Shown here: positions 1-32,365 of the stretch, piece after piece | How the letters are laid out: every line of letters starts with the position of its first letter | Position numbering within the stretch: the first letter of the stretch is position 1 | From: a virus | Direction: 5' to 3' (one strand) | DNA: 32,365 bases | Virus record (IMG/VR): IMGVR_UViG_3300037424_000553 | Coordinates: 64,947 to 97,311 of that record | Notes under the pieces: generated by a model | Told to the model about the DNA's origin: nothing | Seen by the model: only the letters and a program-made list of their open reading frames with translations | The model's database searches: none | Program-made: the position numbers and the translations under genes

Positions 1-72
1 CGTTGGATCGGCCTCCTGCGCTGACGCCGTGGACGCTAGCGCGAGAAGCAAACCGATCGCGACTTTCCACAT
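1..72 (-). CDS. Secreted protein, 5' part only (runs off window)
   Basis: Manual translation MWKVAIGLLLALASTASAQEADPT...; signal peptide with ASA cleavage site; GGAGG RBS upstream. Confidence 0.7.
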   Translation of the reverse strand, partial: MWKVAIGLLLALASTASAQEADPT

Positions 73-76
73 GTAA

Positions 77-190
77 TCACCTCCCTTGTACAAGAAACGC
101 TGTGATGATACCGGCAATCAAGATCACCGCCACAATAGCAGTGATCACCATGTCTATTGGCCCACTGTCGAAATCTGTCTCAGATCCCAT
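77..190 (-). CDS. Small single-pass membrane protein (37 aa)
   Basis: Manual translation MGSETDFDSGPIDMVITAIVAVILIAGIITAFLVQGR; fills the gap between neighbours; one hydrophobic helix. Confidence 0.6.
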   Translation of the reverse strand: MGSETDFDSGPIDMVITAIVAVILIAGIITAFLVQGR

Positions 191-192
191 GA

Positions 193-777
193 CTACTCAA
201 GACGCTTGAATGGCATCGCCTGCGCACCCTTCGAGAGGAGCAACACCGTGTTGTTCTCGAAGAATGCTACTTGCCAGTCCTGTGGTGCCGTCCCAGCAAT
301 CGAGACCCCATTCACCTGCGTGATCTGAAACCGGAGTTGGGTCGCCGAGATCATCTGATAGAAGCCACCCTGCGTCGGCCCGAACTGCAGCTGCCCTTCC
401 GGTGTGAGCACCATGACGAATGATGCATCCGGAACCCATGCCCAGCGTCCAGAGATCGGTGAAATCATGGTGAATGGCGAAACCAGCACCTTGTCTTTCA
501 GCGCCTCAGTAAGAGTAGGCTCCTTCGGCTTGCTGACTTCGGCATTCACCTGATCAGGAACCTTCTCGTTCACCACTACCTTGGGCTTCTGAGGCGTGCG
601 ATCCCTGACCGGAATGTTCTTCATAGCCGGATCGTCTTTCGATGGACTCGGAGCCTGCTGTACCACTGTCTGTTTCTTCTGCTGCTCCTTCAGATGCCGC
701 TGATATTCCTCTTCCGACATCGCGCACCCGGACAGGACCACCACCACGCTGATGAGTGTCCAGATTCTGTGGATCAC
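193..777 (-). CDS. Lipoprotein of unknown function
   Basis: GTG start at 777 after GAGGAG; hydrophobic stretch then lipobox LSGC; Pro/Lys-rich linker and beta-rich C-terminal domain. Confidence 0.75.
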   Translation of the reverse strand: MIHRIWTLISVVVVLSGCAMSEEEYQRHLKEQQKKQTVVQQAPSPSKDDPAMKNIPVRDRTPQKPKVVVNEKVPDQVNAEVSKPKEPTLTEALKDKVLVSPFTMISPISGRWAWVPDASFVMVLTPEGQLQFGPTQGGFYQMISATQLRFQITQVNGVSIAGTAPQDWQVAFFENNTVLLLSKGAQAMPFKRLE

Positions 778-816
778 CGTCGCTCCTCTCATCTCTGTCG
801 TTGTCCTACGCTCTGC

Positions 817-859
817 AATATAGACTCTCCCCAATTTCTTGGTGAACTATTTTTATTTC
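817..859 (-). promoter_or_regulatory. Putative sigma70-type promoter with A-tract UP element
   Basis: Minus strand AAATAAAAATAG-TTCACC-18 nt-TATATT upstream of the lipoprotein gene. Confidence 0.4.
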
Positions 860-1188
860 AAATTCTGTACAGTCTGGGAACCTGACGCCTTACCCATCGG
901 ATCAACGACGTTGAACATCATCCGTGAGTAGCCAAACCTGTGCGAGACCTTGTGAAACACCTTCCTGATATTGGCTAGACTATGACCGCGCCGCCCGATG
1001 AAGCGAGCACAGTCAGCCTCATCCTTGAACGTGAGAACGATCTCGATCTGCTTGGTGACGGCGGTCAACTCTAGGATGTTGACAGTCCAGGAGACCATGT
1101 GAGGACGTTCACAAAGTGCATTGATGATCGCATTCACCAGCATCGAACAAGTACTGATACAATGCTCACTGTTCAGTGTCTCATCCAT
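853..1188 (-). CDS. KH-domain RNA-binding protein, KhpA-like
   Basis: IINALCERP...DCARFIGRRGHSLANIRKVF matches the KhpA pattern (D.GxxIGxxGxxxxAIR) with GxxG loop; start re-assigned to MDETLNS. Confidence 0.75.
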   Translation of the reverse strand: MDETLNSEHCISTCSMLVNAIINALCERPHMVSWTVNILELTAVTKQIEIVLTFKDEADCARFIGRRGHSLANIRKVFHKVSHRFGYSRMMFNVVDPMGKASGSQTVQNLK

Positions 1189-1678
1189 TACGATTCTCCA
1201 GATACCGAGCCCCAGCCATGGCATAGAGTAGGGCATCAGCTTGATGCTGCGTGAGAGTCTTCTGACTGAACCGCTTCTGCATGTCAGCCAGCACATACTC
1301 CTTGTTCGCACGAACAGTGCGACCATTCCTGTTGACACGTGTTTCCTTGAGCGCGTGCCCATACACCCGTTTCTGCGCTGAGCTGGTCGTCACCATCACC
1401 CATGGGATCTCAGGCCTGTTGTAGGCCAGGAACATCTTGAGCCCGCCGATCCACTGCGCGATACGATAGAGAAACGGATGTTCCATCGTCACAGCCTCGA
1501 TGTGATACTTCCGCTCCATGTCAAGCACTAGATTCCCAAGCTGCCGGTAGTGCGCCTGCTCAGTGTCACGCTCGCTGAAGACGATCGCCATCGACTGCAA
1601 CATCTTGTCCTTCTTGGAATCGTATACACCATACCCACCGACGTACTTCCCAGGAACATCGATGCCGAGGATGATCAT
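1181..1678 (-). CDS. RuvC-like Holliday junction resolvase
   Basis: N-terminal IILGID, central VTMEHP, C-terminal HQADAL acidic motifs; ATGA overlap with the upstream gene. Confidence 0.8.
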   Translation of the reverse strand: MIILGIDVPGKYVGGYGVYDSKKDKMLQSMAIVFSERDTEQAHYRQLGNLVLDMERKYHIEAVTMEHPFLYRIAQWIGGLKMFLAYNRPEIPWVMVTTSSAQKRVYGHALKETRVNRNGRTVRANKEYVLADMQKRFSQKTLTQHQADALLYAMAGARYLENRNG

Positions 1679-2616
1679 GCTTCGGTGAAACAATCGTCAA
1701 GAATCGTAGCATCTCGCATAACATGCTCACCACGCCGCTTGATCTTTGCGAAGTGCGTCAAGAGCGAGAGGATACCCTGCCAGTATGGATCCACCATCGG
1801 AAAGTCCGGTGCAGGCATGAGCTGATCGCCCCACAACCTGACGTTCCGCTCGTAGTGCATGATCGCTGACCATTCACCAGACTCAGGCTTGCTCATCCGT
1901 GGCATCGTGTACCCGTAGGACTCTTGATCCAGGATCTCGTTCGCGAGATTCATCTCGTTCTCATAAAAATGCATCGACCCAGTGTTCTGAATGTGCATCC
2001 CGACGTCGAGCCCAACATGAACTGCCACCCATTCGTGTAGCATCGTGAACAAGAAAATATCGTATGGGTAGACCATCACAATGTTCTGACTCCTGAACGT
2101 CGTGATGCAATGCAACCGCCTGTGACGAACGAAGAACTGCATCGAGATCGGACAGGGGATGTCCTTCGAATCGATGTGATCCACCGCCCCACTGAAGATA
2201 GTAACCACTGCCCGTCGTGATGCCGGATCAGCCTTGAGCATGGCAATCACGCTCTCAAGCTGCCTGATGATCCGTGGGCCATAGGCACCGTGAAGTGAAA
2301 CACCATCATCAGAAAACTTGGTGGTGATGGGGTTGTAGTAGAGCAGTGGCTCCACGCTGTCGGTCTCCATGAACTGATACATGAAGTTCCCGAAGGCGAA
2401 CCCAAGGTTGATCGGACGAGCCAGGCTGCTAATGATACGTGAGCGTGGATACTCGAGATCCATCCTCAATCCAAGCAGCTCGATGGTCTTATGCGATGCG
2501 CTCGGCGACGTCTTGTTCAGCAGCGGTTGCACCCACTCCCCATTCTCCATGACATCACGAACTGCGATTTTGTAGAGACCAGTGCTCGTCCCACTTTGTA
2601 GATGATCACTCGACAT
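1675..2616 (-). CDS. Thymidylate synthase-superfamily pyrimidine-modifying enzyme, probably dCMP-specific
   Basis: GAYGPRI, DPASRRAV, catalytic Cys in DIPC, RSQNIVMVYPYD, GSMHFYE; Asp at the position of E. coli ThyA Asn177. Confidence 0.88.
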   Translation of the reverse strand: MSSDHLQSGTSTGLYKIAVRDVMENGEWVQPLLNKTSPSASHKTIELLGLRMDLEYPRSRIISSLARPINLGFAFGNFMYQFMETDSVEPLLYYNPITTKFSDDGVSLHGAYGPRIIRQLESVIAMLKADPASRRAVVTIFSGAVDHIDSKDIPCPISMQFFVRHRRLHCITTFRSQNIVMVYPYDIFLFTMLHEWVAVHVGLDVGMHIQNTGSMHFYENEMNLANEILDQESYGYTMPRMSKPESGEWSAIMHYERNVRLWGDQLMPAPDFPMVDPYWQGILSLLTHFAKIKRRGEHVMRDATILDDCFTEA

Positions 2617-4387
2617 GGATGCTACTCCCCTTCGCTGTCTTGATGACGCGAATGATATGATCCGATGGATAGGCCAAGAGCTTCGGGTTCTGTGAGATAC
2701 AGAAGATACTGCTGAAGTCCTTCCGTTGCGTGCTCAGAAAATCCATGACACGCTCGCACCCTGTCTCATCCAGGTGCTCGAAGATCTCATCATAGAGAGC
2801 CAACGAGAACCGTCCATGATGTAGTTCGCGCGTGAGATCCTGAAGTGCCAGTACGAGGCAGAGATCCACACGCTGTTTCTCGCCTGAGGAGAGATCATCG
2901 TACACCTTGGCCCCGTACTTGTTCTCAACCTCGAACGTAATCTCTTCACGAACATCACCATTCTTCAGGATGCGCTGGGCCGAAAAACGCGGGATGAGCT
3001 CACCAGCCGTGAGGCTCTGGCTGTAGCTGAGGAGCTTCCCTTGAATGAAGCCCTCGTAGTCTCTGAGCATCATCGCCTTCATGCCCTTGTGCCCGAACCC
3101 TTCCACCCAAAAGTCGCGGAGATCAACCTCCGCTGTGAGTGCCGTGATATCACGCTCGTATTTCTCTCGATCACGCTGCAAGACCTCAATCCGCTCCAGC
3201 ATCTCATCCGCAGCCTGGCGCATGAATCGTGCCTCATCAAGCTGACTCACGTGCCGCTCTAGGTCTTGAGTCTCCCTGAGCGTTCGCTGAAGCTTGGCAT
3301 GCACCAGCGCGTAGTCGTCATCAGCACGAGACGTTGGCCAGGTATGTAGCACGTGAGTCAGGGCACTGTTGTAAATCACCAACCGCTGCACTTCATCATA
3401 CAATGGCCTGATCAGTGTCTCGAAATGCTGATCCACCTCGATGCGCTCAACCTTACCAATCGTCCGTCGGCACATCGCGCACCGCCCAGCATTGATGATG
3501 CTATCATGATCACCCTGTATCCCCTCGATCCGCCGCACGATCGTTTTAGCGACCTGATCCATCTTGTTACGCAGGGCAGAGAGCGTGGTCGAATCATCCA
3601 CCAGGACCTGATGTCGCTCACTCGATACCTTCGTCACTTCAAGCTGAACATACAAGGTGTTGATCTCATCATAGAGATCAAGCCGTTCGCGGTGACGATC
3701 AAGCCACTGTCGCATCGCTTCGATTTCGGCCTGCTCCCGCGACTGCTCCAGGTTGTCGCGCTCACCTTGAATCGCCTCGAGCTGACTGTTCACCAAATCC
3801 AACTTGTGTTTGAGATCACTCAGGGCATCGCCAAACTGCCGAGCTTCGATCTCGACAGCCTTACGGCGATCACCAAAGAAAGCAAGATCCAAGAGATCAT
3901 CGAAAATCTGCTTGCGTGGAGCATCAGACATCCCAGCAAACTTTTTCTCTTCGCTGACCCCATACAGGATAGTCTGCACGAACGCTCGATAGGAGAGCCC
4001 GAAGTAGGTGGCGACTTTTTCTCCACTCCCCACCAGCTCATACTTTTTCCCATCGTGCTCGTACAGCTCCCAGCGTCGCTTGGATCCACTCTGCTCCCGT
4101 TCCACAACGTACGGCTTCTTATTCACGGTGAAGTACAGAGCAAGCCACATCTTGTCGGCGTCGTTGTTGATGAGCCGCGCCCCGCTGCTGCCCTTGAGGA
4201 GGCGATCGTACGCCGCGATGGTGATGGCATCGAACAGGGCAGTCTTGCCTGCCCCATTGGATCCAGCCATCCGCGATACTCGATTCTCGCCTACAACGAA
4301 GGTCACGCCTTGCTTCGCGAGTGGGACGCTGAATTCACCCACGAAGGGCATGAAATCCTTCCCATGAATCGATTCGAGTTCGATCAT
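2606..4387 (-). CDS. Rad50/SbcC (T4 gp46-like) ATPase
   Basis: Walker A GSNGAGKT, coiled coils, Zn hook CAMC, signature LSSGEKQR, Walker B LYDE; next to an Mre11-like gene. Confidence 0.92.
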   Translation of the reverse strand: MIELESIHGKDFMPFVGEFSVPLAKQGVTFVVGENRVSRMAGSNGAGKTALFDAITIAAYDRLLKGSSGARLINNDADKMWLALYFTVNKKPYVVEREQSGSKRRWELYEHDGKKYELVGSGEKVATYFGLSYRAFVQTILYGVSEEKKFAGMSDAPRKQIFDDLLDLAFFGDRRKAVEIEARQFGDALSDLKHKLDLVNSQLEAIQGERDNLEQSREQAEIEAMRQWLDRHRERLDLYDEINTLYVQLEVTKVSSERHQVLVDDSTTLSALRNKMDQVAKTIVRRIEGIQGDHDSIINAGRCAMCRRTIGKVERIEVDQHFETLIRPLYDEVQRLVIYNSALTHVLHTWPTSRADDDYALVHAKLQRTLRETQDLERHVSQLDEARFMRQAADEMLERIEVLQRDREKYERDITALTAEVDLRDFWVEGFGHKGMKAMMLRDYEGFIQGKLLSYSQSLTAGELIPRFSAQRILKNGDVREEITFEVENKYGAKVYDDLSSGEKQRVDLCLVLALQDLTRELHHGRFSLALYDEIFEHLDETGCERVMDFLSTQRKDFSSIFCISQNPKLLAYPSDHIIRVIKTAKGSSIHVE

Positions 4388-4479
4388 TTTCCTTTGAGCC
4401 AGGCGCTCTTGCATGCATTACAGAAGTACTCACGTACACGATTCTCGATATCATCAGATCGGCAGTACGGGCAGCTCAT
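4384..4479 (-). CDS. Zinc-ribbon microprotein (31 aa)
   Basis: Manual translation MSCPYCRSDDIENRVREYFCNACKSAWLKGK; two CxxC pairs; its stop overlaps the Rad50 start (ATGA). Confidence 0.65.
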   Translation of the reverse strand: MSCPYCRSDDIENRVREYFCNACKSAWLKGK

Positions 4480-4486
4480 GCGTACT

Positions 4487-5536
4487 CTAAGACTCCAGAA
4501 CTTTGCGCCCATAGTCGACGTAGGCCTCCTTCAGATCATCTGGAACCTGCCGATGCGCCACGTAGCCTTCAACCAGTTCCTTGAACGAGCGTGATCCGGC
4601 AGCCTGGAGCCGAACGATCTGGGCCTGATCCACACGCTCTGGCCTGATGTCGAGGTAGCGTGGGTTACATTGCTCGAGCCGCTTGACGAACGCGCTATCC
4701 AGCGGACGCTTGGAGAAGAGTCGAATCAGATTCCCCTTGAACAGCCCATCGAAGTCCTTCCAGTTGATCGCATCAGGATCGCCAATCGGATCGACGTGCA
4801 TCACTACAAACTTCGGTGACTGTAACTCGAGTGTTGAGACACGCCCATCAGGATCAACGTAGAGTACACCCTTGTCCTGCTCCAGCTCACCAAAGTCTTT
4901 CGCGATGAAGCTGCCTGGATAGTCGACACCGTGAACATGCTGACGCTTGTGGAGATGCCCAGCGAATGCCCGTCCGTAGAGTCCGACACCAAGTGACTTC
5001 TCGGTGAATGTCGACTTGAGCATGTAGTCTGTCGGTCCAACTTCGGCACCATCGAGCTCACCATGAAACATCAATGTCTCGCGTTCCTTCTTCTGCTGTT
5101 TCAAGAATTTCAGCACCCGCTCCTGTTCATACAACCACGGAGCAAAGACGATGTCGTTGACCGTATCAACCTCAGGCTCGATGATGACGTTCGCAAACGC
5201 TTTGAATGACCAGATCGTCACGCTATCGTAGCGATCGTTTTCCCGGTCATGATTCCCGGCGATGAAGAACAAGTTGAGATCCCGGGCATGGTAGAAGTAG
5301 TTGAACACCTGATTCCGCACTTGCTCGTTTATATTCTTCTTCAGATGAAAGACATCACCGAGTACGTAGATCGCCCGGACATCCAGCTCACGGGCATAGC
5401 CAATCATTTCACGGAGTGCGTTACACCAGTCCAGGAGTCGCCCGTTGATCCCACCGGCAGGCTCCCCGCCTTCCTTCCAGTCATGCGCATGGAGATCCGC
5501 GCACACGATGAACCCGCGCTTCTTTAATCCCTTCAT
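4487..5536 (-). CDS. Mre11/SbcD (T4 gp47-like) metallophosphoesterase nuclease
   Basis: ADLH, GDVFH, GNHD, FHG, GHLH motifs. Confidence 0.92.
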   Translation of the reverse strand: MKGLKKRGFIVCADLHAHDWKEGGEPAGGINGRLLDWCNALREMIGYARELDVRAIYVLGDVFHLKKNINEQVRNQVFNYFYHARDLNLFFIAGNHDRENDRYDSVTIWSFKAFANVIIEPEVDTVNDIVFAPWLYEQERVLKFLKQQKKERETLMFHGELDGAEVGPTDYMLKSTFTEKSLGVGLYGRAFAGHLHKRQHVHGVDYPGSFIAKDFGELEQDKGVLYVDPDGRVSTLELQSPKFVVMHVDPIGDPDAINWKDFDGLFKGNLIRLFSKRPLDSAFVKRLEQCNPRYLDIRPERVDQAQIVRLQAAGSRSFKELVEGYVAHRQVPDDLKEAYVDYGRKVLES

Positions 5537-6606
5537 GTCGTGCAGAGTTGATGCATCCGGATCATGAATGCCTGCTCACTCTGATACGTTGGAACAACAC
5601 CACCAAAGTAGAAATCAAGAAAGTTCGCTGGCAGTTTGCCGCTATCAATGAGAACGCGAGGCTGATGATACTCGGCGGCCAATCGACCGATGTTCTCGAC
5701 ATCAGCCCACAGTTCAACAAGATTCCCCGTGTACTCTCCACGCATGTAAGCTTCGGTGACGCGTGCAATGTAAGCCGTTGGATGCGTCCGGCCAGTGATC
5801 TTGAATGATGAAATACCAAACGTCATGTGGTACCGACGAACCCACTGTGGGAGAATGAACCGTGCCCACAACCATTCAATCGGCTTGAGCACGCGCTCAC
5901 GGATACAGTTGCCCATTGGATAATGCCCATACATCTTGACCTCATCCTTGGAGAGATTGAGCGCGTGCAGATCATAACACTGGTTCCGGTCGGCACACTC
6001 ATAGACACAAAATTCGTTGACGATGGTCTCGAGTGTGATCCCAAGTGATCGCGAAAGCATCATGAACTGCGCCAGTTTCTCGCCATCGCGATTGGCAAAA
6101 ACATCCAAGCAGATCTTCTCGATGCTCGGACAGCGCCGCTTGAGCTGCTCAAGCTGCCGCGGATGACGAAGCTGAAGAATTGTCGAAAGTTCAATCGGCA
6201 GCGTCGGGCAGAGATCGTTAACAATCTGCGCGACAAGCGGATGTGCAACCGTGACTCGAATCACGCCGATTGACTTTAGAAATTCTAGGAACTTCACAAT
6301 CGTCGCTTCATGTGCCTTGAGTTCACGTGGATCCACCGCCGACGTATTGATCGTGTAGTTCATGCCAAATCCGTAGGACAACGCTTTGGCAACGAATGCC
6401 GCCAGAAACTCCTCATTATCATCCTTGAGCCGGAACGATGGCCGCGCTGTCCCGATCGGGTTGACACTTGGCAAACTCCCGTACAACTCAGTGATCTGCC
6501 AGGGTTGATCGAGGCTATAGCGGACATTGAGTTCATGGAGCTGATCCAGAAGCTCAAGGTCGAAGTTGCATCCTACTTTATAACTGATCGGATGAAGTGT
6601 CGACAT
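5533..6606 (-). CDS. Peptidase U32-family protein (Fe-S-dependent hydroxylase-type)
   Basis: NYTIN, IELST, Cys cluster IVNEFCVYECADRNQCY, later NC, and FKITGR matching the U32 (L/F)KIxGR motif. Confidence 0.82.
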   Translation of the reverse strand: MSTLHPISYKVGCNFDLELLDQLHELNVRYSLDQPWQITELYGSLPSVNPIGTARPSFRLKDDNEEFLAAFVAKALSYGFGMNYTINTSAVDPRELKAHEATIVKFLEFLKSIGVIRVTVAHPLVAQIVNDLCPTLPIELSTILQLRHPRQLEQLKRRCPSIEKICLDVFANRDGEKLAQFMMLSRSLGITLETIVNEFCVYECADRNQCYDLHALNLSKDEVKMYGHYPMGNCIRERVLKPIEWLWARFILPQWVRRYHMTFGISSFKITGRTHPTAYIARVTEAYMRGEYTGNLVELWADVENIGRLAAEYHQPRVLIDSGKLPANFLDFYFGGVVPTYQSEQAFMIRMHQLCTT

Positions 6607-6618
6607 TGGAATCCTCCT

Positions 6619-7533
6619 TCAGAGGTATTGGCAGACTTCGCCGTACGCTTTCGCCACCACACTGAGTTTGTACTTCGCACAGAAGCTCATGAATCCATCG
6701 TAGTCCGGTGTCGGGAAGTCAAACGTAACTTCGGCGAGCGCATGCTTCTGAATGAACAGGGCAGCATGGAGCGAGACCAGCTTGAAGTTCCGCGCAAGAT
6801 TCCGTTCGGTCTCCGCATCGCCATTGAACGTCATGCTCTGCATATCACTCACTTCACGGAGTTGGTCCAGGCTCGGCAGATGGAGATCCCTGGAGAGCTT
6901 CTTGGCCTTGCTCTCTCCCATTCTGTTCACAGCTGGAGGGACCCCATCCCCAGGATCTCCCCTGAGACACTTGAACGCAAGGTAGTGCCCCGGGGAGTCA
7001 AACCCTGTCAACCTGGAGAAGCCAGTCAGCCCCAGATGAAACTTCTTACGGGGATCGTAGATCCAGACCCCTTCCCGGATCAGTTGCCAGAAATCTCGAT
7101 CTGTGCTCACCACCAGAGCTGGTCTCCAGGTGCTGTTCATCACAGCTAGGGCCACCAAGTCGTCACCCTCAACATCGGTGCACTGTACCTGCGAGACCGC
7201 AAGATTGCCAAGGGCTTCACGGAAAATCGACATCTGATAGTCGATGTCGTTGAACTGCACTGGGCCAAGCTTGCTCGTCCGCACCTTGTACCCGGCCCAC
7301 AACTTTCGCCTGAACGCTGACTTCTCATCCCATGTAATGATTGTCCGCTCAGGTCGATACTTCGCTACGTGTCGGAATAGCTCCGCGAGACTCCCATGAA
7401 TCAGATTGGTTGAGCCAAGCCCTTCAACAGAGAGTTGTCCCTGATAGGCATACCAACTCCGCATCGCCAGGTTTTTCCCGTCGATGATGAGCGTCTTGAT
7501 CTTAGGCAGGACGCTGGCGTCGTCGCTCGACAT
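6619..7533 (-). CDS. 5'-3' exonuclease / flap endonuclease (T4 RNase H, PolI N-terminal-like)
   Basis: LIIDGKN, FRRKLWAGYK, EGDD, STDRDFWQL, LRGDPGDGVP. Confidence 0.92.
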   Translation of the reverse strand: MSSDDASVLPKIKTLIIDGKNLAMRSWYAYQGQLSVEGLGSTNLIHGSLAELFRHVAKYRPERTIITWDEKSAFRRKLWAGYKVRTSKLGPVQFNDIDYQMSIFREALGNLAVSQVQCTDVEGDDLVALAVMNSTWRPALVVSTDRDFWQLIREGVWIYDPRKKFHLGLTGFSRLTGFDSPGHYLAFKCLRGDPGDGVPPAVNRMGESKAKKLSRDLHLPSLDQLREVSDMQSMTFNGDAETERNLARNFKLVSLHAALFIQKHALAEVTFDFPTPDYDGFMSFCAKYKLSVVAKAYGEVCQYL

Positions 7534-7891
7534 CGAAGTATAGAACCTCTTCTACAGTGTAGAACACTGGCTTGCCTTTTGAGTGCGTATACGCCACTTC
7601 CTTGTCCGAGCCTGGTGAGGTTCCCGGCAGCCGGAGCAAGCCGTGGCACTTGTCGATCCAGGCGAAATCGAACGGGAGCCTGATGCGGTAGATCTCTTCA
7701 TCATTCTCGTGCGGGACGATCATGTTCCAGAGTGCATTCACCTGCGGGAGAAATGGAATGATACCGGCCTTCAACAGAACATCAGCAACCTTGCAGGCAT
7801 CATGAATCCCCTTCTCGAGATGTGCCCGCATTGGCCCAGCCACGTAGATGTAGGTCTTCTCATCAACCAAGAGACACGCCGGGCAGGTCAT
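7502..7891 (-). CDS. Nucleoside 2-deoxyribosyltransferase-fold protein (DUF4406/DUF1937-like)
   Basis: YIYVAGPM, PFLPQ, DFAWIDKCHGLLRLPG, SPGSDKEVAY, GKPVF. Confidence 0.75.
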   Translation of the reverse strand: MTCPACLLVDEKTYIYVAGPMRAHLEKGIHDACKVADVLLKAGIIPFLPQVNALWNMIVPHENDEEIYRIRLPFDFAWIDKCHGLLRLPGTSPGSDKEVAYTHSKGKPVFYTVEEVLYFDVERRRQRPA

Positions 7892-8127
7892 ACCAATTCC
7901 TTTCTGAACTTCCCCTTGTTCCGCAGAATCTCGTTGATGCTTTCAGGTTGTAGACGTTTGGTCTGACAGTTCAAACATGTCATCACATTGATATCATCAG
8001 TGATTCGAGACTCTGGTGCCCGACGCCCACAGATCCCACGCCCATCACGCTGCGTGAGATGAATCTGCCCATGAAAACGTGTCTCCCTGATTGACGCCAA
8101 GAGCTTCTTGTACTCAGCCATCTTCAT
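7888..8127 (-). CDS. Hypothetical protein, possible Zn-binding (H..C..CxxC)
   Basis: ATGA overlaps on both sides; IHL...ICG...TCLNC. Confidence 0.65.
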   Translation of the reverse strand: MKMAEYKKLLASIRETRFHGQIHLTQRDGRGICGRRAPESRITDDINVMTCLNCQTKRLQPESINEILRNKGKFRKELV

Positions 8128-9107
8128 AGCACCAACTCCGGGTAGCGATCCACCATCTCATCGATCTCGTGCCAGAAGAACTTCTTGTCCTGGTACTGAA
8201 ACGCCTTACCGTCATCCACGCGCTCGATCTTCTCCTCATCCGCAAGGAGATCGGCATATCCGCTCCAGGGCAAGATCCCATCGTTGAAGTTGACGATGAC
8301 CTCGCAGCGCCTGAATGGCGGTGACAGCTTGTTCTTGATGCAGTCCACGACAACCCGAATCGCCACGGTCTTGCCATTCTCGATGAATCGCTTGTTGTGC
8401 CCCTGATAGAGCACTCGATGCTCGACCCGGATGCGCTGACTCGCATGAAACCCTGGTGCATCCCCGCCTGGAGTGGTCTCTGTCGGCCCAAACATCACAC
8501 CAACCTTGTGACGCACCTGATTCACGATGATGAGCACTGTCCGCTGCTTGCCGACCACACCGGTCATACGACGGAGCCAGGCCCCGATGCTCTTGGCCTT
8601 GGTCATATCCGCCTTGTCCAGTTCCTTCATCTCGTGCTCAGTCGGGGCGGCGGCGAGTGAATCCATCCCGATACCAAGGATGTCCTTCTTGTTTCGCATC
8701 CTGAAATCCTTGGCGAAGTTGAACTGCTGATGGAACGCCGCTTCCACCGTGACCGGCCGACTATAGTACAACCGTTTGGGATCGACACCGATACGGAGGG
8801 CGAACCCCTGACGATCCTCATTGCCATGATCCATCGCATGCTCGATGTCTTGCAGGACGTTCGTCCCACCAAGCTTCGAGATCTGCGCCATGATCTCCAG
8901 CATCAGGAGCGTCTTGCCACCGGAATACGGACCGTAGATCTCAGTCACACGCTCGAGAGCAATCCCACCACCGAGGATCCGATCGATCGCATGGTTCCCG
9001 GTCGAGACGAATTCCACCTTGGGATTGTACTTGAGGTAGTCGCTGTATACCTGCAACTCTTCAACGTCTACCCGCTCCGTCTTCTCCTTCTCAACCTTTT
9101 TTCTCAT
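8124..9107 (-). CDS. RecA/UvsX-like recombinase
   Basis: VSTG..AIDRILGGGI, Walker A GPYSGGKT, DIEHA, DSLAA, IVNQVR, ETTPGG, KNKLSPPFR; start MRKK after GGAGAGG. Confidence 0.95.
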   Translation of the reverse strand: MRKKVEKEKTERVDVEELQVYSDYLKYNPKVEFVSTGNHAIDRILGGGIALERVTEIYGPYSGGKTLLMLEIMAQISKLGGTNVLQDIEHAMDHGNEDRQGFALRIGVDPKRLYYSRPVTVEAAFHQQFNFAKDFRMRNKKDILGIGMDSLAAAPTEHEMKELDKADMTKAKSIGAWLRRMTGVVGKQRTVLIIVNQVRHKVGVMFGPTETTPGGDAPGFHASQRIRVEHRVLYQGHNKRFIENGKTVAIRVVVDCIKNKLSPPFRRCEVIVNFNDGILPWSGYADLLADEEKIERVDDGKAFQYQDKKFFWHEIDEMVDRYPELVL

Positions 9108-9124
9108 GACCTCTCCCTGGAAGG

Positions 9125-9156
9125 GCGAGCCCACCTAAGTATCTAGGTGGGCCCGC
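9125..9156 (-). terminator. Stem-loop between the SWIB-like gene and the recombinase (possible terminator or processing site)
   Basis: Minus strand GCGGGCCCACCTAG-ATAC-TTAGGTGGGCTCGC, 14-bp stem with wobbles; only a weak U tract follows. Confidence 0.45.
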
Positions 9157-9161
9157 GCTAA

Positions 9162-9329
9162 CTATGCCTTGTTGCCCAGGCCCTTCTCCTTCACGAATGC
9201 CCAGAGCTTCTTGGTCATCTCCGACGGGCCGATGGGCATGCTACCCATGACCGACTCCACTGTCTCCTTGCGTCCGTTGAAGTTGATCGCGTACCCGCCG
9301 AACGCCTTCTTCTTTTTCTTCTCTGCCAT
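9162..9329 (-). CDS. Short SWIB/MDM2-like domain protein (55 aa)
   Basis: VMGSMPIGPSEMTKKLWAFVKEKGL resembles the SWIB core (xxG..P..RxEVTKKLWxYIKxxxL); strong GGAGG RBS before ATG at 9329. Confidence 0.7.
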   Translation of the reverse strand: MAEKKKKKAFGGYAINFNGRKETVESVMGSMPIGPSEMTKKLWAFVKEKGLGNKA

Positions 9330-9364
9330 GATACTCACCTCCCTCTCCTGTGTAGTAGTTTGAA

Positions 9365-9494
9365 GAGACGGAACGCCCCAGTCCCACTCCACGTTCCGCC
9401 CCCAAGCACCAGCGCTTCAGGCAACCTTGATGCAGGCGCAACTGGGGACTTAGGATCCCTCCACCTGCAGCAATCAACTGGGGTCACGCCAGTG
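9365..9494 (-). ncRNA. Candidate structured RNA element (unassigned family)
   Basis: Nested rod 9407-9494 plus an 11-bp hairpin 9365-9402; several G-U pairs work only on the minus (sense) strand. Confidence 0.4.
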
Positions 9495-9499
9495 TATCC

Positions 9500-10828
9500 T
9501 TACCGACGCCGGCTGCTCCGGCTCTCCGGCTCCTTCTCGTCCTTGCCACCCTTCGCACTACCTCTCAGCTTGTCCAGCTCACGCTGGGCCTCATCATCGT
9601 AGTCGTCGTCACCCCGGCCTCTGGCACTCGAGGTCTCTCGATCTCCTCGACCGGTAGCACGGTCGGCCTTGTCGTCATCCCGATCACGACCGCGAGGCCG
9701 ATCATCATCACGACCACGGCCCCGATCATCATCGCCCCGGTCCCGATCTCGACTCGCACGCGCTGGCTCCGGCTCACGATCGCGATCACGGCTCCCACGA
9801 TCCCGGTCATCCCGATCGCGATCATCACGATCCCGGTCATCACGATCGCGGTCTCGACCTCCTCGCGGTTCATCGTGAGCCCGCCCTCGCTCATCCTTGT
9901 CACGGTCACGACTCGAGCGGTCGTCATCCCGATCTCTGTCCCGGCCCTTGGTCTCTCGCTCGTCGCGATCACCACGATCGCGATCACCGCGGCCGCGATC
10001 ACGGTCAGCAGAACGATCATCACGATCATCTCGGTCACGTCCAGACCGAGCGGAGCGCTTCGGTGTGTCATCGGCTTCGCTGTCTGCCCCACGCTCTTTG
10101 GCGATTTCATTGGGGTCCTCCCCATCGATGATCCGTTCCATCTCCTTCGGTGTGAAGATCCGACGCTGGATGTAGTCGTCCAGATCCAGCATCGCCTCGA
10201 CCACACCCTCGGCCACCGGCGACGGATCCCGCTCTGCGAAAATCTCGTACTTGGTATCGTTCATCTTCTTCCCGGTCCGCTTCACGCCGACATCGTAGCC
10301 TTTGTCGGTCTTGAGCAGATCCGGGTACTGCTCGGTGATCAGGGTCATGATGCCCTGATAGATCATCGTGCCGAACGACCACATGATCGGCTTGTCGTCG
10401 TCCTCGTCACGGTCGAGGATCTGCGCCATCCATCGAGGCTGGACGGCCATTTCCTCGGCCATCTTCAGGTCCTTCTCCTTCTTCGAATCCTTCAGCAGGT
10501 CGACGAAGTCGCAGATGGGACAGACCTCATCCTTGGCGACAGACAGCTTCGGGCAGTAAACCGGCGTCTTGCCCGCCTCGCCAAATCCCCAGTGCTGGCC
10601 GACGTACTTGAACCAGGGCTTGCTCTTGTTCAGGGACGGAAGGACGCGAATCCAACTCGTGCCCTCCTTCGGGCCCTTCCAGAACGTGCCCTTCTGACCA
10701 GAGCGACTCTTCGCGTTGGCCAGTTCCTTCTTGTAATACTCCATCATCTTGTCGTCGATGGTCCCCAGGTCGGCGTGAAATGCTTCCTTGCCATCGCGAT
10801 CGCTTCTGTCGCGGTCTCCACGTGCCAT
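9500..10828 (-). CDS. gp32-like single-stranded DNA-binding protein with long Arg/Asp-repeat tail
   Basis: IRVLPS, H...C...CPIC Zn site, GYDVGVKRTG, TKYEI; lies between UvsY-like and RecA-like genes. Confidence 0.85.
   Translation of the reverse strand: MARGDRDRSDRDGKEAFHADLGTIDDKMMEYYKKELANAKSRSGQKGTFWKGPKEGTSWIRVLPSLNKSKPWFKYVGQHWGFGEAGKTPVYCPKLSVAKDEVCPICDFVDLLKDSKKEKDLKMAEEMAVQPRWMAQILDRDEDDDKPIMWSFGTMIYQGIMTLITEQYPDLLKTDKGYDVGVKRTGKKMNDTKYEIFAERDPSPVAEGVVEAMLDLDDYIQRRIFTPKEMERIIDGEDPNEIAKERGADSEADDTPKRSARSGRDRDDRDDRSADRDRGRGDRDRGDRDERETKGRDRDRDDDRSSRDRDKDERGRAHDEPRGGRDRDRDDRDRDDRDRDDRDRGSRDRDREPEPARASRDRDRGDDDRGRGRDDDRPRGRDRDDDKADRATGRGDRETSSARGRGDDDYDDEAQRELDKLRGSAKGGKDEKEPESRSSRRR
9640..10060 (-). 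repeat. Coding low-complexity repeat (RDRDDRD/RGRD units)
   Basis: Degenerate CGTGAT/CGCGAT/CGGGAT repeats that encode the alternating Arg-Asp tail. Confidence 0.85.
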
Positions 10829-10834
10829 GTCGTT

Positions 10835-11377
10835 CTATCTCCTCTCCCTGCGTTGTTGAACTGCATGTCGGTCCTGTTCCCGCTCGACTTCTGCTCTGGC
10901 GATCGTCCCAGCCTTACGGGCCAGGTCGACATCCATCTGCCGCCTGATGTTCGTGGCCAGTGCCACCAGCATATCCCGGCGGTGGGTCATCGCATCCCGC
11001 GCTGACTGGAGGCGATCAACCACTTTCTCCCACTTCAGCTTGTCATCTTCCAACTCCCGATACTTCCTGTTCTGGCTGATACGCGCCGCAACTTCCTTGT
11101 CCGTCGGTTTCTTCTCACCTTCCCCACCATGCTTGTACTCCTCGAAGAGATCTCCCTCGAGGCGATCCATCTTCAGCTTGATGAACGCGATCGCATCCTT
11201 GGCATCGGAGTGCATGGTCGCCCAGAGCGCGAACTTGGCTGGATGATCTGCCAACTCCGTATCGATGTTCCGATCATCGATCGTTACCTCATCGTAGAAG
11301 TTGACCTTCCACGTCTTGCCATTCGGTGTGATAACAGACCACTCGGCGAAGTGATCTCGTAGCTTCAGTGGCGGCAT
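10835..11377 (-). CDS. UvsY-like recombination mediator (coiled coil)
   Basis: IDDRNIDTELADHPAKFALWA start, helical body, KPTDKEVAARI, AMTHRRDMLVAL; position next to SSB and recombinase. Confidence 0.7.
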   Translation of the reverse strand: MPPLKLRDHFAEWSVITPNGKTWKVNFYDEVTIDDRNIDTELADHPAKFALWATMHSDAKDAIAFIKLKMDRLEGDLFEEYKHGGEGEKKPTDKEVAARISQNRKYRELEDDKLKWEKVVDRLQSARDAMTHRRDMLVALATNIRRQMDVDLARKAGTIARAEVEREQDRHAVQQRRERR

Positions 11378-11799
11378 TAGGCTCCACCTCCAATCTGACT
11401 CTCCCTGAGCCGCTGCTGTTCCTGGTTCATCCGCTCCTCAACGATGATACTCTTCCGAATGAACATCTCCTTGAACTTCGACCGGATCTCCGGCATGTAC
11501 ACGGGAATGTTCCAGATGTACTTCTGCGCATCGACGAATTCCTCGATCGCCGCCTCCATGTCGATGGGCCGATCCAGCTTGTGCACCTTGTAGTTGGTCG
11601 CCTTCTCGAGAAATTCGATGAGCTCACCGATCGCGCTGAGCACCATCTTGATCACCATGTCATTGCGTTCGACTGGTGTCAATTCCTCGGGCACTTCCTT
11701 CCCAGGGAACTTCAGCGCAATGACGCGCTCCTGAAACCTCTCTTGATAATCGATGTAATCCTCGAGTGTCTTGAGCGTATTACTCGTCGTTGGTGTCAT
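11377..11799 (-). CDS. All-alpha (dimeric dUTPase / T4 gp56 dCTPase / MazG-type) dNTP pyrophosphatase
   Basis: GELIEFLE...YKVHK...AIEEFVDAQKY metal-binding pattern; start uncertain (11799-11832). Confidence 0.75.
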   Translation of the reverse strand: MTPTTSNTLKTLEDYIDYQERFQERVIALKFPGKEVPEELTPVERNDMVIKMVLSAIGELIEFLEKATNYKVHKLDRPIDMEAAIEEFVDAQKYIWNIPVYMPEIRSKFKEMFIRKSIIVEERMNQEQQRLRESQIGGGA

Positions 11800-14700
11800 C
11801 ATCATCTCCATCCTTCTCGGATTTTTCATCACCCTTGTTGCGCTTGATCGTGTTCTCTCTGAGCTTCGCCCGCTGCTTGTCGGTCAAGCCCGGCACCAAC
11901 AGCTCCCATTCCGTCTCCGGATAGCACGCCACCAAGATCCGATACGACGGTGGGAAGATCAGCTTGCTCCAATAGTAGTCGTGATCGTAGATCCCCTTGA
12001 AGTCGTCGACGTGCACCGCCTGAAGCTTCGGCTTATACCCGGTCACGATATAGGGCACCTTCATGCCCACGTAGAATTCACCACCCGCATCTCTGAACTT
12101 ACGGGCGATCTCAACATGCACGGTCTTGGCCTTGTAACTTTCAATAGCCCGTGCGATACCCTTGGTGATTGTGATCTGCTCGATAGGCAGCTCGCCATTC
12201 AGGACCTTCTCACGCTCGGACATAAGAAAGTCGACGAGATGTTTCCGATTCACCTTCTGCCTGACCACCATCTCGATGATCGTCCGTTGCATGTCCCGGG
12301 CATACTCGATCCCATCCGAGCGCATGCACTCGAGCCCCTTCACCTCGGTGAAGCTCGCCTTCTTCCCCTTGTACATCGTCATCAGCCCTGCGTAGCGCTT
12401 CTTCCGGACAAAGAACATCCGGCTGAAGTAGTTCTCGTATTCCAGCTCGACGAGGAATCGTGACTCTGGAATGCCAAACTTCTCGTAGAGATGTTTCTTC
12501 AGATACTCGTTGCACCCAGCAACGAACGATGCACCCTGATCAGCCGGGAGTTTGATGTACATCGAGTCGGTGTCACCCGCCAGTGGTTCCAATCCTTGGA
12601 GCTTCGTGTAGTCGATCGCCTGCTTGAGGATGTACTGCCCACCAAGCGTGACCGCCTCGGCGACTTTGGGATTGAAGTAGCGACTCTCGACGTTGCCCAT
12701 ATCACCGTAGAAGGAAAGCCCCAGTCGCTTGAACGAATACGCCAGTCTGTAGTAGAGCAGAAACAGATCCGAGCCGACCTCTTGATCGGCCTGGAGCTTC
12801 TGGTAGACCTTCCGTTTCTCACCCGTGTCTTGGAAGATCTCCGGGATGAATCCCTTGCGTGACGTGAGGAACTTTGTCCCTGTCGGCGCGGTCACATACT
12901 CCGAGGGATCGAGCTTCTTCGCCTGCTCATCGGTGATATACGTCTCAGGACTGATGTTCCAGGCGAGCATCACTGATGGATACAGACTCTTGAAGTCGAC
13001 CGCCGCTACATCTTCGAAGATCCCAATCTTAGGATCCAGCACGTACGCCCCTTCGTACATACTTCCTTCAACACCGTACTCCCGCTTCTTGAAGTCGACC
13101 TTCCCACCTTCCTGCATGATGCGAACTTTCTTCGTCGGAAAGTGCATCCCCACCTGCTTGCCACGCTTGAGTAGCAGTGAATCGATTTTCGTGGTGATGT
13201 GATAGTCCCTGGCGAAGCAGTTCCCAATCCGCGAGAAGACCTGGTCAATCTTCGCATAGCCTGAGTGCTGCTCGAGCTGAACAAGCAGATTCGCATCGTA
13301 GCGGTTGTACTCCTCCAGAATGTCTGGCGCCTGCCGGTACAGCTCGAGGAATCGATGGACGTTGAGCCCACGATCCTTACACTTCTCTCGCCAGTCCAGC
13401 TTGCTTGTCTTCAACTGATGCTGCGCGATGGACTGCAATGAGAAGCTCACCATCGCCGATGCCCCACGCTGATGATACCGCTTCCAGGTCCTGAGCAGGT
13501 CAATGGTATGCGTATAGTCCCAGCGCGCTGTGACACCATGCATCCGCATCCGTTGCCGCAGGATCGGGAAGTCGAAGTTGTTCCCGTTCCAGGCATACAT
13601 GATGTCGATCTCTGGCATCTCGCGGGCGAACTTGATGAGCATCATCTTCTCTGAGCGATCGTTCTCCTTCTCGAGCAAGAGGAATCCCTTGCGAGGCTCA
13701 CGACTCTTGTCCTTCCAATGTGTCTCCCAGGCTATCGAGAGAATACGACGTTCGGCAAGATCCCGACGATCGATGAGTGGCTTGGTGTCATCGGTCTCGA
13801 TGTCAATGTACATCTCATCATACGCGCTCTGGATCTTGATGTCGTAGTCTGTGAGAAACCGGCGGGATGGTGTCAGATCCGCTTCGTAGTGCTTGACGCC
13901 CTCCTTCTCGATATCATCTAGCAACTCTCTGAGCAGACGATCCTTGGGATATTTCTTGAGGATGTTGTCGTCCCAGAGTGTGAGGTAACTCTCGAGGAGA
14001 TGCTCCTTCAAGGCCGCGGTACGAATAACCCACCGCTCGGAGTACACCTTGGTCCACTCTGGATTCACTTCATCCGGTTCGAGACGATGAACAGCGCCTT
14101 CCTTCATCCAGTATGCCCAGAACTTCTGCCCAAGCTTGAGTGCGTCTGTCGTCCTGAGATAGAAGTACCAGTTGAAATCGATGCCACCACGAACAACTTC
14201 TTCAGATTTCTGTCCATTGGCATTCGCGTAGACCAGTACAACATTCTTGCCGTCTGACCAAGCTGTGCTGTACTCTCGCTTGTCGTTCCATGGATTCCGG
14301 GAGAACACACCGGACTTGGCTTCCAGGGCGGCGATGACACTCTTGTCCTCTTGATGATGTTCAGTCCTGGTCTGATCGACGTACGTCCCCGTACTCGACT
14401 CCCCGACCAGAACAAGCGCCCGCTGGAGCATGTCCATGACCTTCCGCCGTGTGGTCATGTCCTGCGGGTTGTAGATGAAATGCGCCGGATGATAGAGCGG
14501 AATGATGATGTACCCGTTCTTCTCGATCTCACGCCCAAGCAACTCCTTCATCGGGCTGTTGAGATCCAAGAGGGCCTTCACCGCATAGGCACCCCAGGCA
14601 AGAATCACCCGCGGTTTCACCAGCGCGATTTCTTTCTCCAGCCATTTCTTAGTACAGGTGTCAATCCACTCCTGTTTAGGCTTGGCAATCTTGCCCTTGT

Positions 14701-14941
14701 CGTCGTAACCAGGGAAGCACTTCACAGTATTGGTCACGTACATCTGCGCCCGACTGAAGCCTGCCTCCTCCAACATCTGATCGAACAGAACACCAGACTT
14801 GCCGACCAGCGGGCGCCCCGCCTTGTCCTCACTCGGTCCCGGCGCCTCGGCAACAGACATGATCCGCGCCTTGGACGGTCCTTCGCCAAACACGACCTGC
14901 TTGGACGTCTTATGACAGTCACAGGCTGTGCACCGCATCAT
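11780..14941 (-). CDS. Family B DNA polymerase with N-terminal family-4 uracil-DNA glycosylase-like domain
   Basis: UDG: CTAC, VFGEG, AEAPG, GRPLVG, TNTVKC, YHPA. Exonuclease: DIET, WNGNNFD, YNRYD. Polymerase: DFKSLYPS, KRLGLSFYG, AGDTDS, KKRYAG, KGLE. Confidence 0.95.
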   Translation of the reverse strand: MMRCTACDCHKTSKQVVFGEGPSKARIMSVAEAPGPSEDKAGRPLVGKSGVLFDQMLEEAGFSRAQMYVTNTVKCFPGYDDKGKIAKPKQEWIDTCTKKWLEKEIALVKPRVILAWGAYAVKALLDLNSPMKELLGREIEKNGYIIIPLYHPAHFIYNPQDMTTRRKVMDMLQRALVLVGESSTGTYVDQTRTEHHQEDKSVIAALEAKSGVFSRNPWNDKREYSTAWSDGKNVVLVYANANGQKSEEVVRGGIDFNWYFYLRTTDALKLGQKFWAYWMKEGAVHRLEPDEVNPEWTKVYSERWVIRTAALKEHLLESYLTLWDDNILKKYPKDRLLRELLDDIEKEGVKHYEADLTPSRRFLTDYDIKIQSAYDEMYIDIETDDTKPLIDRRDLAERRILSIAWETHWKDKSREPRKGFLLLEKENDRSEKMMLIKFAREMPEIDIMYAWNGNNFDFPILRQRMRMHGVTARWDYTHTIDLLRTWKRYHQRGASAMVSFSLQSIAQHQLKTSKLDWREKCKDRGLNVHRFLELYRQAPDILEEYNRYDANLLVQLEQHSGYAKIDQVFSRIGNCFARDYHITTKIDSLLLKRGKQVGMHFPTKKVRIMQEGGKVDFKKREYGVEGSMYEGAYVLDPKIGIFEDVAAVDFKSLYPSVMLAWNISPETYITDEQAKKLDPSEYVTAPTGTKFLTSRKGFIPEIFQDTGEKRKVYQKLQADQEVGSDLFLLYYRLAYSFKRLGLSFYGDMGNVESRYFNPKVAEAVTLGGQYILKQAIDYTKLQGLEPLAGDTDSMYIKLPADQGASFVAGCNEYLKKHLYEKFGIPESRFLVELEYENYFSRMFFVRKKRYAGLMTMYKGKKASFTEVKGLECMRSDGIEYARDMQRTIIEMVVRQKVNRKHLVDFLMSEREKVLNGELPIEQITITKGIARAIESYKAKTVHVEIARKFRDAGGEFYVGMKVPYIVTGYKPKLQAVHVDDFKGIYDHDYYWSKLIFPPSYRILVACYPETEWELLVPGLTDKQRAKLRENTIKRNKGDEKSEKDGDDDDTNDE

Positions 14942-15549
14942 GGCACCTTGATTCCTTCTCCGGCATTCAGGCGTCTGAAGACGGCTCTAACAAACGCCCA
15001 CTGATTCTCGTACGACAGTCGCGAGACACCATCGGGATAGAGCAAGGACGCCGGATGATTGACGTACACGCTGATCCATCGATAGGACGCTCGCTCATCA
15101 ACGAGACGCGACTCGTACCACTGACACTTGAATGACTGCGTAAGCCCGATCCGCTTGCCTGCTACATTTCCGAGCGCGACAATGAGTTTCAGGTTGGGCA
15201 ATCTGACGAGCTCACTCTCTAACCAGTCAGCGCACTTGTTGACGTACTCGTCATGTGCCTTGCCCTCGCACTTCATCGCGTTGGTCACATAGAAATCCTC
15301 GAGCCTGAATCCAGCGTCAGTCATGACCGAGCGAAGGATCTCACTGCCCTTGGTCGTCTCTTGAGAATCCCAGAGATGTAACTCAAACGGAATGCGCTTG
15401 GGATTCTGTGGGACCGCATTCCCTGGATTCTGTGCGAGCAGCAGCATCGACGCATCAACATTTCCAATGCCAAGCCCCTTACTCGCCCGGAGCAGGCAAT
15501 GATCGCACTTGCGAATGACGTCGTTAAGTGTAAGTGACTCTAAGACCAT
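14938..15549 (-). CDS. Stand-alone uracil-DNA glycosylase-superfamily protein (Fe-S type)
   Basis: CDHC, LLAQNPG, YVTNAMKC, later C, IVALGNVA, NHPASLLY. Confidence 0.82.
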   Translation of the reverse strand: MVLESLTLNDVIRKCDHCLLRASKGLGIGNVDASMLLLAQNPGNAVPQNPKRIPFELHLWDSQETTKGSEILRSVMTDAGFRLEDFYVTNAMKCEGKAHDEYVNKCADWLESELVRLPNLKLIVALGNVAGKRIGLTQSFKCQWYESRLVDERASYRWISVYVNHPASLLYPDGVSRLSYENQWAFVRAVFRRLNAGEGIKVP

Positions 15550-16063
15550 GATGCCTCATGATCCGCTGGAAATCAATCACCAGCGCATCGATCGAACGTG
15601 TCCCATCGAGGATGTGCGTCTGATACAGATGCGTCGACAGTCCATGCGTCCATCGCTCGTATGCTTGATAAATCTGCGTATGCCGCTCAGTGATGACGCC
15701 CATATCTCCTCGGTCACTCATGCGCCGCTGCGCGACCTCTTGTGGTACACGGAGATAACACACGACAAGTCCGCCCGGCTCCCATGGCCCTCGATAGGCT
15801 GGGATCGGGCGGTTGTAGACTTGCGCGTAGATCGGACCTGTCACGACGGCAAAGCGATCGCAGATATACGTGCTTGCTCGATCGTACATCGATGAGAAGA
15901 GAGCAATGTCGCGTTGTTCCAGTTTGGCGATCTGCTCCCATAGATCTCGATCGAACGGTCCCCAGTTCACAAACTTCATGTTGTCGAACGTGAGGAGTTG
16001 TTTGAGCCGATGGTACAAGGTGGTCTTGCCGCATCCATCGGGTCCTTCGAGAGCGAAGATCAT
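15524..16063 (-). CDS. dNMP kinase (thymidylate-kinase fold)
   Basis: P-loop LEGPDGCGKTT, ICDR motif, lid QRRMSDRG. Confidence 0.85.
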   Translation of the reverse strand: MIFALEGPDGCGKTTLYHRLKQLLTFDNMKFVNWGPFDRDLWEQIAKLEQRDIALFSSMYDRASTYICDRFAVVTGPIYAQVYNRPIPAYRGPWEPGGLVVCYLRVPQEVAQRRMSDRGDMGVITERHTQIYQAYERWTHGLSTHLYQTHILDGTRSIDALVIDFQRIMRHHGLRVTYT

Positions 16064-16287
16064 TTCGGCCCACGTTCCTTGATCATCGCAATCAATTCGT
16101 CACGGATTCCACAGGGCAGGCAGATCTCACGGGGCAGCGAACATTTTGGTTTCTCAAACAACCTGACCAGCAATGCCGCTTCATCCCAGGCTAGCATGAT
16201 GATCGGGACTTCTTTGCCTGTCACATCCTGCATCGTCAGGACATGCGAGCCGGGCTTAAAGTTCATCGTTACACGCTCTGCCATCAC
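16060..16287 (-). CDS. Hypothetical protein
   Basis: 75-aa ORF coupled by overlaps to both neighbours. Confidence 0.6.
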   Translation of the reverse strand: MMAERVTMNFKPGSHVLTMQDVTGKEVPIIMLAWDEAALLVRLFEKPKCSLPREICLPCGIRDELIAMIKERGPK

Positions 16288-16445
16288 ATACTCTCCGTGT
16301 ACAACTCCTTGCCATCAACTGTCCAGCCCTGCAGCTGTAAGTATCTCTCCCATCGCTCTCGCTGCTCCTGAGCATCGCCTTCCGAATACTGACCTTGAAC
16401 TTCCCGACGAATTGTGAGAATGATCGTTGTCTTGGGCATACTCAT
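16284..16445 (-). CDS. Hypothetical protein (53 aa)
   Basis: Manual translation MSMPKTTIILTIRREVQGQYSEGDAQEQRERWERYLQLQGWTVDGKELYTESM; ATGA and GTGA overlaps at its ends. Confidence 0.6.
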   Translation of the reverse strand: MSMPKTTIILTIRREVQGQYSEGDAQEQRERWERYLQLQGWTVDGKELYTESM

Positions 16446-17608
16446 CCCTGTATCAGCTTCAGCAGTGTCGGTTTAATGTTGCGAGCCCAGACTGCCCCGT
16501 ACTCTCCGGCGTTCATGTTCCGTGTCAGATGAATGAGCTGGTCTTTCGTTGCCCGCTCATAGAGTCCGCTCTCGAAGATCCCTTGAATGAATCCGGCCAT
16601 GTACTCGGCGCCCATGTTGGAGAGCAGGCCTGGCCAGTCCTTGTCAACAAGATCTTTGTACCCATCACAATTCAGCAGGATCGGGAAGGCACCACAGGCG
16701 ATCGCTTCACGGATACTCTCGCCACCGAATCCATTATCGCAGAGACCGATGACAGCCTTGCTGCGCCTGAGAAGCCGGGTGTACGCACCCAGATTCTTGT
16801 TGGTACCCTCCTGGACATAGACGTTCTCGATGCCCTCGAGCAACTTGTTCTCGGTGAGATAGCGCGTCTGATCAGGGAAGTAGACCTTCCCTTGCCATCC
16901 AATCTCACGCAGCACCTTGAGTGCTGCAATGAACTCCACGTGATGTGAGTAGTTGGTGCTACTCCCACGCAGGACGAACAGCAGATCGATGTCACGCTCC
17001 GGCGGTGCCCAGTTCTGGGACTGAATGGGATCGTGCAATTGCTGAATATTCCATGCGAATGGCCAGAGCTGAACACCATCGATTGCCTTCTCGAAGTCTC
17101 TTTGCTTCGCAAGATGATCGCGAATCCGTTGCCGCATACTCGGACTCAGGCATGTGATGACATCCGCCTTCTCATAGTTCATGTCGAACAACGGACTCAT
17201 CCATGGCCATGCTGTCTCCGGTGAGAGATTGTGATGCTGAATCACCTTCATCTTCGGATAGGCACCTTTGATCGCCCACCCGATGAGCTCATGCGAGGTA
17301 AAGAGGATATCGACATCCTTGAACAGCGTCGGCCAGCGATGCGGATACCACTCGAGCCGCTGCGCCATATTCTCTGCCGGGATCGCTACTTCATGGATGT
17401 CAAGCATATCACCCGTCCCATCCCACGCTGGGAGCGTCTGGCAATCCTTGAGTTGCGGCACCAGCAGGCGAATCTTCCAGCCCAGCTCCTCATGGATCTT
17501 GTGCGCCATGAACATGATGTGCTTGGTGGCAACACAGGAATGCAGCAGGAATTTCCCAGTCTGCTTGTCCTGCTGCGAGTAGAAGGGCAGGAGTGCGATT
17601 CGTGTCAT
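16442..17608 (-). CDS. GT-B fold glycosyltransferase, probably DNA-modifying
   Basis: ADVITCLSPSMR, DLLFVLR, YTRLLRRSKAVI, FGGESIREAIACGAFPIL (GT-B donor-binding motif); embedded in the replication module. Confidence 0.8.
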   Translation of the reverse strand: MTRIALLPFYSQQDKQTGKFLLHSCVATKHIMFMAHKIHEELGWKIRLLVPQLKDCQTLPAWDGTGDMLDIHEVAIPAENMAQRLEWYPHRWPTLFKDVDILFTSHELIGWAIKGAYPKMKVIQHHNLSPETAWPWMSPLFDMNYEKADVITCLSPSMRQRIRDHLAKQRDFEKAIDGVQLWPFAWNIQQLHDPIQSQNWAPPERDIDLLFVLRGSSTNYSHHVEFIAALKVLREIGWQGKVYFPDQTRYLTENKLLEGIENVYVQEGTNKNLGAYTRLLRRSKAVIGLCDNGFGGESIREAIACGAFPILLNCDGYKDLVDKDWPGLLSNMGAEYMAGFIQGIFESGLYERATKDQLIHLTRNMNAGEYGAVWARNIKPTLLKLIQG

Positions 17609-18183
17609 GCGACTTTCTCCAAGAGCGGGAGCACCTGCGCCCGCATCGTCATGAAATGTTCCTCGACTTCACGGAGTGAGAGATTGAAGTGATGCATCAA
17701 GTAGACGAATTCAGCCCGCTGAATCGCCTTGTTCGGCCATGGACGGAACAACTCGAAGCAGAGCGCCAGTGTCACTGGATCACGCTCGGGTGTTGTCAGG
17801 ATCTCAAACATCTCACGCTGAATCCCAGTCAAGAGATTCATCGCCTCGTCCATGACGAAGTGGAAATACCTCGCATAGCCGATATCCTCGGTGATCAGAC
17901 GTCCGAGCGTCGAGTCATCTTCCAGGTGGCTACACCGTTTCAACTCTAGCGCCCACACCTTGCGGAGTCTGAAGAGTACACCCTTGCTGATCATCATGCA
18001 GAGTGCCTCATCATCGACACGACGGGCATGACGCCGGTACACCTTGATCGCTACGAGCCGTGCTTCCTGGAGATAGTCGTCAAAGTCAAGGGCGCGGGCG
18101 CCCCAACTCAGTCTTGCGTACCGACGGGCCATCCCCACGATCACGCCCTTCTGCAACTCGAGAATTCGATCCAGCCTCTTCAT
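17605..18183 (-). CDS. Sigma70-family-like factor (region 2 plus C-terminal HTH)
   Basis: IVGMARRY...LDFDDYLQEARLVAIK; C-terminal FNLSLREVEE. Confidence 0.65.
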   Translation of the reverse strand: MKRLDRILELQKGVIVGMARRYARLSWGARALDFDDYLQEARLVAIKVYRRHARRVDDEALCMMISKGVLFRLRKVWALELKRCSHLEDDSTLGRLITEDIGYARYFHFVMDEAMNLLTGIQREMFEILTTPERDPVTLALCFELFRPWPNKAIQRAEFVYLMHHFNLSLREVEEHFMTMRAQVLPLLEKVA

Positions 18184-19141
18184 TGGATGCCTCTAGATGA
18201 AAGCGCCGACGAAAGTGGTCGGCCCAGCCTGTCGATTCGATCCGCGTGACTGGGATGTCTTCACGACGAAGATCCCCAGGATCACCGTGAGACAGACGGC
18301 AGACGGTGATCGGGACTTGATAACACCGCAACTCATGCGCGATCTCATGCGCATCGTTGATCGCATCAGGATCCAACCAGATCTCCAACGCCTTGAACTT
18401 CCCCATCTCCAGCAACCGGTGCTGCGCCTCGTGCACTTGCTTGCCGAACAGACTCGTCGCTTCATCACCAAGCGCGATGCCATCGAAGACGCCCTCAGTG
18501 ATCTTCAACGTCTCGGCCAGCTTCGCCTGATCCCAGTTGAACAGGAGTCGCGAGCTGTTCTCGATCACTTCATCGCTCGCCGGGTTGAGGTACCGCTTCC
18601 CACCACCGAAGAAGAGTCGCGCCATGAAGTACACAATCTCTTTGTTGCGCACCACTGGAATGATGATGCGCTTGACGTACCGCCCGCTCGCACAGAACCC
18701 GATCCGGTACATGAGGAAGTCGGCATCGGTGAGCCCACGCCCACGGAGGTACGTCACAGCCCGCTGCCCCATCACGTAGTCGTCGAGATCACTCGCCGGG
18801 TAAATAGGTTCGTACTCCTCTGGGAGCACAGTCGCCCTGGGCTGCCTGACCTGCTGCTCGTAGTGCTCCTCATACGAGGCCGTGCTGTACTGCTGCCACC
18901 GGCTGGTCTGAAGGATCTCCCACGCCTCGGCTTCCGAGACATGGCGATGATCTCGCAGAAAGTCAATGATGCGAGCACCCTTGCCTGCCCCACACCTGAA
19001 ACAGAAGAATCTGTATTTCTTCACGTTGATGTAGAGCTTCCCACGCTTGCCGCACCAGATGCAATCCACGACCCGCTCATCCCCAGACTTGTTGATTTTG
19101 GGGAACGACTCGTAGACGTAACGATCAAGGTCGAACGGCAT
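18086..19141 (-). CDS. DNA primase (Zn finger plus TOPRIM)
   Basis: CIWC...CFRC, YLRGRG, RIIIP, RYLNP, ITEGVFDG, LDPDA, GDPGD. Confidence 0.92.
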   Translation of the reverse strand: MPFDLDRYVYESFPKINKSGDERVVDCIWCGKRGKLYINVKKYRFFCFRCGAGKGARIIDFLRDHRHVSEAEAWEILQTSRWQQYSTASYEEHYEQQVRQPRATVLPEEYEPIYPASDLDDYVMGQRAVTYLRGRGLTDADFLMYRIGFCASGRYVKRIIIPVVRNKEIVYFMARLFFGGGKRYLNPASDEVIENSSRLLFNWDQAKLAETLKITEGVFDGIALGDEATSLFGKQVHEAQHRLLEMGKFKALEIWLDPDAINDAHEIAHELRCYQVPITVCRLSHGDPGDLRREDIPVTRIESTGWADHFRRRFHLEASNEEAGSNSRVAEGRDRGDGPSVRKTELGRPRP

Positions 19142-19143
19142 GG

Positions 19144-20658
19144 CTACCCTGAGGCTGAACGGCGCCGCTCTTCATGCTTGCTCTTCTCATCTTTCTTCTC
19201 ATCATCCTTGTCTTCACGCTTGTAGCCTGACCAATCCAACTGCTGCACCGCCTCGCCTGTCCGAACGAAGTTCCCAGTCTTCTTGTTGAACTTGAATGGC
19301 GCCGCGAAATGCGCAATGCCTTCCCGGTTCTTGGCGATGACGATGCGCATCAGATCCTCTTCCTCTTCCTCCGGAGTCTGGCAGAGCGTGAAGATCAGCT
19401 CTGCCATCCACGCAACCTCGAAACACTCCGCGAGATCCCGCATCCCGATGACAGGCTTGGAGAACGAGCCTTTGTTGGTCTGCATCGGGACATGCATGAC
19501 CGCATCATACTCACGCCCAAGGATCTGGAGATCGCTGTAGATGTTCGCGAGCTCATGTCGCTTCTCGCGTTCCTGATACCGCTGTACGCCGTGCATCCGC
19601 CCTGGATAGTCCACCAGAATCACATCAGGCTGAAAGCCCTCTTCAGCATTGAGACGTTCCAGCTCGGCCTGAATGTTCTCGACCGTGGCAGCCTTGCCCA
19701 TCAACTCGATGATGATCAACTCCCCGGCGTAAGTCTGCAACGCCTTGAGTCGCTCCATCGTCAACTTGGGATCATCGCGCATGTCATCACGTGTGAAATG
19801 TGTGACGCAGCGATCTACACGTCGAGCGATCGACTGCTTAGTCATCTCGCACGTGATGAACAGAACTTTCTTGCCCTGATACAGCGCCGCCTTGGTCACC
19901 CACACCAAGGCGTAGGTCTTGCCTCTGGATGTCGGCGCGGCCCAAACCACCATGTCCTTCCTGAGTGGTCCGCCATCGATGAGATAATCGATCGATGACA
20001 GCAACAGCGGGATGCGCAGGCCGTACTCGGCCTCATTGATAAGCAATTGCGACATGCGCTGTCGCGATTCCTCAAAGTACCGAACGACATTGTGACCGTT
20101 CGCCAACCCAATGGCGTTGAACTCCTTGACAATCTGTGTGATGCGCCCCCGATCACGCTCTCCGGTTCGCTCGACGAGATCCCTGATGGAGCCTAACTCG
20201 ACGAGCATCGCATCGAACGCTCGGTCCTGCACCCACTCTGTCACCTGATTCGTGATCAGCTTGGCATCGTGGACCTTGCTGCGAGAGAGCTCATCCAAGA
20301 GATCCAACCAGGCTGTGGCCACTTCAGCTGGAAGCCGTGAGCCGCGACGCTTGATCTCCTTCTGGATCTCGACGTCAAGGGCATCAACGCTCGGCACGAC
20401 ACCAGTCTCCTGCCAGCAGCGGAAGAGAAGCCCAGCCATGTCGCGATGGAGTGGTGTCGTGAAGTGCGACGGCCGAATAATCCCAGAGAACCGTGCCATC
20501 GCCGTGCGGTCGTTCATCAGAACCGCGAGCAGCTTGGCCTGATACGCCTTCGTGAAGGGGTAACTTACCCTGTCGAGTGCCGGGGCGAGGGTTGCGAGGG
20601 CTGTTGGTGTATGTTGGCGGCGAGTGACTCGAGACTCAGACTCAGAAGTGATGGCCAT
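19144..20658 (-). CDS. Replicative helicase, DnaB/T4 gp41-like
   Basis: Walker A APTSRGKT, FITCEM, ILVDY, QTNK, IAKNREG. Confidence 0.92.
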   Translation of the reverse strand: MAITSESESRVTRRQHTPTALATLAPALDRVSYPFTKAYQAKLLAVLMNDRTAMARFSGIIRPSHFTTPLHRDMAGLLFRCWQETGVVPSVDALDVEIQKEIKRRGSRLPAEVATAWLDLLDELSRSKVHDAKLITNQVTEWVQDRAFDAMLVELGSIRDLVERTGERDRGRITQIVKEFNAIGLANGHNVVRYFEESRQRMSQLLINEAEYGLRIPLLLSSIDYLIDGGPLRKDMVVWAAPTSRGKTYALVWVTKAALYQGKKVLFITCEMTKQSIARRVDRCVTHFTRDDMRDDPKLTMERLKALQTYAGELIIIELMGKAATVENIQAELERLNAEEGFQPDVILVDYPGRMHGVQRYQEREKRHELANIYSDLQILGREYDAVMHVPMQTNKGSFSKPVIGMRDLAECFEVAWMAELIFTLCQTPEEEEEDLMRIVIAKNREGIAHFAAPFKFNKKTGNFVRTGEAVQQLDWSGYKREDKDDEKKDEKSKHEERRRSASG

Positions 20659-21362
20659 GGAATGACTCCCACGCGATCCCTGAAGACACGATAGTGCTCA
20701 TGAGTCCGGGCTGCCAGCTTGCGATCTCCATCCAGACTCTTCCACTCGTCAGCCTGCGCTGTGCTCAGCTGTTGCAGGGAACGAGGGAGGTCACGGTACG
20801 ACGGAGAGCAGTACAGGAAGGATCCGGAAAACTCATGGGCGAACAGCACCCAGAAACGGCCCCAATCAAACCAGTGATACTGCCGCCGATACTTGGCGAG
20901 GCGGACGGTATCCAGCGCGAGCCGAGGTGGCGTGTAGCCGGCGCTGTGAGTGGGGAGGTCCAGGTATGTCTGACGCGGTTGATCGGGGCGGCCCCCGAAT
21001 CGGGCACTCCTCTTGACCCGCTGTTCATCGACGATTGTGTTGTAGAACGTGCCGCCGAGATTTCGTGTGTACGGCCTCAACGCCGTCTGTCGCTCGCGGA
21101 ATCTGGTGCACAGCAGACTGAAGTACTCGTTCGCGGAGGTCTTCGTCTGCTTGAGGTGCGTATCCAGCTTGATGAACACCTTGACGTACTGTGATTTGAT
21201 CGTCTGCGTTTTTCTATCGGTCACGCTCATCCGAGCGTTGAGCTTCGCATTGATATAGGCCTCCCACCGGAGGGCAAGCCAGAGCAGGTCGTGGGAGGCG
21301 GCCGACAGGTCTGAGTCTGCCGGTGCCCCGCTGCGCTGTCTCACTCTCGGTGGGAGGACCAT
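20565..21362 (-). CDS. Hypothetical basic protein upstream of the helicase (possible loader or initiator)
   Basis: Long ORF heading the helicase-primase block; function inferred from position only. Confidence 0.6.
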   Translation of the reverse strand: MVLPPRVRQRSGAPADSDLSAASHDLLWLALRWEAYINAKLNARMSVTDRKTQTIKSQYVKVFIKLDTHLKQTKTSANEYFSLLCTRFRERQTALRPYTRNLGGTFYNTIVDEQRVKRSARFGGRPDQPRQTYLDLPTHSAGYTPPRLALDTVRLAKYRRQYHWFDWGRFWVLFAHEFSGSFLYCSPSYRDLPRSLQQLSTAQADEWKSLDGDRKLAARTHEHYRVFRDRVGVIPWPSLLSLSLESLAANIHQQPSQPSPRHSTG

Positions 21363-21369
21363 GTGACAC

Positions 21370-21428
21370 ATCCTAACATGGTGTTGAGCCCATGAGAAAC
21401 ACTTTCTTGTAGGTGAATTTTTATTTTT
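21370..21428 (-). promoter_or_regulatory. Putative promoter for the replication block
   Basis: Minus strand A-tract, TTCTCA-17 nt-TAGGAT with extended -10 TG; ATG at 21362 lies 7 nt downstream. Confidence 0.4.
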
Positions 21429-21449
21429 CTGGACAGATTGGGAAGATGT

Positions 21450-21863
21450 TTACGGATTGATGACGCGCAGTGATGGCGCAAATTTCTTCGCGAAGCGGAT
21501 TGTCGTCCACGTACCGGATCGAATATCTTCGGTCGCTGTCTTCGGACAGGCAAGCATGACTTCGCTCACCAGCACGATATCTTCGTTCCGTTTCAGTGGT
21601 GGCTTCGGATCGCAGATGAAATGCGACGGTGAGTACGCTCGCAGCTTGATAAGATCCGACGGATGCGAGACCACGATGAATCCAAGATTGTGTGCAAGAC
21701 GCGCGGCCTCATCATCCGCGCCGATGCAATCACCATGATGGAAGACATGCTGACCCTGAATCTTCGGCTTGAAATCGAACATGATATGCCCGAGGTAGGC
21801 GAAGACTTCTTCCTTCTGGGTGCTGCTCATCCCTTCGCGGGTGCCCGTGAATCCGATGATCAT
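21450..21863 (-). CDS. SLOG-superfamily (YspA/DprA/LOG-like) protein
   Basis: IGFTGTR, HHGDCIGAD, PLKRNEDIV, SGTWTTIRFA. Confidence 0.8.
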   Translation of the reverse strand: MIIGFTGTREGMSSTQKEEVFAYLGHIMFDFKPKIQGQHVFHHGDCIGADDEAARLAHNLGFIVVSHPSDLIKLRAYSPSHFICDPKPPLKRNEDIVLVSEVMLACPKTATEDIRSGTWTTIRFAKKFAPSLRVINP

Positions 21864-21865
21864 GC

Positions 21866-22120
21866 TCAGGCTCCGATCATCTTCAGCCAACGGTTGATGG
21901 CGTCCCGAACTTCCTTCGCCTGCTCGATGCTCAGGTGACTTGACCCTTTGTTGTTTGAGATCCCACCGCCTTCGATGAAGATCCACAGCGCATCACGCTC
22001 GGCACTGCTACTCTGAACAACCGAGACATCAGCGCCGTAGGTGTCAACGAACTTGACGAACCAGGTGAATCCGCGATCGTTGATCTCATCACGTGTGAAC
22101 TCATGATTCACTCGAGGCAT
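21866..22120 (-). CDS. Phage hypothetical protein (84 aa)
   Basis: MPRVNHE start after GGAGG; RGF...DTYG...SSSAE...LWI...HLSIEQA. Confidence 0.7.
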   Translation of the reverse strand: MPRVNHEFTRDEINDRGFTWFVKFVDTYGADVSVVQSSSAERDALWIFIEGGGISNNKGSSHLSIEQAKEVRDAINRWLKMIGA

Positions 22121-22124
22121 TGAT

Positions 22125-22340
22125 GATTCCTCCGTCAGTGTGTTGTTGAAAGCGGCGACCGAAGGTCGCTGCCGCGCCAGCGGCTTCTTCATCCTTTTTC
22201 TTCCGTGTGCCGCTGCTATGCGCCGCTGCGTAGCAGCGAATGCTGATGACACACCCTGAAAGAAAAAAGAAGGGTAGTTCTCTCCTATTATTTATATATA
22301 GGGAATTTTGTTGCTGTCCATGGCAACAAAATTGCATGTG
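22125..22340. other. Non-coding AT-rich, hairpin-rich element; candidate replication origin
   Basis: GNA-triloop hairpins at 22152-22172 and 22224-22238, A/T tracts, TATATATA, 11-bp inverted repeat 22304-22333. Confidence 0.45.
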
Positions 22341-22637
22341 TTACTTTTCCTTTTTAGAGCCTCCTGGCAACGGTGCTCGGAGCCGCATGAGTCCGTATTT
22401 CACCGTCATCTGATAGCACGGGATTCCATGCTTCGCAAACTCATTCAAGACCCTCATCTGTACACGCTTGGGTCGACGACTCTTGTAGTTCTCAACAACG
22501 ATGAGGACGAGTTTGCTCCCACGCATGGCGATGAGATCAGGGCAGGCATTCTCGATAACATCGTACCCCATGTTTTTCAGCTGCCTGAGTGCGTAGTGTT
22601 TGCTGAACCATTTCTCTCGCGGCTTTGCGTATTTCAC
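22341..22637 (-). CDS. VRR-NUC / PD-(D/E)xK nuclease-like protein with atypical active site
   Basis: CPDLIAMRGSKLVLIVVENYK...VQMRVLNEFAKHGIPC. Confidence 0.6.
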   Translation of the reverse strand: MKYAKPREKWFSKHYALRQLKNMGYDVIENACPDLIAMRGSKLVLIVVENYKSRRPKRVQMRVLNEFAKHGIPCYQMTVKYGLMRLRAPLPGGSKKEK

Positions 22638-22678
22638 TTCTTTTCTCTCTTGTCAGCCCTGAACGCCGACGTGGGCCA

Positions 22679-22780
22679 TCAATCGTCTCCTATCCAGAAC
22701 CATACGGCGACCATGAATCCGCAGAGCGTGGCTAGCATGATCTTAACCCAGAGCGGAATCGTGATGAGCCACTCGTTCAT
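22679..22780 (-). CDS. Small membrane protein (33 aa)
   Basis: Manual translation MNEWLITIPLWVKIMLATLCGFMVAVWFWIGDD; AGGAGG RBS. Confidence 0.65.
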   Translation of the reverse strand: MNEWLITIPLWVKIMLATLCGFMVAVWFWIGDD

Positions 22781-22789
22781 TTCGTCCTC

Positions 22790-24280
22790 CTATTGTTGAT
22801 AGCACTTGATGAGCTCGATCTTGTAGCCCTCGGAGCGATATGCCTTCATCCGCCCGGCACTGTGATCTAACAGCCGCCCGTGCGTCGCATCCAGAAAGTC
22901 GTAGATGATTGACTGGACCTTCCCCTTCCTGGTCCGGGCATTGCGTCCAGCCTGCTGTTTGGCTTTGGTCGGACTCTCCATCCCACAGGCGTTAACGATG
23001 ACATCGATCTCCGGGATGTTCACGCCTTCCTTGAGTACAGTCGTGATGAGCAGAGGACGCTCGGCTTTTACAAAGCGATGGAGGATCGCAAGCCGCTTGA
23101 ACATCGGCTGCTCCCCATGGAGGAACTGTGGACTCCACACCGCCTTGCCCGCCATGCTCTTGCCCAGATACTCGAGGAAATCCCCGTGATCGACCCGATC
23201 AACGAAGATCAGCACCCGCTCCCCGGCTTCACAGTGCGCCTTGATGGTCTTGTACATCGCGGTCGCTCTGGGTGGATAGTCACAGATCCCACGCTCGTAG
23301 AGGCCACCAGGCTGAAAGAATCCTGCCGTCGAGATGTGCTCCAGCGCGTCCGGTGTCTGCTCGTAGCTGATCATCCTGACTGTCGTTGGCACCGAGAGTC
23401 CGCGCTTGACCAACTCCTGCGTGCTCACGCTGCTCTTCAGGACCGAGCCGGTGAAGCCGATCAGGGTCATGTCCTTCACCTTATCCCCACCCAGTGGTGT
23501 GGCCGAGAGCGCATACTTGTACATCGCTCGCTTGGCCTCGGTGAAGACCTGTCCCCACTTCTTCCCCTTGAAGTGATGCCCCTCGTCGACCATCACCATC
23601 TCGACTTCATCGCGGAGCCAGCGCAGGAATGGATCATGCCGAGGATCTGGGCCATCGAGTGCCTTGTCAATCCGCTTGACGATGCTCTGCACCATGCCTA
23701 CCGTGAGCAGCGCTGGCTTGAACGTGCCCTCATCACGGATCTCCCCGACGGGCATCCCAGGCAGGAGTTGCTTCACATCGAGTGAGAATTGTTTGAACAA
23801 CTCCTTGGTCGGGACGATGTAGAGTGTGTTCACCCGCAGGCGTCGAATAATCTCCATCGCAATGATGGATTTTCCTGCGTTCACCGCGGCCAGGATGATG
23901 CCACGTCGCTTGAGGAGGCTCTCATCGACGATCTGCCCCTGGTAGTCTCTGTTCGGATCTTCAGTGATGCCCACTAGTGGCGGCAGCTCAGGGAGCCTGG
24001 GTGTCGGCACCACGACGCGCCGATCATCGATCTGATTCAGCGTGATGTTGCTACCGTTGAGCAGTGCCTGCACGTGATCGAGGAGTCCAGTGGCGAACCC
24101 ACCGTTGATCCCAAAGAATCTGATCTTGCCATCCCAGAGTCCCTGACGAACCTGCGGGCTGAAGCGGGCACCCTTGATGGGCACAGCCATCGCCTCGTAG
24201 AGCATTGACTTGAGCTCAGGGTCCAGGTCAGGGATGCGACTGCGGATGGATCCGACGAAGACGTCGACCTTCTCGCTCAT
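22790..24280 (-). CDS. SF2 DEAD/DEAH-like helicase (UvsW-like)
   Basis: WDGKIRFF, RDYQ, NAGKS, DEGHH, SAT, EGVNIP, QQAGRNAR; start at 24280 by ATGA overlap. Confidence 0.92.
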   Translation of the reverse strand: MSEKVDVFVGSIRSRIPDLDPELKSMLYEAMAVPIKGARFSPQVRQGLWDGKIRFFGINGGFATGLLDHVQALLNGSNITLNQIDDRRVVVPTPRLPELPPLVGITEDPNRDYQGQIVDESLLKRRGIILAAVNAGKSIIAMEIIRRLRVNTLYIVPTKELFKQFSLDVKQLLPGMPVGEIRDEGTFKPALLTVGMVQSIVKRIDKALDGPDPRHDPFLRWLRDEVEMVMVDEGHHFKGKKWGQVFTEAKRAMYKYALSATPLGGDKVKDMTLIGFTGSVLKSSVSTQELVKRGLSVPTTVRMISYEQTPDALEHISTAGFFQPGGLYERGICDYPPRATAMYKTIKAHCEAGERVLIFVDRVDHGDFLEYLGKSMAGKAVWSPQFLHGEQPMFKRLAILHRFVKAERPLLITTVLKEGVNIPEIDVIVNACGMESPTKAKQQAGRNARTRKGKVQSIIYDFLDATHGRLLDHSAGRMKAYRSEGYKIELIKCYQQ

Positions 24281-25497
24281 GTGATTAAAGTGTGCGAGCC
24301 GGGGCATGGCAGTCGATTTACTCGATGAAACGTCAGGTACATCGTCTTTCCTGCCTTTGCCCAGATCTTCAAGTACTGTTTACACACCGGACATTGACGA
24401 CGAGGTAGTGCATCAAAGGTATGTGACGATCGAATACGAGCAGCCCGTTCATCAGCTCGTGCATTCACCGCCGCGGCTCCCATGTAGTTCTCAAGACTCC
24501 AAAGCCAATCACGGGCATCGAGATCAGGATTGAATCGTGCGATCCATTTTGCCTTGGTGAGTTTCACCTGTGTCCCAGGTCGATGCCGTGGCGCCTTGTG
24601 CTCGACGTACATTCCGTTCGGACAGAAGATGCGTGATCCATACTCGTGCATTTCATCGACCGAGACAATGTCACGTGTTGAAAGCAAATTGCTATTGACT
24701 TCAGTGAAGAAGATTCCAGGTCGAACAATCCCGTCACGGATCCGACTCAGACGCCACACGCTCCACAGCATCGGGACACCGGTTGACGAGTTGTACATAC
24801 CCGCCCGCCAGAGTTTGGGCTGTGAAATGATCTGTGTGCGTCCGACAATCATTGCCCGTCCTGAATCACGAAGAATGGGTGCCCAGAATTCAGTCAAGGC
24901 ATCTTGTAAGACAAGCAGACGTCCACGATCATGGGCAACAGGGAGAAACGAAGTATTGGTTCGATCACCCATTCCATAATACTCACCCAACTCTGTCAGA
25001 CGTCGAAACACTGGAGGGATCTCGCGACCACGCTGAATGTTGATTCCGATGACGCGGGGTTGTAGTGCCCGATCGACACGCTGAATTGTCTCGATCGTTC
25101 GTGGACTGAGATTGCTGTTGAGATCTAAATTGATGATGTCAACCTTGAACTGCTTTGATAACGCAATCCGCTCGGCGGCTTGATCAACTGGCATCGCATA
25201 GGCCGACGTAATCGCTGGATATCGTTCGCGCAAGCTGTCGATGACATTCTGATCACCGTCAACAATGCTAATTCTTGTCGGGTTGACACCACGCTTGATT
25301 GCTTCATCAATCTCGAGCCCTTCCAACGATGGCAGCATCAACACCGCGACATCATCAAGATGATATTTGTCTTGACGATGATATGCTCGAGATCCGCAGG
25401 TCTGAATGGCTTCCCATTTCTCACGGCGATAGTTGACTTTTTCTCTGAACGAAAATCCTCCATCTGGAGCACGACGTTTCTTGAATGAGACTGTCAT
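24277..25497 (-). CDS. Hypothetical protein with possible class I SAM-methyltransferase fold and C-terminal Zn finger
   Basis: VLMLPSLEG / ISIVDGD / VDIINLDL strand pattern; C-terminal CPVC...H...CPGS. Confidence 0.5.
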   Translation of the reverse strand: MTVSFKKRRAPDGGFSFREKVNYRREKWEAIQTCGSRAYHRQDKYHLDDVAVLMLPSLEGLEIDEAIKRGVNPTRISIVDGDQNVIDSLRERYPAITSAYAMPVDQAAERIALSKQFKVDIINLDLNSNLSPRTIETIQRVDRALQPRVIGINIQRGREIPPVFRRLTELGEYYGMGDRTNTSFLPVAHDRGRLLVLQDALTEFWAPILRDSGRAMIVGRTQIISQPKLWRAGMYNSSTGVPMLWSVWRLSRIRDGIVRPGIFFTEVNSNLLSTRDIVSVDEMHEYGSRIFCPNGMYVEHKAPRHRPGTQVKLTKAKWIARFNPDLDARDWLWSLENYMGAAAVNARADERAARIRSSHTFDALPRRQCPVCKQYLKIWAKAGKTMYLTFHRVNRLPCPGSHTLIT

Positions 25498-25510
25498 AGA
25501 TGCAACGAAT

Positions 25511-25540
25511 GCGGGGGCGCTGCATACAAGCCGCCCCCGC
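25511..25540 (-). terminator. GC-rich stem-loop after the Lys/Ala-rich protein gene
   Basis: GCGGGGGCG...CGCCCCCGC 9-bp stem followed by ATTCGTT on the minus strand (weak U tract). Confidence 0.5.
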
Positions 25541-25551
25541 GTCGTCGTGCC

Positions 25552-26640
25552 CTACTTCGACTTGCCCTTGGTGACCATCTCCAGCGCGGTCGGCGACGCC
25601 GTTCCGACCAGGCCATCCTTGTACTTGATGGCGACGCCGTTGGGGCCGCTGTAGCGCAGGACCTCGCCGGTCTTACCCTTCAGCTTGGGGTTGCGATCGC
25701 CGATGTACTTGACGATGCTCCCGATGGGGATCTCCTTCTTCGCGTCGGTCAGTCCGCCCTTGCCGCTCTTCGCCGCCTTGGGGGCCTTCTCCGCCTTCGC
25801 CGTCTTGCCCTTCGCCGCACCCTTCTTCTTCATGTCCTCGGTCTCCTTGTCCGTGTCGTTGGATTCGGTCTCGGCCGTGGCCTCGGGGGCCTTCGCCGTC
25901 TTACCCTTCTTGATCGCGTCGCTCTCCTTCTCTGCCTTGCCCTTCTTCCCCTTACCGCCCTTCTCCTCACCCTCGTCCTTCTCGGCTTTGGGGGTGTCCT
26001 TCTCTTGCTTCTCCTTCTCCTTCAACAGCCGTCTGCGGATCTCTGCGGGACTCTCTTCTACTGCCATGTCGTTGGCTCCGATCGTTGTGAGAGGTTTGAT
26101 GGGGCGTCCTGTCCTGAGTGCATGCTTGATGAGCACGATCGCTAATTCGTCTGGGTGTTTCCCCCTCCCTTCAGTGTTGAGGAGTGAATCGAGCGCCTTG
26201 ATGTGCTGCTCGCGAATGTCACTCTTGACGTAGAGATTCTGCCGCGTGAGTGACCGTTTCTCATACTCGTAGGCCAGCCTGTAGGACAGAATGAGGTAGA
26301 GATCCCCCGTCGCCTTGATCCCACAGCTTGCCAGCAGCTCCCGGAGCTTCTTGACCGACTGCGTCTTGGCCCACTGCGTGAAGGCGTACACGCTCGGCTC
26401 GCCGATGACGGTTTCCACCGGCGTGCCGTACTTGTACGTCTGCTTCTTGGTGTTGACCACCACTGGGAGCTTCCACGCTGCCCAGCCCTCCAGCGTACTG
26501 CTGATGTCCTTCGTCGGCACGATGATCGCATCGGGCTCGAGCCAGGCATCGGCGTAGGTGACACGACCGGTGACTCCTGCTACGATCTCTTGGACGTACT
26601 TCTCGGCGATCTCATGGAGCCACGCTTGGATTCTCGCCAT
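25552..26640 (-). CDS. Hypothetical protein with Lys/Ala/Glu-rich histone H1-like linker and C-terminal SH3/KOW-like barrel
   Basis: KKGKTAKA-type repeats; C-terminal IGSIVKYIG...GKTGEV...VAIKY. Confidence 0.7.
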   Translation of the reverse strand: MARIQAWLHEIAEKYVQEIVAGVTGRVTYADAWLEPDAIIVPTKDISSTLEGWAAWKLPVVVNTKKQTYKYGTPVETVIGEPSVYAFTQWAKTQSVKKLRELLASCGIKATGDLYLILSYRLAYEYEKRSLTRQNLYVKSDIREQHIKALDSLLNTEGRGKHPDELAIVLIKHALRTGRPIKPLTTIGANDMAVEESPAEIRRRLLKEKEKQEKDTPKAEKDEGEEKGGKGKKGKAEKESDAIKKGKTAKAPEATAETESNDTDKETEDMKKKGAAKGKTAKAEKAPKAAKSGKGGLTDAKKEIPIGSIVKYIGDRNPKLKGKTGEVLRYSGPNGVAIKYKDGLVGTASPTALEMVTKGKSK

Positions 26641-26921
26641 ACCTTTCGATGCTGCCTCTGCAGCGCCTTCACTCGGCCGCTGCGCCAGATCTTGGTGAGC
26701 TGCTGGTCATGCGTGATGATGTGGTACAGTTGACTCCGCCGCATCTTAAGGTCCTTCGCAGTCTTGGTCATGTGCCACTTGTTCCGGACCAAGACCTTCT
26801 TGATGAACCTGACGCGGTGTCGCCGCATCTCCGTATCGAGCACTGTGTGTGGGATGGTCCCCACCTCCTCTCTCAGACTGTTCATCCCAGACGCCCACTC
26901 GTCTAGGAGCAACAACTTCAC
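26580..26921 (-). CDS. Fis-type helix-turn-helix DNA-binding protein
   Basis: FIKKVLVRNKWHMTKTAKDLKMRRSQLYHII matches the Fis/HTH_8 pattern. Confidence 0.75.
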   Translation of the reverse strand: MKLLLLDEWASGMNSLREEVGTIPHTVLDTEMRRHRVRFIKKVLVRNKWHMTKTAKDLKMRRSQLYHIITHDQQLTKIWRSGRVKALQRQHRKVWRESKRGSMRSPRSTSKRS

Positions 26922-26964
26922 TCTACATCAGTATCACCACTCATGTCCAGAACAAAGTGGACAC

Positions 26965-27513
26965 TCACCGTTCCCAAGCGAACGCTTTCAGCTTGAGCTT
27001 CTGGAGGATTGCCTCCCTGACGCCAGGGCCCTTCAGCAGGAGGTCCAACACTTCGGCCTTCATGGCGTTGATCATCACCGGAGAAGGCTTTCCGCTGATC
27101 ACCGCTGCGAGATCCACCTTCGGTCCGCTGACTACAACCTGCTGAGTGACGAGCTTCCGCTTCTCCCGCTCCTTCTTTTTCTTGTTCTTCTTCCGCCGCT
27201 TCTTGCTCTCCGGGTCAGCGTAGTACGCGTTGTTGTACTTGTGAACACGATCCGCAACGAGATCGACGGCCCCATCGACCGTAGACAGTTGCTTCTTCCA
27301 GTAGCGGGTCAGGTGCAGCAGATTGTTACCGTCTTTCTCACCGACCTCATCCAAGATGGGCTTGCCATGATCCTTGCTGAGCAGATGTGAGATGAACCCG
27401 GAGCAATGAATGCCCGGGGCGATGCGCTCGATTTCCTTCCGCGTCATGCCTTGCTTGGAGGTTAACAGATTTGGCCAGAGAACTTCTCGAACGAACCGCT
27501 CGTGCTGTGTCAT
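26965..27513 (-). CDS. Hypothetical basic protein, possible N-terminal winged helix
   Basis: 182-aa ORF with AGGAG RBS; GMTRKEI...; poly-Lys tract. Confidence 0.65.
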   Translation of the reverse strand: MTQHERFVREVLWPNLLTSKQGMTRKEIERIAPGIHCSGFISHLLSKDHGKPILDEVGEKDGNNLLHLTRYWKKQLSTVDGAVDLVADRVHKYNNAYYADPESKKRRKKNKKKKEREKRKLVTQQVVVSGPKVDLAAVISGKPSPVMINAMKAEVLDLLLKGPGVREAILQKLKLKAFAWER

Positions 27514-27542
27514 ACACTCTCCTGTGTCGTTAGTGTGTACTG

Positions 27543-27749
27543 CTACTTCCGTAGCGCGATCAATGCAGTGAGCTCATCGACCGCTGCCTGTGCAGCCTTC
27601 TGCATCTCTACCGCGGTTGGAATGAACACCGTTCGTGTCTCGATCGGGATGATGACACCGCCGAGATCCCCTGCCACGATATCAGACTTCAGCCTGATCT
27701 CCAGGTACAGTCGCTCGATCGAATCTCCTTCCTTATGATGCGTCGTCAT
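27543..27749 (-). CDS. Hypothetical protein
   Basis: 68-aa ORF in the packed minus-strand array. Confidence 0.55.
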   Translation of the reverse strand: MTTHHKEGDSIERLYLEIRLKSDIVAGDLGGVIIPIETRTVFIPTAVEMQKAAQAAVDELTALIALRK

Positions 27750-27930
27750 AGGCCTCTCGTTCTGCTCTGAACAGGTTGATCATGGTATTCGCACTGCCGA
27801 GATGAGCGCCCAAGAACGTCGCTCCGATCCAGCAAAACACCGCACCCCACGATCCCCAGATCAGCAAGATGATAAATCCGAGGATCAACGCGATGACAGC
27901 GGCTCTGAGTCTGAATACCTGCCAAATCAT
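27733..27930 (-). CDS. Small two-helix membrane protein
   Basis: Two hydrophobic segments; GAGGAG RBS. Confidence 0.65.
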   Translation of the reverse strand: MIWQVFRLRAAVIALILGFIILLIWGSWGAVFCWIGATFLGAHLGSANTMINLFRAEREAYDDAS

Positions 27931-27940
27931 GATTCACTCC

Positions 27941-29680
27941 TCATTTCGTCGGCTTGAACTGCTTGACGTACTCGATGATCTTCGCCGTAATCGGCTTGCC
28001 CTTGCTCATCAACCCACCGAGCTTCAGCAGGTTCTTGATGTCACGCCCAGAAAGCTTCTCACCCTCTCTGGCCATCTTGTGCACGATCATCTTCCGCTCG
28101 GTGAGTGCCAACTCCATCTTGCTGGCCTCAGCGAGGATCTGCCAGATCTTATGCTGATCCGCCTCATCCGGATACTCGTACGTCAGCTTTGCGATACAGC
28201 GTGACGCGACGGCATCGTCGACATCATCAGCCCTGTTGGTGGTCAGGAATAGCACCGCCGACTGATACTCCAGGACGCGCAGGAAGACGCCGACGATCGC
28301 GTTCTGGTTGAGATCATCGCCACGTTGCCGGACGTAGACATCGGCCTCATCAAGGAGCATCACGCTATTCCACCGACTGTTCCTGACGAAGCACTTCATC
28401 AGCTCCTTCTCGAGATCCTCTGGCGTGATCCCGAGCTGCGAGCACTGAACCGAGTAGAGCGCCCGCTGCTCGGTCTCGGCGTAGACTTCCGCGGTCAGCG
28501 TCTTGCCAGTGCCAGGCTTGCCACAGAGCAGGATCACGGCGCCACCACTCTTCCCGCCGACGATGTCCTGGAATCCACCGCTCTTATGCTCGATGAGCAG
28601 GGCGACCAGTTGCTTCAACTCATCCCTGAGCACCAGCTTGTCCGCAAGCGTCGTGTCGTAGACGTGCGACTCCACGTTCTGGACATGCAGTCGAAGCCTG
28701 ACGTGCTTCTTCAGATCATAGATCGCCAGGTTCAGATGAATCGGGATCTCGATGTCGTTCTCATTTGGCATGATGATCGTGGGCAGATCCTCACCCTCGT
28801 TTTCATCGTCATCTTCGACATCATCGATATCATCATGTCCTTCCAGCTTGGATGCCGTCACCTTCTTACCCCAGTAGTCGCGATTGATCCAGATATTGTC
28901 ACGGTCCCGCTTCTTGGGGTTCTCATAGAACACATCGATCACGGCACGCCCTGGCTCGTCCTGTGATCCGATCGCGACAGCCGGTGGTGTCCGCCAGTGC
29001 CAGCCATTGTCGTCATCGCCACCGAGCTCATCAAGATCCGGCACTCCAACGCCCCAGACATGCAGCTGATGCCCGATCTTTGGCTGCAAGGTGATGTAAC
29101 GAGCCCGCTGCTCCAGGTACTCAGCCCGCATCTCCTCGGTCTCGACGAAGTACTTCCTCGTCGCTAGTACATCCAGCGGCGTTTTGTGCATGAGGTCGGC
29201 GTTCCATAGCAGCAGCTTCTCGATGTGCCGCTCACCGAACTCCTGGTACAGCAGATACAGGATGATATGTGCCGGCGTGATGCCGTTGCTGTTCTCCCGC
29301 TTCGGCACATACTCGATGTTGTCCAGGTAGTACGGCCACCACAGGTCGTCATCCTGATAGTACAGCCGATGCCCTGGGACATCCTTGAGCGAGGCCTTCA
29401 TCAGCGTCGACATCTGGAAGGCATCACGGGCAACCTGATTGGCTTCGCCCTTCATTGCCTTCTGCCACACCTTGATGTTGTGGAGAGCAGTTTGCACGCC
29501 CCGCAGCTTGGTATGCTGCTTGAGCAGCGTTGACAACTCCTCCAAGCGCTTGGTGCTCAGCACCTGAAGGTCAATCTCTCGCTTCTCGTTGAGCCCCCAG
29601 CCAAGATCACGGGCGCCAAACGCTGTGAGTGTCTTCAACCCAATACCTTCGGCGGTATCCTTCTTGAGGATGATATTCAT
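27941..29680 (-). CDS. AAA+ ATPase with long N-terminal region
   Basis: Walker A GKPGTGKT, Walker B LLDEAD, FLRVLEY, TTNR...DDAVASR, SGRDIKN. Confidence 0.92.
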   Translation of the reverse strand: MNIILKKDTAEGIGLKTLTAFGARDLGWGLNEKREIDLQVLSTKRLEELSTLLKQHTKLRGVQTALHNIKVWQKAMKGEANQVARDAFQMSTLMKASLKDVPGHRLYYQDDDLWWPYYLDNIEYVPKRENSNGITPAHIILYLLYQEFGERHIEKLLLWNADLMHKTPLDVLATRKYFVETEEMRAEYLEQRARYITLQPKIGHQLHVWGVGVPDLDELGGDDDNGWHWRTPPAVAIGSQDEPGRAVIDVFYENPKKRDRDNIWINRDYWGKKVTASKLEGHDDIDDVEDDDENEGEDLPTIIMPNENDIEIPIHLNLAIYDLKKHVRLRLHVQNVESHVYDTTLADKLVLRDELKQLVALLIEHKSGGFQDIVGGKSGGAVILLCGKPGTGKTLTAEVYAETEQRALYSVQCSQLGITPEDLEKELMKCFVRNSRWNSVMLLDEADVYVRQRGDDLNQNAIVGVFLRVLEYQSAVLFLTTNRADDVDDAVASRCIAKLTYEYPDEADQHKIWQILAEASKMELALTERKMIVHKMAREGEKLSGRDIKNLLKLGGLMSKGKPITAKIIEYVKQFKPTK

Positions 29681-29686
29681 GCGTGT

Positions 29687-29947
29687 TTATTCCTTCTTCG
29701 TGAGCAACGTGATGCTGAGTGCCTGCCCATCGAGCTCATCCGGGATCTCCCGCCCAGACCAGTAGCACAGGGCACTGTTCGGATGATCCTGGCGATGCGG
29801 GCCGAAGTGAATGGTCCCGATGGCCCGGGCTTCGACCTGCACGCTCTGACAGCCGAGTGGGCAGGTCGTGATTGCGCCATGCTTGAGCAGGGTAATGCGA
29901 ACAACATGTGAATCATGAACACGCTGCTTGAACTCCGATGGCTTCAC
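29687..29947 (-). CDS. Hypothetical protein with Zn-binding motif
   Basis: CPLGC...H...CYWSG. Confidence 0.6.
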   Translation of the reverse strand: MKPSEFKQRVHDSHVVRITLLKHGAITTCPLGCQSVQVEARAIGTIHFGPHRQDHPNSALCYWSGREIPDELDGQALSITLLTKKE

Positions 29948-30033
29948 TCTCGCGTCTCCCCGCAGAATGGGCAGACATCAACCGGTGGCTCGCCCGGTTG
30001 CTCTACCCACTCGTGCTCACATGTGTCGTTCAC
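29944..30033 (-). CDS. Zn-ribbon microprotein (29 aa)
   Basis: GTG start after AAGGAG; MNDTCEHEWVEQPGEPPVDVCPFCGETRE. Confidence 0.55.
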   Translation of the reverse strand: MNDTCEHEWVEQPGEPPVDVCPFCGETRE

Positions 30034-30046
30034 CGCATCTCCTTCT

Positions 30047-30286
30047 TCACTTCGCGTCCCCTCTAGCGCTGATGCAATCCGATACGTCCTTGTTCCACGA
30101 GCTGGGGTAGCTGCGCTTCTCCGTCTCCAACTTGCCTGGCTCACGCGCCATCCAGGCAGCGTCCACAGTCGCTTCACACTCCTTGGTGATGCGGGCTGCT
30201 CTATGCTCCGGGCTCTCTGAACACCCGGTCGTTACAAGGAGCAGTGAGATGCCAATGAACGTCTTGAAGGCTCGCGTTATGATCAG
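30047..30286 (-). CDS. Probable small lipoprotein with non-canonical start codon
   Basis: Manual translation (L)IITRAFKTFIGISLLLVTTGCSESPEH...DAK, 79 codons; no ATG/GTG/TTG precedes the signal peptide. Confidence 0.55.
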   Translation of the reverse strand: MIITRAFKTFIGISLLLVTTGCSESPEHRAARITKECEATVDAAWMAREPGKLETEKRSYPSSWNKDVSDCISARGDAK

Positions 30287-30486
30287 AGCCTCCCGTGCAC
30301 AGCGTTGATCTTGAGCAGATGGAGCTCAGCCTTGAAGCGATCGCCGATCTCGAGGAGCACCTTCTTCGGCACTTCGCGCTTGAAGTGCTGATAGGTCTTC
30401 TCGATGCTCTGATCCACCGCCTGCATCATGCGAGTCAGCACGCGGGTGGTGTGACGAGTCTGGACTCGACGCTGCTTGGCATTCAT
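30283..30486 (-). CDS. Hypothetical protein
   Basis: 67-aa ORF with AGGAG RBS. Confidence 0.65.
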   Translation of the reverse strand: MNAKQRRVQTRHTTRVLTRMMQAVDQSIEKTYQHFKREVPKKVLLEIGDRFKAELHLLKINAVHGRL

Positions 30487-30514
30487 CGCTACTCTCCTGT
30501 CTCGTTAGGTGTGG

Positions 30515-30751
30515 TTACAGCCGGGCATCTACGGCGGTGATCTCCGCGTTCAGCGCACTGCTTCGCTCGGTCCAGATGCCGGGCAGCTTCGGTCCATCGA
30601 TCAGCTGAACGGTCCAGCCCTTCAGGATCGGCGACCACTCCACCTCAGCGGCGCGTTCGACGACCACCCCGACGCCGAGCTGATCGACGGGTAGGCTCTC
30701 CGTGTACCGCGTCCTGATCTTCCCGCGCTCCACTACGATCTTGTGCTTCAT
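30515..30751 (-). CDS. Conserved-looking hypothetical protein (78 aa)
   Basis: Start MKHKIVV by ATGA overlap; RAAEVE...W...GPKL...RSSALNAE pattern, recalled from proteins near DUF1257/DUF2997 genes. Confidence 0.65.
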   Translation of the reverse strand: MKHKIVVERGKIRTRYTESLPVDQLGVGVVVERAAEVEWSPILKGWTVQLIDGPKLPGIWTERSSALNAEITAVDARL

Positions 30752-30999
30752 CGCTTGGCGCTCCTCTTGCGACTGCTGCCGCGCTGACGAGAGACTTCTT
30801 CGATGACGCTGTCCATGCGATCTCCAGCCTTGATGAGTCCGCACTTGATGAGCTGCCCCTTGATGAAGGGCAACATCATGCTCAGCCGCTCCTGCTCGCG
30901 CATCGCCTGCTCCCACTCCTCGGCTCCGTTCGGATTGACGATGACCACATCGCAGGTTGGAATGAATGGGGCGATGGGCATCGGCTTGGGCTTCCTCAT
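30748..30999 (-). CDS. Hypothetical protein
   Basis: 83-aa ORF with ATGA overlaps. Confidence 0.6.
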   Translation of the reverse strand: MRKPKPMPIAPFIPTCDVVIVNPNGAEEWEQAMREQERLSMMLPFIKGQLIKCGLIKAGDRMDSVIEEVSRQRGSSRKRSAKR

Positions 31000-31196
31000 A
31001 GTCTGCCCCTGACTTCGATCTGCATGCCGTACTGCCTGAGGATCTTCTGCGCTCGCTTGAACTCTCGCATCCCCAGCACCGGCTCGTGATCAGGCGCTGT
31101 CTGCATGCGATCGTTGACCATCGCTCGGAATCCGAGCGTCACCGCGCGAAGCGCTCTCAGAATCTCTTGCCTACCAGCCTTCACTGGCTTCTTCAT
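30996..31196 (-). CDS. Hypothetical protein (66 aa)
   Basis: Start re-assigned to MKKPVKAG by ATGA overlap. Confidence 0.55.
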   Translation of the reverse strand: MKKPVKAGRQEILRALRAVTLGFRAMVNDRMQTAPDHEPVLGMREFKRAQKILRQYGMQIEVRGRL

Positions 31197-31327
31197 CGAC
31201 GCCGCCCTCGGTACAGCATGCTCCCACCGATGACGACGAGTAGAAACCCTGCCGCGACAACAGGCCCATCGCTGAGATAGGCCAGCACGGCGATGACGAT
31301 GACAACGATCTCCGTGGAGCCCTTCAC
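31193..31327 (-). CDS. Small two-helix membrane protein (44 aa)
   Basis: Manual translation MKGSTEIVVIVIAVLAYLSDGPVVAAGFLLVVIGGSMLYRGRRR; GTGA and ATGA overlaps. Confidence 0.6.
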   Translation of the reverse strand: MKGSTEIVVIVIAVLAYLSDGPVVAAGFLLVVIGGSMLYRGRRR

Positions 31328-31512
31328 TGTACCCGCTCCTGCTCTGGCATCGGCGTCTCGAAATACTCCGCCGTATGCTCCGCTTCGCGCTGCTCACCGC
31401 CCAGCGCCTTCGAGAAGAACTCGACATCCTTCTCGCACCCGATGCCGACGTAGCCTTCGGCCTGTGTTGAGATCCGCCCGCCTGCTACTGTGATCCGAAC
31501 CTTGGTCGCCAT
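31324..31512 (-). CDS. DUF2997-like protein
   Basis: GRISTQAEGYVGIGC...KALG...TAEYF; GAGGAG RBS; near a DUF1257-like gene. Confidence 0.8.
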   Translation of the reverse strand: MATKVRITVAGGRISTQAEGYVGIGCEKDVEFFSKALGGEQREAEHTAEYFETPMPEQERVQ

Positions 31513-31569
31513 GCTCTACTCCTCTCACTGGGCTCCTAGACTCCCCTACCAGGGGCAGCCGAGGCCCAG

Positions 31570-31606
31570 AGGTTGATCCAGGTTGAGAGATCTCCCTCAG
31601 GGTTGA
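31570..31606. repeat. Three GGTTGA hexamers in helical phase within a 200-bp non-coding gap
   Basis: GGTTGA at 31571, 31581 and 31601. Confidence 0.45.
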
Positions 31607-31712
31607 GGTCTCCTAGGGGTGTCAAGAAACATCCCTTATTTATCAGGTATTTAGACGGCACCTAGGCTCTCCTTGCCCCTAAAGTGTCATGTAAATAGCT
31701 GATTTTATAGGA

Positions 31713-31976
31713 CTATTTGACCCCTTCCTGAGGCTCCTGGGCCTCGTCCTGGATCGGGCTCCCCGGCTCCCCGGGGTTAGGATCTCCCGCGATGAAAATC
31801 CGGACTACACACCAGATGAAACCGAACGGAACGAAGAACAGAATCACCCACCACGCTGCACTGAATCGTCTGATGCAGCCGTTCGCGTCGCGACTCTTCT
31901 TGTCGCGGAGCGCGGCGACGATGATCGCGAGACAGAACAGGAGAATGCTCAGCCCGCCGATCGCATCGCCGCTCAT
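31713..31976 (-). CDS. Membrane protein with two hydrophobic segments
   Basis: 87 aa; ATGA overlap with the upstream gene. Confidence 0.65.
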   Translation of the reverse strand: MSGDAIGGLSILLFCLAIIVAALRDKKSRDANGCIRRFSAAWWVILFFVPFGFIWCVVRIFIAGDPNPGEPGSPIQDEAQEPQEGVK

Positions 31977-32365
31977 GCACTGAGTCCGATCTGATCGCGC
32001 ACCTGACTGGACTCCGTGTCGATCTCGTACTCCGCCTTCCCGTCGATCATCACCTTGGTGTAGCTGATGCCCTTCGCCTCCAGCATCATCTCTACCTCGA
32101 CCTCACCGAGCGCCTGGTAGAGATTGATCCCGTTCTCGCCCACGATCTTCCGACCCTCGGACCCGCGGCCGTAATTGCCGCTGAGCAGCTCACCATCGCA
32201 GACGAGCTTCCAGGTCCCATCGGGATTCTGCTTGATGCCGAGATCGTACTTGCCCGGCAGCTCCACGACGTAGTCGCAGACCTCCGACTCGTTGGTGGAA
32301 TAGCCAGCCCGGCCGGCGAACTGCGCCTGGCTGTAATAGTACCGCGGCTTCACCTGCTCGTTCAC
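31973..32365 (-). CDS. DUF1257-like protein, 5' end probably outside the window
   Basis: YDLGIKQNPDGTWKLVCD...LYQA...KGI pattern. Confidence 0.75.
   Translation of the reverse strand: MNEQVKPRYYYSQAQFAGRAGYSTNESEVCDYVVELPGKYDLGIKQNPDGTWKLVCDGELLSGNYGRGSEGRKIVGENGINLYQALGEVEVEMMLEAKGISYTKVMIDGKAEYEIDTESSQVRDQIGLSA

Follow-up and report, generated by a model that had tools for sequence, protein, structure and literature searches.

The hydroxymethylcytosine pathway of phage T4 consists of the gp56 dCTPase, the gp42 dCMP hydroxymethylase, the gp1 kinase, and the alpha- and beta-glucosyltransferases. Among the cellular enzymes of the U32 family, RlhA forms ho5C2501 in 23S rRNA, TrhP forms ho5U34 in tRNA, and UbiU/UbiV serve ubiquinone. 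A phage pathway leading to glycosyl-5-hydroxycytosine has been described by Lee et al. (NAR 2026, PMC13326640) and is reportedly also a subject of He et al. (Nat Chem Biol 2026) and of Mahler et al. (Cell Host Microbe 2025). Known versions are those of RB69 gp45-gp55, DLP3 gp76-gp83, the Afh enzymes of HY126, and the systems of Serratia phage LC53 and Rhizobium phage RL38J1 (gp214-216). The characterised enzymes that hydroxylate dCMP are thymidylate synthase (TS) homologues using flavin and O2; RB69 gp48 and DLP3 gp80 formed 5hodC in E. coli without a U32 protein, the oxygen was derived from 18O2, and co-expression of a phage dNMP kinase, in that case of the T4 gp1 type, gave a clear 5hodC peak (PMC13326640). 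Phage-encoded synthesis of NDP-arabinose (isomerase, kinase/nucleotidyltransferase, HAD phosphatase) belongs to the arabinose subtype only, and RL38J1 also manages without it (PMC13326640).

The window analysed here, a stretch of 32,365 nucleotides in its entirety, is derived from an uncultured phage with a 97-kb genome and a GC content of 57%, whose family-B DNA polymerase (PolB) shares no more than about 25% identity with that of any cultured phage. The first-pass annotation had proposed five modification genes on one strand among replication genes, and all five ORFs are indeed present on the minus strand where it had placed them, interspersed among T4-like replisome genes, namely those for a RuvC-like resolvase, Rad50/Mre11, a 5'-3' exonuclease, UvsX, gp32, a UvsY-like protein, a PolB fused to a uracil-DNA glycosylase (UDG) domain, primase, a DnaB-type helicase, and UvsW. 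Only the extent of the pyrophosphatase ORF, given as 11377-11799, may differ: the ORF is real, and an alternative GTG start at 11832 yields 151 aa. The features needed for the argument are the following.

1675..2616, minus strand: TS-superfamily enzyme of the predicted 5-hydroxy-dCMP synthase type, 313 aa (PF00303, 74 bits)
5533..6606, minus strand: divergent U32-family protein, 357 aa, single domain (PF01136, phrog_5757)
11377..11832, minus strand: all-alpha NTP pyrophosphohydrolase, 151 aa, candidate dCTPase/dUTPase (phrog_173, 4.5e-6)
11780..14941, minus strand: UDG-fused family-B DNA polymerase (PF03167, 8.5e-31; PF00136, 2e-47)
14938..15549, minus strand: stand-alone family-4-like UDG homologue (PF03167, 3.8e-12; TIGR00758 UDG_fam4, 1.2e-10, below the cut-off)
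15524..16063, minus strand: Tmk-like nucleotide kinase, 179 aa, candidate 5hodCMP kinase (phrog_761 'thymidylate kinase', 3.7e-17)
16442..17608, minus strand: GT4-like GT-B glycosyltransferase (GT), 388 aa, candidate DNA 5-hydroxycytosine glycosyltransferase
60734-61168 of the genome, just outside the window: dCTP deaminase (DCD)

We consider it likely that the five genes, together with DCD, make up a divergent and scattered pathway replacing the cytosine of the phage DNA by glycosylated 5-hydroxycytosine, the evidence for the source phage being homology and gene context. So read, the system adds one more member to the pathway described by Lee et al. 2026 (PMC13326640), this one lacking the arabinose genes; the first-pass annotation had taken it as largely new, but it had already been described in 2025-2026. 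Judging from the homologues, the pyrophosphohydrolase and DCD would drain the dCTP pool, and the TS homologue, its conserved cysteine on C6 of dCMP, would hydroxylate C5 alone. The resulting 5-hydroxy-dCMP would be phosphorylated by the Tmk-like kinase, with the triphosphate finished by the host NDP kinase, incorporated by the UDG-fused PolB, and glycosylated in DNA by the MshA-like GT-B at the 5-OH, with a sugar not provided by RB69-type arabinose genes. The U32 protein would stand outside the TS step and not be a subunit of it. Depletion of dCTP, modification of dCMP by a TS-fold enzyme, re-phosphorylation, incorporation and glycosylation of the DNA follow the order of the T4 pathway, and the T4-like replisome and a pyrophosphatase of the gp56 PHROG add to this likeness. 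Unlike T4, the source phage has Asn and not Asp at position 169 of the TS homologue, which predicts a hydroxyl instead of a hydroxymethyl group, a Tmk-like kinase, and a GT without BLAST similarity to beta-gt.

Compared with the RB69-type pathway, whose gene set the first-pass annotation had called comparable, the source phage shares a TS homologue with Asn at ThyA position 169 and Asp at 177 (D169N/N177D), a Tmk-like kinase of the PHROG of RB69 gp45, an MshA-like GT-B, a pyrophosphatase weakly assigned to the gp56-type family, adjacent GT and kinase genes, and a phrog_5757 U32 protein as in RB69 (gp50) and LC53, all of which fits the proposed pathway. It differs in that its genes are dispersed among those of the replisome and not gathered in one cluster, in that the TS clade stands apart from RB69 gp48 in the tree and the GT belongs to another sequence family, and in having neither homologues of RB69 gp51-55 nor a chorismate mutase nor a gp1-type dNMP kinase.

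The U32 protein scored 40.2 bits against PF01136 (cut-off 22.4) and matched phrog_5757 at 5e-60, with 37% identity to RB69 gp50. Its AF2 model (pLDDT 95) has 5d88, a U32 protein, as top Foldseek match in the PDB (TM 0.71 by target), and in 72 homologues C200, C210 and C234 are conserved at 100% and C166 at 93%. U32 enzymes bind a 4Fe-4S cluster through four cysteines. Prephenate serves them as oxygen donor (PMC10990095, abstract). The Pfam domain, a TIM-barrel fold like that of 5d88 and the four conserved cysteines liken the phage protein to RlhA, TrhP and UbiU-UbiV, and the chemistry of RlhA, a hydroxyl group at C5 of cytosine, is the same change as proposed for the phage protein. In contrast to the cellular enzymes, it is a single 357-aa domain with a putative deoxynucleotide or DNA substrate, its cysteine spacing C-x33-C-x9-C-x23-C differs from the CX6CX15CX3-4C recurrent in most U32 families, and it falls outside the characterised NCBIfam equivalog subfamilies (14.9 bits with the TrhP model, cut-off 534); RB69 gp50 likewise remains below the UbiU cut-off (18.4 bits vs 440). 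We regard it as a probable 4Fe-4S enzyme and a candidate O2-independent C5 hydroxylase.

Its orthologues are 69-72% identical, a conservation equal to that of PolB. In the source phage, U32 and TS genes lie 3 kb apart in one operon, and both occur in the relative L009. The sister phages L011 and L013/L019 lack U32 and keep the same D169N TS, GT and kinase, and whole-record searches of Acinetobacter phage Maestro and RL38J1 revealed no U32 either. In Serratia phage LC53, a Pfam-verified chorismate mutase gene is located between TS and U32, and in RB69-like phages the three genes are adjacent with overlapping ORFs. A chorismate mutase was identified in 54 phage records, all of phages of Enterobacterales or Shewanella, and adjoins TS and/or U32 in every case among the matches listed. 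Related phages tie U32 to an enzyme forming prephenate; in the 97-kb source genome, no gene for chorismate mutase or for DAHP synthase was found. U32-clade genes are also found in phages without a nearby TS gene. Phage L024 carries a member of the GT family, a pyrophosphatase homologue within its GT-kinase-U32 cluster, and a Tmk-dCMP-deaminase fusion; no TS was found within the 29 of 42 kb read, and U32 occupies the place expected for TS. In L015-L017, the neighbourhoods comprise U32, DUF1599, UDG, methyltransferase and PolA, with no TS in the stretches read. Across all contexts seen, the neighbours of U32 are Tmk-like kinases, dCMP deaminase, dUTPase_2, UDG and polymerases, and U32 is present in 222 records of phages infecting facultative anaerobes.

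From these homologies, we put at slightly below even the chance that U32 acts on its own as a second hydroxylase, dependent on Fe-S and prephenate, and yields the same 5-hydroxy pyrimidine at low O2; a separate O2-independent hydroxylase is plausible, though unproven. A wider proposal is more tentative still: the phage U32 clade as a whole may hydroxylate pyrimidine deoxynucleotides or DNA at C5 autonomously, with prephenate and Fe-S and without O2, acting as an anoxic backup to TS in the source and RB69-like phages and as the sole hydroxylase in phages such as L024 and L015-L017, where the stretches read show no TS. In the latter phages, U32 would then seed undescribed bases, e.g., glycosylated or O-methylated 5-hydroxypyrimidines. 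With U32 occurring without arabinose genes (source phage), the pathway without U32 (sisters), and U32 with these same GT and pyrophosphatase families without TS in the stretches read (others), the idea of a second, oxygen-free hydroxylase becomes directly testable. If true, DNA precursors would for the first time be recognised as substrates of a U32 enzyme, and the persistence of DNA armour in gut and sediment phages under anoxia would be explained, with a bearing on the evasion of restriction and CRISPR and on phage therapy in anaerobic niches.

It is unlikely, in our view, that the U32 protein is no DNA-base hydroxylase at all, but a 'sugar or heterocycle reductase', an enzyme related to UDP-arabinose, or a hydroxylase of host tRNA or rRNA tuning translation during infection. 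RB69 gp50 was labelled with the first of these terms (PMC13326640, Table 1), a BASEL phage record annotates a putative UDP-arabinose biosynthesis enzyme, RlhA acts on rRNA, TrhP on tRNA and UbiU/V on quinone precursors (PMC10990095), and the gene is dispensable in the sister phages. However, the source genome has U32 and no homologue of the arabinose genes, which separates U32 from arabinose synthesis, and the arabinosylating Acinetobacter phages have no U32. Moreover, the neighbours are always nucleotide or DNA enzymes in the contexts seen, and the chorismate mutase suggests prephenate-dependent hydroxylation and not reduction.

The TS homologue has the CMP hydroxymethylase MilA as its closest match in the PDB (7e-26; ThyA 1e-13) and is only 25-33% identical to verified enzymes. 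Aligned with E. coli ThyA, the protein retains the catalytic cysteine C146 and shows the changes L143D, C168Q, D169N and N177D; PFN of ThyA is aligned with PYD, which places an Asp at position 177. The motif reads RSQNIVMVYPYD, nearly identical to RSQNMVSVWPYD of RL38J1 gp216, while RB69 gp48 displays RSQNCAVVMQLD and T4 gp42 RSNDVVFGFRND. D169N, N177D and L143D with the motif RSQN...D form the published 5-hydroxy-dCMP synthase signature, which RB69 gp48 and RL38J1 gp216 also show. RSQN..D is common to all 20 sequences of the metagenomic clade of the TS homologue, and the next homologues carry RSND, like T4 gp42; RSND occurs 97 times among the 122 aligned sequences, a set made up of 120 homologues, RB69 gp48 and T4 gp42. 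Asn at ThyA position 169 is diagnostic of 5hodCMP synthases, Asp at 177 marks a cytosine- instead of a uracil-specific substrate, and L143D and N177D are also present in hydroxymethylases (PMC13326640). The TS homologue thus fits the predicted 5-hydroxy-dCMP synthase type, which would convert dCMP with flavin and O2. In a quick tree, its clade is nested among D169-type homologues and separate from RB69 gp48, the latter placed on a long, unreliable branch; the D169N signature could accordingly have arisen by convergence, and the predicted product is an extrapolation.

We judge it improbable that the enzyme is instead a dCMP hydroxymethylase of the T4 gp42/MilA type and the DNA contains glycosylated 5-hydroxymethylcytosine. 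MilA as best match among solved structures, the nesting among homologues with RSND..D as in T4 gp42, and the shared L143D and N177D would suit such an enzyme. Yet Asp169 of T4 gp42 and MilA, which goes with the methylene-tetrahydrofolate cofactor, is Asn throughout the clade, and all D169N enzymes tested yielded 5hodC, including RL38J1 gp216 with its near-identical motif (PMC13326640).

The first-pass annotation had TS and U32 jointly hydroxylating C5 without oxygen, TS activating C5 and U32 delivering the oxygen. The shared operon in the source phage and L009, the adjacent and overlapping TS, chorismate mutase and U32 genes of RB69-like phages, and the O2-independent hydroxylation typical of the U32 family (PMC10990095) speak for one such unit. 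It is nevertheless very improbable: the published TS enzymes, RB69 gp48 and DLP3 gp80, act alone with O2, as set out above; L011 and L013/L019 keep the D169N TS, GT and kinase without U32; Maestro and RL38J1 have no U32 at all; and members of the U32 clade also occur in phages that show no TS gene close by. The reading of TS as the hydroxylase in its own right, with U32 outside this step, is preferred.

The GT has only a weak Pfam match (Glyco_transf_4), but its AF2 model (pLDDT 87) shows a GT-B fold, best matched in Foldseek by 3c4q (MshA, a retaining GT4; 1.3e-11), followed by SPS, BshA and PimA; the sucrose-phosphate-synthase-like 6kih was hit at 1.8e-9. MshA is also the top structural match of the base-proximal transferases RB69 gp46:47 and DLP3 gp79, with the same neighbours (PMC13326640, Table 1), which bears out the GT assignment of the first-pass annotation. 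No sequence similarity to the GTs of RB69, Maestro or RL38J1 was detected, and BLAST gave none to T4 beta-gt. No PHROG matched, and 11 of the 12 homologues are known from metagenome assemblies only. The gene is kept in a U32-less relative and stands next to the kinase inside the replisome operon in two lineages. On the strength of the modelled fold, we regard it as a candidate 5-hydroxycytosine DNA transferase; hypermodification with 5-hydroxycytosine would now reach beyond the cultured Straboviridae and Pootjesviridae to an uncultured UDG-PolB lineage with an unrelated transferase family. As had been noted before, the window contains no sugar-nucleotide genes, and RB69 gp51, gp52, gp53 and gp55, the arabinose genes, gave no blastp match in the 97-kb genome. 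A scan of the remaining genome revealed a sugar toolkit other than that of RB69, comprising an RmlD-like reductase, a GT2 and a methyltransferase-domain protein. A separate glycan cluster is located near the packaging genes and may serve virion glycosylation.

The kinase gene follows the GT gene downstream, at a distance of 379 bp in the source phage and directly in L019. Its family, phrog_761, also holds RB69 gp45, and there is a weak NCBIfam dTMP-kinase match; the first-pass annotation had called it a dNMP kinase. It is Tmk-like, and a search for a dNMP kinase of the T4 gp1 type found none in the source phage. The pyrophosphatase can be assigned only weakly. Phrog_173, an NTP pyrophosphohydrolase family, is the PHROG of T4 gp56, and ExxE and ExxD pairs are conserved; the match to Pfam dUTPase_2 is weak (E 0.023), with precomputed PF08761 matches in the orthologues of three relatives, and hhalign against T4 gp56 gave 53% probability over 40 columns only, BLASTP being not significant.

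Independent support for the pathway comes from the unrelated PolA phage L020, in which radical-SAM, GT, D169N TS, MazG and kinase genes are found within 4 kb. Its GT, 29% identical to that of the source phage, directly precedes the TS, and its kinase is 33% identical. D169N TS, GT and kinase also form the gene set common to the U32-less sisters. Ordinary nucleotide salvage by ThyA, Tmk and dUTPase, with a GT for virion proteins or the host envelope, would accord with public annotations as thymidylate synthase and thymidylate kinase and with the glycan cluster, but is hardly credible, as Asp at 177 excludes a dUMP-specific TS, GT, TS and kinase homologues share one tight cluster in L020, and the GT accompanies the kinase in the replisome operon of two lineages.

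The UDG domain of the polymerase is N-terminal, and the fusion is kept in all relatives examined. The stand-alone UDG homologue, for which an association with the modification pathway is a candidate and unproven, is encoded between the kinase and polymerase genes, and L019 keeps the order GT, kinase, UDG, UDG-PolB.

The DNA analyzed here forms the final third (64947-97311) of a single IMG/VR virus record of 97,311 bp, which is linear, 92% complete according to CheckV, and has a GC content of 57%, with nearly all genes carried on the minus strand. Megablast revealed no DNA match to 20 kb of this phage among cultured phages, its PolB displays about 25% identity to the best cultured-phage match, and each IMG/VR single-protein scan yielded one close relative only. 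The five ORFs described in the first-pass annotation are present inside a T4-like replication/recombination operon comprising, by coordinate, a RuvC-like resolvase, the TS homologue, Rad50 and Mre11, U32, a 5'-3' exonuclease, a nucleoside-deoxyribosyltransferase-like ORF, UvsX, gp32, a UvsY-like protein, the all-alpha pyrophosphatase, a UDG-PolB fusion, a second UDG, a Tmk-like kinase, the glycosyltransferase (GT), primase, a DnaB-type helicase, and UvsW.

Genes of the operon discussed here (window positions)
1675-2616, minus strand, thymidylate-synthase (TS) homologue
5533-6606, minus strand, U32-family protein
7502-7891, minus strand, 129-aa ORF with weak matches to DUF7768, DUF4406, and nucleoside 2-deoxyribosyltransferase, between exonuclease and UvsX
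11377-11832, minus strand, all-alpha pyrophosphatase
11780-15549, minus strand, UDG-PolB (N-terminal UDG domain, PF03167, 8.5e-31) and second, family-4-like UDG
15524-16063, minus strand, Tmk-like kinase
16442-17608, minus strand, GT-B glycosyltransferase

We consider it probable that the five genes constitute a pathway to glycosylated 5-hydroxycytosine, a reading for which a validated diagnostic residue speaks, together with shared protein families and gene clusters in two independent contexts. The pathway itself has already been published (Lee 2026, PMC13326640; reportedly also He 2026 and Mahler 2025); to this the analysis adds a further phage lineage, another transferase family, and the lack of arabinose genes, as well as a U32 that is variable within one lineage and U32 contexts with no TS in view.

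The best solved relative of the TS homologue is the CMP hydroxymethylase MilA (7e-26), with ThyA far behind (1e-13). In the alignment with E. coli ThyA, the catalytic Cys146 is retained, as are R166 and S167, and the substitutions L143D, C168Q, D169N, and N177D are seen. RB69 gp48 and DLP3 gp80 were reported to convert dCMP to 5-hydroxy-dCMP, with flavin bound and the oxygen coming from 18O2, and D169N was described as the marker of this 5-hydroxy-dCMP-synthase activity, all nine further D169N enzymes, RL38J1 gp216 among them, having made 5-hydroxy-deoxycytidine (Lee et al. NAR 2026, PMC13326640).

Core motifs of TS-family proteins
Phage of the window: RSQNIVMVYPYD
RL38J1 gp216: RSQNMVSVWPYD
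RB69 gp48 and Maestro: RSQNCAVVMQLD
T4 gp42: RSNDVVFGFRND

In an alignment of 120 database homologues with RB69 gp48 and T4 gp42, RSQN..D was found in 20/20 members of the query's well-supported clade (SH-aLRT 98; 42-100% identity), RSND..D in 97 sequences, and RSQS..D in three. The last three (P0022, P0025, and P0038) carry Ser at ThyA position 169, as against Asn or Asp, and lie outside the reach of the published D169N product rule; P0025 branches beside the RSQN clade. The query clade is placed among D169-type sequences, apart from RB69 gp48, and because the branches of RB69 gp48 and T4 gp42 are so long that the tree cannot separate one origin from two, we claim no independent origin of D169N.

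Like RB69 gp45, the kinase is a member of phrog_761, and the pyrophosphatase falls weakly into phrog_173, the family of T4 gp56, with orthologues matching Pfam dUTPase_2. Compared directly with gp56, the pyrophosphatase gave no significant BLASTP match and an hhalign probability of 53% over 40 columns. The GT has no PHROG match and only 12 homologues, 11 of which are known solely from metagenome assemblies. Its AF2 model (pLDDT 87) displays a GT-B fold with MshA (3c4q) as top structural match, followed by sucrose-phosphate synthase, BshA, and PimA; RB69 gp46:47 and DLP3 gp79 have the same structural neighbours (Lee et al., PMC13326640). The unrelated 78-kb PolA phage L020 has homologues of GT (29%), TS (30%), and kinase (33%) inside a 4-kb stretch, in a compact cluster (L020:9138-13100) that contains a radical SAM protein, GT, TS, a 145-aa ORF, MazG, and a Tmk-like kinase; the TS carries RSLN..D, that is, D169N and N177D, but Arg at position 143. 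In a 65-kb relative (L013, L014, L019), primase, GT, kinase, UDG, and UDG-PolB follow the same order as in the window. What is scattered in the window therefore corresponds to a compact module in other phages.

Searches of the 97-kb genome revealed a dCTP deaminase outside the window (60734-61168), but no ThyX, no gp1-type dNMP kinase, no homologue of the RB69 arabinose genes, and neither chorismate mutase nor DAHP synthase. A glycan toolkit, likewise outside the window (genome 46.9-57.6 kb; L003:8878-19557), contains a GT2 and other GT-like ORFs along with an RmlD-like reductase of 578 aa, which bears an additional domain at its C terminus, and a 501-aa protein with a methyltransferase domain; the toolkit could either lengthen the sugar on the DNA or serve virion glycosylation. 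In the relatives L010 and L011, the TS block is followed by an RmlD-like gene, and L011 also shows methyltransferases and a GT2. L011 further possesses a gene similar to the 129-aa ORF, which may encode a dNMP- or nucleoside-processing enzyme tied to the modified pool.

The U32 protein shows the U32 domain and 37% identity to RB69 gp50, and its structure is modelled with confidence as a U32 TIM barrel. None of the cellular subfamily models fits it, and phmmer against PDB sequences gave no match, 5d88 being found by fold search only. Of its cysteines, C200, C210, and C234 are found in all of 72 homologues and C166 in 93% of them; in characterised U32 enzymes, four cysteines bind a 4Fe-4S cluster (Pelosi et al.), and prephenate serves as the oxygen donor (PMC10990095).

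Where present, U32 matches PolB in conservation (69-72% identity vs 51% for TS and 44-48% for Rad50/Mre11), yet it is not obligatory in the lineage. It occupies the same slot in the relative L009, while the sister phage L011 has an unrelated 251-aa ORF between exonuclease and Mre11 (L011:6488-7243), and in L013 this interval is without any gene. The reading of the L011 ORF as a degraded U32 was rejected; the ORF has neither a Pfam nor a PHROG match.

Among cultured phages, U32 was found in 222 records, the matches listed being Enterobacterales phages or Shewanella phage Thanatos, and an RB69 gp48-like TS in 374, including 57 Acinetobacter and 20 Rhizobium phage records, two hosts that are not among the ten commonest names of the U32 list. 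Whole-record searches revealed U32 in LC53 and RB69 and none in Maestro, RL38J1, and T4. In Serratia phage LC53 (L021:5494-7699), a Pfam-verified chorismate mutase (CM_2, 1.7e-11) lies between U32 and the 5-hydroxy-dCMP synthase gene, its ORF overlapping both neighbours. By tblastn, homologues of this enzyme were found in 54 phage records, none outside the U32-bearing host genera, and every one among the matches listed stands beside TS and/or U32. RB69 gp49 was rejected as a chorismate mutase, showing neither a Pfam match nor any resemblance to the LC53 enzyme; the link therefore holds for the 54 records and not for RB69 itself. In the open literature covered, no U32 or chorismate mutase was found in this context.

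A separate, O2-independent route through U32 is a tentative proposal, to which we give slightly less than even chances; it agrees with the chemistry of the family, the linkage to chorismate mutase, the distribution across hosts, an apparent substitution between TS and U32, and the occurrence of U32 here in a genome that lacks arabinose genes. This last observation speaks against the sugar-related labels given in Table 1 of Lee et al. (PMC13326640) and in a BASEL annotation. A joint anaerobic step of TS and U32, as the first-pass annotation had proposed, is at odds with published evidence that the TS enzymes suffice alone, and also with the uneven occurrence of U32; a complex prediction for TS and U32 gave no verdict (score 0.00) and counts neither for nor against binding.

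Distant U32 homologues (29-42%) were also found in PolA phages, with no TS within the stretches read.

U32 clusters in PolA phages
L015:10001-15015, L016:10001-16052, L017:10001-16071, siphophage-like contigs, conserved U32 block
L024:3126-11033 (42-kb phage; also in L025), PolA, UDG, GT-family member, pyrophosphatase, Tmk-dCMP-deaminase fusion, U32, and NUDIX

L024 carries a remote member of the window's GT family (hhalign 88%) and a homologue of its pyrophosphatase (6e-22), with no TS homologue in 29 of 42 kb read; U32 appears to stand in the place of TS. Comparing L020, L024, and the phage of the window, GT, pyrophosphatase, and kinase therefore exist in three arrangements: with TS only in L020, with U32 only in L024 (29/42 kb read), and with both in the window. 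L015-L017 and one further contig combine U32 with a DUF6378/DUF1599 "nucleotide modification associated" protein and a UDG, and the 19-21 kb read of L015-L017 contain no TS homologue. After the UDG follows a 305-316-aa ORF, whose SAM methyltransferase match is clear in L015, marginal in L017, and missing in L016; DUF4326 lies between this ORF and PolA in L016 and L017, and at both places the ORFs of the further contig are unannotated. The block of L015-L017 is a candidate module for hydroxylating and then methylating a DNA base, and we know of no system that matches it.

Policing of deaminated 5-hydroxycytosine (5-hydroxyuracil) is a conceivable role for the UDGs of the window. The UDG-PolB fusion and the second UDG are kept in all relatives examined (L009, L011, L013/L019), and UDG genes also go with the U32 clade in phages for which no TS is seen.

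Follow-up and report, generated by a model that had tools for sequence, protein, structure and literature searches.

A gene located at positions 1675-2616 on the minus strand of the window (i.e., the whole stretch of 32,365 nts analyzed here) probably encodes a thymidylate synthase (TS)-fold dCMP 5-hydroxylase (5hodCMP synthase), as judged by analogy with characterized phage enzymes. Its 313-aa product (P0001; Pfam PF00303, E 1.4e-20) carries the substitutions D169N and N177D in E. coli ThyA numbering, a signature which marks TS-fold enzymes switched from folate-dependent one-carbon transfer to flavin-dependent hydroxylation. Such enzymes start the glycosyl-5-hydroxycytosine modifications of DNA, by which phages are shielded from restriction, CRISPR and host nucleases. 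The explanation of the signature is already published, and the window extends the enzyme to a deep, MilA-like long-form clade. The phages carrying this clade belong to an unrelated, uncultured lineage whose sugar-transfer genes are different, hence other glycans on 5-hydroxycytosine (5hoC) can be expected. The core of an earlier sequence-only reading of this DNA (dCMP as the substrate, no folate, a heteroatom at C5) was right and is now in the literature.

Published 5hodCMP synthases

In phage RB69 and Acinetobacter phage DLP3, dC is replaced by arabinosylated 5-hydroxycytosine (Lee et al., NAR 2026, PMC13326640). The 5-hydroxyl is put onto dCMP by a TS homologue, RB69 gp48 and DLP3 gp80, respectively (Lee et al. 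2026, PMC13326640). Both enzymes carry N177D, L143E and D169N, of which D169N was proposed to be diagnostic, and L143D/E was noted in hydroxymethylases as well as in 5hodCMP synthases (PMC13326640). They co-purify with FMN, the hydroxyl oxygen comes from 18O2, and expression of gp48 or gp80 alone in E. coli leads to 5hodC (PMC13326640). In the same paper, nine out of nine further D169N homologues made 5hodC in vivo, their sources being IMG/VR metaviromes, distant Straboviridae and Rhizobium phage RL38JI, so that all D169N homologues tested there (RB69, DLP3, RL38JI, Thanatos and IMG/VR metavirome sequences) gave this product (PMC13326640). Viral TS homologues with N177D and D169N are therein flavin- and O2-dependent dCMP 5-hydroxylases, whose hydroxyl is later glycosylated on DNA (PMC13326640). 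For the enzyme of phage HY126, He et al. (Nat Chem Biol 2026) are cited there for a crystal structure with bound flavin. PDB entries 9iqu and 9iqc are the structures matching this HY126 enzyme; a literature search by the codes 9IQU, 9IQC and 9IR2 found nothing.

Gene neighborhood

The window is the final 32 kb of a 97,311-bp IMG/VR virus record with an estimated completeness of 92%, and contains a replication and recombination module on the minus strand. The module runs from a RuvC-like gene through the TS homologue, SbcC-like and SbcD-like genes and a U32-family gene (5533-6606) to a 5′-3′ exonuclease, a deoxyribosyltransferase-like gene, RecA/UvsX and gp32. It continues with an all-alpha pyrophosphatase-like gene (11377-11832), a UDG-PolB fusion and a second UDG, then with a Tmk-like kinase (15524-16063), a GT4-like transferase (16442-17608), primase, DnaB and UvsW. 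A search of the record found no second TS-family gene and no ThyX in the genome, leaving the gene described here as its one TS-family member. A DCD-like gene is present elsewhere in the genome, outside the window.

Several of these minus-strand genes are candidates for further steps of a cytosine modification pathway. The all-alpha NTP pyrophosphatase-like protein (11377-11832) is a candidate dCTPase/dUTPase supplying dCMP. A direct Pfam search with this ORF gave no match; it is 39% identical (E 6e-22) to a PF08761 protein (dUTPase_2; dimeric dUTPase / all-alpha NTP-PPase) of a related locus (L003), which occupies the same place after PolB. The Tmk-like nucleotide kinase (15524-16063, 179 aa) is a candidate 5hodCMP kinase matching phrog_761 (E 3.7e-17), TIGR00041 below the cut-off (E 9e-8) and, by tblastn, the Lazarus_074 kinase (E 3e-5). 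The "nucleotide kinases" which adjoin the hydroxylase in RB69, DLP3 and RL38JI are likewise Tmk-like.

The GT-B (GT4-like) glycosyltransferase (16442-17608), with a weak PF13439 match below the cut-off (E 1.7e-4), is a candidate DNA 5hoC glycosyltransferase. Comparison with the RB69, Lazarus and RHph (Rhizobium-phage) transferases found no similarity. A search of the record revealed no homologue of RB69 gp46:47 or gp51-55 or of HY126 AfhE in the genome, and an arabinose pathway in this phage was rejected on these grounds. Nor was a homologue of the base-proximal arabinosyl/galactosyl transferase of known systems found in the genome. If 5hoC is glycosylated in this phage, the sugar and the transferase are unlike those of known systems.

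Active-site residues

The protein was aligned using MAFFT with authentic E. coli K-12 ThyA and T4 gp42, and a HMMER alignment to MilA gave the same register. The segment RSQNIVMVYPYD (residues 175-186; positions 2059-2094, minus strand) aligns without gaps to ThyA R166-N177, as the sequence-only reading had claimed. R166, S167 and P175 correspond to R175, S176 and P184, C168 is replaced by Q177 and L172 by M181, and the three substitutions which that reading had singled out are found at N178 (D169), V182 (G173) and D186 (N177). It had also placed the retained catalytic cysteine in a DIPC motif (residues 152-155; positions 2152-2163, minus strand), and ThyA C146 indeed corresponds to C155, with D152 at the position of ThyA L143. 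The span given at the time, 2059-2160, is correct for the block at 2059-2094 but its end cuts three bases off the Asp codon, because DIPC extends from 2152 to 2163. Outside the block, ThyA H147 is replaced by P156, Y94 is kept as Y112 and H207 as H216.

The general acid/base in TS chemistry is ThyA Glu58 (MilA Glu68, T4 Glu60). In the window protein, this position is Asn77 (codon 2386-2388, minus strand) according to the HMMER alignment to MilA, to MAFFT and to covariation, a change absent from the earlier reading. The residues of a folate-type enzyme are thus replaced at Asp169 (Asn178), Glu58 (Asn77) and Gly173 (Val182, with Met181 for Leu172). The residues of a 5hodCMP synthase are present, namely Cys155 (C146), Asp186 (N177) and Asn178 (D169), the latter being diagnostic according to Lee et al. 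The ribose-preferring residues of MilA are Ala176 and Lys133 (PMC5175136), in place of which the window protein has the deoxyribose determinants Ser176 and Arg134, so that dCMP, not CMP, is the expected substrate.

Conservation across homologues

Relatives were retrieved in a search of 5.8 billion protein clusters and, in addition, by exhaustive HMMER searching of 1.84 billion representatives. The pattern RSQN-x-x-M-[VL]-x-[PG]-Y-D is present in all 20 close relatives (42-55% identity), and the signature changes are fixed across the clade (27 cluster representatives). An alignment of 19 clade sequences shows C155, R175, S176, Q177, N178, Y185 and D186 without variation, and the ThyA E58 position is Asn, Gln or Leu across the clade. 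Active-site columns were further read from an alignment of 261 homologues. Asp169 is found in 162 of these rows, where Glu58 and Gly173 are also retained with few exceptions. Positions 168-169 are Gln-Asn in 27 rows and Gln-Ser in 67, and in both groups Glu58 is lost (Asn, Gln, Leu and others), Leu172 is changed to Met or Phe, and Gly173 to Val or Leu. Nearly all of the 261 rows have Asp at the N177 position. Throughout the family, little or no variation is seen at the phosphate-binding arginines R134, R135 and R175 or at His216 and Tyr218. The loss of W80 was considered as a marker of lost folate use and rejected, relatives which keep Asp169 being also without W80.

Because the substitutions are fixed and covary in a large subfamily, they do not represent a lesion, and the conserved block of the TS homologue is not due to chance. 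The disappearance of several canonical TS catalytic residues could suggest a non-catalytic TS remnant, which binds dCMP or acts as a regulator. This is highly improbable given the conservation of the nucleophilic cysteine, the phosphate-binding arginines, His216 and Tyr218 throughout the family, and substitutions that are fixed rather than decaying. The joint loss of E58, D169, L172 and G173, together with the large Ser169 sister group, provides a map for the change from a folate to a flavin pocket.

Structure model and phylogeny

The AlphaFold (AF2) model of the TS homologue has a pLDDT of 97 and aligns with MilA 5jnh over 285 residues (Z 33.1), with 9iqc over 222 residues (Z 27.4, rmsd 2.3), with 9iqu (Z 26.6) and with ThyA structures (Z about 25). 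In the matches to 9iqu and 9iqc, 211-222 of 217-234 residues are aligned. Their PDB titles are "phage HY126 dCMP hydroxylase-AfhB with substrate dCMP" (9iqu) and "Monooxygenase dependent on riboflavin with dCMP and FAD" (9iqc). In the aligned block both have the sequence RSQNCAVVMQLD, hence RSQN...D in both. A mutant TS structure among the matches of the model, 1bjg, is entitled [quoted passage not shown] and is a direct structural precedent for Asn at 169 disabling the activation of methylene-THF.

A quick maximum-likelihood (ML) tree of 111 rows included ThyA, T4 gp42, RB69 gp48 and the homologues of Lazarus (DLP3-like), Bp7, a Pootjesviridae Rhizobium phage and Tenacibaculum phage PTm1. Every non-Asp169 row, relatives of the verified enzymes included, lies on one side of a branch with an SH-aLRT support of 89. 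On that side, the verified-type clade (99) and all other rows (87, a moderate support) are sister groups, the latter made up of the window clade (26 rows, 99) interleaved with Ser169 rows. The window protein forms a deep, MilA-like long branch inside this non-Asp169 superclade. The topology is compatible with a single loss of Asp169, which is unproven.

Some observations speak against the reading as a 5hodCMP synthase. Identity to RB69 gp48 is only 25%, the nearest solved structure overall is the folate-dependent MilA (Z 33), and the branch joining the window clade to the verified clade is moderately supported in a quick tree. In addition, RB69-type enzymes may keep a Glu near the E58 position, where two alignments disagree by one or two residues; with Asn in the window protein, the active sites would be non-identical.

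The match to MilA, which is the top one overall in both sequence and structure (E 7e-26, Z 33), would also suit a dCMP hydroxymethylase or methylase which depends on folate, as T4 gp42 and MilA do, and in which Asn178 replaces Asp in pterin binding. The acidic residue at the L143 position, as in hydroxymethylases, and the nearby kinase and glycosyltransferase, a T4-like arrangement, point the same way. However, Asp169, Glu58 and Gly173 were lost jointly while the neighboring clades that keep Asp169 retain all three, and a D169N TS fails to open the imidazolidine ring of the cofactor according to the title of 1bjg. Moreover, the clade groups with the non-Asp169 enzymes and not with T4 gp42 in the quick ML tree, and the D169N homologues tested so far all led to 5hodC and not to 5hmdC (PMC13326640). 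Folate dependence is consequently improbable. It is almost equally improbable that the protein, while being a TS-fold enzyme which uses flavin, acts on another substrate or makes another product (e.g., CMP, a further oxidized product or a different C5 heteroatom). The appeal of this reading lies in the depth of the clade, in the differences from AfhB and gp48 in length (313 versus 238 aa), at the E58 position and at H147 (Pro), and in the large sister group with Ser at 169 (67 representatives), which shows that the pocket varies. Against it, Ser176 and Arg134 are of the deoxy type, Asp186 suits cytosine, and a replication module with a kinase and a candidate dCTPase suits a pathway of the dNTP pool.

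Proposed reaction

As a 5hodCMP synthase, by analogy with RB69 gp48, DLP3 gp80 and HY126 AfhB, the protein would depend on flavin and O2 and release 5hodCMP. Asp186 would select cytosine and Cys155 would add to C6 of dCMP, while the flavin would sit in the former folate pocket, now without Asp169, Glu58 and Gly173. The activated C5 would then be hydroxylated with oxygen from O2. The resulting 5hodCMP would be phosphorylated, the Tmk-like kinase (15524-16063) being the candidate enzyme, and incorporated by the phage polymerase instead of dC, before the hydroxylated base is glycosylated on DNA. Depletion of dCTP may be ensured by the candidate dCTPase (11377-11832) and the DCD-like gene.

Most of what had been proposed from the sequence alone agrees with this scheme. 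The dCMP-type specificity matches the published N177D and D169N enzymes (PMC13326640) along with Asp186 and Ser176/Arg134, and the retention of the cysteine chemistry is supported by the invariant Cys155, as in the published 5hodCMP synthases. The proposal that methylene-THF is not used finds support in the published D169N enzymes and in the title of 1bjg, and the predicted C5 substituent other than a one-carbon unit corresponds to the 5-hydroxy-dCMP made by published enzymes of the N177D and D169N type.

The U32 neighbor

The sequence-only reading had further proposed that a partner such as the U32 protein (5533-6606, minus strand; PF01136, 40.2 bits for a cut-off of 22.4) provides the C5 substituent. 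This accessory, putatively Fe-S-type protein is a homologue of RB69 gp50 (37% identity, E 7e-63), whose gene lies two genes from gp48. Its model aligns with the U32 structure 5d88 (Z 19.3, 228 residues) and reaches a TM of 0.89 with a viral U32 cluster in a structure atlas. Using hhalign, it matches UbiU (E 5e-6) and TrhP (E 7e-5), and C204, C210 and C234 align on UbiU C169, C176 and C193, three Fe-S ligands, the fourth ligand being unaligned. In the U32 alignment, C200, C210 and C234 are invariant and C166 is nearly so. Characterized U32 proteins (UbiU/UbiV, TrhP and RlhA) are O2-independent hydroxylases, two of which act at pyrimidine C5 in RNA. In the RB69 work, gp50 is given only as a "sugar or heterocycle reductase", and the cases of U32 hydroxylation in rRNA and tRNA are cited as unrelated pathways (Lee et al., PMC13326640).

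The gene order exo-[U32]-SbcD-SbcC-TS-RuvC was compared in seven genomes or loci, four of which have U32 (the window, L001, L077 and L079) while three do not (L003, L005 and L078). The 251-aa protein found in its place in L003 was considered as a U32 relative and rejected, as it is unrelated to U32. A search with the clade alignment for related loci gave two IMG/VR loci, one of which ends before the U32 position. Four phages with an RB69 gp48-like TS homologue (Acinetobacter phage Lazarus, Rhizobium phage RHph_I46, Tenacibaculum phage PTm1 and coliphage Bp7) were searched over their whole records, and no U32 was found; in the three whose TS homologues were aligned, the residue at ThyA-169 is Asn. 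Homologues of the RB69 gp50 type occur in 222 cultured-phage records, whose hosts are enterobacterial throughout, as far as listed. These records include HY126, RB69 and genera given as 5hoC producers by Lee et al. (PMC13326640). The gp48-type enzyme is also found in phage records from Acinetobacter (57) and Rhizobium (22), neither of which is among the ten listed host genera for U32.

A set of 55 IMG/VR loci containing a U32 homologue was examined, of which 26 also carry a TS homologue no more than 10 kb away. The residue at ThyA-169 is not Asp in 25 of these 26 TS genes (RSQN in 19, RSQS in 4 and RSNN in 2), each of which has Asp at 177, and the co-occurrence of U32 with a non-Asp169 TS homologue is seen in four TS subclades. 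When U32 records were searched whole, the TS homologue was absent in 14 out of 15; four of these TS-less records are 97-100% complete, and the absence was confirmed using PF00303 with a positive control. Three of these four were looked at in detail. In L061, a Tmk-like kinase and a homologue of the base-proximal 5hoC glycosyltransferase (E 6e-22 to Lazarus_075) are followed by a U32 that is 50% identical to RB69 gp50. In L018 and L040, a transferase-homologue fusion, an arabinose-5-P isomerase homologue, an AfhE-like enzyme and a protein of about 210 aa precede U32. In these TS-less phages, U32 stands in the place of the TS-fold hydroxylase.

The TS homologue does not require U32 as a partner, because gp48 or gp80 alone leads to 5hodC and three of the seven syntenic relatives lack U32; the proposal of a substituent supplied by U32 is not supported for the same reasons. 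A complex prediction for the two proteins (score 0.00) gave no answer and speaks neither for nor against binding. U32 is clearly tied to 5hoC chemistry, but a separate route is more likely than a partnership. Standing in the place of the hydroxylase beside homologues of 5hoC-pathway genes, U32 may be an oxygen-independent hydroxylase. Tentatively, and with a probability we put somewhat below even, it could by itself, and with no need for oxygen, hydroxylate C5 of dCMP or of the cytosines in DNA, acting independently of the TS homologue. A role in UDP-arabinose synthesis fails to explain the U32 of the window phage, which is without arabinose genes. What is new for U32 is its occurrence outside Straboviridae, in TS-less phages and in the window phage despite this lack of arabinose genes. 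Literature searches joining TS, U32 and phage hypermodification, or U32, arabinosyl and phage cytosine, found nothing.

If this hypothesis holds, the phage would have, in addition to the O2-dependent TS-fold flavoenzyme, a second route to 5-hydroxycytosine through U32 that works under anoxia, and in some phages this would be the sole route, in parallel to TrhP versus TrhO and UbiU/V versus UbiI/H/F. The recurring U32 neighbor, as a possible anaerobic hydroxylase of DNA precursors, is the part that could still surprise.

Comparison with known systems

With UbiU/UbiV, TrhP and RlhA, the window U32 has in common PF01136, the TIM-barrel U32 fold and a Cys pattern on three of the UbiU Fe-S ligands, but it is very distant from them and belongs to a phage-specific subfamily.

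The TS homologue shares with E. coli ThyA the fold, Cys146, Arg126/127/166, Ser167, Tyr94, His207 and Tyr209, and differs from it by N177D, D169N, E58N, G173V, L143D and W80T. T4 gp42, the dCMP hydroxymethylase, likewise has Asp at N177 and an acidic residue at the L143 position, and the proposed role, replacement of dC in phage DNA before glycosylation, is common to both. However, gp42 retains Asp169 and Glu60 and transfers a one-carbon unit from folate. MilA, the CMP 5-hydroxymethylase of mildiomycin biosynthesis (5jnh, 5b6d), is the top match with 28% identity and shares the long architecture, Cys155, Asp186, His216 and Tyr218 having identical numbers in both. It uses CH2-THF and retains Glu68 and the Asp at the ThyA-169 position (RANDAF), neither of which is present in the window protein, and its Ala176/Lys133 pair, associated with ribo-CMP, contrasts with Ser176/Arg134.

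The phage 5hodCMP synthases (HY126 AfhB 9iqu/9iqc/9ir2, RB69 gp48, DLP3 gp80 and RL38JI gp216) differ from the window protein in several respects. The latter is only 25% identical (to RB69 gp48) and 313 aa long instead of about 238 aa, the extra length being a MilA-like C-terminal helical extension, and it has Asn at ThyA E58 and Pro at H147. The window phage belongs to another lineage, with a 97-kb genome, a UDG-PolB fusion and no arabinose genes. Nevertheless, the TS fold, the cysteine, N177D, D169N within the RSQN motif, the acidic L143 position, a residue other than Gly at 173 and, with moderate support in the quick tree, the superclade are shared, as is a context with a Tmk-like kinase in the genome and an RB69 gp50-type U32 nearby.

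Gene organization around the TS homologue

In the window, the TS homologue overlaps the genes on either side of it. Its TGA stop codon shares an ATGA at 1675-1678 with an ATG that is in frame with the RuvC-like ORF and lies five codons past the listed TTG start of that ORF (1693), and the end of the SbcC-like gene and the start of the TS homologue overlap by 11 bases. Taken together, these two sequence overlaps suggest translational coupling inside the replication operon. In one syntenic relative, an HNH endonuclease gene (L079:7469-8011) is interposed between the TS homologue and the SbcC-like gene. At 11780-15549 the window also encodes a PolB, which bears a family-4 UDG domain at its N terminus, and, ahead of it, a second gene of the UDG superfamily. 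The UDG-PolB fusion is kept in all relatives examined (loci L001, L003, L005 and L078) and, with the second UDG, could conceivably handle deaminated or unmodified bases in DNA containing 5-hydroxycytosine (5hoC).

Association of U32 with the TS-fold hydroxylase

The U32 protein of the window (5533-6606, minus strand) is a homologue of RB69 gp50, encoded in the region L009:12493-13662. In near-complete viral records without a TS-family gene (regions L061:8501-11086, L018:5348-11089 and L040:2594-8446), U32 adjoins 5hoC glycosyltransferase homologues, a Tmk-like kinase or UDP-arabinose genes, and is at the position which the TS-fold hydroxylase occupies elsewhere. According to phage records, most Klebsiella, Proteus, Yersinia and Escherichia phages carry both the TS-fold hydroxylase and U32, and phages of Acinetobacter, Rhizobium and Tenacibaculum carry the hydroxylase without U32, a host pattern which is confounded by virus phylogeny and to which coliphage Bp7 is an exception.

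Related TS homologues

A large sister group (67 cluster representatives; proteins P0022, P0025, P0038 and P0126-P0257) has Ser instead of Asn at ThyA position 169, within the motif RSQS..MV..D. Glu58 and Gly173 are likewise gone in these proteins, and Tyr94 often is too. A U32 gene adjoins four of them (loci L019, L036, L037 and L055), and no report of their product was found in the literature. In two further U32-adjacent TS homologues (L056:2857-3525 and L063:8151-9044), the Asn at position 169 is preceded by Asn and not Gln, giving RSNN, and in the tree both cluster with the RB69/Rhizobium-phage clade.

Follow-up and report, generated by a model that had tools for sequence, protein, structure and literature searches.

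RlhA is needed for the formation of 5-hydroxycytidine in 23S rRNA, with a requirement for Fe-S biogenesis and prephenate (PMC5727448), and TrhP provides an O2-independent route to ho5U in tRNA alongside the O2-dependent TrhO (PMC6599085); a ferredoxin requirement for TrhP was not found in the latter report. The oxygen donor of UbiU-V is prephenate, and it should be noted that direct hydroxylase activity has been reconstituted for no U32 protein and that the known substrates of the family, a ribosome precursor, tRNA, and a membrane prenylphenol, are awkward to handle experimentally (PMC10990095). In phages RB69 and DLP3, cytidine is fully replaced and the modified base is made as a mononucleotide, and a thymidylate synthase (TS) homologue together with a kinase is enough for the production of 5-hydroxycytosine (5hoC) in aerobic Escherichia coli (PMC13326640). 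No role of a phage U32 protein in 5hoC synthesis was found in the literature covered, which does not include He et al. 2026 on the HY126 Afh genes, and neither U32 nor chorismate mutase is mentioned in the Thanatos, Durham-collection, and Tn-seq papers.

The window is a stretch of 32,365 nucleotides, positions 64,947 to 97,311 of the IMG/VR virus record IMGVR_UViG_3300037424_000553; megablast of 5 kb of it against sequenced phages gave no match. It contains a single U32 gene, in the following setting.

2606 to 4414, minus strand: SbcC/Rad50-like ATPase, context of the U32 gene (phrog_77, 4.3e-70)
4487 to 5536, minus strand: SbcD/Mre11-like nuclease, downstream flank of the U32 gene (Metallophos, 1.3e-8; phrog_100, 2.4e-36)
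5533 to 5536, minus strand: ATGA overlap of 4 bp between the TGA stop of the U32 gene and the ATG start of the SbcD-like gene (from the sequence)
5533 to 6606, minus strand: putative Fe-S protein of the U32 family, 357 residues, candidate prephenate-dependent pyrimidine C5-hydroxylase (Pfam, PHROG, AF2)
6613 to 6618, minus strand: Shine-Dalgarno sequence AGGAGG, strong ribosome-binding site of the U32 gene, 6 nt before its ATG (direct sequence reading)
6619 to 7533, minus strand: 5'-3' exonuclease/FEN, upstream flank of the U32 gene (PF02739, 1.2e-23)

The placement between 5'-3' exonuclease and Mre11 genes that was given in the preliminary description is borne out, the flanks being a FEN-type exonuclease, a Metallophos/SbcD protein, and SbcC. 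The exonuclease gene ends 12 nt before the start of the U32 gene, and the ATGA overlap is a translational coupling of the U32 and SbcD-like genes. The features that the same description had read from the letters are all present: the Cys-rich motif EFCVYECADRNQC (C200, C204, and C210), a Cys further downstream (C234), the FKITGR motif, and the overlap with the Mre11 gene. It had also taken the codon use of the gene as a hint of separate acquisition; GC3 is indeed lower than in the two neighbours (0.589 versus 0.657 and 0.675), but it is only the third lowest among 30 genes and no outlier (z = -1.34), which rules out an argument for foreign origin from codon bias. In a close relative, L006, U32 likewise adjoins SbcD and SbcC, and a TS homologue lies a few kb further on.

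PF01136 (Peptidase_U32) is the sole Pfam match in the protein (E 3.1e-10; 40.2 bits, with the cut-off at 22.4), and phrog_5757, which comprises viral U32 proteins like RB69 gp50, matches residues 8-313 at 5e-60. The best PDB fold match of the AF2 model (pLDDT 94.8, pTM 0.93) is 5d88, a U32 protein (Foldseek E 5.3e-8; TM 0.67 on target), and the matches that follow are generic barrels; a sequence search of the PDB matched only 5d88 (E 6e-4) and found no solved relative of UbiU, UbiV, TrhP, or RlhA. The protein is made up of the catalytic barrel only; the additional C-terminal domains found in TrhP and RlhA are missing, which would suit a small-molecule substrate.

The canonical four-Cys [4Fe-4S] motif of TrhP and RlhA is C-x6-C-x15/16-C-x3-C. 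Conserved counterparts of its first three positions are present in the phage protein, C200, C210, and C234 aligning with UbiU C169/C176/C193 and TrhP C170/C177/C193, but the fourth (TrhP C197) is not Cys. Among 193 relatives, C200 and C234 are each found in 192 and C204 in all 193, and this family-specific, invariant C204 probably substitutes for the canonical fourth Cys; position 210 is Cys in 145 and His in 47, giving a predicted ligand set of C-x3-C-x5-C/H...C. In UbiU, the C176A substitution is reported to impair cluster binding and abolish function (PMC10990095). The protein encoded in the window is predicted to bind an Fe-S cluster and may use prephenate. A C-terminal CxnCx3CxxC motif is present in 146 of the 193 relatives and absent from the subclade of the window's protein. 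The missing C-terminal motif and the non-Cys fourth position, together with the lack of a chorismate mutase of the phage's own, are among the points that were counted against reading the protein as a hydroxylase, as is the sufficiency of a TS homologue and a kinase for 5hoC in aerobic E. coli.

Four other genes of the window are candidates for a pathway to glycosylated 5hoC in DNA, of the kind described for RB69, DLP3, RL38JI, and HY126.

1675 to 2616, minus strand: TS homologue with the 5-hydroxy-dCMP-synthase signature L143D, D169N, and N177D in ThyA numbering (Pfam PF00303, 1.4e-20; alignments)
11377 to 11832, minus strand: MazG-like all-alpha NTP pyrophosphohydrolase (phrog_173, 4.5e-6)
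15524 to 16063, minus strand: small thymidylate-kinase-like nucleotide kinase (phrog_761, 3.7e-17)
16442 to 17608, minus strand: GT-B glycosyltransferase, candidate DNA 5hoC glycosyltransferase (Pfam Glyco_transf_4, 1.7e-4, below the cut-off)

The diagnostic residue of 5-hydroxy-dCMP synthase was taken from PMC13326640, and alignment of the TS homologue with E. coli ThyA and RB69 gp48 gave RSQN...D, as in RB69 gp48 and DLP3 gp80. The small kinase is similar to gp78, which is the kinase encoded in the 5hoC cluster of DLP3 (BLASTP E 8e-8), and the MazG-like enzyme may act as a dCTPase, removing dCTP and providing dCMP. The GT-B enzyme has no similarity to DLP3 gp79 and resembles only glycosyltransferases of uncharacterized U32 loci, among them the one beside U32 and TS in L014 (BLASTP 1e-11). 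The TS homologue, kinase, MazG-like enzyme, and glycosyltransferase are predicted to complete a 5hoC-type pathway in this uncultured phage, which is represented by metagenomic sequence only; arabinose-nucleotide genes were not found in the window, and no chorismate mutase was found in its phage.

The gene contexts of relatives were taken from IMG/VR loci, the metagenomic contigs of P0007, P0029, P0035, P0052, P0072, and P0074 being left out. All TS genes found within 10 kb of U32 relatives (in viral loci L006, L013, L014/15/18, L019, and L023, and in RB69, Thanatos-2, and Entb_45) have Asp at position 177 and Asn or Ser at 169, whereas the dUMP hydroxymethylases of SPO1 and PaMx11 keep D169/N177. 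U32 and TS are directly adjacent in L013, L014, and L023, and U32 relatives, including RB69 gp50, sit beside a 5hoC-type TS in several unrelated phage lineages.

The product of chorismate mutase (CM) is prephenate, and a gene for this enzyme directly adjoins U32 in three independent arrangements. The order is U32 and then a DAHPS-CM fusion in L010, and CM, DAHPS, and then U32 in L016; in 51 records of T4-like phages a mini-CM adjoins the TS gene, and in both loci that were inspected in full, those of Entb_45 and Thanatos-2, it lies between U32 and TS. RB69 ORF049c was considered as a chorismate mutase and rejected, having no Pfam or NCBIfam match and no BLASTP similarity to the mini-CM of Thanatos or Entb_45. 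Two contigs of human-faecal phages were also checked: MT837090, where a DAHPS-CM lies at the extreme end, and MT837767, which gave the best match to the TS. Neither is long enough for a U32 gene to be seen.

The RB69 and DLP3 clusters are syntenic save for U32 and p049. U32 is present in RB69 and Thanatos-2, but none was found in the whole genome of DLP3, a phage of Acinetobacter, the host being a strict aerobe. The gp48-type TS occurs in 57 records of Acinetobacter phages, and Acinetobacter is not among the ten genus names listed for the 222 T4-like records that bear U32. This division between aerobes and anaerobes in the presence of U32 is circumstantial and depends on very few independent lineages; about 40 records of Escherichia phages have a gp48-type TS without U32 (177 versus 137), so that U32 must be dispensable even in facultative anaerobes. 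The anaerobic or low-oxygen host that had been suggested for the phage of the window gains slight support from the source sample, which is likely a sediment metagenome; the class of RNR gives no indication of oxygen exposure, as neither class I, II, nor III was found in this phage.

Taken together, the chemistry of the family, the co-occurrence with 5hoC-type TS, the adjacency to chorismate mutase, and the absence from the phage of a strict aerobe lead us to favour, by a little over an even chance, the view that the U32 protein is a prephenate-dependent, O2-independent dCMP C5-hydroxylase, a back-up to the TS-fold enzyme with its dependence on O2. This putative, apparently virus-specific [4Fe-4S] enzyme would hydroxylate C5 of a cytosine deoxynucleotide, with dCMP as the most parsimonious substrate and with host prephenate, not O2, supplying the oxygen atom. 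Such a route to 5-hydroxy-dCMP would run parallel to that of the putative TS-fold 5hodCMP synthase (1675-2616), an enzyme whose relatives depend on O2 and flavin. Phosphorylation of the product by the small kinase and host enzymes would be followed by its incorporation by the phage polymerase, and 5hoC in the DNA may finally be glycosylated by the GT-B enzyme to yield restriction-resistant DNA. With similar, slightly favourable confidence, we propose that a dedicated U32 Fe-S enzyme, often accompanied by the phage's own chorismate mutase, is present in phages of several unrelated lineages and makes 5-hydroxy-deoxycytidylate without O2, with prephenate as oxygen donor. The suggestion in the preliminary description of an O2-independent hydroxylase directed at dNMP or DNA is thus the reading best supported by the comparative evidence, which is circumstantial.

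The same prephenate chemistry could be directed at a substrate other than dCMP, either cytosine in DNA after replication or dUMP or dCTP, an alternative to which we assign a low but appreciable probability. RlhA and TrhP both act on polymers, and the gene lies among those of DNA-handling proteins, which include UvsX as well as FEN and SbcCD, but the U32 protein is devoid of any nucleic acid-binding extension, and the base of RB69 and DLP3, which replaces cytidine completely, is made at the mononucleotide level (PMC13326640). Several U32 contigs are without a 5hoC-type TS, U32 is also found beside dCMP deaminase and dUTPase genes, and the TS of L012 has the canonical D169/N177, so that cytosine may not be the substrate in every phage. 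The TS genes that do co-occur with U32 are, however, of the dCMP type.

It is unlikely that the U32 protein is instead an accessory redox enzyme, serving as reductase for the flavin of the TS-fold hydroxylase or acting on a sugar or heterocycle. RB69p050 is labelled a "sugar or heterocycle reductase" in Table 1 of Lee et al. 2026 (PMC13326640), but this label derives solely from a fold match to 5d88, and no U32 reductase is known from the literature covered. The putative Fe-S ligands would suit a redox function, as would the fact that in the more complete genomes U32 usually accompanies the TS homologue and does not replace it. Such a function explains neither why chorismate mutase adjoins U32 in three arrangements nor why U32 is absent from the phage of a strict aerobe, which still uses the flavin enzyme.

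RNAs are the only known nucleic acid substrates of U32 proteins, and a phage-borne RNA hydroxylase resembling TrhP or RlhA might modify host tRNA or rRNA and so tune translation during infection. This is very improbable: in the phylogeny the protein does not nest within the host tRNA/rRNA hydroxylase clades but falls in a separate, virus-dominated clade, which a long branch (SH-aLRT 87-91) divides from the four E. coli paralogues, and it does not cluster with RlhA, UbiU, or UbiV. Viral members make up 100% and 67% of the nearest Atlas clusters, and a single peptide pattern searched in species-representative genomes matched only a phage contig. Apparently, then, it belongs to a large virus-specific subfamily, far in sequence from E. 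coli UbiU, UbiV, TrhP, and RlhA. The TrhP model is matched weakly and only locally: the equivalog NF011996 scores 14.9 bits versus a cut-off of 534, and the match covers residues 261-289 only; DUF3656 and the TrhP C-terminal domain were not found by Pfam search, and the gene context is consistently one of nucleotide and DNA modification. Finally, a genuine collagenase-like peptidase, as implied by the names given in most database records, such as "peptidase," "collagenase-like protease," and "putative protease," and by the collagenolytic activity reported for PrtC and HP0169 (PMC5727448), is hardly credible in view of the conserved Fe-S ligand set, the cytoplasmic replication-operon context, the fact that no catalytic motif of a protease has been described for the family, and the role of the characterized E. 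coli members as hydroxylation factors.

If the U32 protein is a dCMP hydroxylase, it would be the first of its family with a deoxynucleotide or DNA substrate and an anaerobic twin of the O2- and flavin-dependent TS-fold 5hodCMP synthase. A soluble small-molecule substrate would allow a simple in vitro reconstitution of prephenate-dependent hydroxylation. It would also explain how a 5hoC anti-restriction coat is made on the DNA of gut and sediment phages when the only described synthase needs O2, with a bearing on phage-host arms races and on the use of phages in anoxic niches.

Comparison with RlhA (YdcP) shows the same U32 barrel, in which RlhA C169/C176/C192 align with C200/C210/C234 of the phage protein, and cytosine C5-hydroxylation with Fe-S and prephenate is the reaction proposed for the phage protein as well. 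RlhA is, however, a protein of 653 residues with DUF3656 and C-terminal Cys residues that acts on a ribosome precursor, whereas the phage protein has 357 residues and the barrel only; the two are 24% identical across a long branch and differ at the fourth ligand position. TrhP and TrhO, which produce tRNA ho5U34, exemplify the pairing proposed for the phage, an O2-independent, prephenate-using U32 protein and an O2-dependent enzyme yielding one 5-hydroxypyrimidine, but their substrate is tRNA and TrhO has a rhodanese fold, in contrast to the flavin-dependent TS fold of the phage partner. UbiU and UbiV are barrel-only proteins (331 and 292 residues) with a small-molecule substrate, [4Fe-4S] clusters, and prephenate as proven oxygen donor; they differ in forming a heterodimer that works with UbiT on a prenylphenol and are only 16-19% identical to the phage protein. 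Mk0906 of Methanopyrus kandleri (PDB 5d88), which leads the fold matches and is the one solved structure picked up by the sequence search, is 15% identical, and its sequence aligns with no more than the N-terminal part of the phage barrel.

RB69 gp50 (RB69p050) and its homologues in the 222 T4-like records lie inside the arabinosyl-5-hydroxycytosine cluster (RB69 gp45-55; HY126 Afh genes). The phage of the window is a 97-kb, probably sediment-derived phage outside the Straboviridae, its U32 gene lies between FEN and SbcD and not beside TS, the window has no arabinose-nucleotide genes, and chorismate mutase and the C-terminal Cys4 motif are missing. RB69 gp50 nevertheless belongs to the same viral U32 subfamily (37% identity; phrog_5757), its partners likewise being a small kinase, a glycosyltransferase, and a TS homologue that carries D169N/N177D, and the pairing of U32 with 5hoC-type TS is thereby extended to a phage that is not T4-like and has a different gene order.

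The U32 gene that the preliminary description had placed at 5533-6606 is confirmed; it lies on the minus strand and encodes 357 amino acids. The features noted there are all found: EFCVYECADRNQC (C200, C204, C210), C234, FKITGR, and an ATGA shared by the stop codon (TGA) of the U32 gene and the start codon (ATG) of the SbcD/Mre11-like gene downstream. An AGGAGG is located 6 nt 5' of the U32 ATG, immediately past the point where the upstream gene, for a 5'-3' exonuclease, ends. The product scores 40.2 bits against Pfam PF01136 (threshold 22.4) and matches phrog_5757 at 5e-60. The remark that the gene differs in codon use from its neighbors is numerically right (GC3 of 0.589 versus 0.66-0.68 in both neighbors), but the separate acquisition drawn from it has no statistical weight, the value being the third lowest among 30 window genes (z = -1.34). 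The lowest GC3 of the window (0.486) is that of a 406-residue ORF with no PHROG match (24277-25497, minus strand), which is a better candidate for recent acquisition.

The window makes up the final third of a virus record of 97,311 bp with an estimated completeness of 92%, the source of which is likely a sediment metagenome. All of the genes surrounding the U32 gene share its strand, and they form one replication and nucleotide-metabolism module with the following members:

1675-2616, thymidylate synthase (TS) homologue
SbcC
SbcD
U32 protein
FEN
7502-7891, minus strand, 129-residue nucleoside 2-deoxyribosyltransferase-like protein, between FEN and UvsX
UvsX
gp32-like SSB
UvsY-like protein
MazG-like pyrophosphatase
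14938-15549, minus strand, UDG-superfamily gene, immediately before the polymerase gene
11780-14941, minus strand, 1053-residue DNA polymerase
thymidylate-kinase-like kinase
GT-B-like glycosyltransferase (GT)
primase
DnaB

The deoxyribosyltransferase-like protein (phrog_355; DUF7768/DUF4406 below cut-off) may have a further nucleotide-salvage or modification function. UDG-like genes recur near U32 at other loci, and the N terminus of the window polymerase also clusters with UDG-like ORFs.

The AF2 model of the window protein is confident (pLDDT 94.8); its best solved-structure match is the U32 protein Mk0906 (5d88), and the remaining matches are generic TIM barrels. A search of the whole library gave 905 representative clusters of U32 relatives at E ≤ 1e-3 and 527 at ≤ 1e-10. 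From its distribution the subfamily looks viral: viral members make up 100 and 67% of the closest Atlas clusters, all 19 of the loci fetched for relatives are on viral contigs, and a single match was obtained among 185,579 species-representative genomes. This match is on a contig binned into a Methanobacteriaceae MAG (L037, CAYNSJ010000015.1) that carries tail, depolymerase, and peptidoglycan glucosaminidase genes, with a UDG-like gene also near its U32; given the glucosaminidase, this fragment of a tailed phage is probably mis-binned in the methanogen. One relative, P0076 (699 residues, 63% identical), is of double length with two matched stretches; it represents a fusion or else a tandem version of the viral U32 protein.

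In an alignment of 193 relatives, cysteine is present at position 200 in 192, at 204 in all 193, and at 234 in 192, while position 210 is Cys in 145 and His in 47. C200, C210, and C234 align with cysteines 169, 176, and 193 of UbiU, 170, 177, and 193 of TrhP, and 169, 176, and 192 of RlhA; the C176A substitution in UbiU reportedly impairs cluster binding and abolishes function (PMC10990095). The U32 protein contains no counterpart of the canonical fourth cysteine (TrhP C197), and its predicted ligand set is non-canonical; the place of the fourth ligand is probably taken by the invariant C204, within an insertion specific to the phage proteins. An additional C-terminal CxnCx3CxxC motif, which may form a second Fe-S or a zinc site, occurs in 146 of the 193 relatives. 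It has been lost from the window subclade (relatives above ~45% identity), where the protein ends in a plain helix.

Lee et al. 2026 (PMC13326640) showed both RB69 gp48 and DLP3 gp80 to be flavin-associated synthases, which take oxygen from O2 to turn dCMP into 5-hydroxy-dCMP, and adopted D169N as the diagnostic residue. When aligned with Escherichia coli ThyA and RB69 gp48, the window TS has L143D, D169N, and N177D (ThyA numbering) and the same RSQN motif as gp48, whereas Asp169 and Asn177 are retained in its nearest named BLAST relatives, the SPO1-like and PaMx11 dUMP hydroxymethylases. The small kinase of the window is homologous with DLP3 gp78 (8e-8); its GT has no homology to DLP3 gp79 but is homologous with the GTs adjoining U32 or TS in two other viral loci (L014 and L023, 1e-11). 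Taken together, the TS residues and the kinase and GT homologies indicate that the phage very probably makes glycosylated 5-hydroxycytosine (5hoC).

The association of U32 with TS genes of this type extends to other phages, and such comparisons of gene context supply the main evidence on function. Seven of the 19 viral loci (L006, L013, L014, L015, L018, L019, and L023) carry a TS gene no more than 10 kb from U32, directly adjoining it in L013, L014, and L023; in all seven the TS has Asp177 together with either Asn or Ser at position 169. The 5hoC-type TS is not seen on some U32 contigs, those with no TS near U32 being 6-70% complete; one (L012) has only a canonical TS, elsewhere on the contig. 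In L006, whose U32 protein is 68% identical, U32 is beside SbcD and SbcC with TS a few kb on, as in the window. Among sequenced phages the subfamily is found in 222 records, all T4-like and all ~37% identical to the window protein; in RB69 it is gp50, which belongs to the arabinosyl-5hoC cluster (gp45-55) and is separated from gp48 by a single small ORF. Conversely, ~40 Escherichia phage records have a gp48-type TS and no U32. Further neighbors of U32 on viral contigs include dCMP deaminase, dUTPase, GT4/GT1 transferases, UDP-galactopyranose mutase, and class II RNR. The mutase (L022:8517-9680), close upstream of U32 with one small ORF in between, is reminiscent of the pathway to galactofuranosyl-5hoC that has been proposed in Rhizobium phage RL38JI. 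L007 (9012-9956 and 6633-7574) has one thymidylate-kinase-like/dCMP-deaminase fusion protein directly upstream of U32 and a radical-SAM/SPASM protein nearby; a 350-residue family with no annotation (F8) recurs beside U32 in L007, L011, and L013; and the class II-type RNR of L014 (2709-6194) seems to be in two parts, which meet at intein-splicing domains and are accompanied by an inserted ORF.

Prephenate is the product of chorismate mutase. For UbiU-V it has been proven to donate the oxygen (PMC10990095), and it is genetically required for the function of RlhA (PMC5727448) and TrhP (PMC6599085). A DAHP-synthase/chorismate-mutase fusion is encoded directly downstream of U32 in L010 (11059-12078; 1.6e-39 and 1.2e-19), and separate ORFs for an 84-residue chorismate mutase and DAHP synthase are directly upstream in L016 (1407-2360). 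A mini chorismate mutase of 79-85 residues adjoins TS in 51 T4-like phage records, with hosts that include Klebsiella, Serratia (including LC53 and 92A1), Yersinia, Enterobacter, Edwardsiella, Erwinia, Shewanella, and others. It lies between U32 and TS in Entb_45 and Thanatos-2, the two loci inspected in full; the Pfam CM_2 score of Thanatos-2 TH2_069 is 32.8 bits (cut-off 27). In RB69 this position is occupied by ORF049c (L001:9152-9391), which does not encode a chorismate mutase. None was found in the window phage, including beside U32.

Acinetobacter baumannii, the host of DLP3, is a strict aerobe. The DLP3 cluster is syntenic with that of RB69 except that U32 and p049 are missing, and when the complete DLP3 genome was searched with a profile no U32 was found, as opposed to one each in Thanatos-2 (Shewanella) and RB69. 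A gp48-type TS is present in 57 Acinetobacter phage records, but Acinetobacter is absent from the ten genus names listed for the 222 U32 records, in which seven further, unlisted names account for only 12 records. It should be noted that this apparent contrast between aerobes and anaerobes is based on a few lineages.

In the pathway that we propose, dCMP would be supplied by the MazG-like enzyme together with host enzymes. In the presence of O2, 5-hydroxy-dCMP would be formed by the TS-fold enzyme, by homology to the tested enzymes; in its absence, the U32 enzyme would oxidize the pyrimidine via its predicted [4Fe-4S] cluster, the C4 hydroxyl oxygen of prephenate being transferred to C5 with release of phenylpyruvate, as in the scheme proposed for UbiU-V (PMC10990095). 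The window phage would rely on host prephenate because it has no chorismate mutase, and the kinase, polymerase, and GT would complete the modified DNA. Reconstitution of hydroxylase activity has not yet succeeded for any member of the U32 family (PMC10990095).

The U32 enzyme could instead, though less probably, act at the level of DNA or on dUMP; the window TS has the residue that marks synthases acting on dCMP. An accessory reductase is a second, less probable alternative: Lee et al. entered RB69 gp50 only as a "sugar or heterocycle reductase," from a fold match to 5d88 (PMC13326640). A host-RNA hydroxylase is unlikely: the window protein scores 14.9 on the TrhP equivalog model (cut-off 534), and in a 70-sequence tree a long branch separates E. 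coli UbiU, UbiV, TrhP, and RlhA from all 66 phage-type proteins. The window protein falls into one subclade, metagenomic and well supported, and RB69 gp50, Thanatos TH2_068, and Entb_45 gp106 into another; therefore it does not nest in the host tRNA/rRNA hydroxylase clades, the placement that the preliminary description had set against its O2-independent hydroxylase of DNA or dNMP. A protease, the usual database annotation, is very unlikely given the conserved cysteines.

For the proposed O2-independent dCMP hydroxylase, in the literature surveyed, which did not include He et al. 2026, neither a phage U32 protein nor a phage chorismate mutase has been linked to 5hoC. What the window adds is the combination of U32 with a 5hoC-type TS in a sediment phage that is not T4-like and whose genes are ordered differently, U32 being between FEN and SbcD, and SbcCD separating it from TS. 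The proposed reaction would parallel that supposed for RlhA at C2501, but on a deoxynucleotide, and the pairing of U32 and TS-fold enzymes would mirror those of TrhP with TrhO and of UbiUV with UbiIHF, in which O2-independent and O2-dependent enzymes are matched.

Follow-up and report, generated by a model that had tools for sequence, protein, structure and literature searches.

A phage family B DNA polymerase with an N-terminal Fe-S uracil-DNA glycosylase domain: a candidate for replication-coupled uracil excision

The structural and biochemical mechanism of coupling between uracil-DNA glycosylases (UDGs) and DNA polymerases has been described only recently, and only for family A phage polymerases. 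In the UDG-PolA proteins of YerA41 and phiLo, template dU is excised before the polymerase reaches it and the abasic site is bypassed, and the family B polymerase of pox/mpox has its UDG on the template side (PMC13697223). For family B polymerases, the known cases of UDG coupling are those of pox- and herpesviruses, all in trans. In the 32,365-nucleotide stretch of DNA analysed here (the window), from an uncultured phage, a family B polymerase carries an N-terminal Fe-S UDG domain, a linker and a complete PolB with 3'-5' exonuclease in one protein. This UDG-PolB is the family B counterpart of the recently solved uracil-removing family A polymerases, not a new type of system.

The UDG-PolB fusion, its domains and its occurrence

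The fusion gene and its parts are as follows.

11780..14941 (-): UDG-PolB fusion gene (P0001), a single ORF of 1053 aa with Pfam matches to UDG, PolB exonuclease and DNA_pol_B
14402..14941 (-): family-4 Fe-S UDG domain, PolB residues 1-180 (TIGR00758, 1UI0, invariant columns)
14276..14401 (-): linker, residues 181-222, predicted to be disordered (pLDDT 41-56)
13202..14275 (-): PolB N-terminal and 3'-5' exonuclease region, residues 223-580 (Pfam exonuclease-type matches, invariant columns)
11780..13201 (-): PolB polymerase region and acidic C-terminal tail, residues 581-1053 (PF00136, invariant columns)

The Pfam matches on this ORF fall at residues 18-163 for UDG (E 8.5e-31), 413-557 for the exonuclease-type PolB models and 583-971 for DNA_pol_B (PF00136, E 2.1e-47). 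The source gene call (P0003) starts at Val17 and gives 1037 aa. However, the 1053-aa ORF has the right start, since all relatives begin with a CxxC pair. An earlier note, made from the sequence alone, had placed a 1053-aa PolB and an overlapping upstream gene within 11780-15549 and had read a family-4-like Fe-S UDG with AEAPG and YHPA motifs at the PolB N-terminus. Coordinates, lengths and motifs agree with it (11780-14941, minus strand, 1053 aa; 14938-15549, minus strand, 203 aa), and the UDG assignment is confirmed by TIGR00758 and the match to 1UI0.

By curated score, the cis UDG domain is a member of the family-4 UDGs (UDGa): residues 1-200 score 134.9 bits on TIGR00758, above the cut-off of 125.3. 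Its alignment with family-4 UDGs of known structure covers the whole length (E 7e-34 with T. thermophilus UDG, 1UI0), and its Fe-S cysteines C4, C7, C75 and C96 align with those of 1UI0. Motif A is A31-E32-A33-P34-G35 and motif B is Y150-H151-P152-A153. Among 13 aligned fusion proteins, of which P0031 is a distant one, no change is seen at E32, the uracil-reading N71, H151-P152 or any of the four Cys, and A153 also falls in an invariant column. The dN/dS of the domain is ~0.11 against an 89%-identical relative (L008), which shows purifying selection. Assignment to UdgX was rejected, as the domain scores 144.4 bits on TIGR03914, below the 189.95 cut-off, and has no His in the loop after VKCFPG.

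In this scaffold water is activated by the motif-A Glu, and E52N cuts kcat/Km ~75-fold in UdgX H109S (PMC10359453). The cis UDG domain is predicted to be catalytically competent and to excise uracil. In this phage's own protein excision may be weakened, because the first Gly of motif A (clade consensus GEAPG) is Ala in the window protein and its closest relative L008, and the uracil-stacking Phe of GRPFVG is Leu (L45) and Met in these two, respectively. With L45, the window domain lacks the aromatic stacking residue of family-4 UDGs; P0009 has Trp at this position, and most relatives have Phe.

The linker motif HHQEDK-x-VIAALE-x-KSGVF is kept throughout the main fusion clade and is absent from P0031, a separate fusion; a weaker DK-x-V...DF echo is seen in the sister clade. 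The linker is disordered in the full-length model (pTM 0.66). The exonuclease motifs (Exo I D380-I-E382, Exo II N452...D457, Exo III Y545...D549) and polymerase motifs (A, D649; B, K738...Y745-G746; C, D790-T-D792) are all present. Of their residues, D380/E382, D457, Y545/D549, D649, K738/Y745 and D790-T-D792 are invariant, as in a proofreading family B polymerase. Among solved structures, the archaeal PolBs 9N and KOD come nearest in fold to the polymerase core (TM 0.73-0.76).

A search for the domain architecture UDG + PolB exonuclease + PolB, which the earlier note had proposed, finds the fusion in at least 14 metagenomic relatives as well as three IMG/VR loci, and the ESM Atlas holds two clusters with this architecture (81 and 50 members). 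Independent contigs from JGI, ENA, Logan and NCBI also carry the fusion. Thus, it is no assembly artefact, an outcome that had been named as refuting the idea. P0031 represents a second, independent UDG-PolB lineage, separate from the main fusion clade. In total, the cis fusion has at least two origins and is seen in well over a hundred metagenomic proteins.

The stand-alone UDG upstream of the polymerase

14938..15549 (-): UDG2 (P0002), divergent Fe-S UDG of 203 aa (Pfam UDG, E 3.8e-12)

The UDG2 stop and the PolB start overlap by 4 bases (ATGA). The earlier note had read this protein as a UDG-superfamily member with a different motif A (AQNPG), and the Pfam match supports that. The two UDGs had also been taken for a tandem paralogue pair, implying recent duplication, which does not hold: identity is ~20%, and they lie on different branches of the UDG tree. 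UDG2 carries motif A as A39-Q40-N41-P42-G43, P54-F55, N90, motif B as H165-P166-A167, and cysteines C15, C18, C94 and C106. N41, F55, N90, H165-P166 and the four Cys are invariant in the nine members of the UDG2 family, and the motif-A Glu is absent from all nine (Gln in most, Met in the L001 copy). The subfamily is small and separate, with six representative clusters, and the dN/dS of UDG2 is 0.15 against its L008 relative.

UDG2 has the Fe-S Cys, motif B and fold of family 4, and lacks the motif-A Glu and the curated score (41.4 bits on TIGR00758, below 125.3). It has Asn at the motif-A position of MUG/TDG (family 2, GINPG) and SMUG (family 3, GMNPG) (PMC4787834), with the variants GMNTG in one UDG2 relative and GINPS in a sister-clade protein, and differs from those families in its fold and in having Fe-S cysteines. 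With the AF2 model (pLDDT 94) as query, the best Foldseek matches are 4ZBY, 1UI1 and UdgX (TM 0.66-0.73), and TDG structures are far under family 4 (E about 4e-5, TM about 0.5). UDG2 was rejected as a UdgX on its score of 31 bits on TIGR03914 (cut-off 189.95) and its lack of a KRRIH loop.

A stand-alone Asn-type UDG is also found upstream of UDG-less sister PolBs, and thus the Asn-type protein probably predates the fusion. Two of the fusion-clade loci (L009 and L010) lack UDG2 upstream of PolB.

Neighbouring genes and possible functions

11377..11832 (-): small NTP pyrophosphohydrolase, dimeric dUTPase/MazG-like (phrog_173, E 4.5e-6)
15524..16063 (-): dNMP/thymidylate-kinase-like P-loop kinase, directly upstream of UDG2 (phrog_761, E 3.7e-17)
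1675..2616 (-): thymidylate-synthase (TS) homologue, apparently of cytosine-hydroxymethylase type (catalytic Cys155; Asp186 at the ThyA Asn177 position)

The pyrophosphohydrolase (GTG start as listed) is directly downstream of PolB with a 53-nt overlap with its 3' end, and its syntenic genes in L001 and L003 match PF08761 dUTPase_2. The P-loop kinase has weak dNK and Thymidylate_kin matches and is syntenic in L001, L003 and L010. The gene order dNMP kinase - UDG2 - UDG-PolB - dUTPase_2-like is conserved. The best solved match of the TS homologue is the CMP 5-hydroxymethylase MilA (5B6D, E 6.8e-26), with ThyA at only about 1e-13, and its Cys and Asp are invariant among relatives. It therefore looks like a cytosine C5-hydroxymethylase, which points to a cytosine-modified genome; the inferred modified base is more likely a 5-hydroxymethyl one, given this enzyme type, and the earlier idea of 5-hydroxycytosine and 5-hydroxyuracil finds no support. 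A T4-style cytosine-replacement pathway appears to be encoded, comprising the C5-hydroxymethylase, the dNMP kinase, the NTP pyrophosphohydrolase by PolB and a glycosyltransferase-like gene. A small DUF4406/DUF7768 protein (nucleoside deoxyribosyltransferase-like; weak matches) is found in the same operon.

All fusion-clade contigs of sufficient length (the window, L001/L002, L003 and G001) carry the Asp-type TS homologue, which is absent from two complete sister-clade genomes, both without the fusion. The P0031 locus has no modification gene within 10 kb either side. The link between fusion and modification genes is an apparent one from few genomes. No published account was found of such a cytosine- (not thymine-) modifying link or of the conserved Asn-type Fe-S UDG partner.

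By analogy with UDG-PolA, it is somewhat probable that this is a replicative PolB whose cis family-4 [4Fe-4S] UDG serves replication-coupled uracil excision. Base surveillance coupled to replication, as the earlier note had suggested, is the best-supported reading, with experimental precedent in the UDG-PolA fusions (PMC13697223). The flexible but conserved linker of ~40 residues would tether the UDG to the polymerase, and the domain would travel with the replisome and meet DNA at the fork. Most plausibly it would contact single-stranded template DNA before this enters the active site, flipping out and excising uracil that arises when dUTP is incorporated or unmodified cytosine is deaminated, so that the uracil is not passed on to the progeny genome. 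Later repair steps would be left to the host, since no AP endonuclease or ligase was detected in the phage genome. Proofreading replicative family B polymerases usually stall at abasic sites, so removing uracil before the fork arrives could do harm if the fork were not rescued by recombination. UDG2 presumably branched off earlier and separately within the Fe-S UDG radiation, and it has Gln for the family-4 general base Glu and Asn at the catalytic position of MUG/TDG/SMUG. It would act in trans: either it would excise bases more slowly and with another specificity, or it would bind lesions in partnership with UDG-PolB.

The main rival, rather unlikely if still worth weighing, is that the UDG domain and/or UDG2 are mainly a DNA-binding processivity or scaffold module for a clamp-less polymerase, with glycosylase chemistry secondary or lost here. 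No gp45-type, beta-clamp or PCNA domain was found with Pfam in the 92%-complete genome, although Pfam could overlook a divergent clamp. The altered motif A and missing stacking Phe of the window sub-lineage would also fit, and there is precedent in vaccinia D4 with A20, with similar proposals for N4-like and T5-like PolA (PMC3201878, PMC10201439). However, no clade member has lost the catalytic Glu, Asn or His, and the full canonical motifs are present in most, which speaks against a pure DNA-binding role, since DNA binding alone needs none of these residues. Processivity and excision are moreover compatible, as vaccinia D4 does both. A clamp-less PolB replisome with two-tier surveillance is improbable as a whole: here the cis UDG would pre-scan the template, and the translationally coupled UDG2 would be a D4-like polymerase-associated subunit that removes deaminated modified cytosine or acts as a processivity factor. 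If this were true, UDG2 would be a new functional family within the UDG superfamily.

Specialisation of UDG2, and possibly the cis domain, for deaminated modified cytosine (5-hydroxymethyluracil or 5-hydroxyuracil), with the pair covering two lesions, this one and plain uracil, is likewise doubtful. MUG/TDG and SMUG enzymes, whose motif-A Asn is shared by UDG2 and by the relatives with GMNTG and GINPS, handle 5-substituted uracils; the TS homologue is of cytosine type, and the DUF4406/DUF7768 protein, weakly matched as it is, could clean up deaminated nucleotides. However, the modelled fold of UDG2 is family-4-like rather than TDG/SMUG-like, and sister-clade genomes without the TS homologue likewise have an Asn-type UDG upstream of PolB, so UDG2 is not tied to the modification pathway. 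An offensive or discriminating role, in which the UDGs, instead of repairing phage DNA, are directed at host DNA that contains uracil or lacks modification, or assist the polymerase in rejecting unmodified templates, is very improbable; all that favours it is the association with a base-modification gene set. Engineered UNG mutants needed an Asn-to-Asp type change for cytosine excision, but in both proteins the residue that reads the O4/N3 face of uracil is still Asn (N71, N90). Phage-versus-host discrimination by cytosine excision, raised in the earlier note, is thus unlikely, and the tether to the replicase indicates phage DNA as the substrate. Replication-coupled uracil excision remains the preferred reading.

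Comparison with known UDG-polymerase systems

The fusion suggests that replicase-coupled uracil removal is convergent across polymerase families A, B and C. Being a single polypeptide, the UDG-PolB of this clade is a compact model in which to study how a proofreading enzyme of family B handles abasic sites of its own making, and such polymerases may be of practical use in copying modified DNA while excluding uracil.

Like the SP15-like/SPO1-like UDG-PolA proteins (YerA41, phiLo, SP-15; 9QHS; PMC13697223), UDG-PolB has an N-terminal cis UDG with catalytic Glu and His kept, and the phiLo UDG (type 4; 9QHS) matches the cis domain of the window (E 1.8e-10). Pyrimidine-modification genes are present here as in the UDG-PolA phages, which have T-modified genomes; however, the module here looks cytosine-directed, whereas theirs is thymine-directed. 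The polymerase here is of family B (PF00136) and theirs of family A (PF00476), making UDG-PolB an analogue rather than a member, and it is without Insert 1, Insert 2 and the CTD. SP15-like phages encode PolX and ligase, neither of which was found here, whereas a second, Asn-type UDG is encoded in trans in this phage. N4-like UDG-PolA (cluster 17, PMC10201439) also has an N-terminal family-4 UDG-like domain on a phage replicase, with a possible non-catalytic role, but its catalytic residues are lost, whereas Glu, Asn and His are kept here, and the polymerase family differs.

Among cellular enzymes, Thermus, Thermotoga and Sulfolobus UDGa (1UI0, 1L9G, 4ZBX) and UdgX share the Fe-S scaffold, HPA/HPS motif B and uracil-reading Asn. 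Cellular UDGa enzymes are stand-alone, and UDG2 departs from them in having QNPG rather than GE(A/G)PG and in failing the curated score; the KRRIH loop of UdgX with its cross-linking His is absent from both phage proteins. The poxvirus UDG (vaccinia D4 / mpox E4, with A20/A22 and E9/F8) is likewise attached physically to a replicase of family B, where it touches template DNA that has yet to reach the active site and has a second role as a processivity component. However, it is a family 1 UDG and a separate, A20-bridged subunit, whereas the bacteriophage domain is a family-4 Fe-S UDG fused in cis. Finally, the archaeal PolBs nearest in fold to the polymerase core (Tgo, KOD, 9N; 2VWJ) have an N-terminal read-ahead pocket that senses and binds template uracil ahead of the active site and stalls synthesis without excision, whereas here a whole glycosylase domain is appended.

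The UDG-PolB fusion and its gene neighbourhood

The window is the terminal 32 kb of a 97,311-base IMG/VR virus record with a completeness rating of 92%. Its genes lie nearly all on the minus strand and together make up a T4-like module for replication and recombination, containing:

1675-2616, minus strand: thymidylate-synthase (TS) homologue
11780-14941, minus strand: UDG-PolB ORF, 1053 aa, with Pfam matches to UDG (18-163), an exonuclease-type domain (413-557) and DNA_pol_B (583-971)
14938-15549, minus strand: UDG2 ORF, 203 aa, with a weaker Pfam UDG match than that of the PolB ORF
UvsW-like helicase, DnaB-type helicase and primase
GT4-like protein (weak GT4 match)
dNMP kinase
Small NTP pyrophosphohydrolase
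UvsY-like protein, gp32-like SSB and RecA/UvsX
DUF4406-like protein and FEN-type exonuclease
U32-family protein
Mre11/Rad50-type nuclease

These ORF coordinates and Pfam domains confirm the arrangement described in the earlier note, a PolB ORF with an N-terminal UDG and a second UDG gene upstream. The UDG2 and PolB genes share an ATGA that holds the stop codon of the former and the start codon of the latter, and a purine-rich stretch lies immediately before it. The source's gene call starts PolB at Val17; however, a C-x-x-C pair opens every relative, which makes the longer reading the correct one. Pfam models for a sliding clamp, an ATP ligase and either class of AP endonuclease gave no match in the genome, a 92% complete record in which divergent proteins may escape detection. 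A 579-aa AAA+ protein (27941-29680, minus strand) has its best match in a phage 'ATP-dependent protease' family (phrog_29662, 1.8e-72) and is weakly similar to clamp loaders, in a genome with no detected clamp.

Residues 1-200 of PolB score 134.9 bits against TIGR00758, where the curated cut-off for family-4 UDGs is 125.3, and align over their full length with the family-4 UDGs of T. thermophilus, T. maritima and S. tokodaii and with UdgX (E 7e-34 to 1e-21). A weaker alignment (E 1.8e-10) is with the UDG domain on phiLo's family A polymerase (9QHS). In an alignment of 13 fusion proteins, C4, C7, C75 and C96 are invariant, as are motif A E32, N71 and H151-P152. The motif A Glu is the water activator in this scaffold, and its replacement lowers kcat/Km ~75-fold (PMC10359453). 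The window protein deviates from its clade at two positions, with Ala for the first motif A Gly and Leu for the uracil-stacking Phe (GRPFVG). Its closest relative (L008, 89% identical) carries the same Ala, with Met at the stacking-Phe position, and farther relatives have canonical GEAPG or GEGPG with PF. A UdgX-type cross-linking enzyme was ruled out, there being no His loop and both the cis domain and UDG2 falling below the cut-off, and a cytosine-excising variant was ruled out by the Asn retained in both.

The Exo I-III and polymerase A/B/C motifs are invariant. In an AlphaFold2 model of the fusion (mean pLDDT 83, pTM 0.66), the polymerase core is most like the archaeal PolBs 9N, KOD and Tgo (TM 0.73-0.76 on target). 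Residues 183-201 are predicted to be disordered, and pLDDT is 41-56 in the linker formed by residues 181-222 (14276-14401, minus strand), which carries a near-invariant HHQEDK-x-VIAALE-x-KSGVF motif across the fusion clade. Thus, the UDG domain is tethered to the polymerase through a strongly conserved linker with predicted disorder. A weaker echo of the motif, DK-x-V...DFDEMKD, is seen at the equivalent place in UDG-less sister PolBs, and the motif may act as a peptide on which some other protein of the replisome docks. One metagenomic fusion-clade PolB (P0016, 1100 aa) is split by intein/endonuclease-type domains (precomputed Pfam: Intein_splicing, Vsr, PF04480).

Distribution and origin of the fusion

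The UDG-PolB architecture is real, conserved and selectively maintained. In a search of 5.8 billion proteins, UDG+PolB turned up in 14 relatives that are 53-74% identical and in one more distant fusion, P0031, at 31%; a block of PolBs at 37-43% identity has no UDG. In IMG/VR, 3 of the 29 related PolB loci are full-length fusions, and the ESM Atlas holds the architecture in two clusters of 81 and 50 members, nearly all viral. An assembly artefact, named in the earlier note among the findings that would refute its reading of the fusion, is ruled out, as the identical continuous fusion ORF recurs on independent contigs from four sources. Purifying selection on all three parts is indicated by dN/dS against L008, where the UDG domain is at ~0.11, the polymerase at 0.06 and UDG2 at 0.15, values that are rough because synonymous sites are near saturation.

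In the polymerase tree, the fusions of the main clade form a monophyletic group that branches from within PolBs lacking a UDG, while P0031 is placed elsewhere, beside a UDG-less protein. The UDG-domain tree likewise joins the main-clade domains in one group (support 100), with the P0031 domain outside. The trees were generated with FastTree and their deep branches are weakly supported. Given the separate position of P0031 in both, UDG and a family B polymerase were probably joined on at least two occasions. The protein searches also found UDGs on family A polymerases (P0045, P0173, P0212, P0216 and P0250) and on family C polymerases of the DnaE type (P0046, P0124 and P0221).

Among GenBank phages, megablast of the locus gave no match, and tblastn of the whole fusion protein recovered only PolB cores, past residue 349. 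The UDG domain alone matched 50 phage records by tblastn, a search that revealed no isolated phage with UDG-PolB. The three polymerases checked under these matches are family A, and further ones are an SPO1-like PolA or, in Methanobacterium virus PhiF1, DnaE. A region-restricted homologue search gave no new relatives, and no paper on a UDG-PolB fusion was found in the literature.

The upstream UDG2 family

In the UDG2 family (n=9), the cysteines C15, C18, C94 and C106, the third motif A position N41, and P54-F55, N90 and H165-P166-A167 are invariant, and the members share an insertion of about nine residues after Pro-Phe and a shorter Fe-S loop. When 1.84 billion representative proteins were searched with a profile, only six clusters scored above 1e-30, beyond which scores fall sharply into generic family-4-like proteins. 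The UDG2 model (pLDDT 94) has family-4 UDGs and UdgX as its closest solved folds (TM 0.66-0.73), with TDG far lower. Motif A is (A/G)QNPG, with Gln where family 4 has Glu, and its Asn is placed where MUG/TDG (GINPG) and SMUG (GMNPG) have their catalytic Asn (PMC4787834). One UDG2 relative has GMNTG, and the QNPG variant is also seen in more distant Fe-S UDGs, including that of the DnaE fusion P0124; nothing on a QNPG motif was found in the literature. Matches in the profile search include P0124 itself, where the QNPG-type UDG sits on a 1484-aa DnaE polymerase, a 667-aa protein that joins a UDG to the M and C domains of a Mur ligase (P0191), and a 416-aa protein with two UDG-like regions (P0123).

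The gene immediately upstream of the fusion is UDG2 in the window and in loci L003/L004 and L008; in L001 one small ORF separates the two. It is not upstream of the fusion gene in L009 or L010. Both of these loci encode a radical SAM/SPASM protein (L009 2010-2984, L010 4213-5184) near the dNMP kinase and PolB, which hints that base modification in this sub-lineage follows a different chemistry. The complete genomes G002 and G003, from the UDG-less sister clade, have exactly one UDG each, a stand-alone Asn-type (GINPS) immediately upstream of PolB. The earlier note took the two UDGs of the window for tandem paralogues; however, UDG2 and the cis domain, ~20% identical and placed apart in the UDG tree, are not products of a recent tandem duplication. 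In the simplest history suggested by the sequences, a trans Asn-type UDG would have stood beside PolB first, with a canonical family-4 UDG fused later in one sub-lineage.

Probable modification setting and proposed function

The TS homologue matches the CMP 5-hydroxymethylase MilA at 6.8e-26, as against ~1e-13 for thymidylate synthases. It retains the catalytic Cys and has Asp at the ThyA Asn177 position, both invariant in relatives, and Asn at the Asp169 position. It is found in all fusion-clade contigs with enough sequence and is absent from two complete sister genomes, a small sample. The NTP pyrophosphohydrolase gene (11377-11832, minus strand; phrog_173) directly follows PolB and, as listed with a GTG start, has a 53-nt overlap with the PolB 3' end. 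Its syntenic relatives match PF08761 (dUTPase_2), and it is likely to be a dCTPase/dUTPase of the modification pathway. Together, the TS homologue, dNMP kinase, dUTPase_2/MazG-like gene and weak GT4 match resemble the T4 hydroxymethylcytosine scheme, and a cytosine-modification context for the fusion is probable. A 129-aa protein (7502-7891, minus strand) has weak DUF7768/DUF4406 matches, and its positional counterpart in L003 (16723-17043) weakly matches Nuc_deoxyrib_tr (PF05014), a superfamily that includes dNMP N-glycosidases; this protein might clean up deaminated modified nucleotides.

By analogy with SP15-like UDG-PolA, replication-coupled uracil excision is the best-supported role for the cis domain, which would remove uracil as the DNA is copied. 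Cryo-EM of those enzymes places their UDG at the single-stranded 5' template, and in assays they excise dU and then bypass the abasic site (PMC13697223). The main rival, which could also be an added function, is a processivity or scaffold role, a long-standing proposal for UDGs fused to polymerases and one demonstrated for vaccinia D4 (PMC3201878). The genome without a recognisable clamp and the loss of the stacking Phe in the window's sub-lineage lend weight to this role. For UDG2, an attractive but putative idea is that its specificity has moved to 5-substituted uracils, for instance deaminated hydroxymethylcytosine; this is weakened by the presence of UDG2 in sister phages that have no TS homologue.

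Overall, the fusion is the family B analogue of a phage replicase type that is already known and was recently explained, and it differs in two ways: its context is probably one of cytosine modification, and its partner is an older Fe-S UDG of the Asn type.
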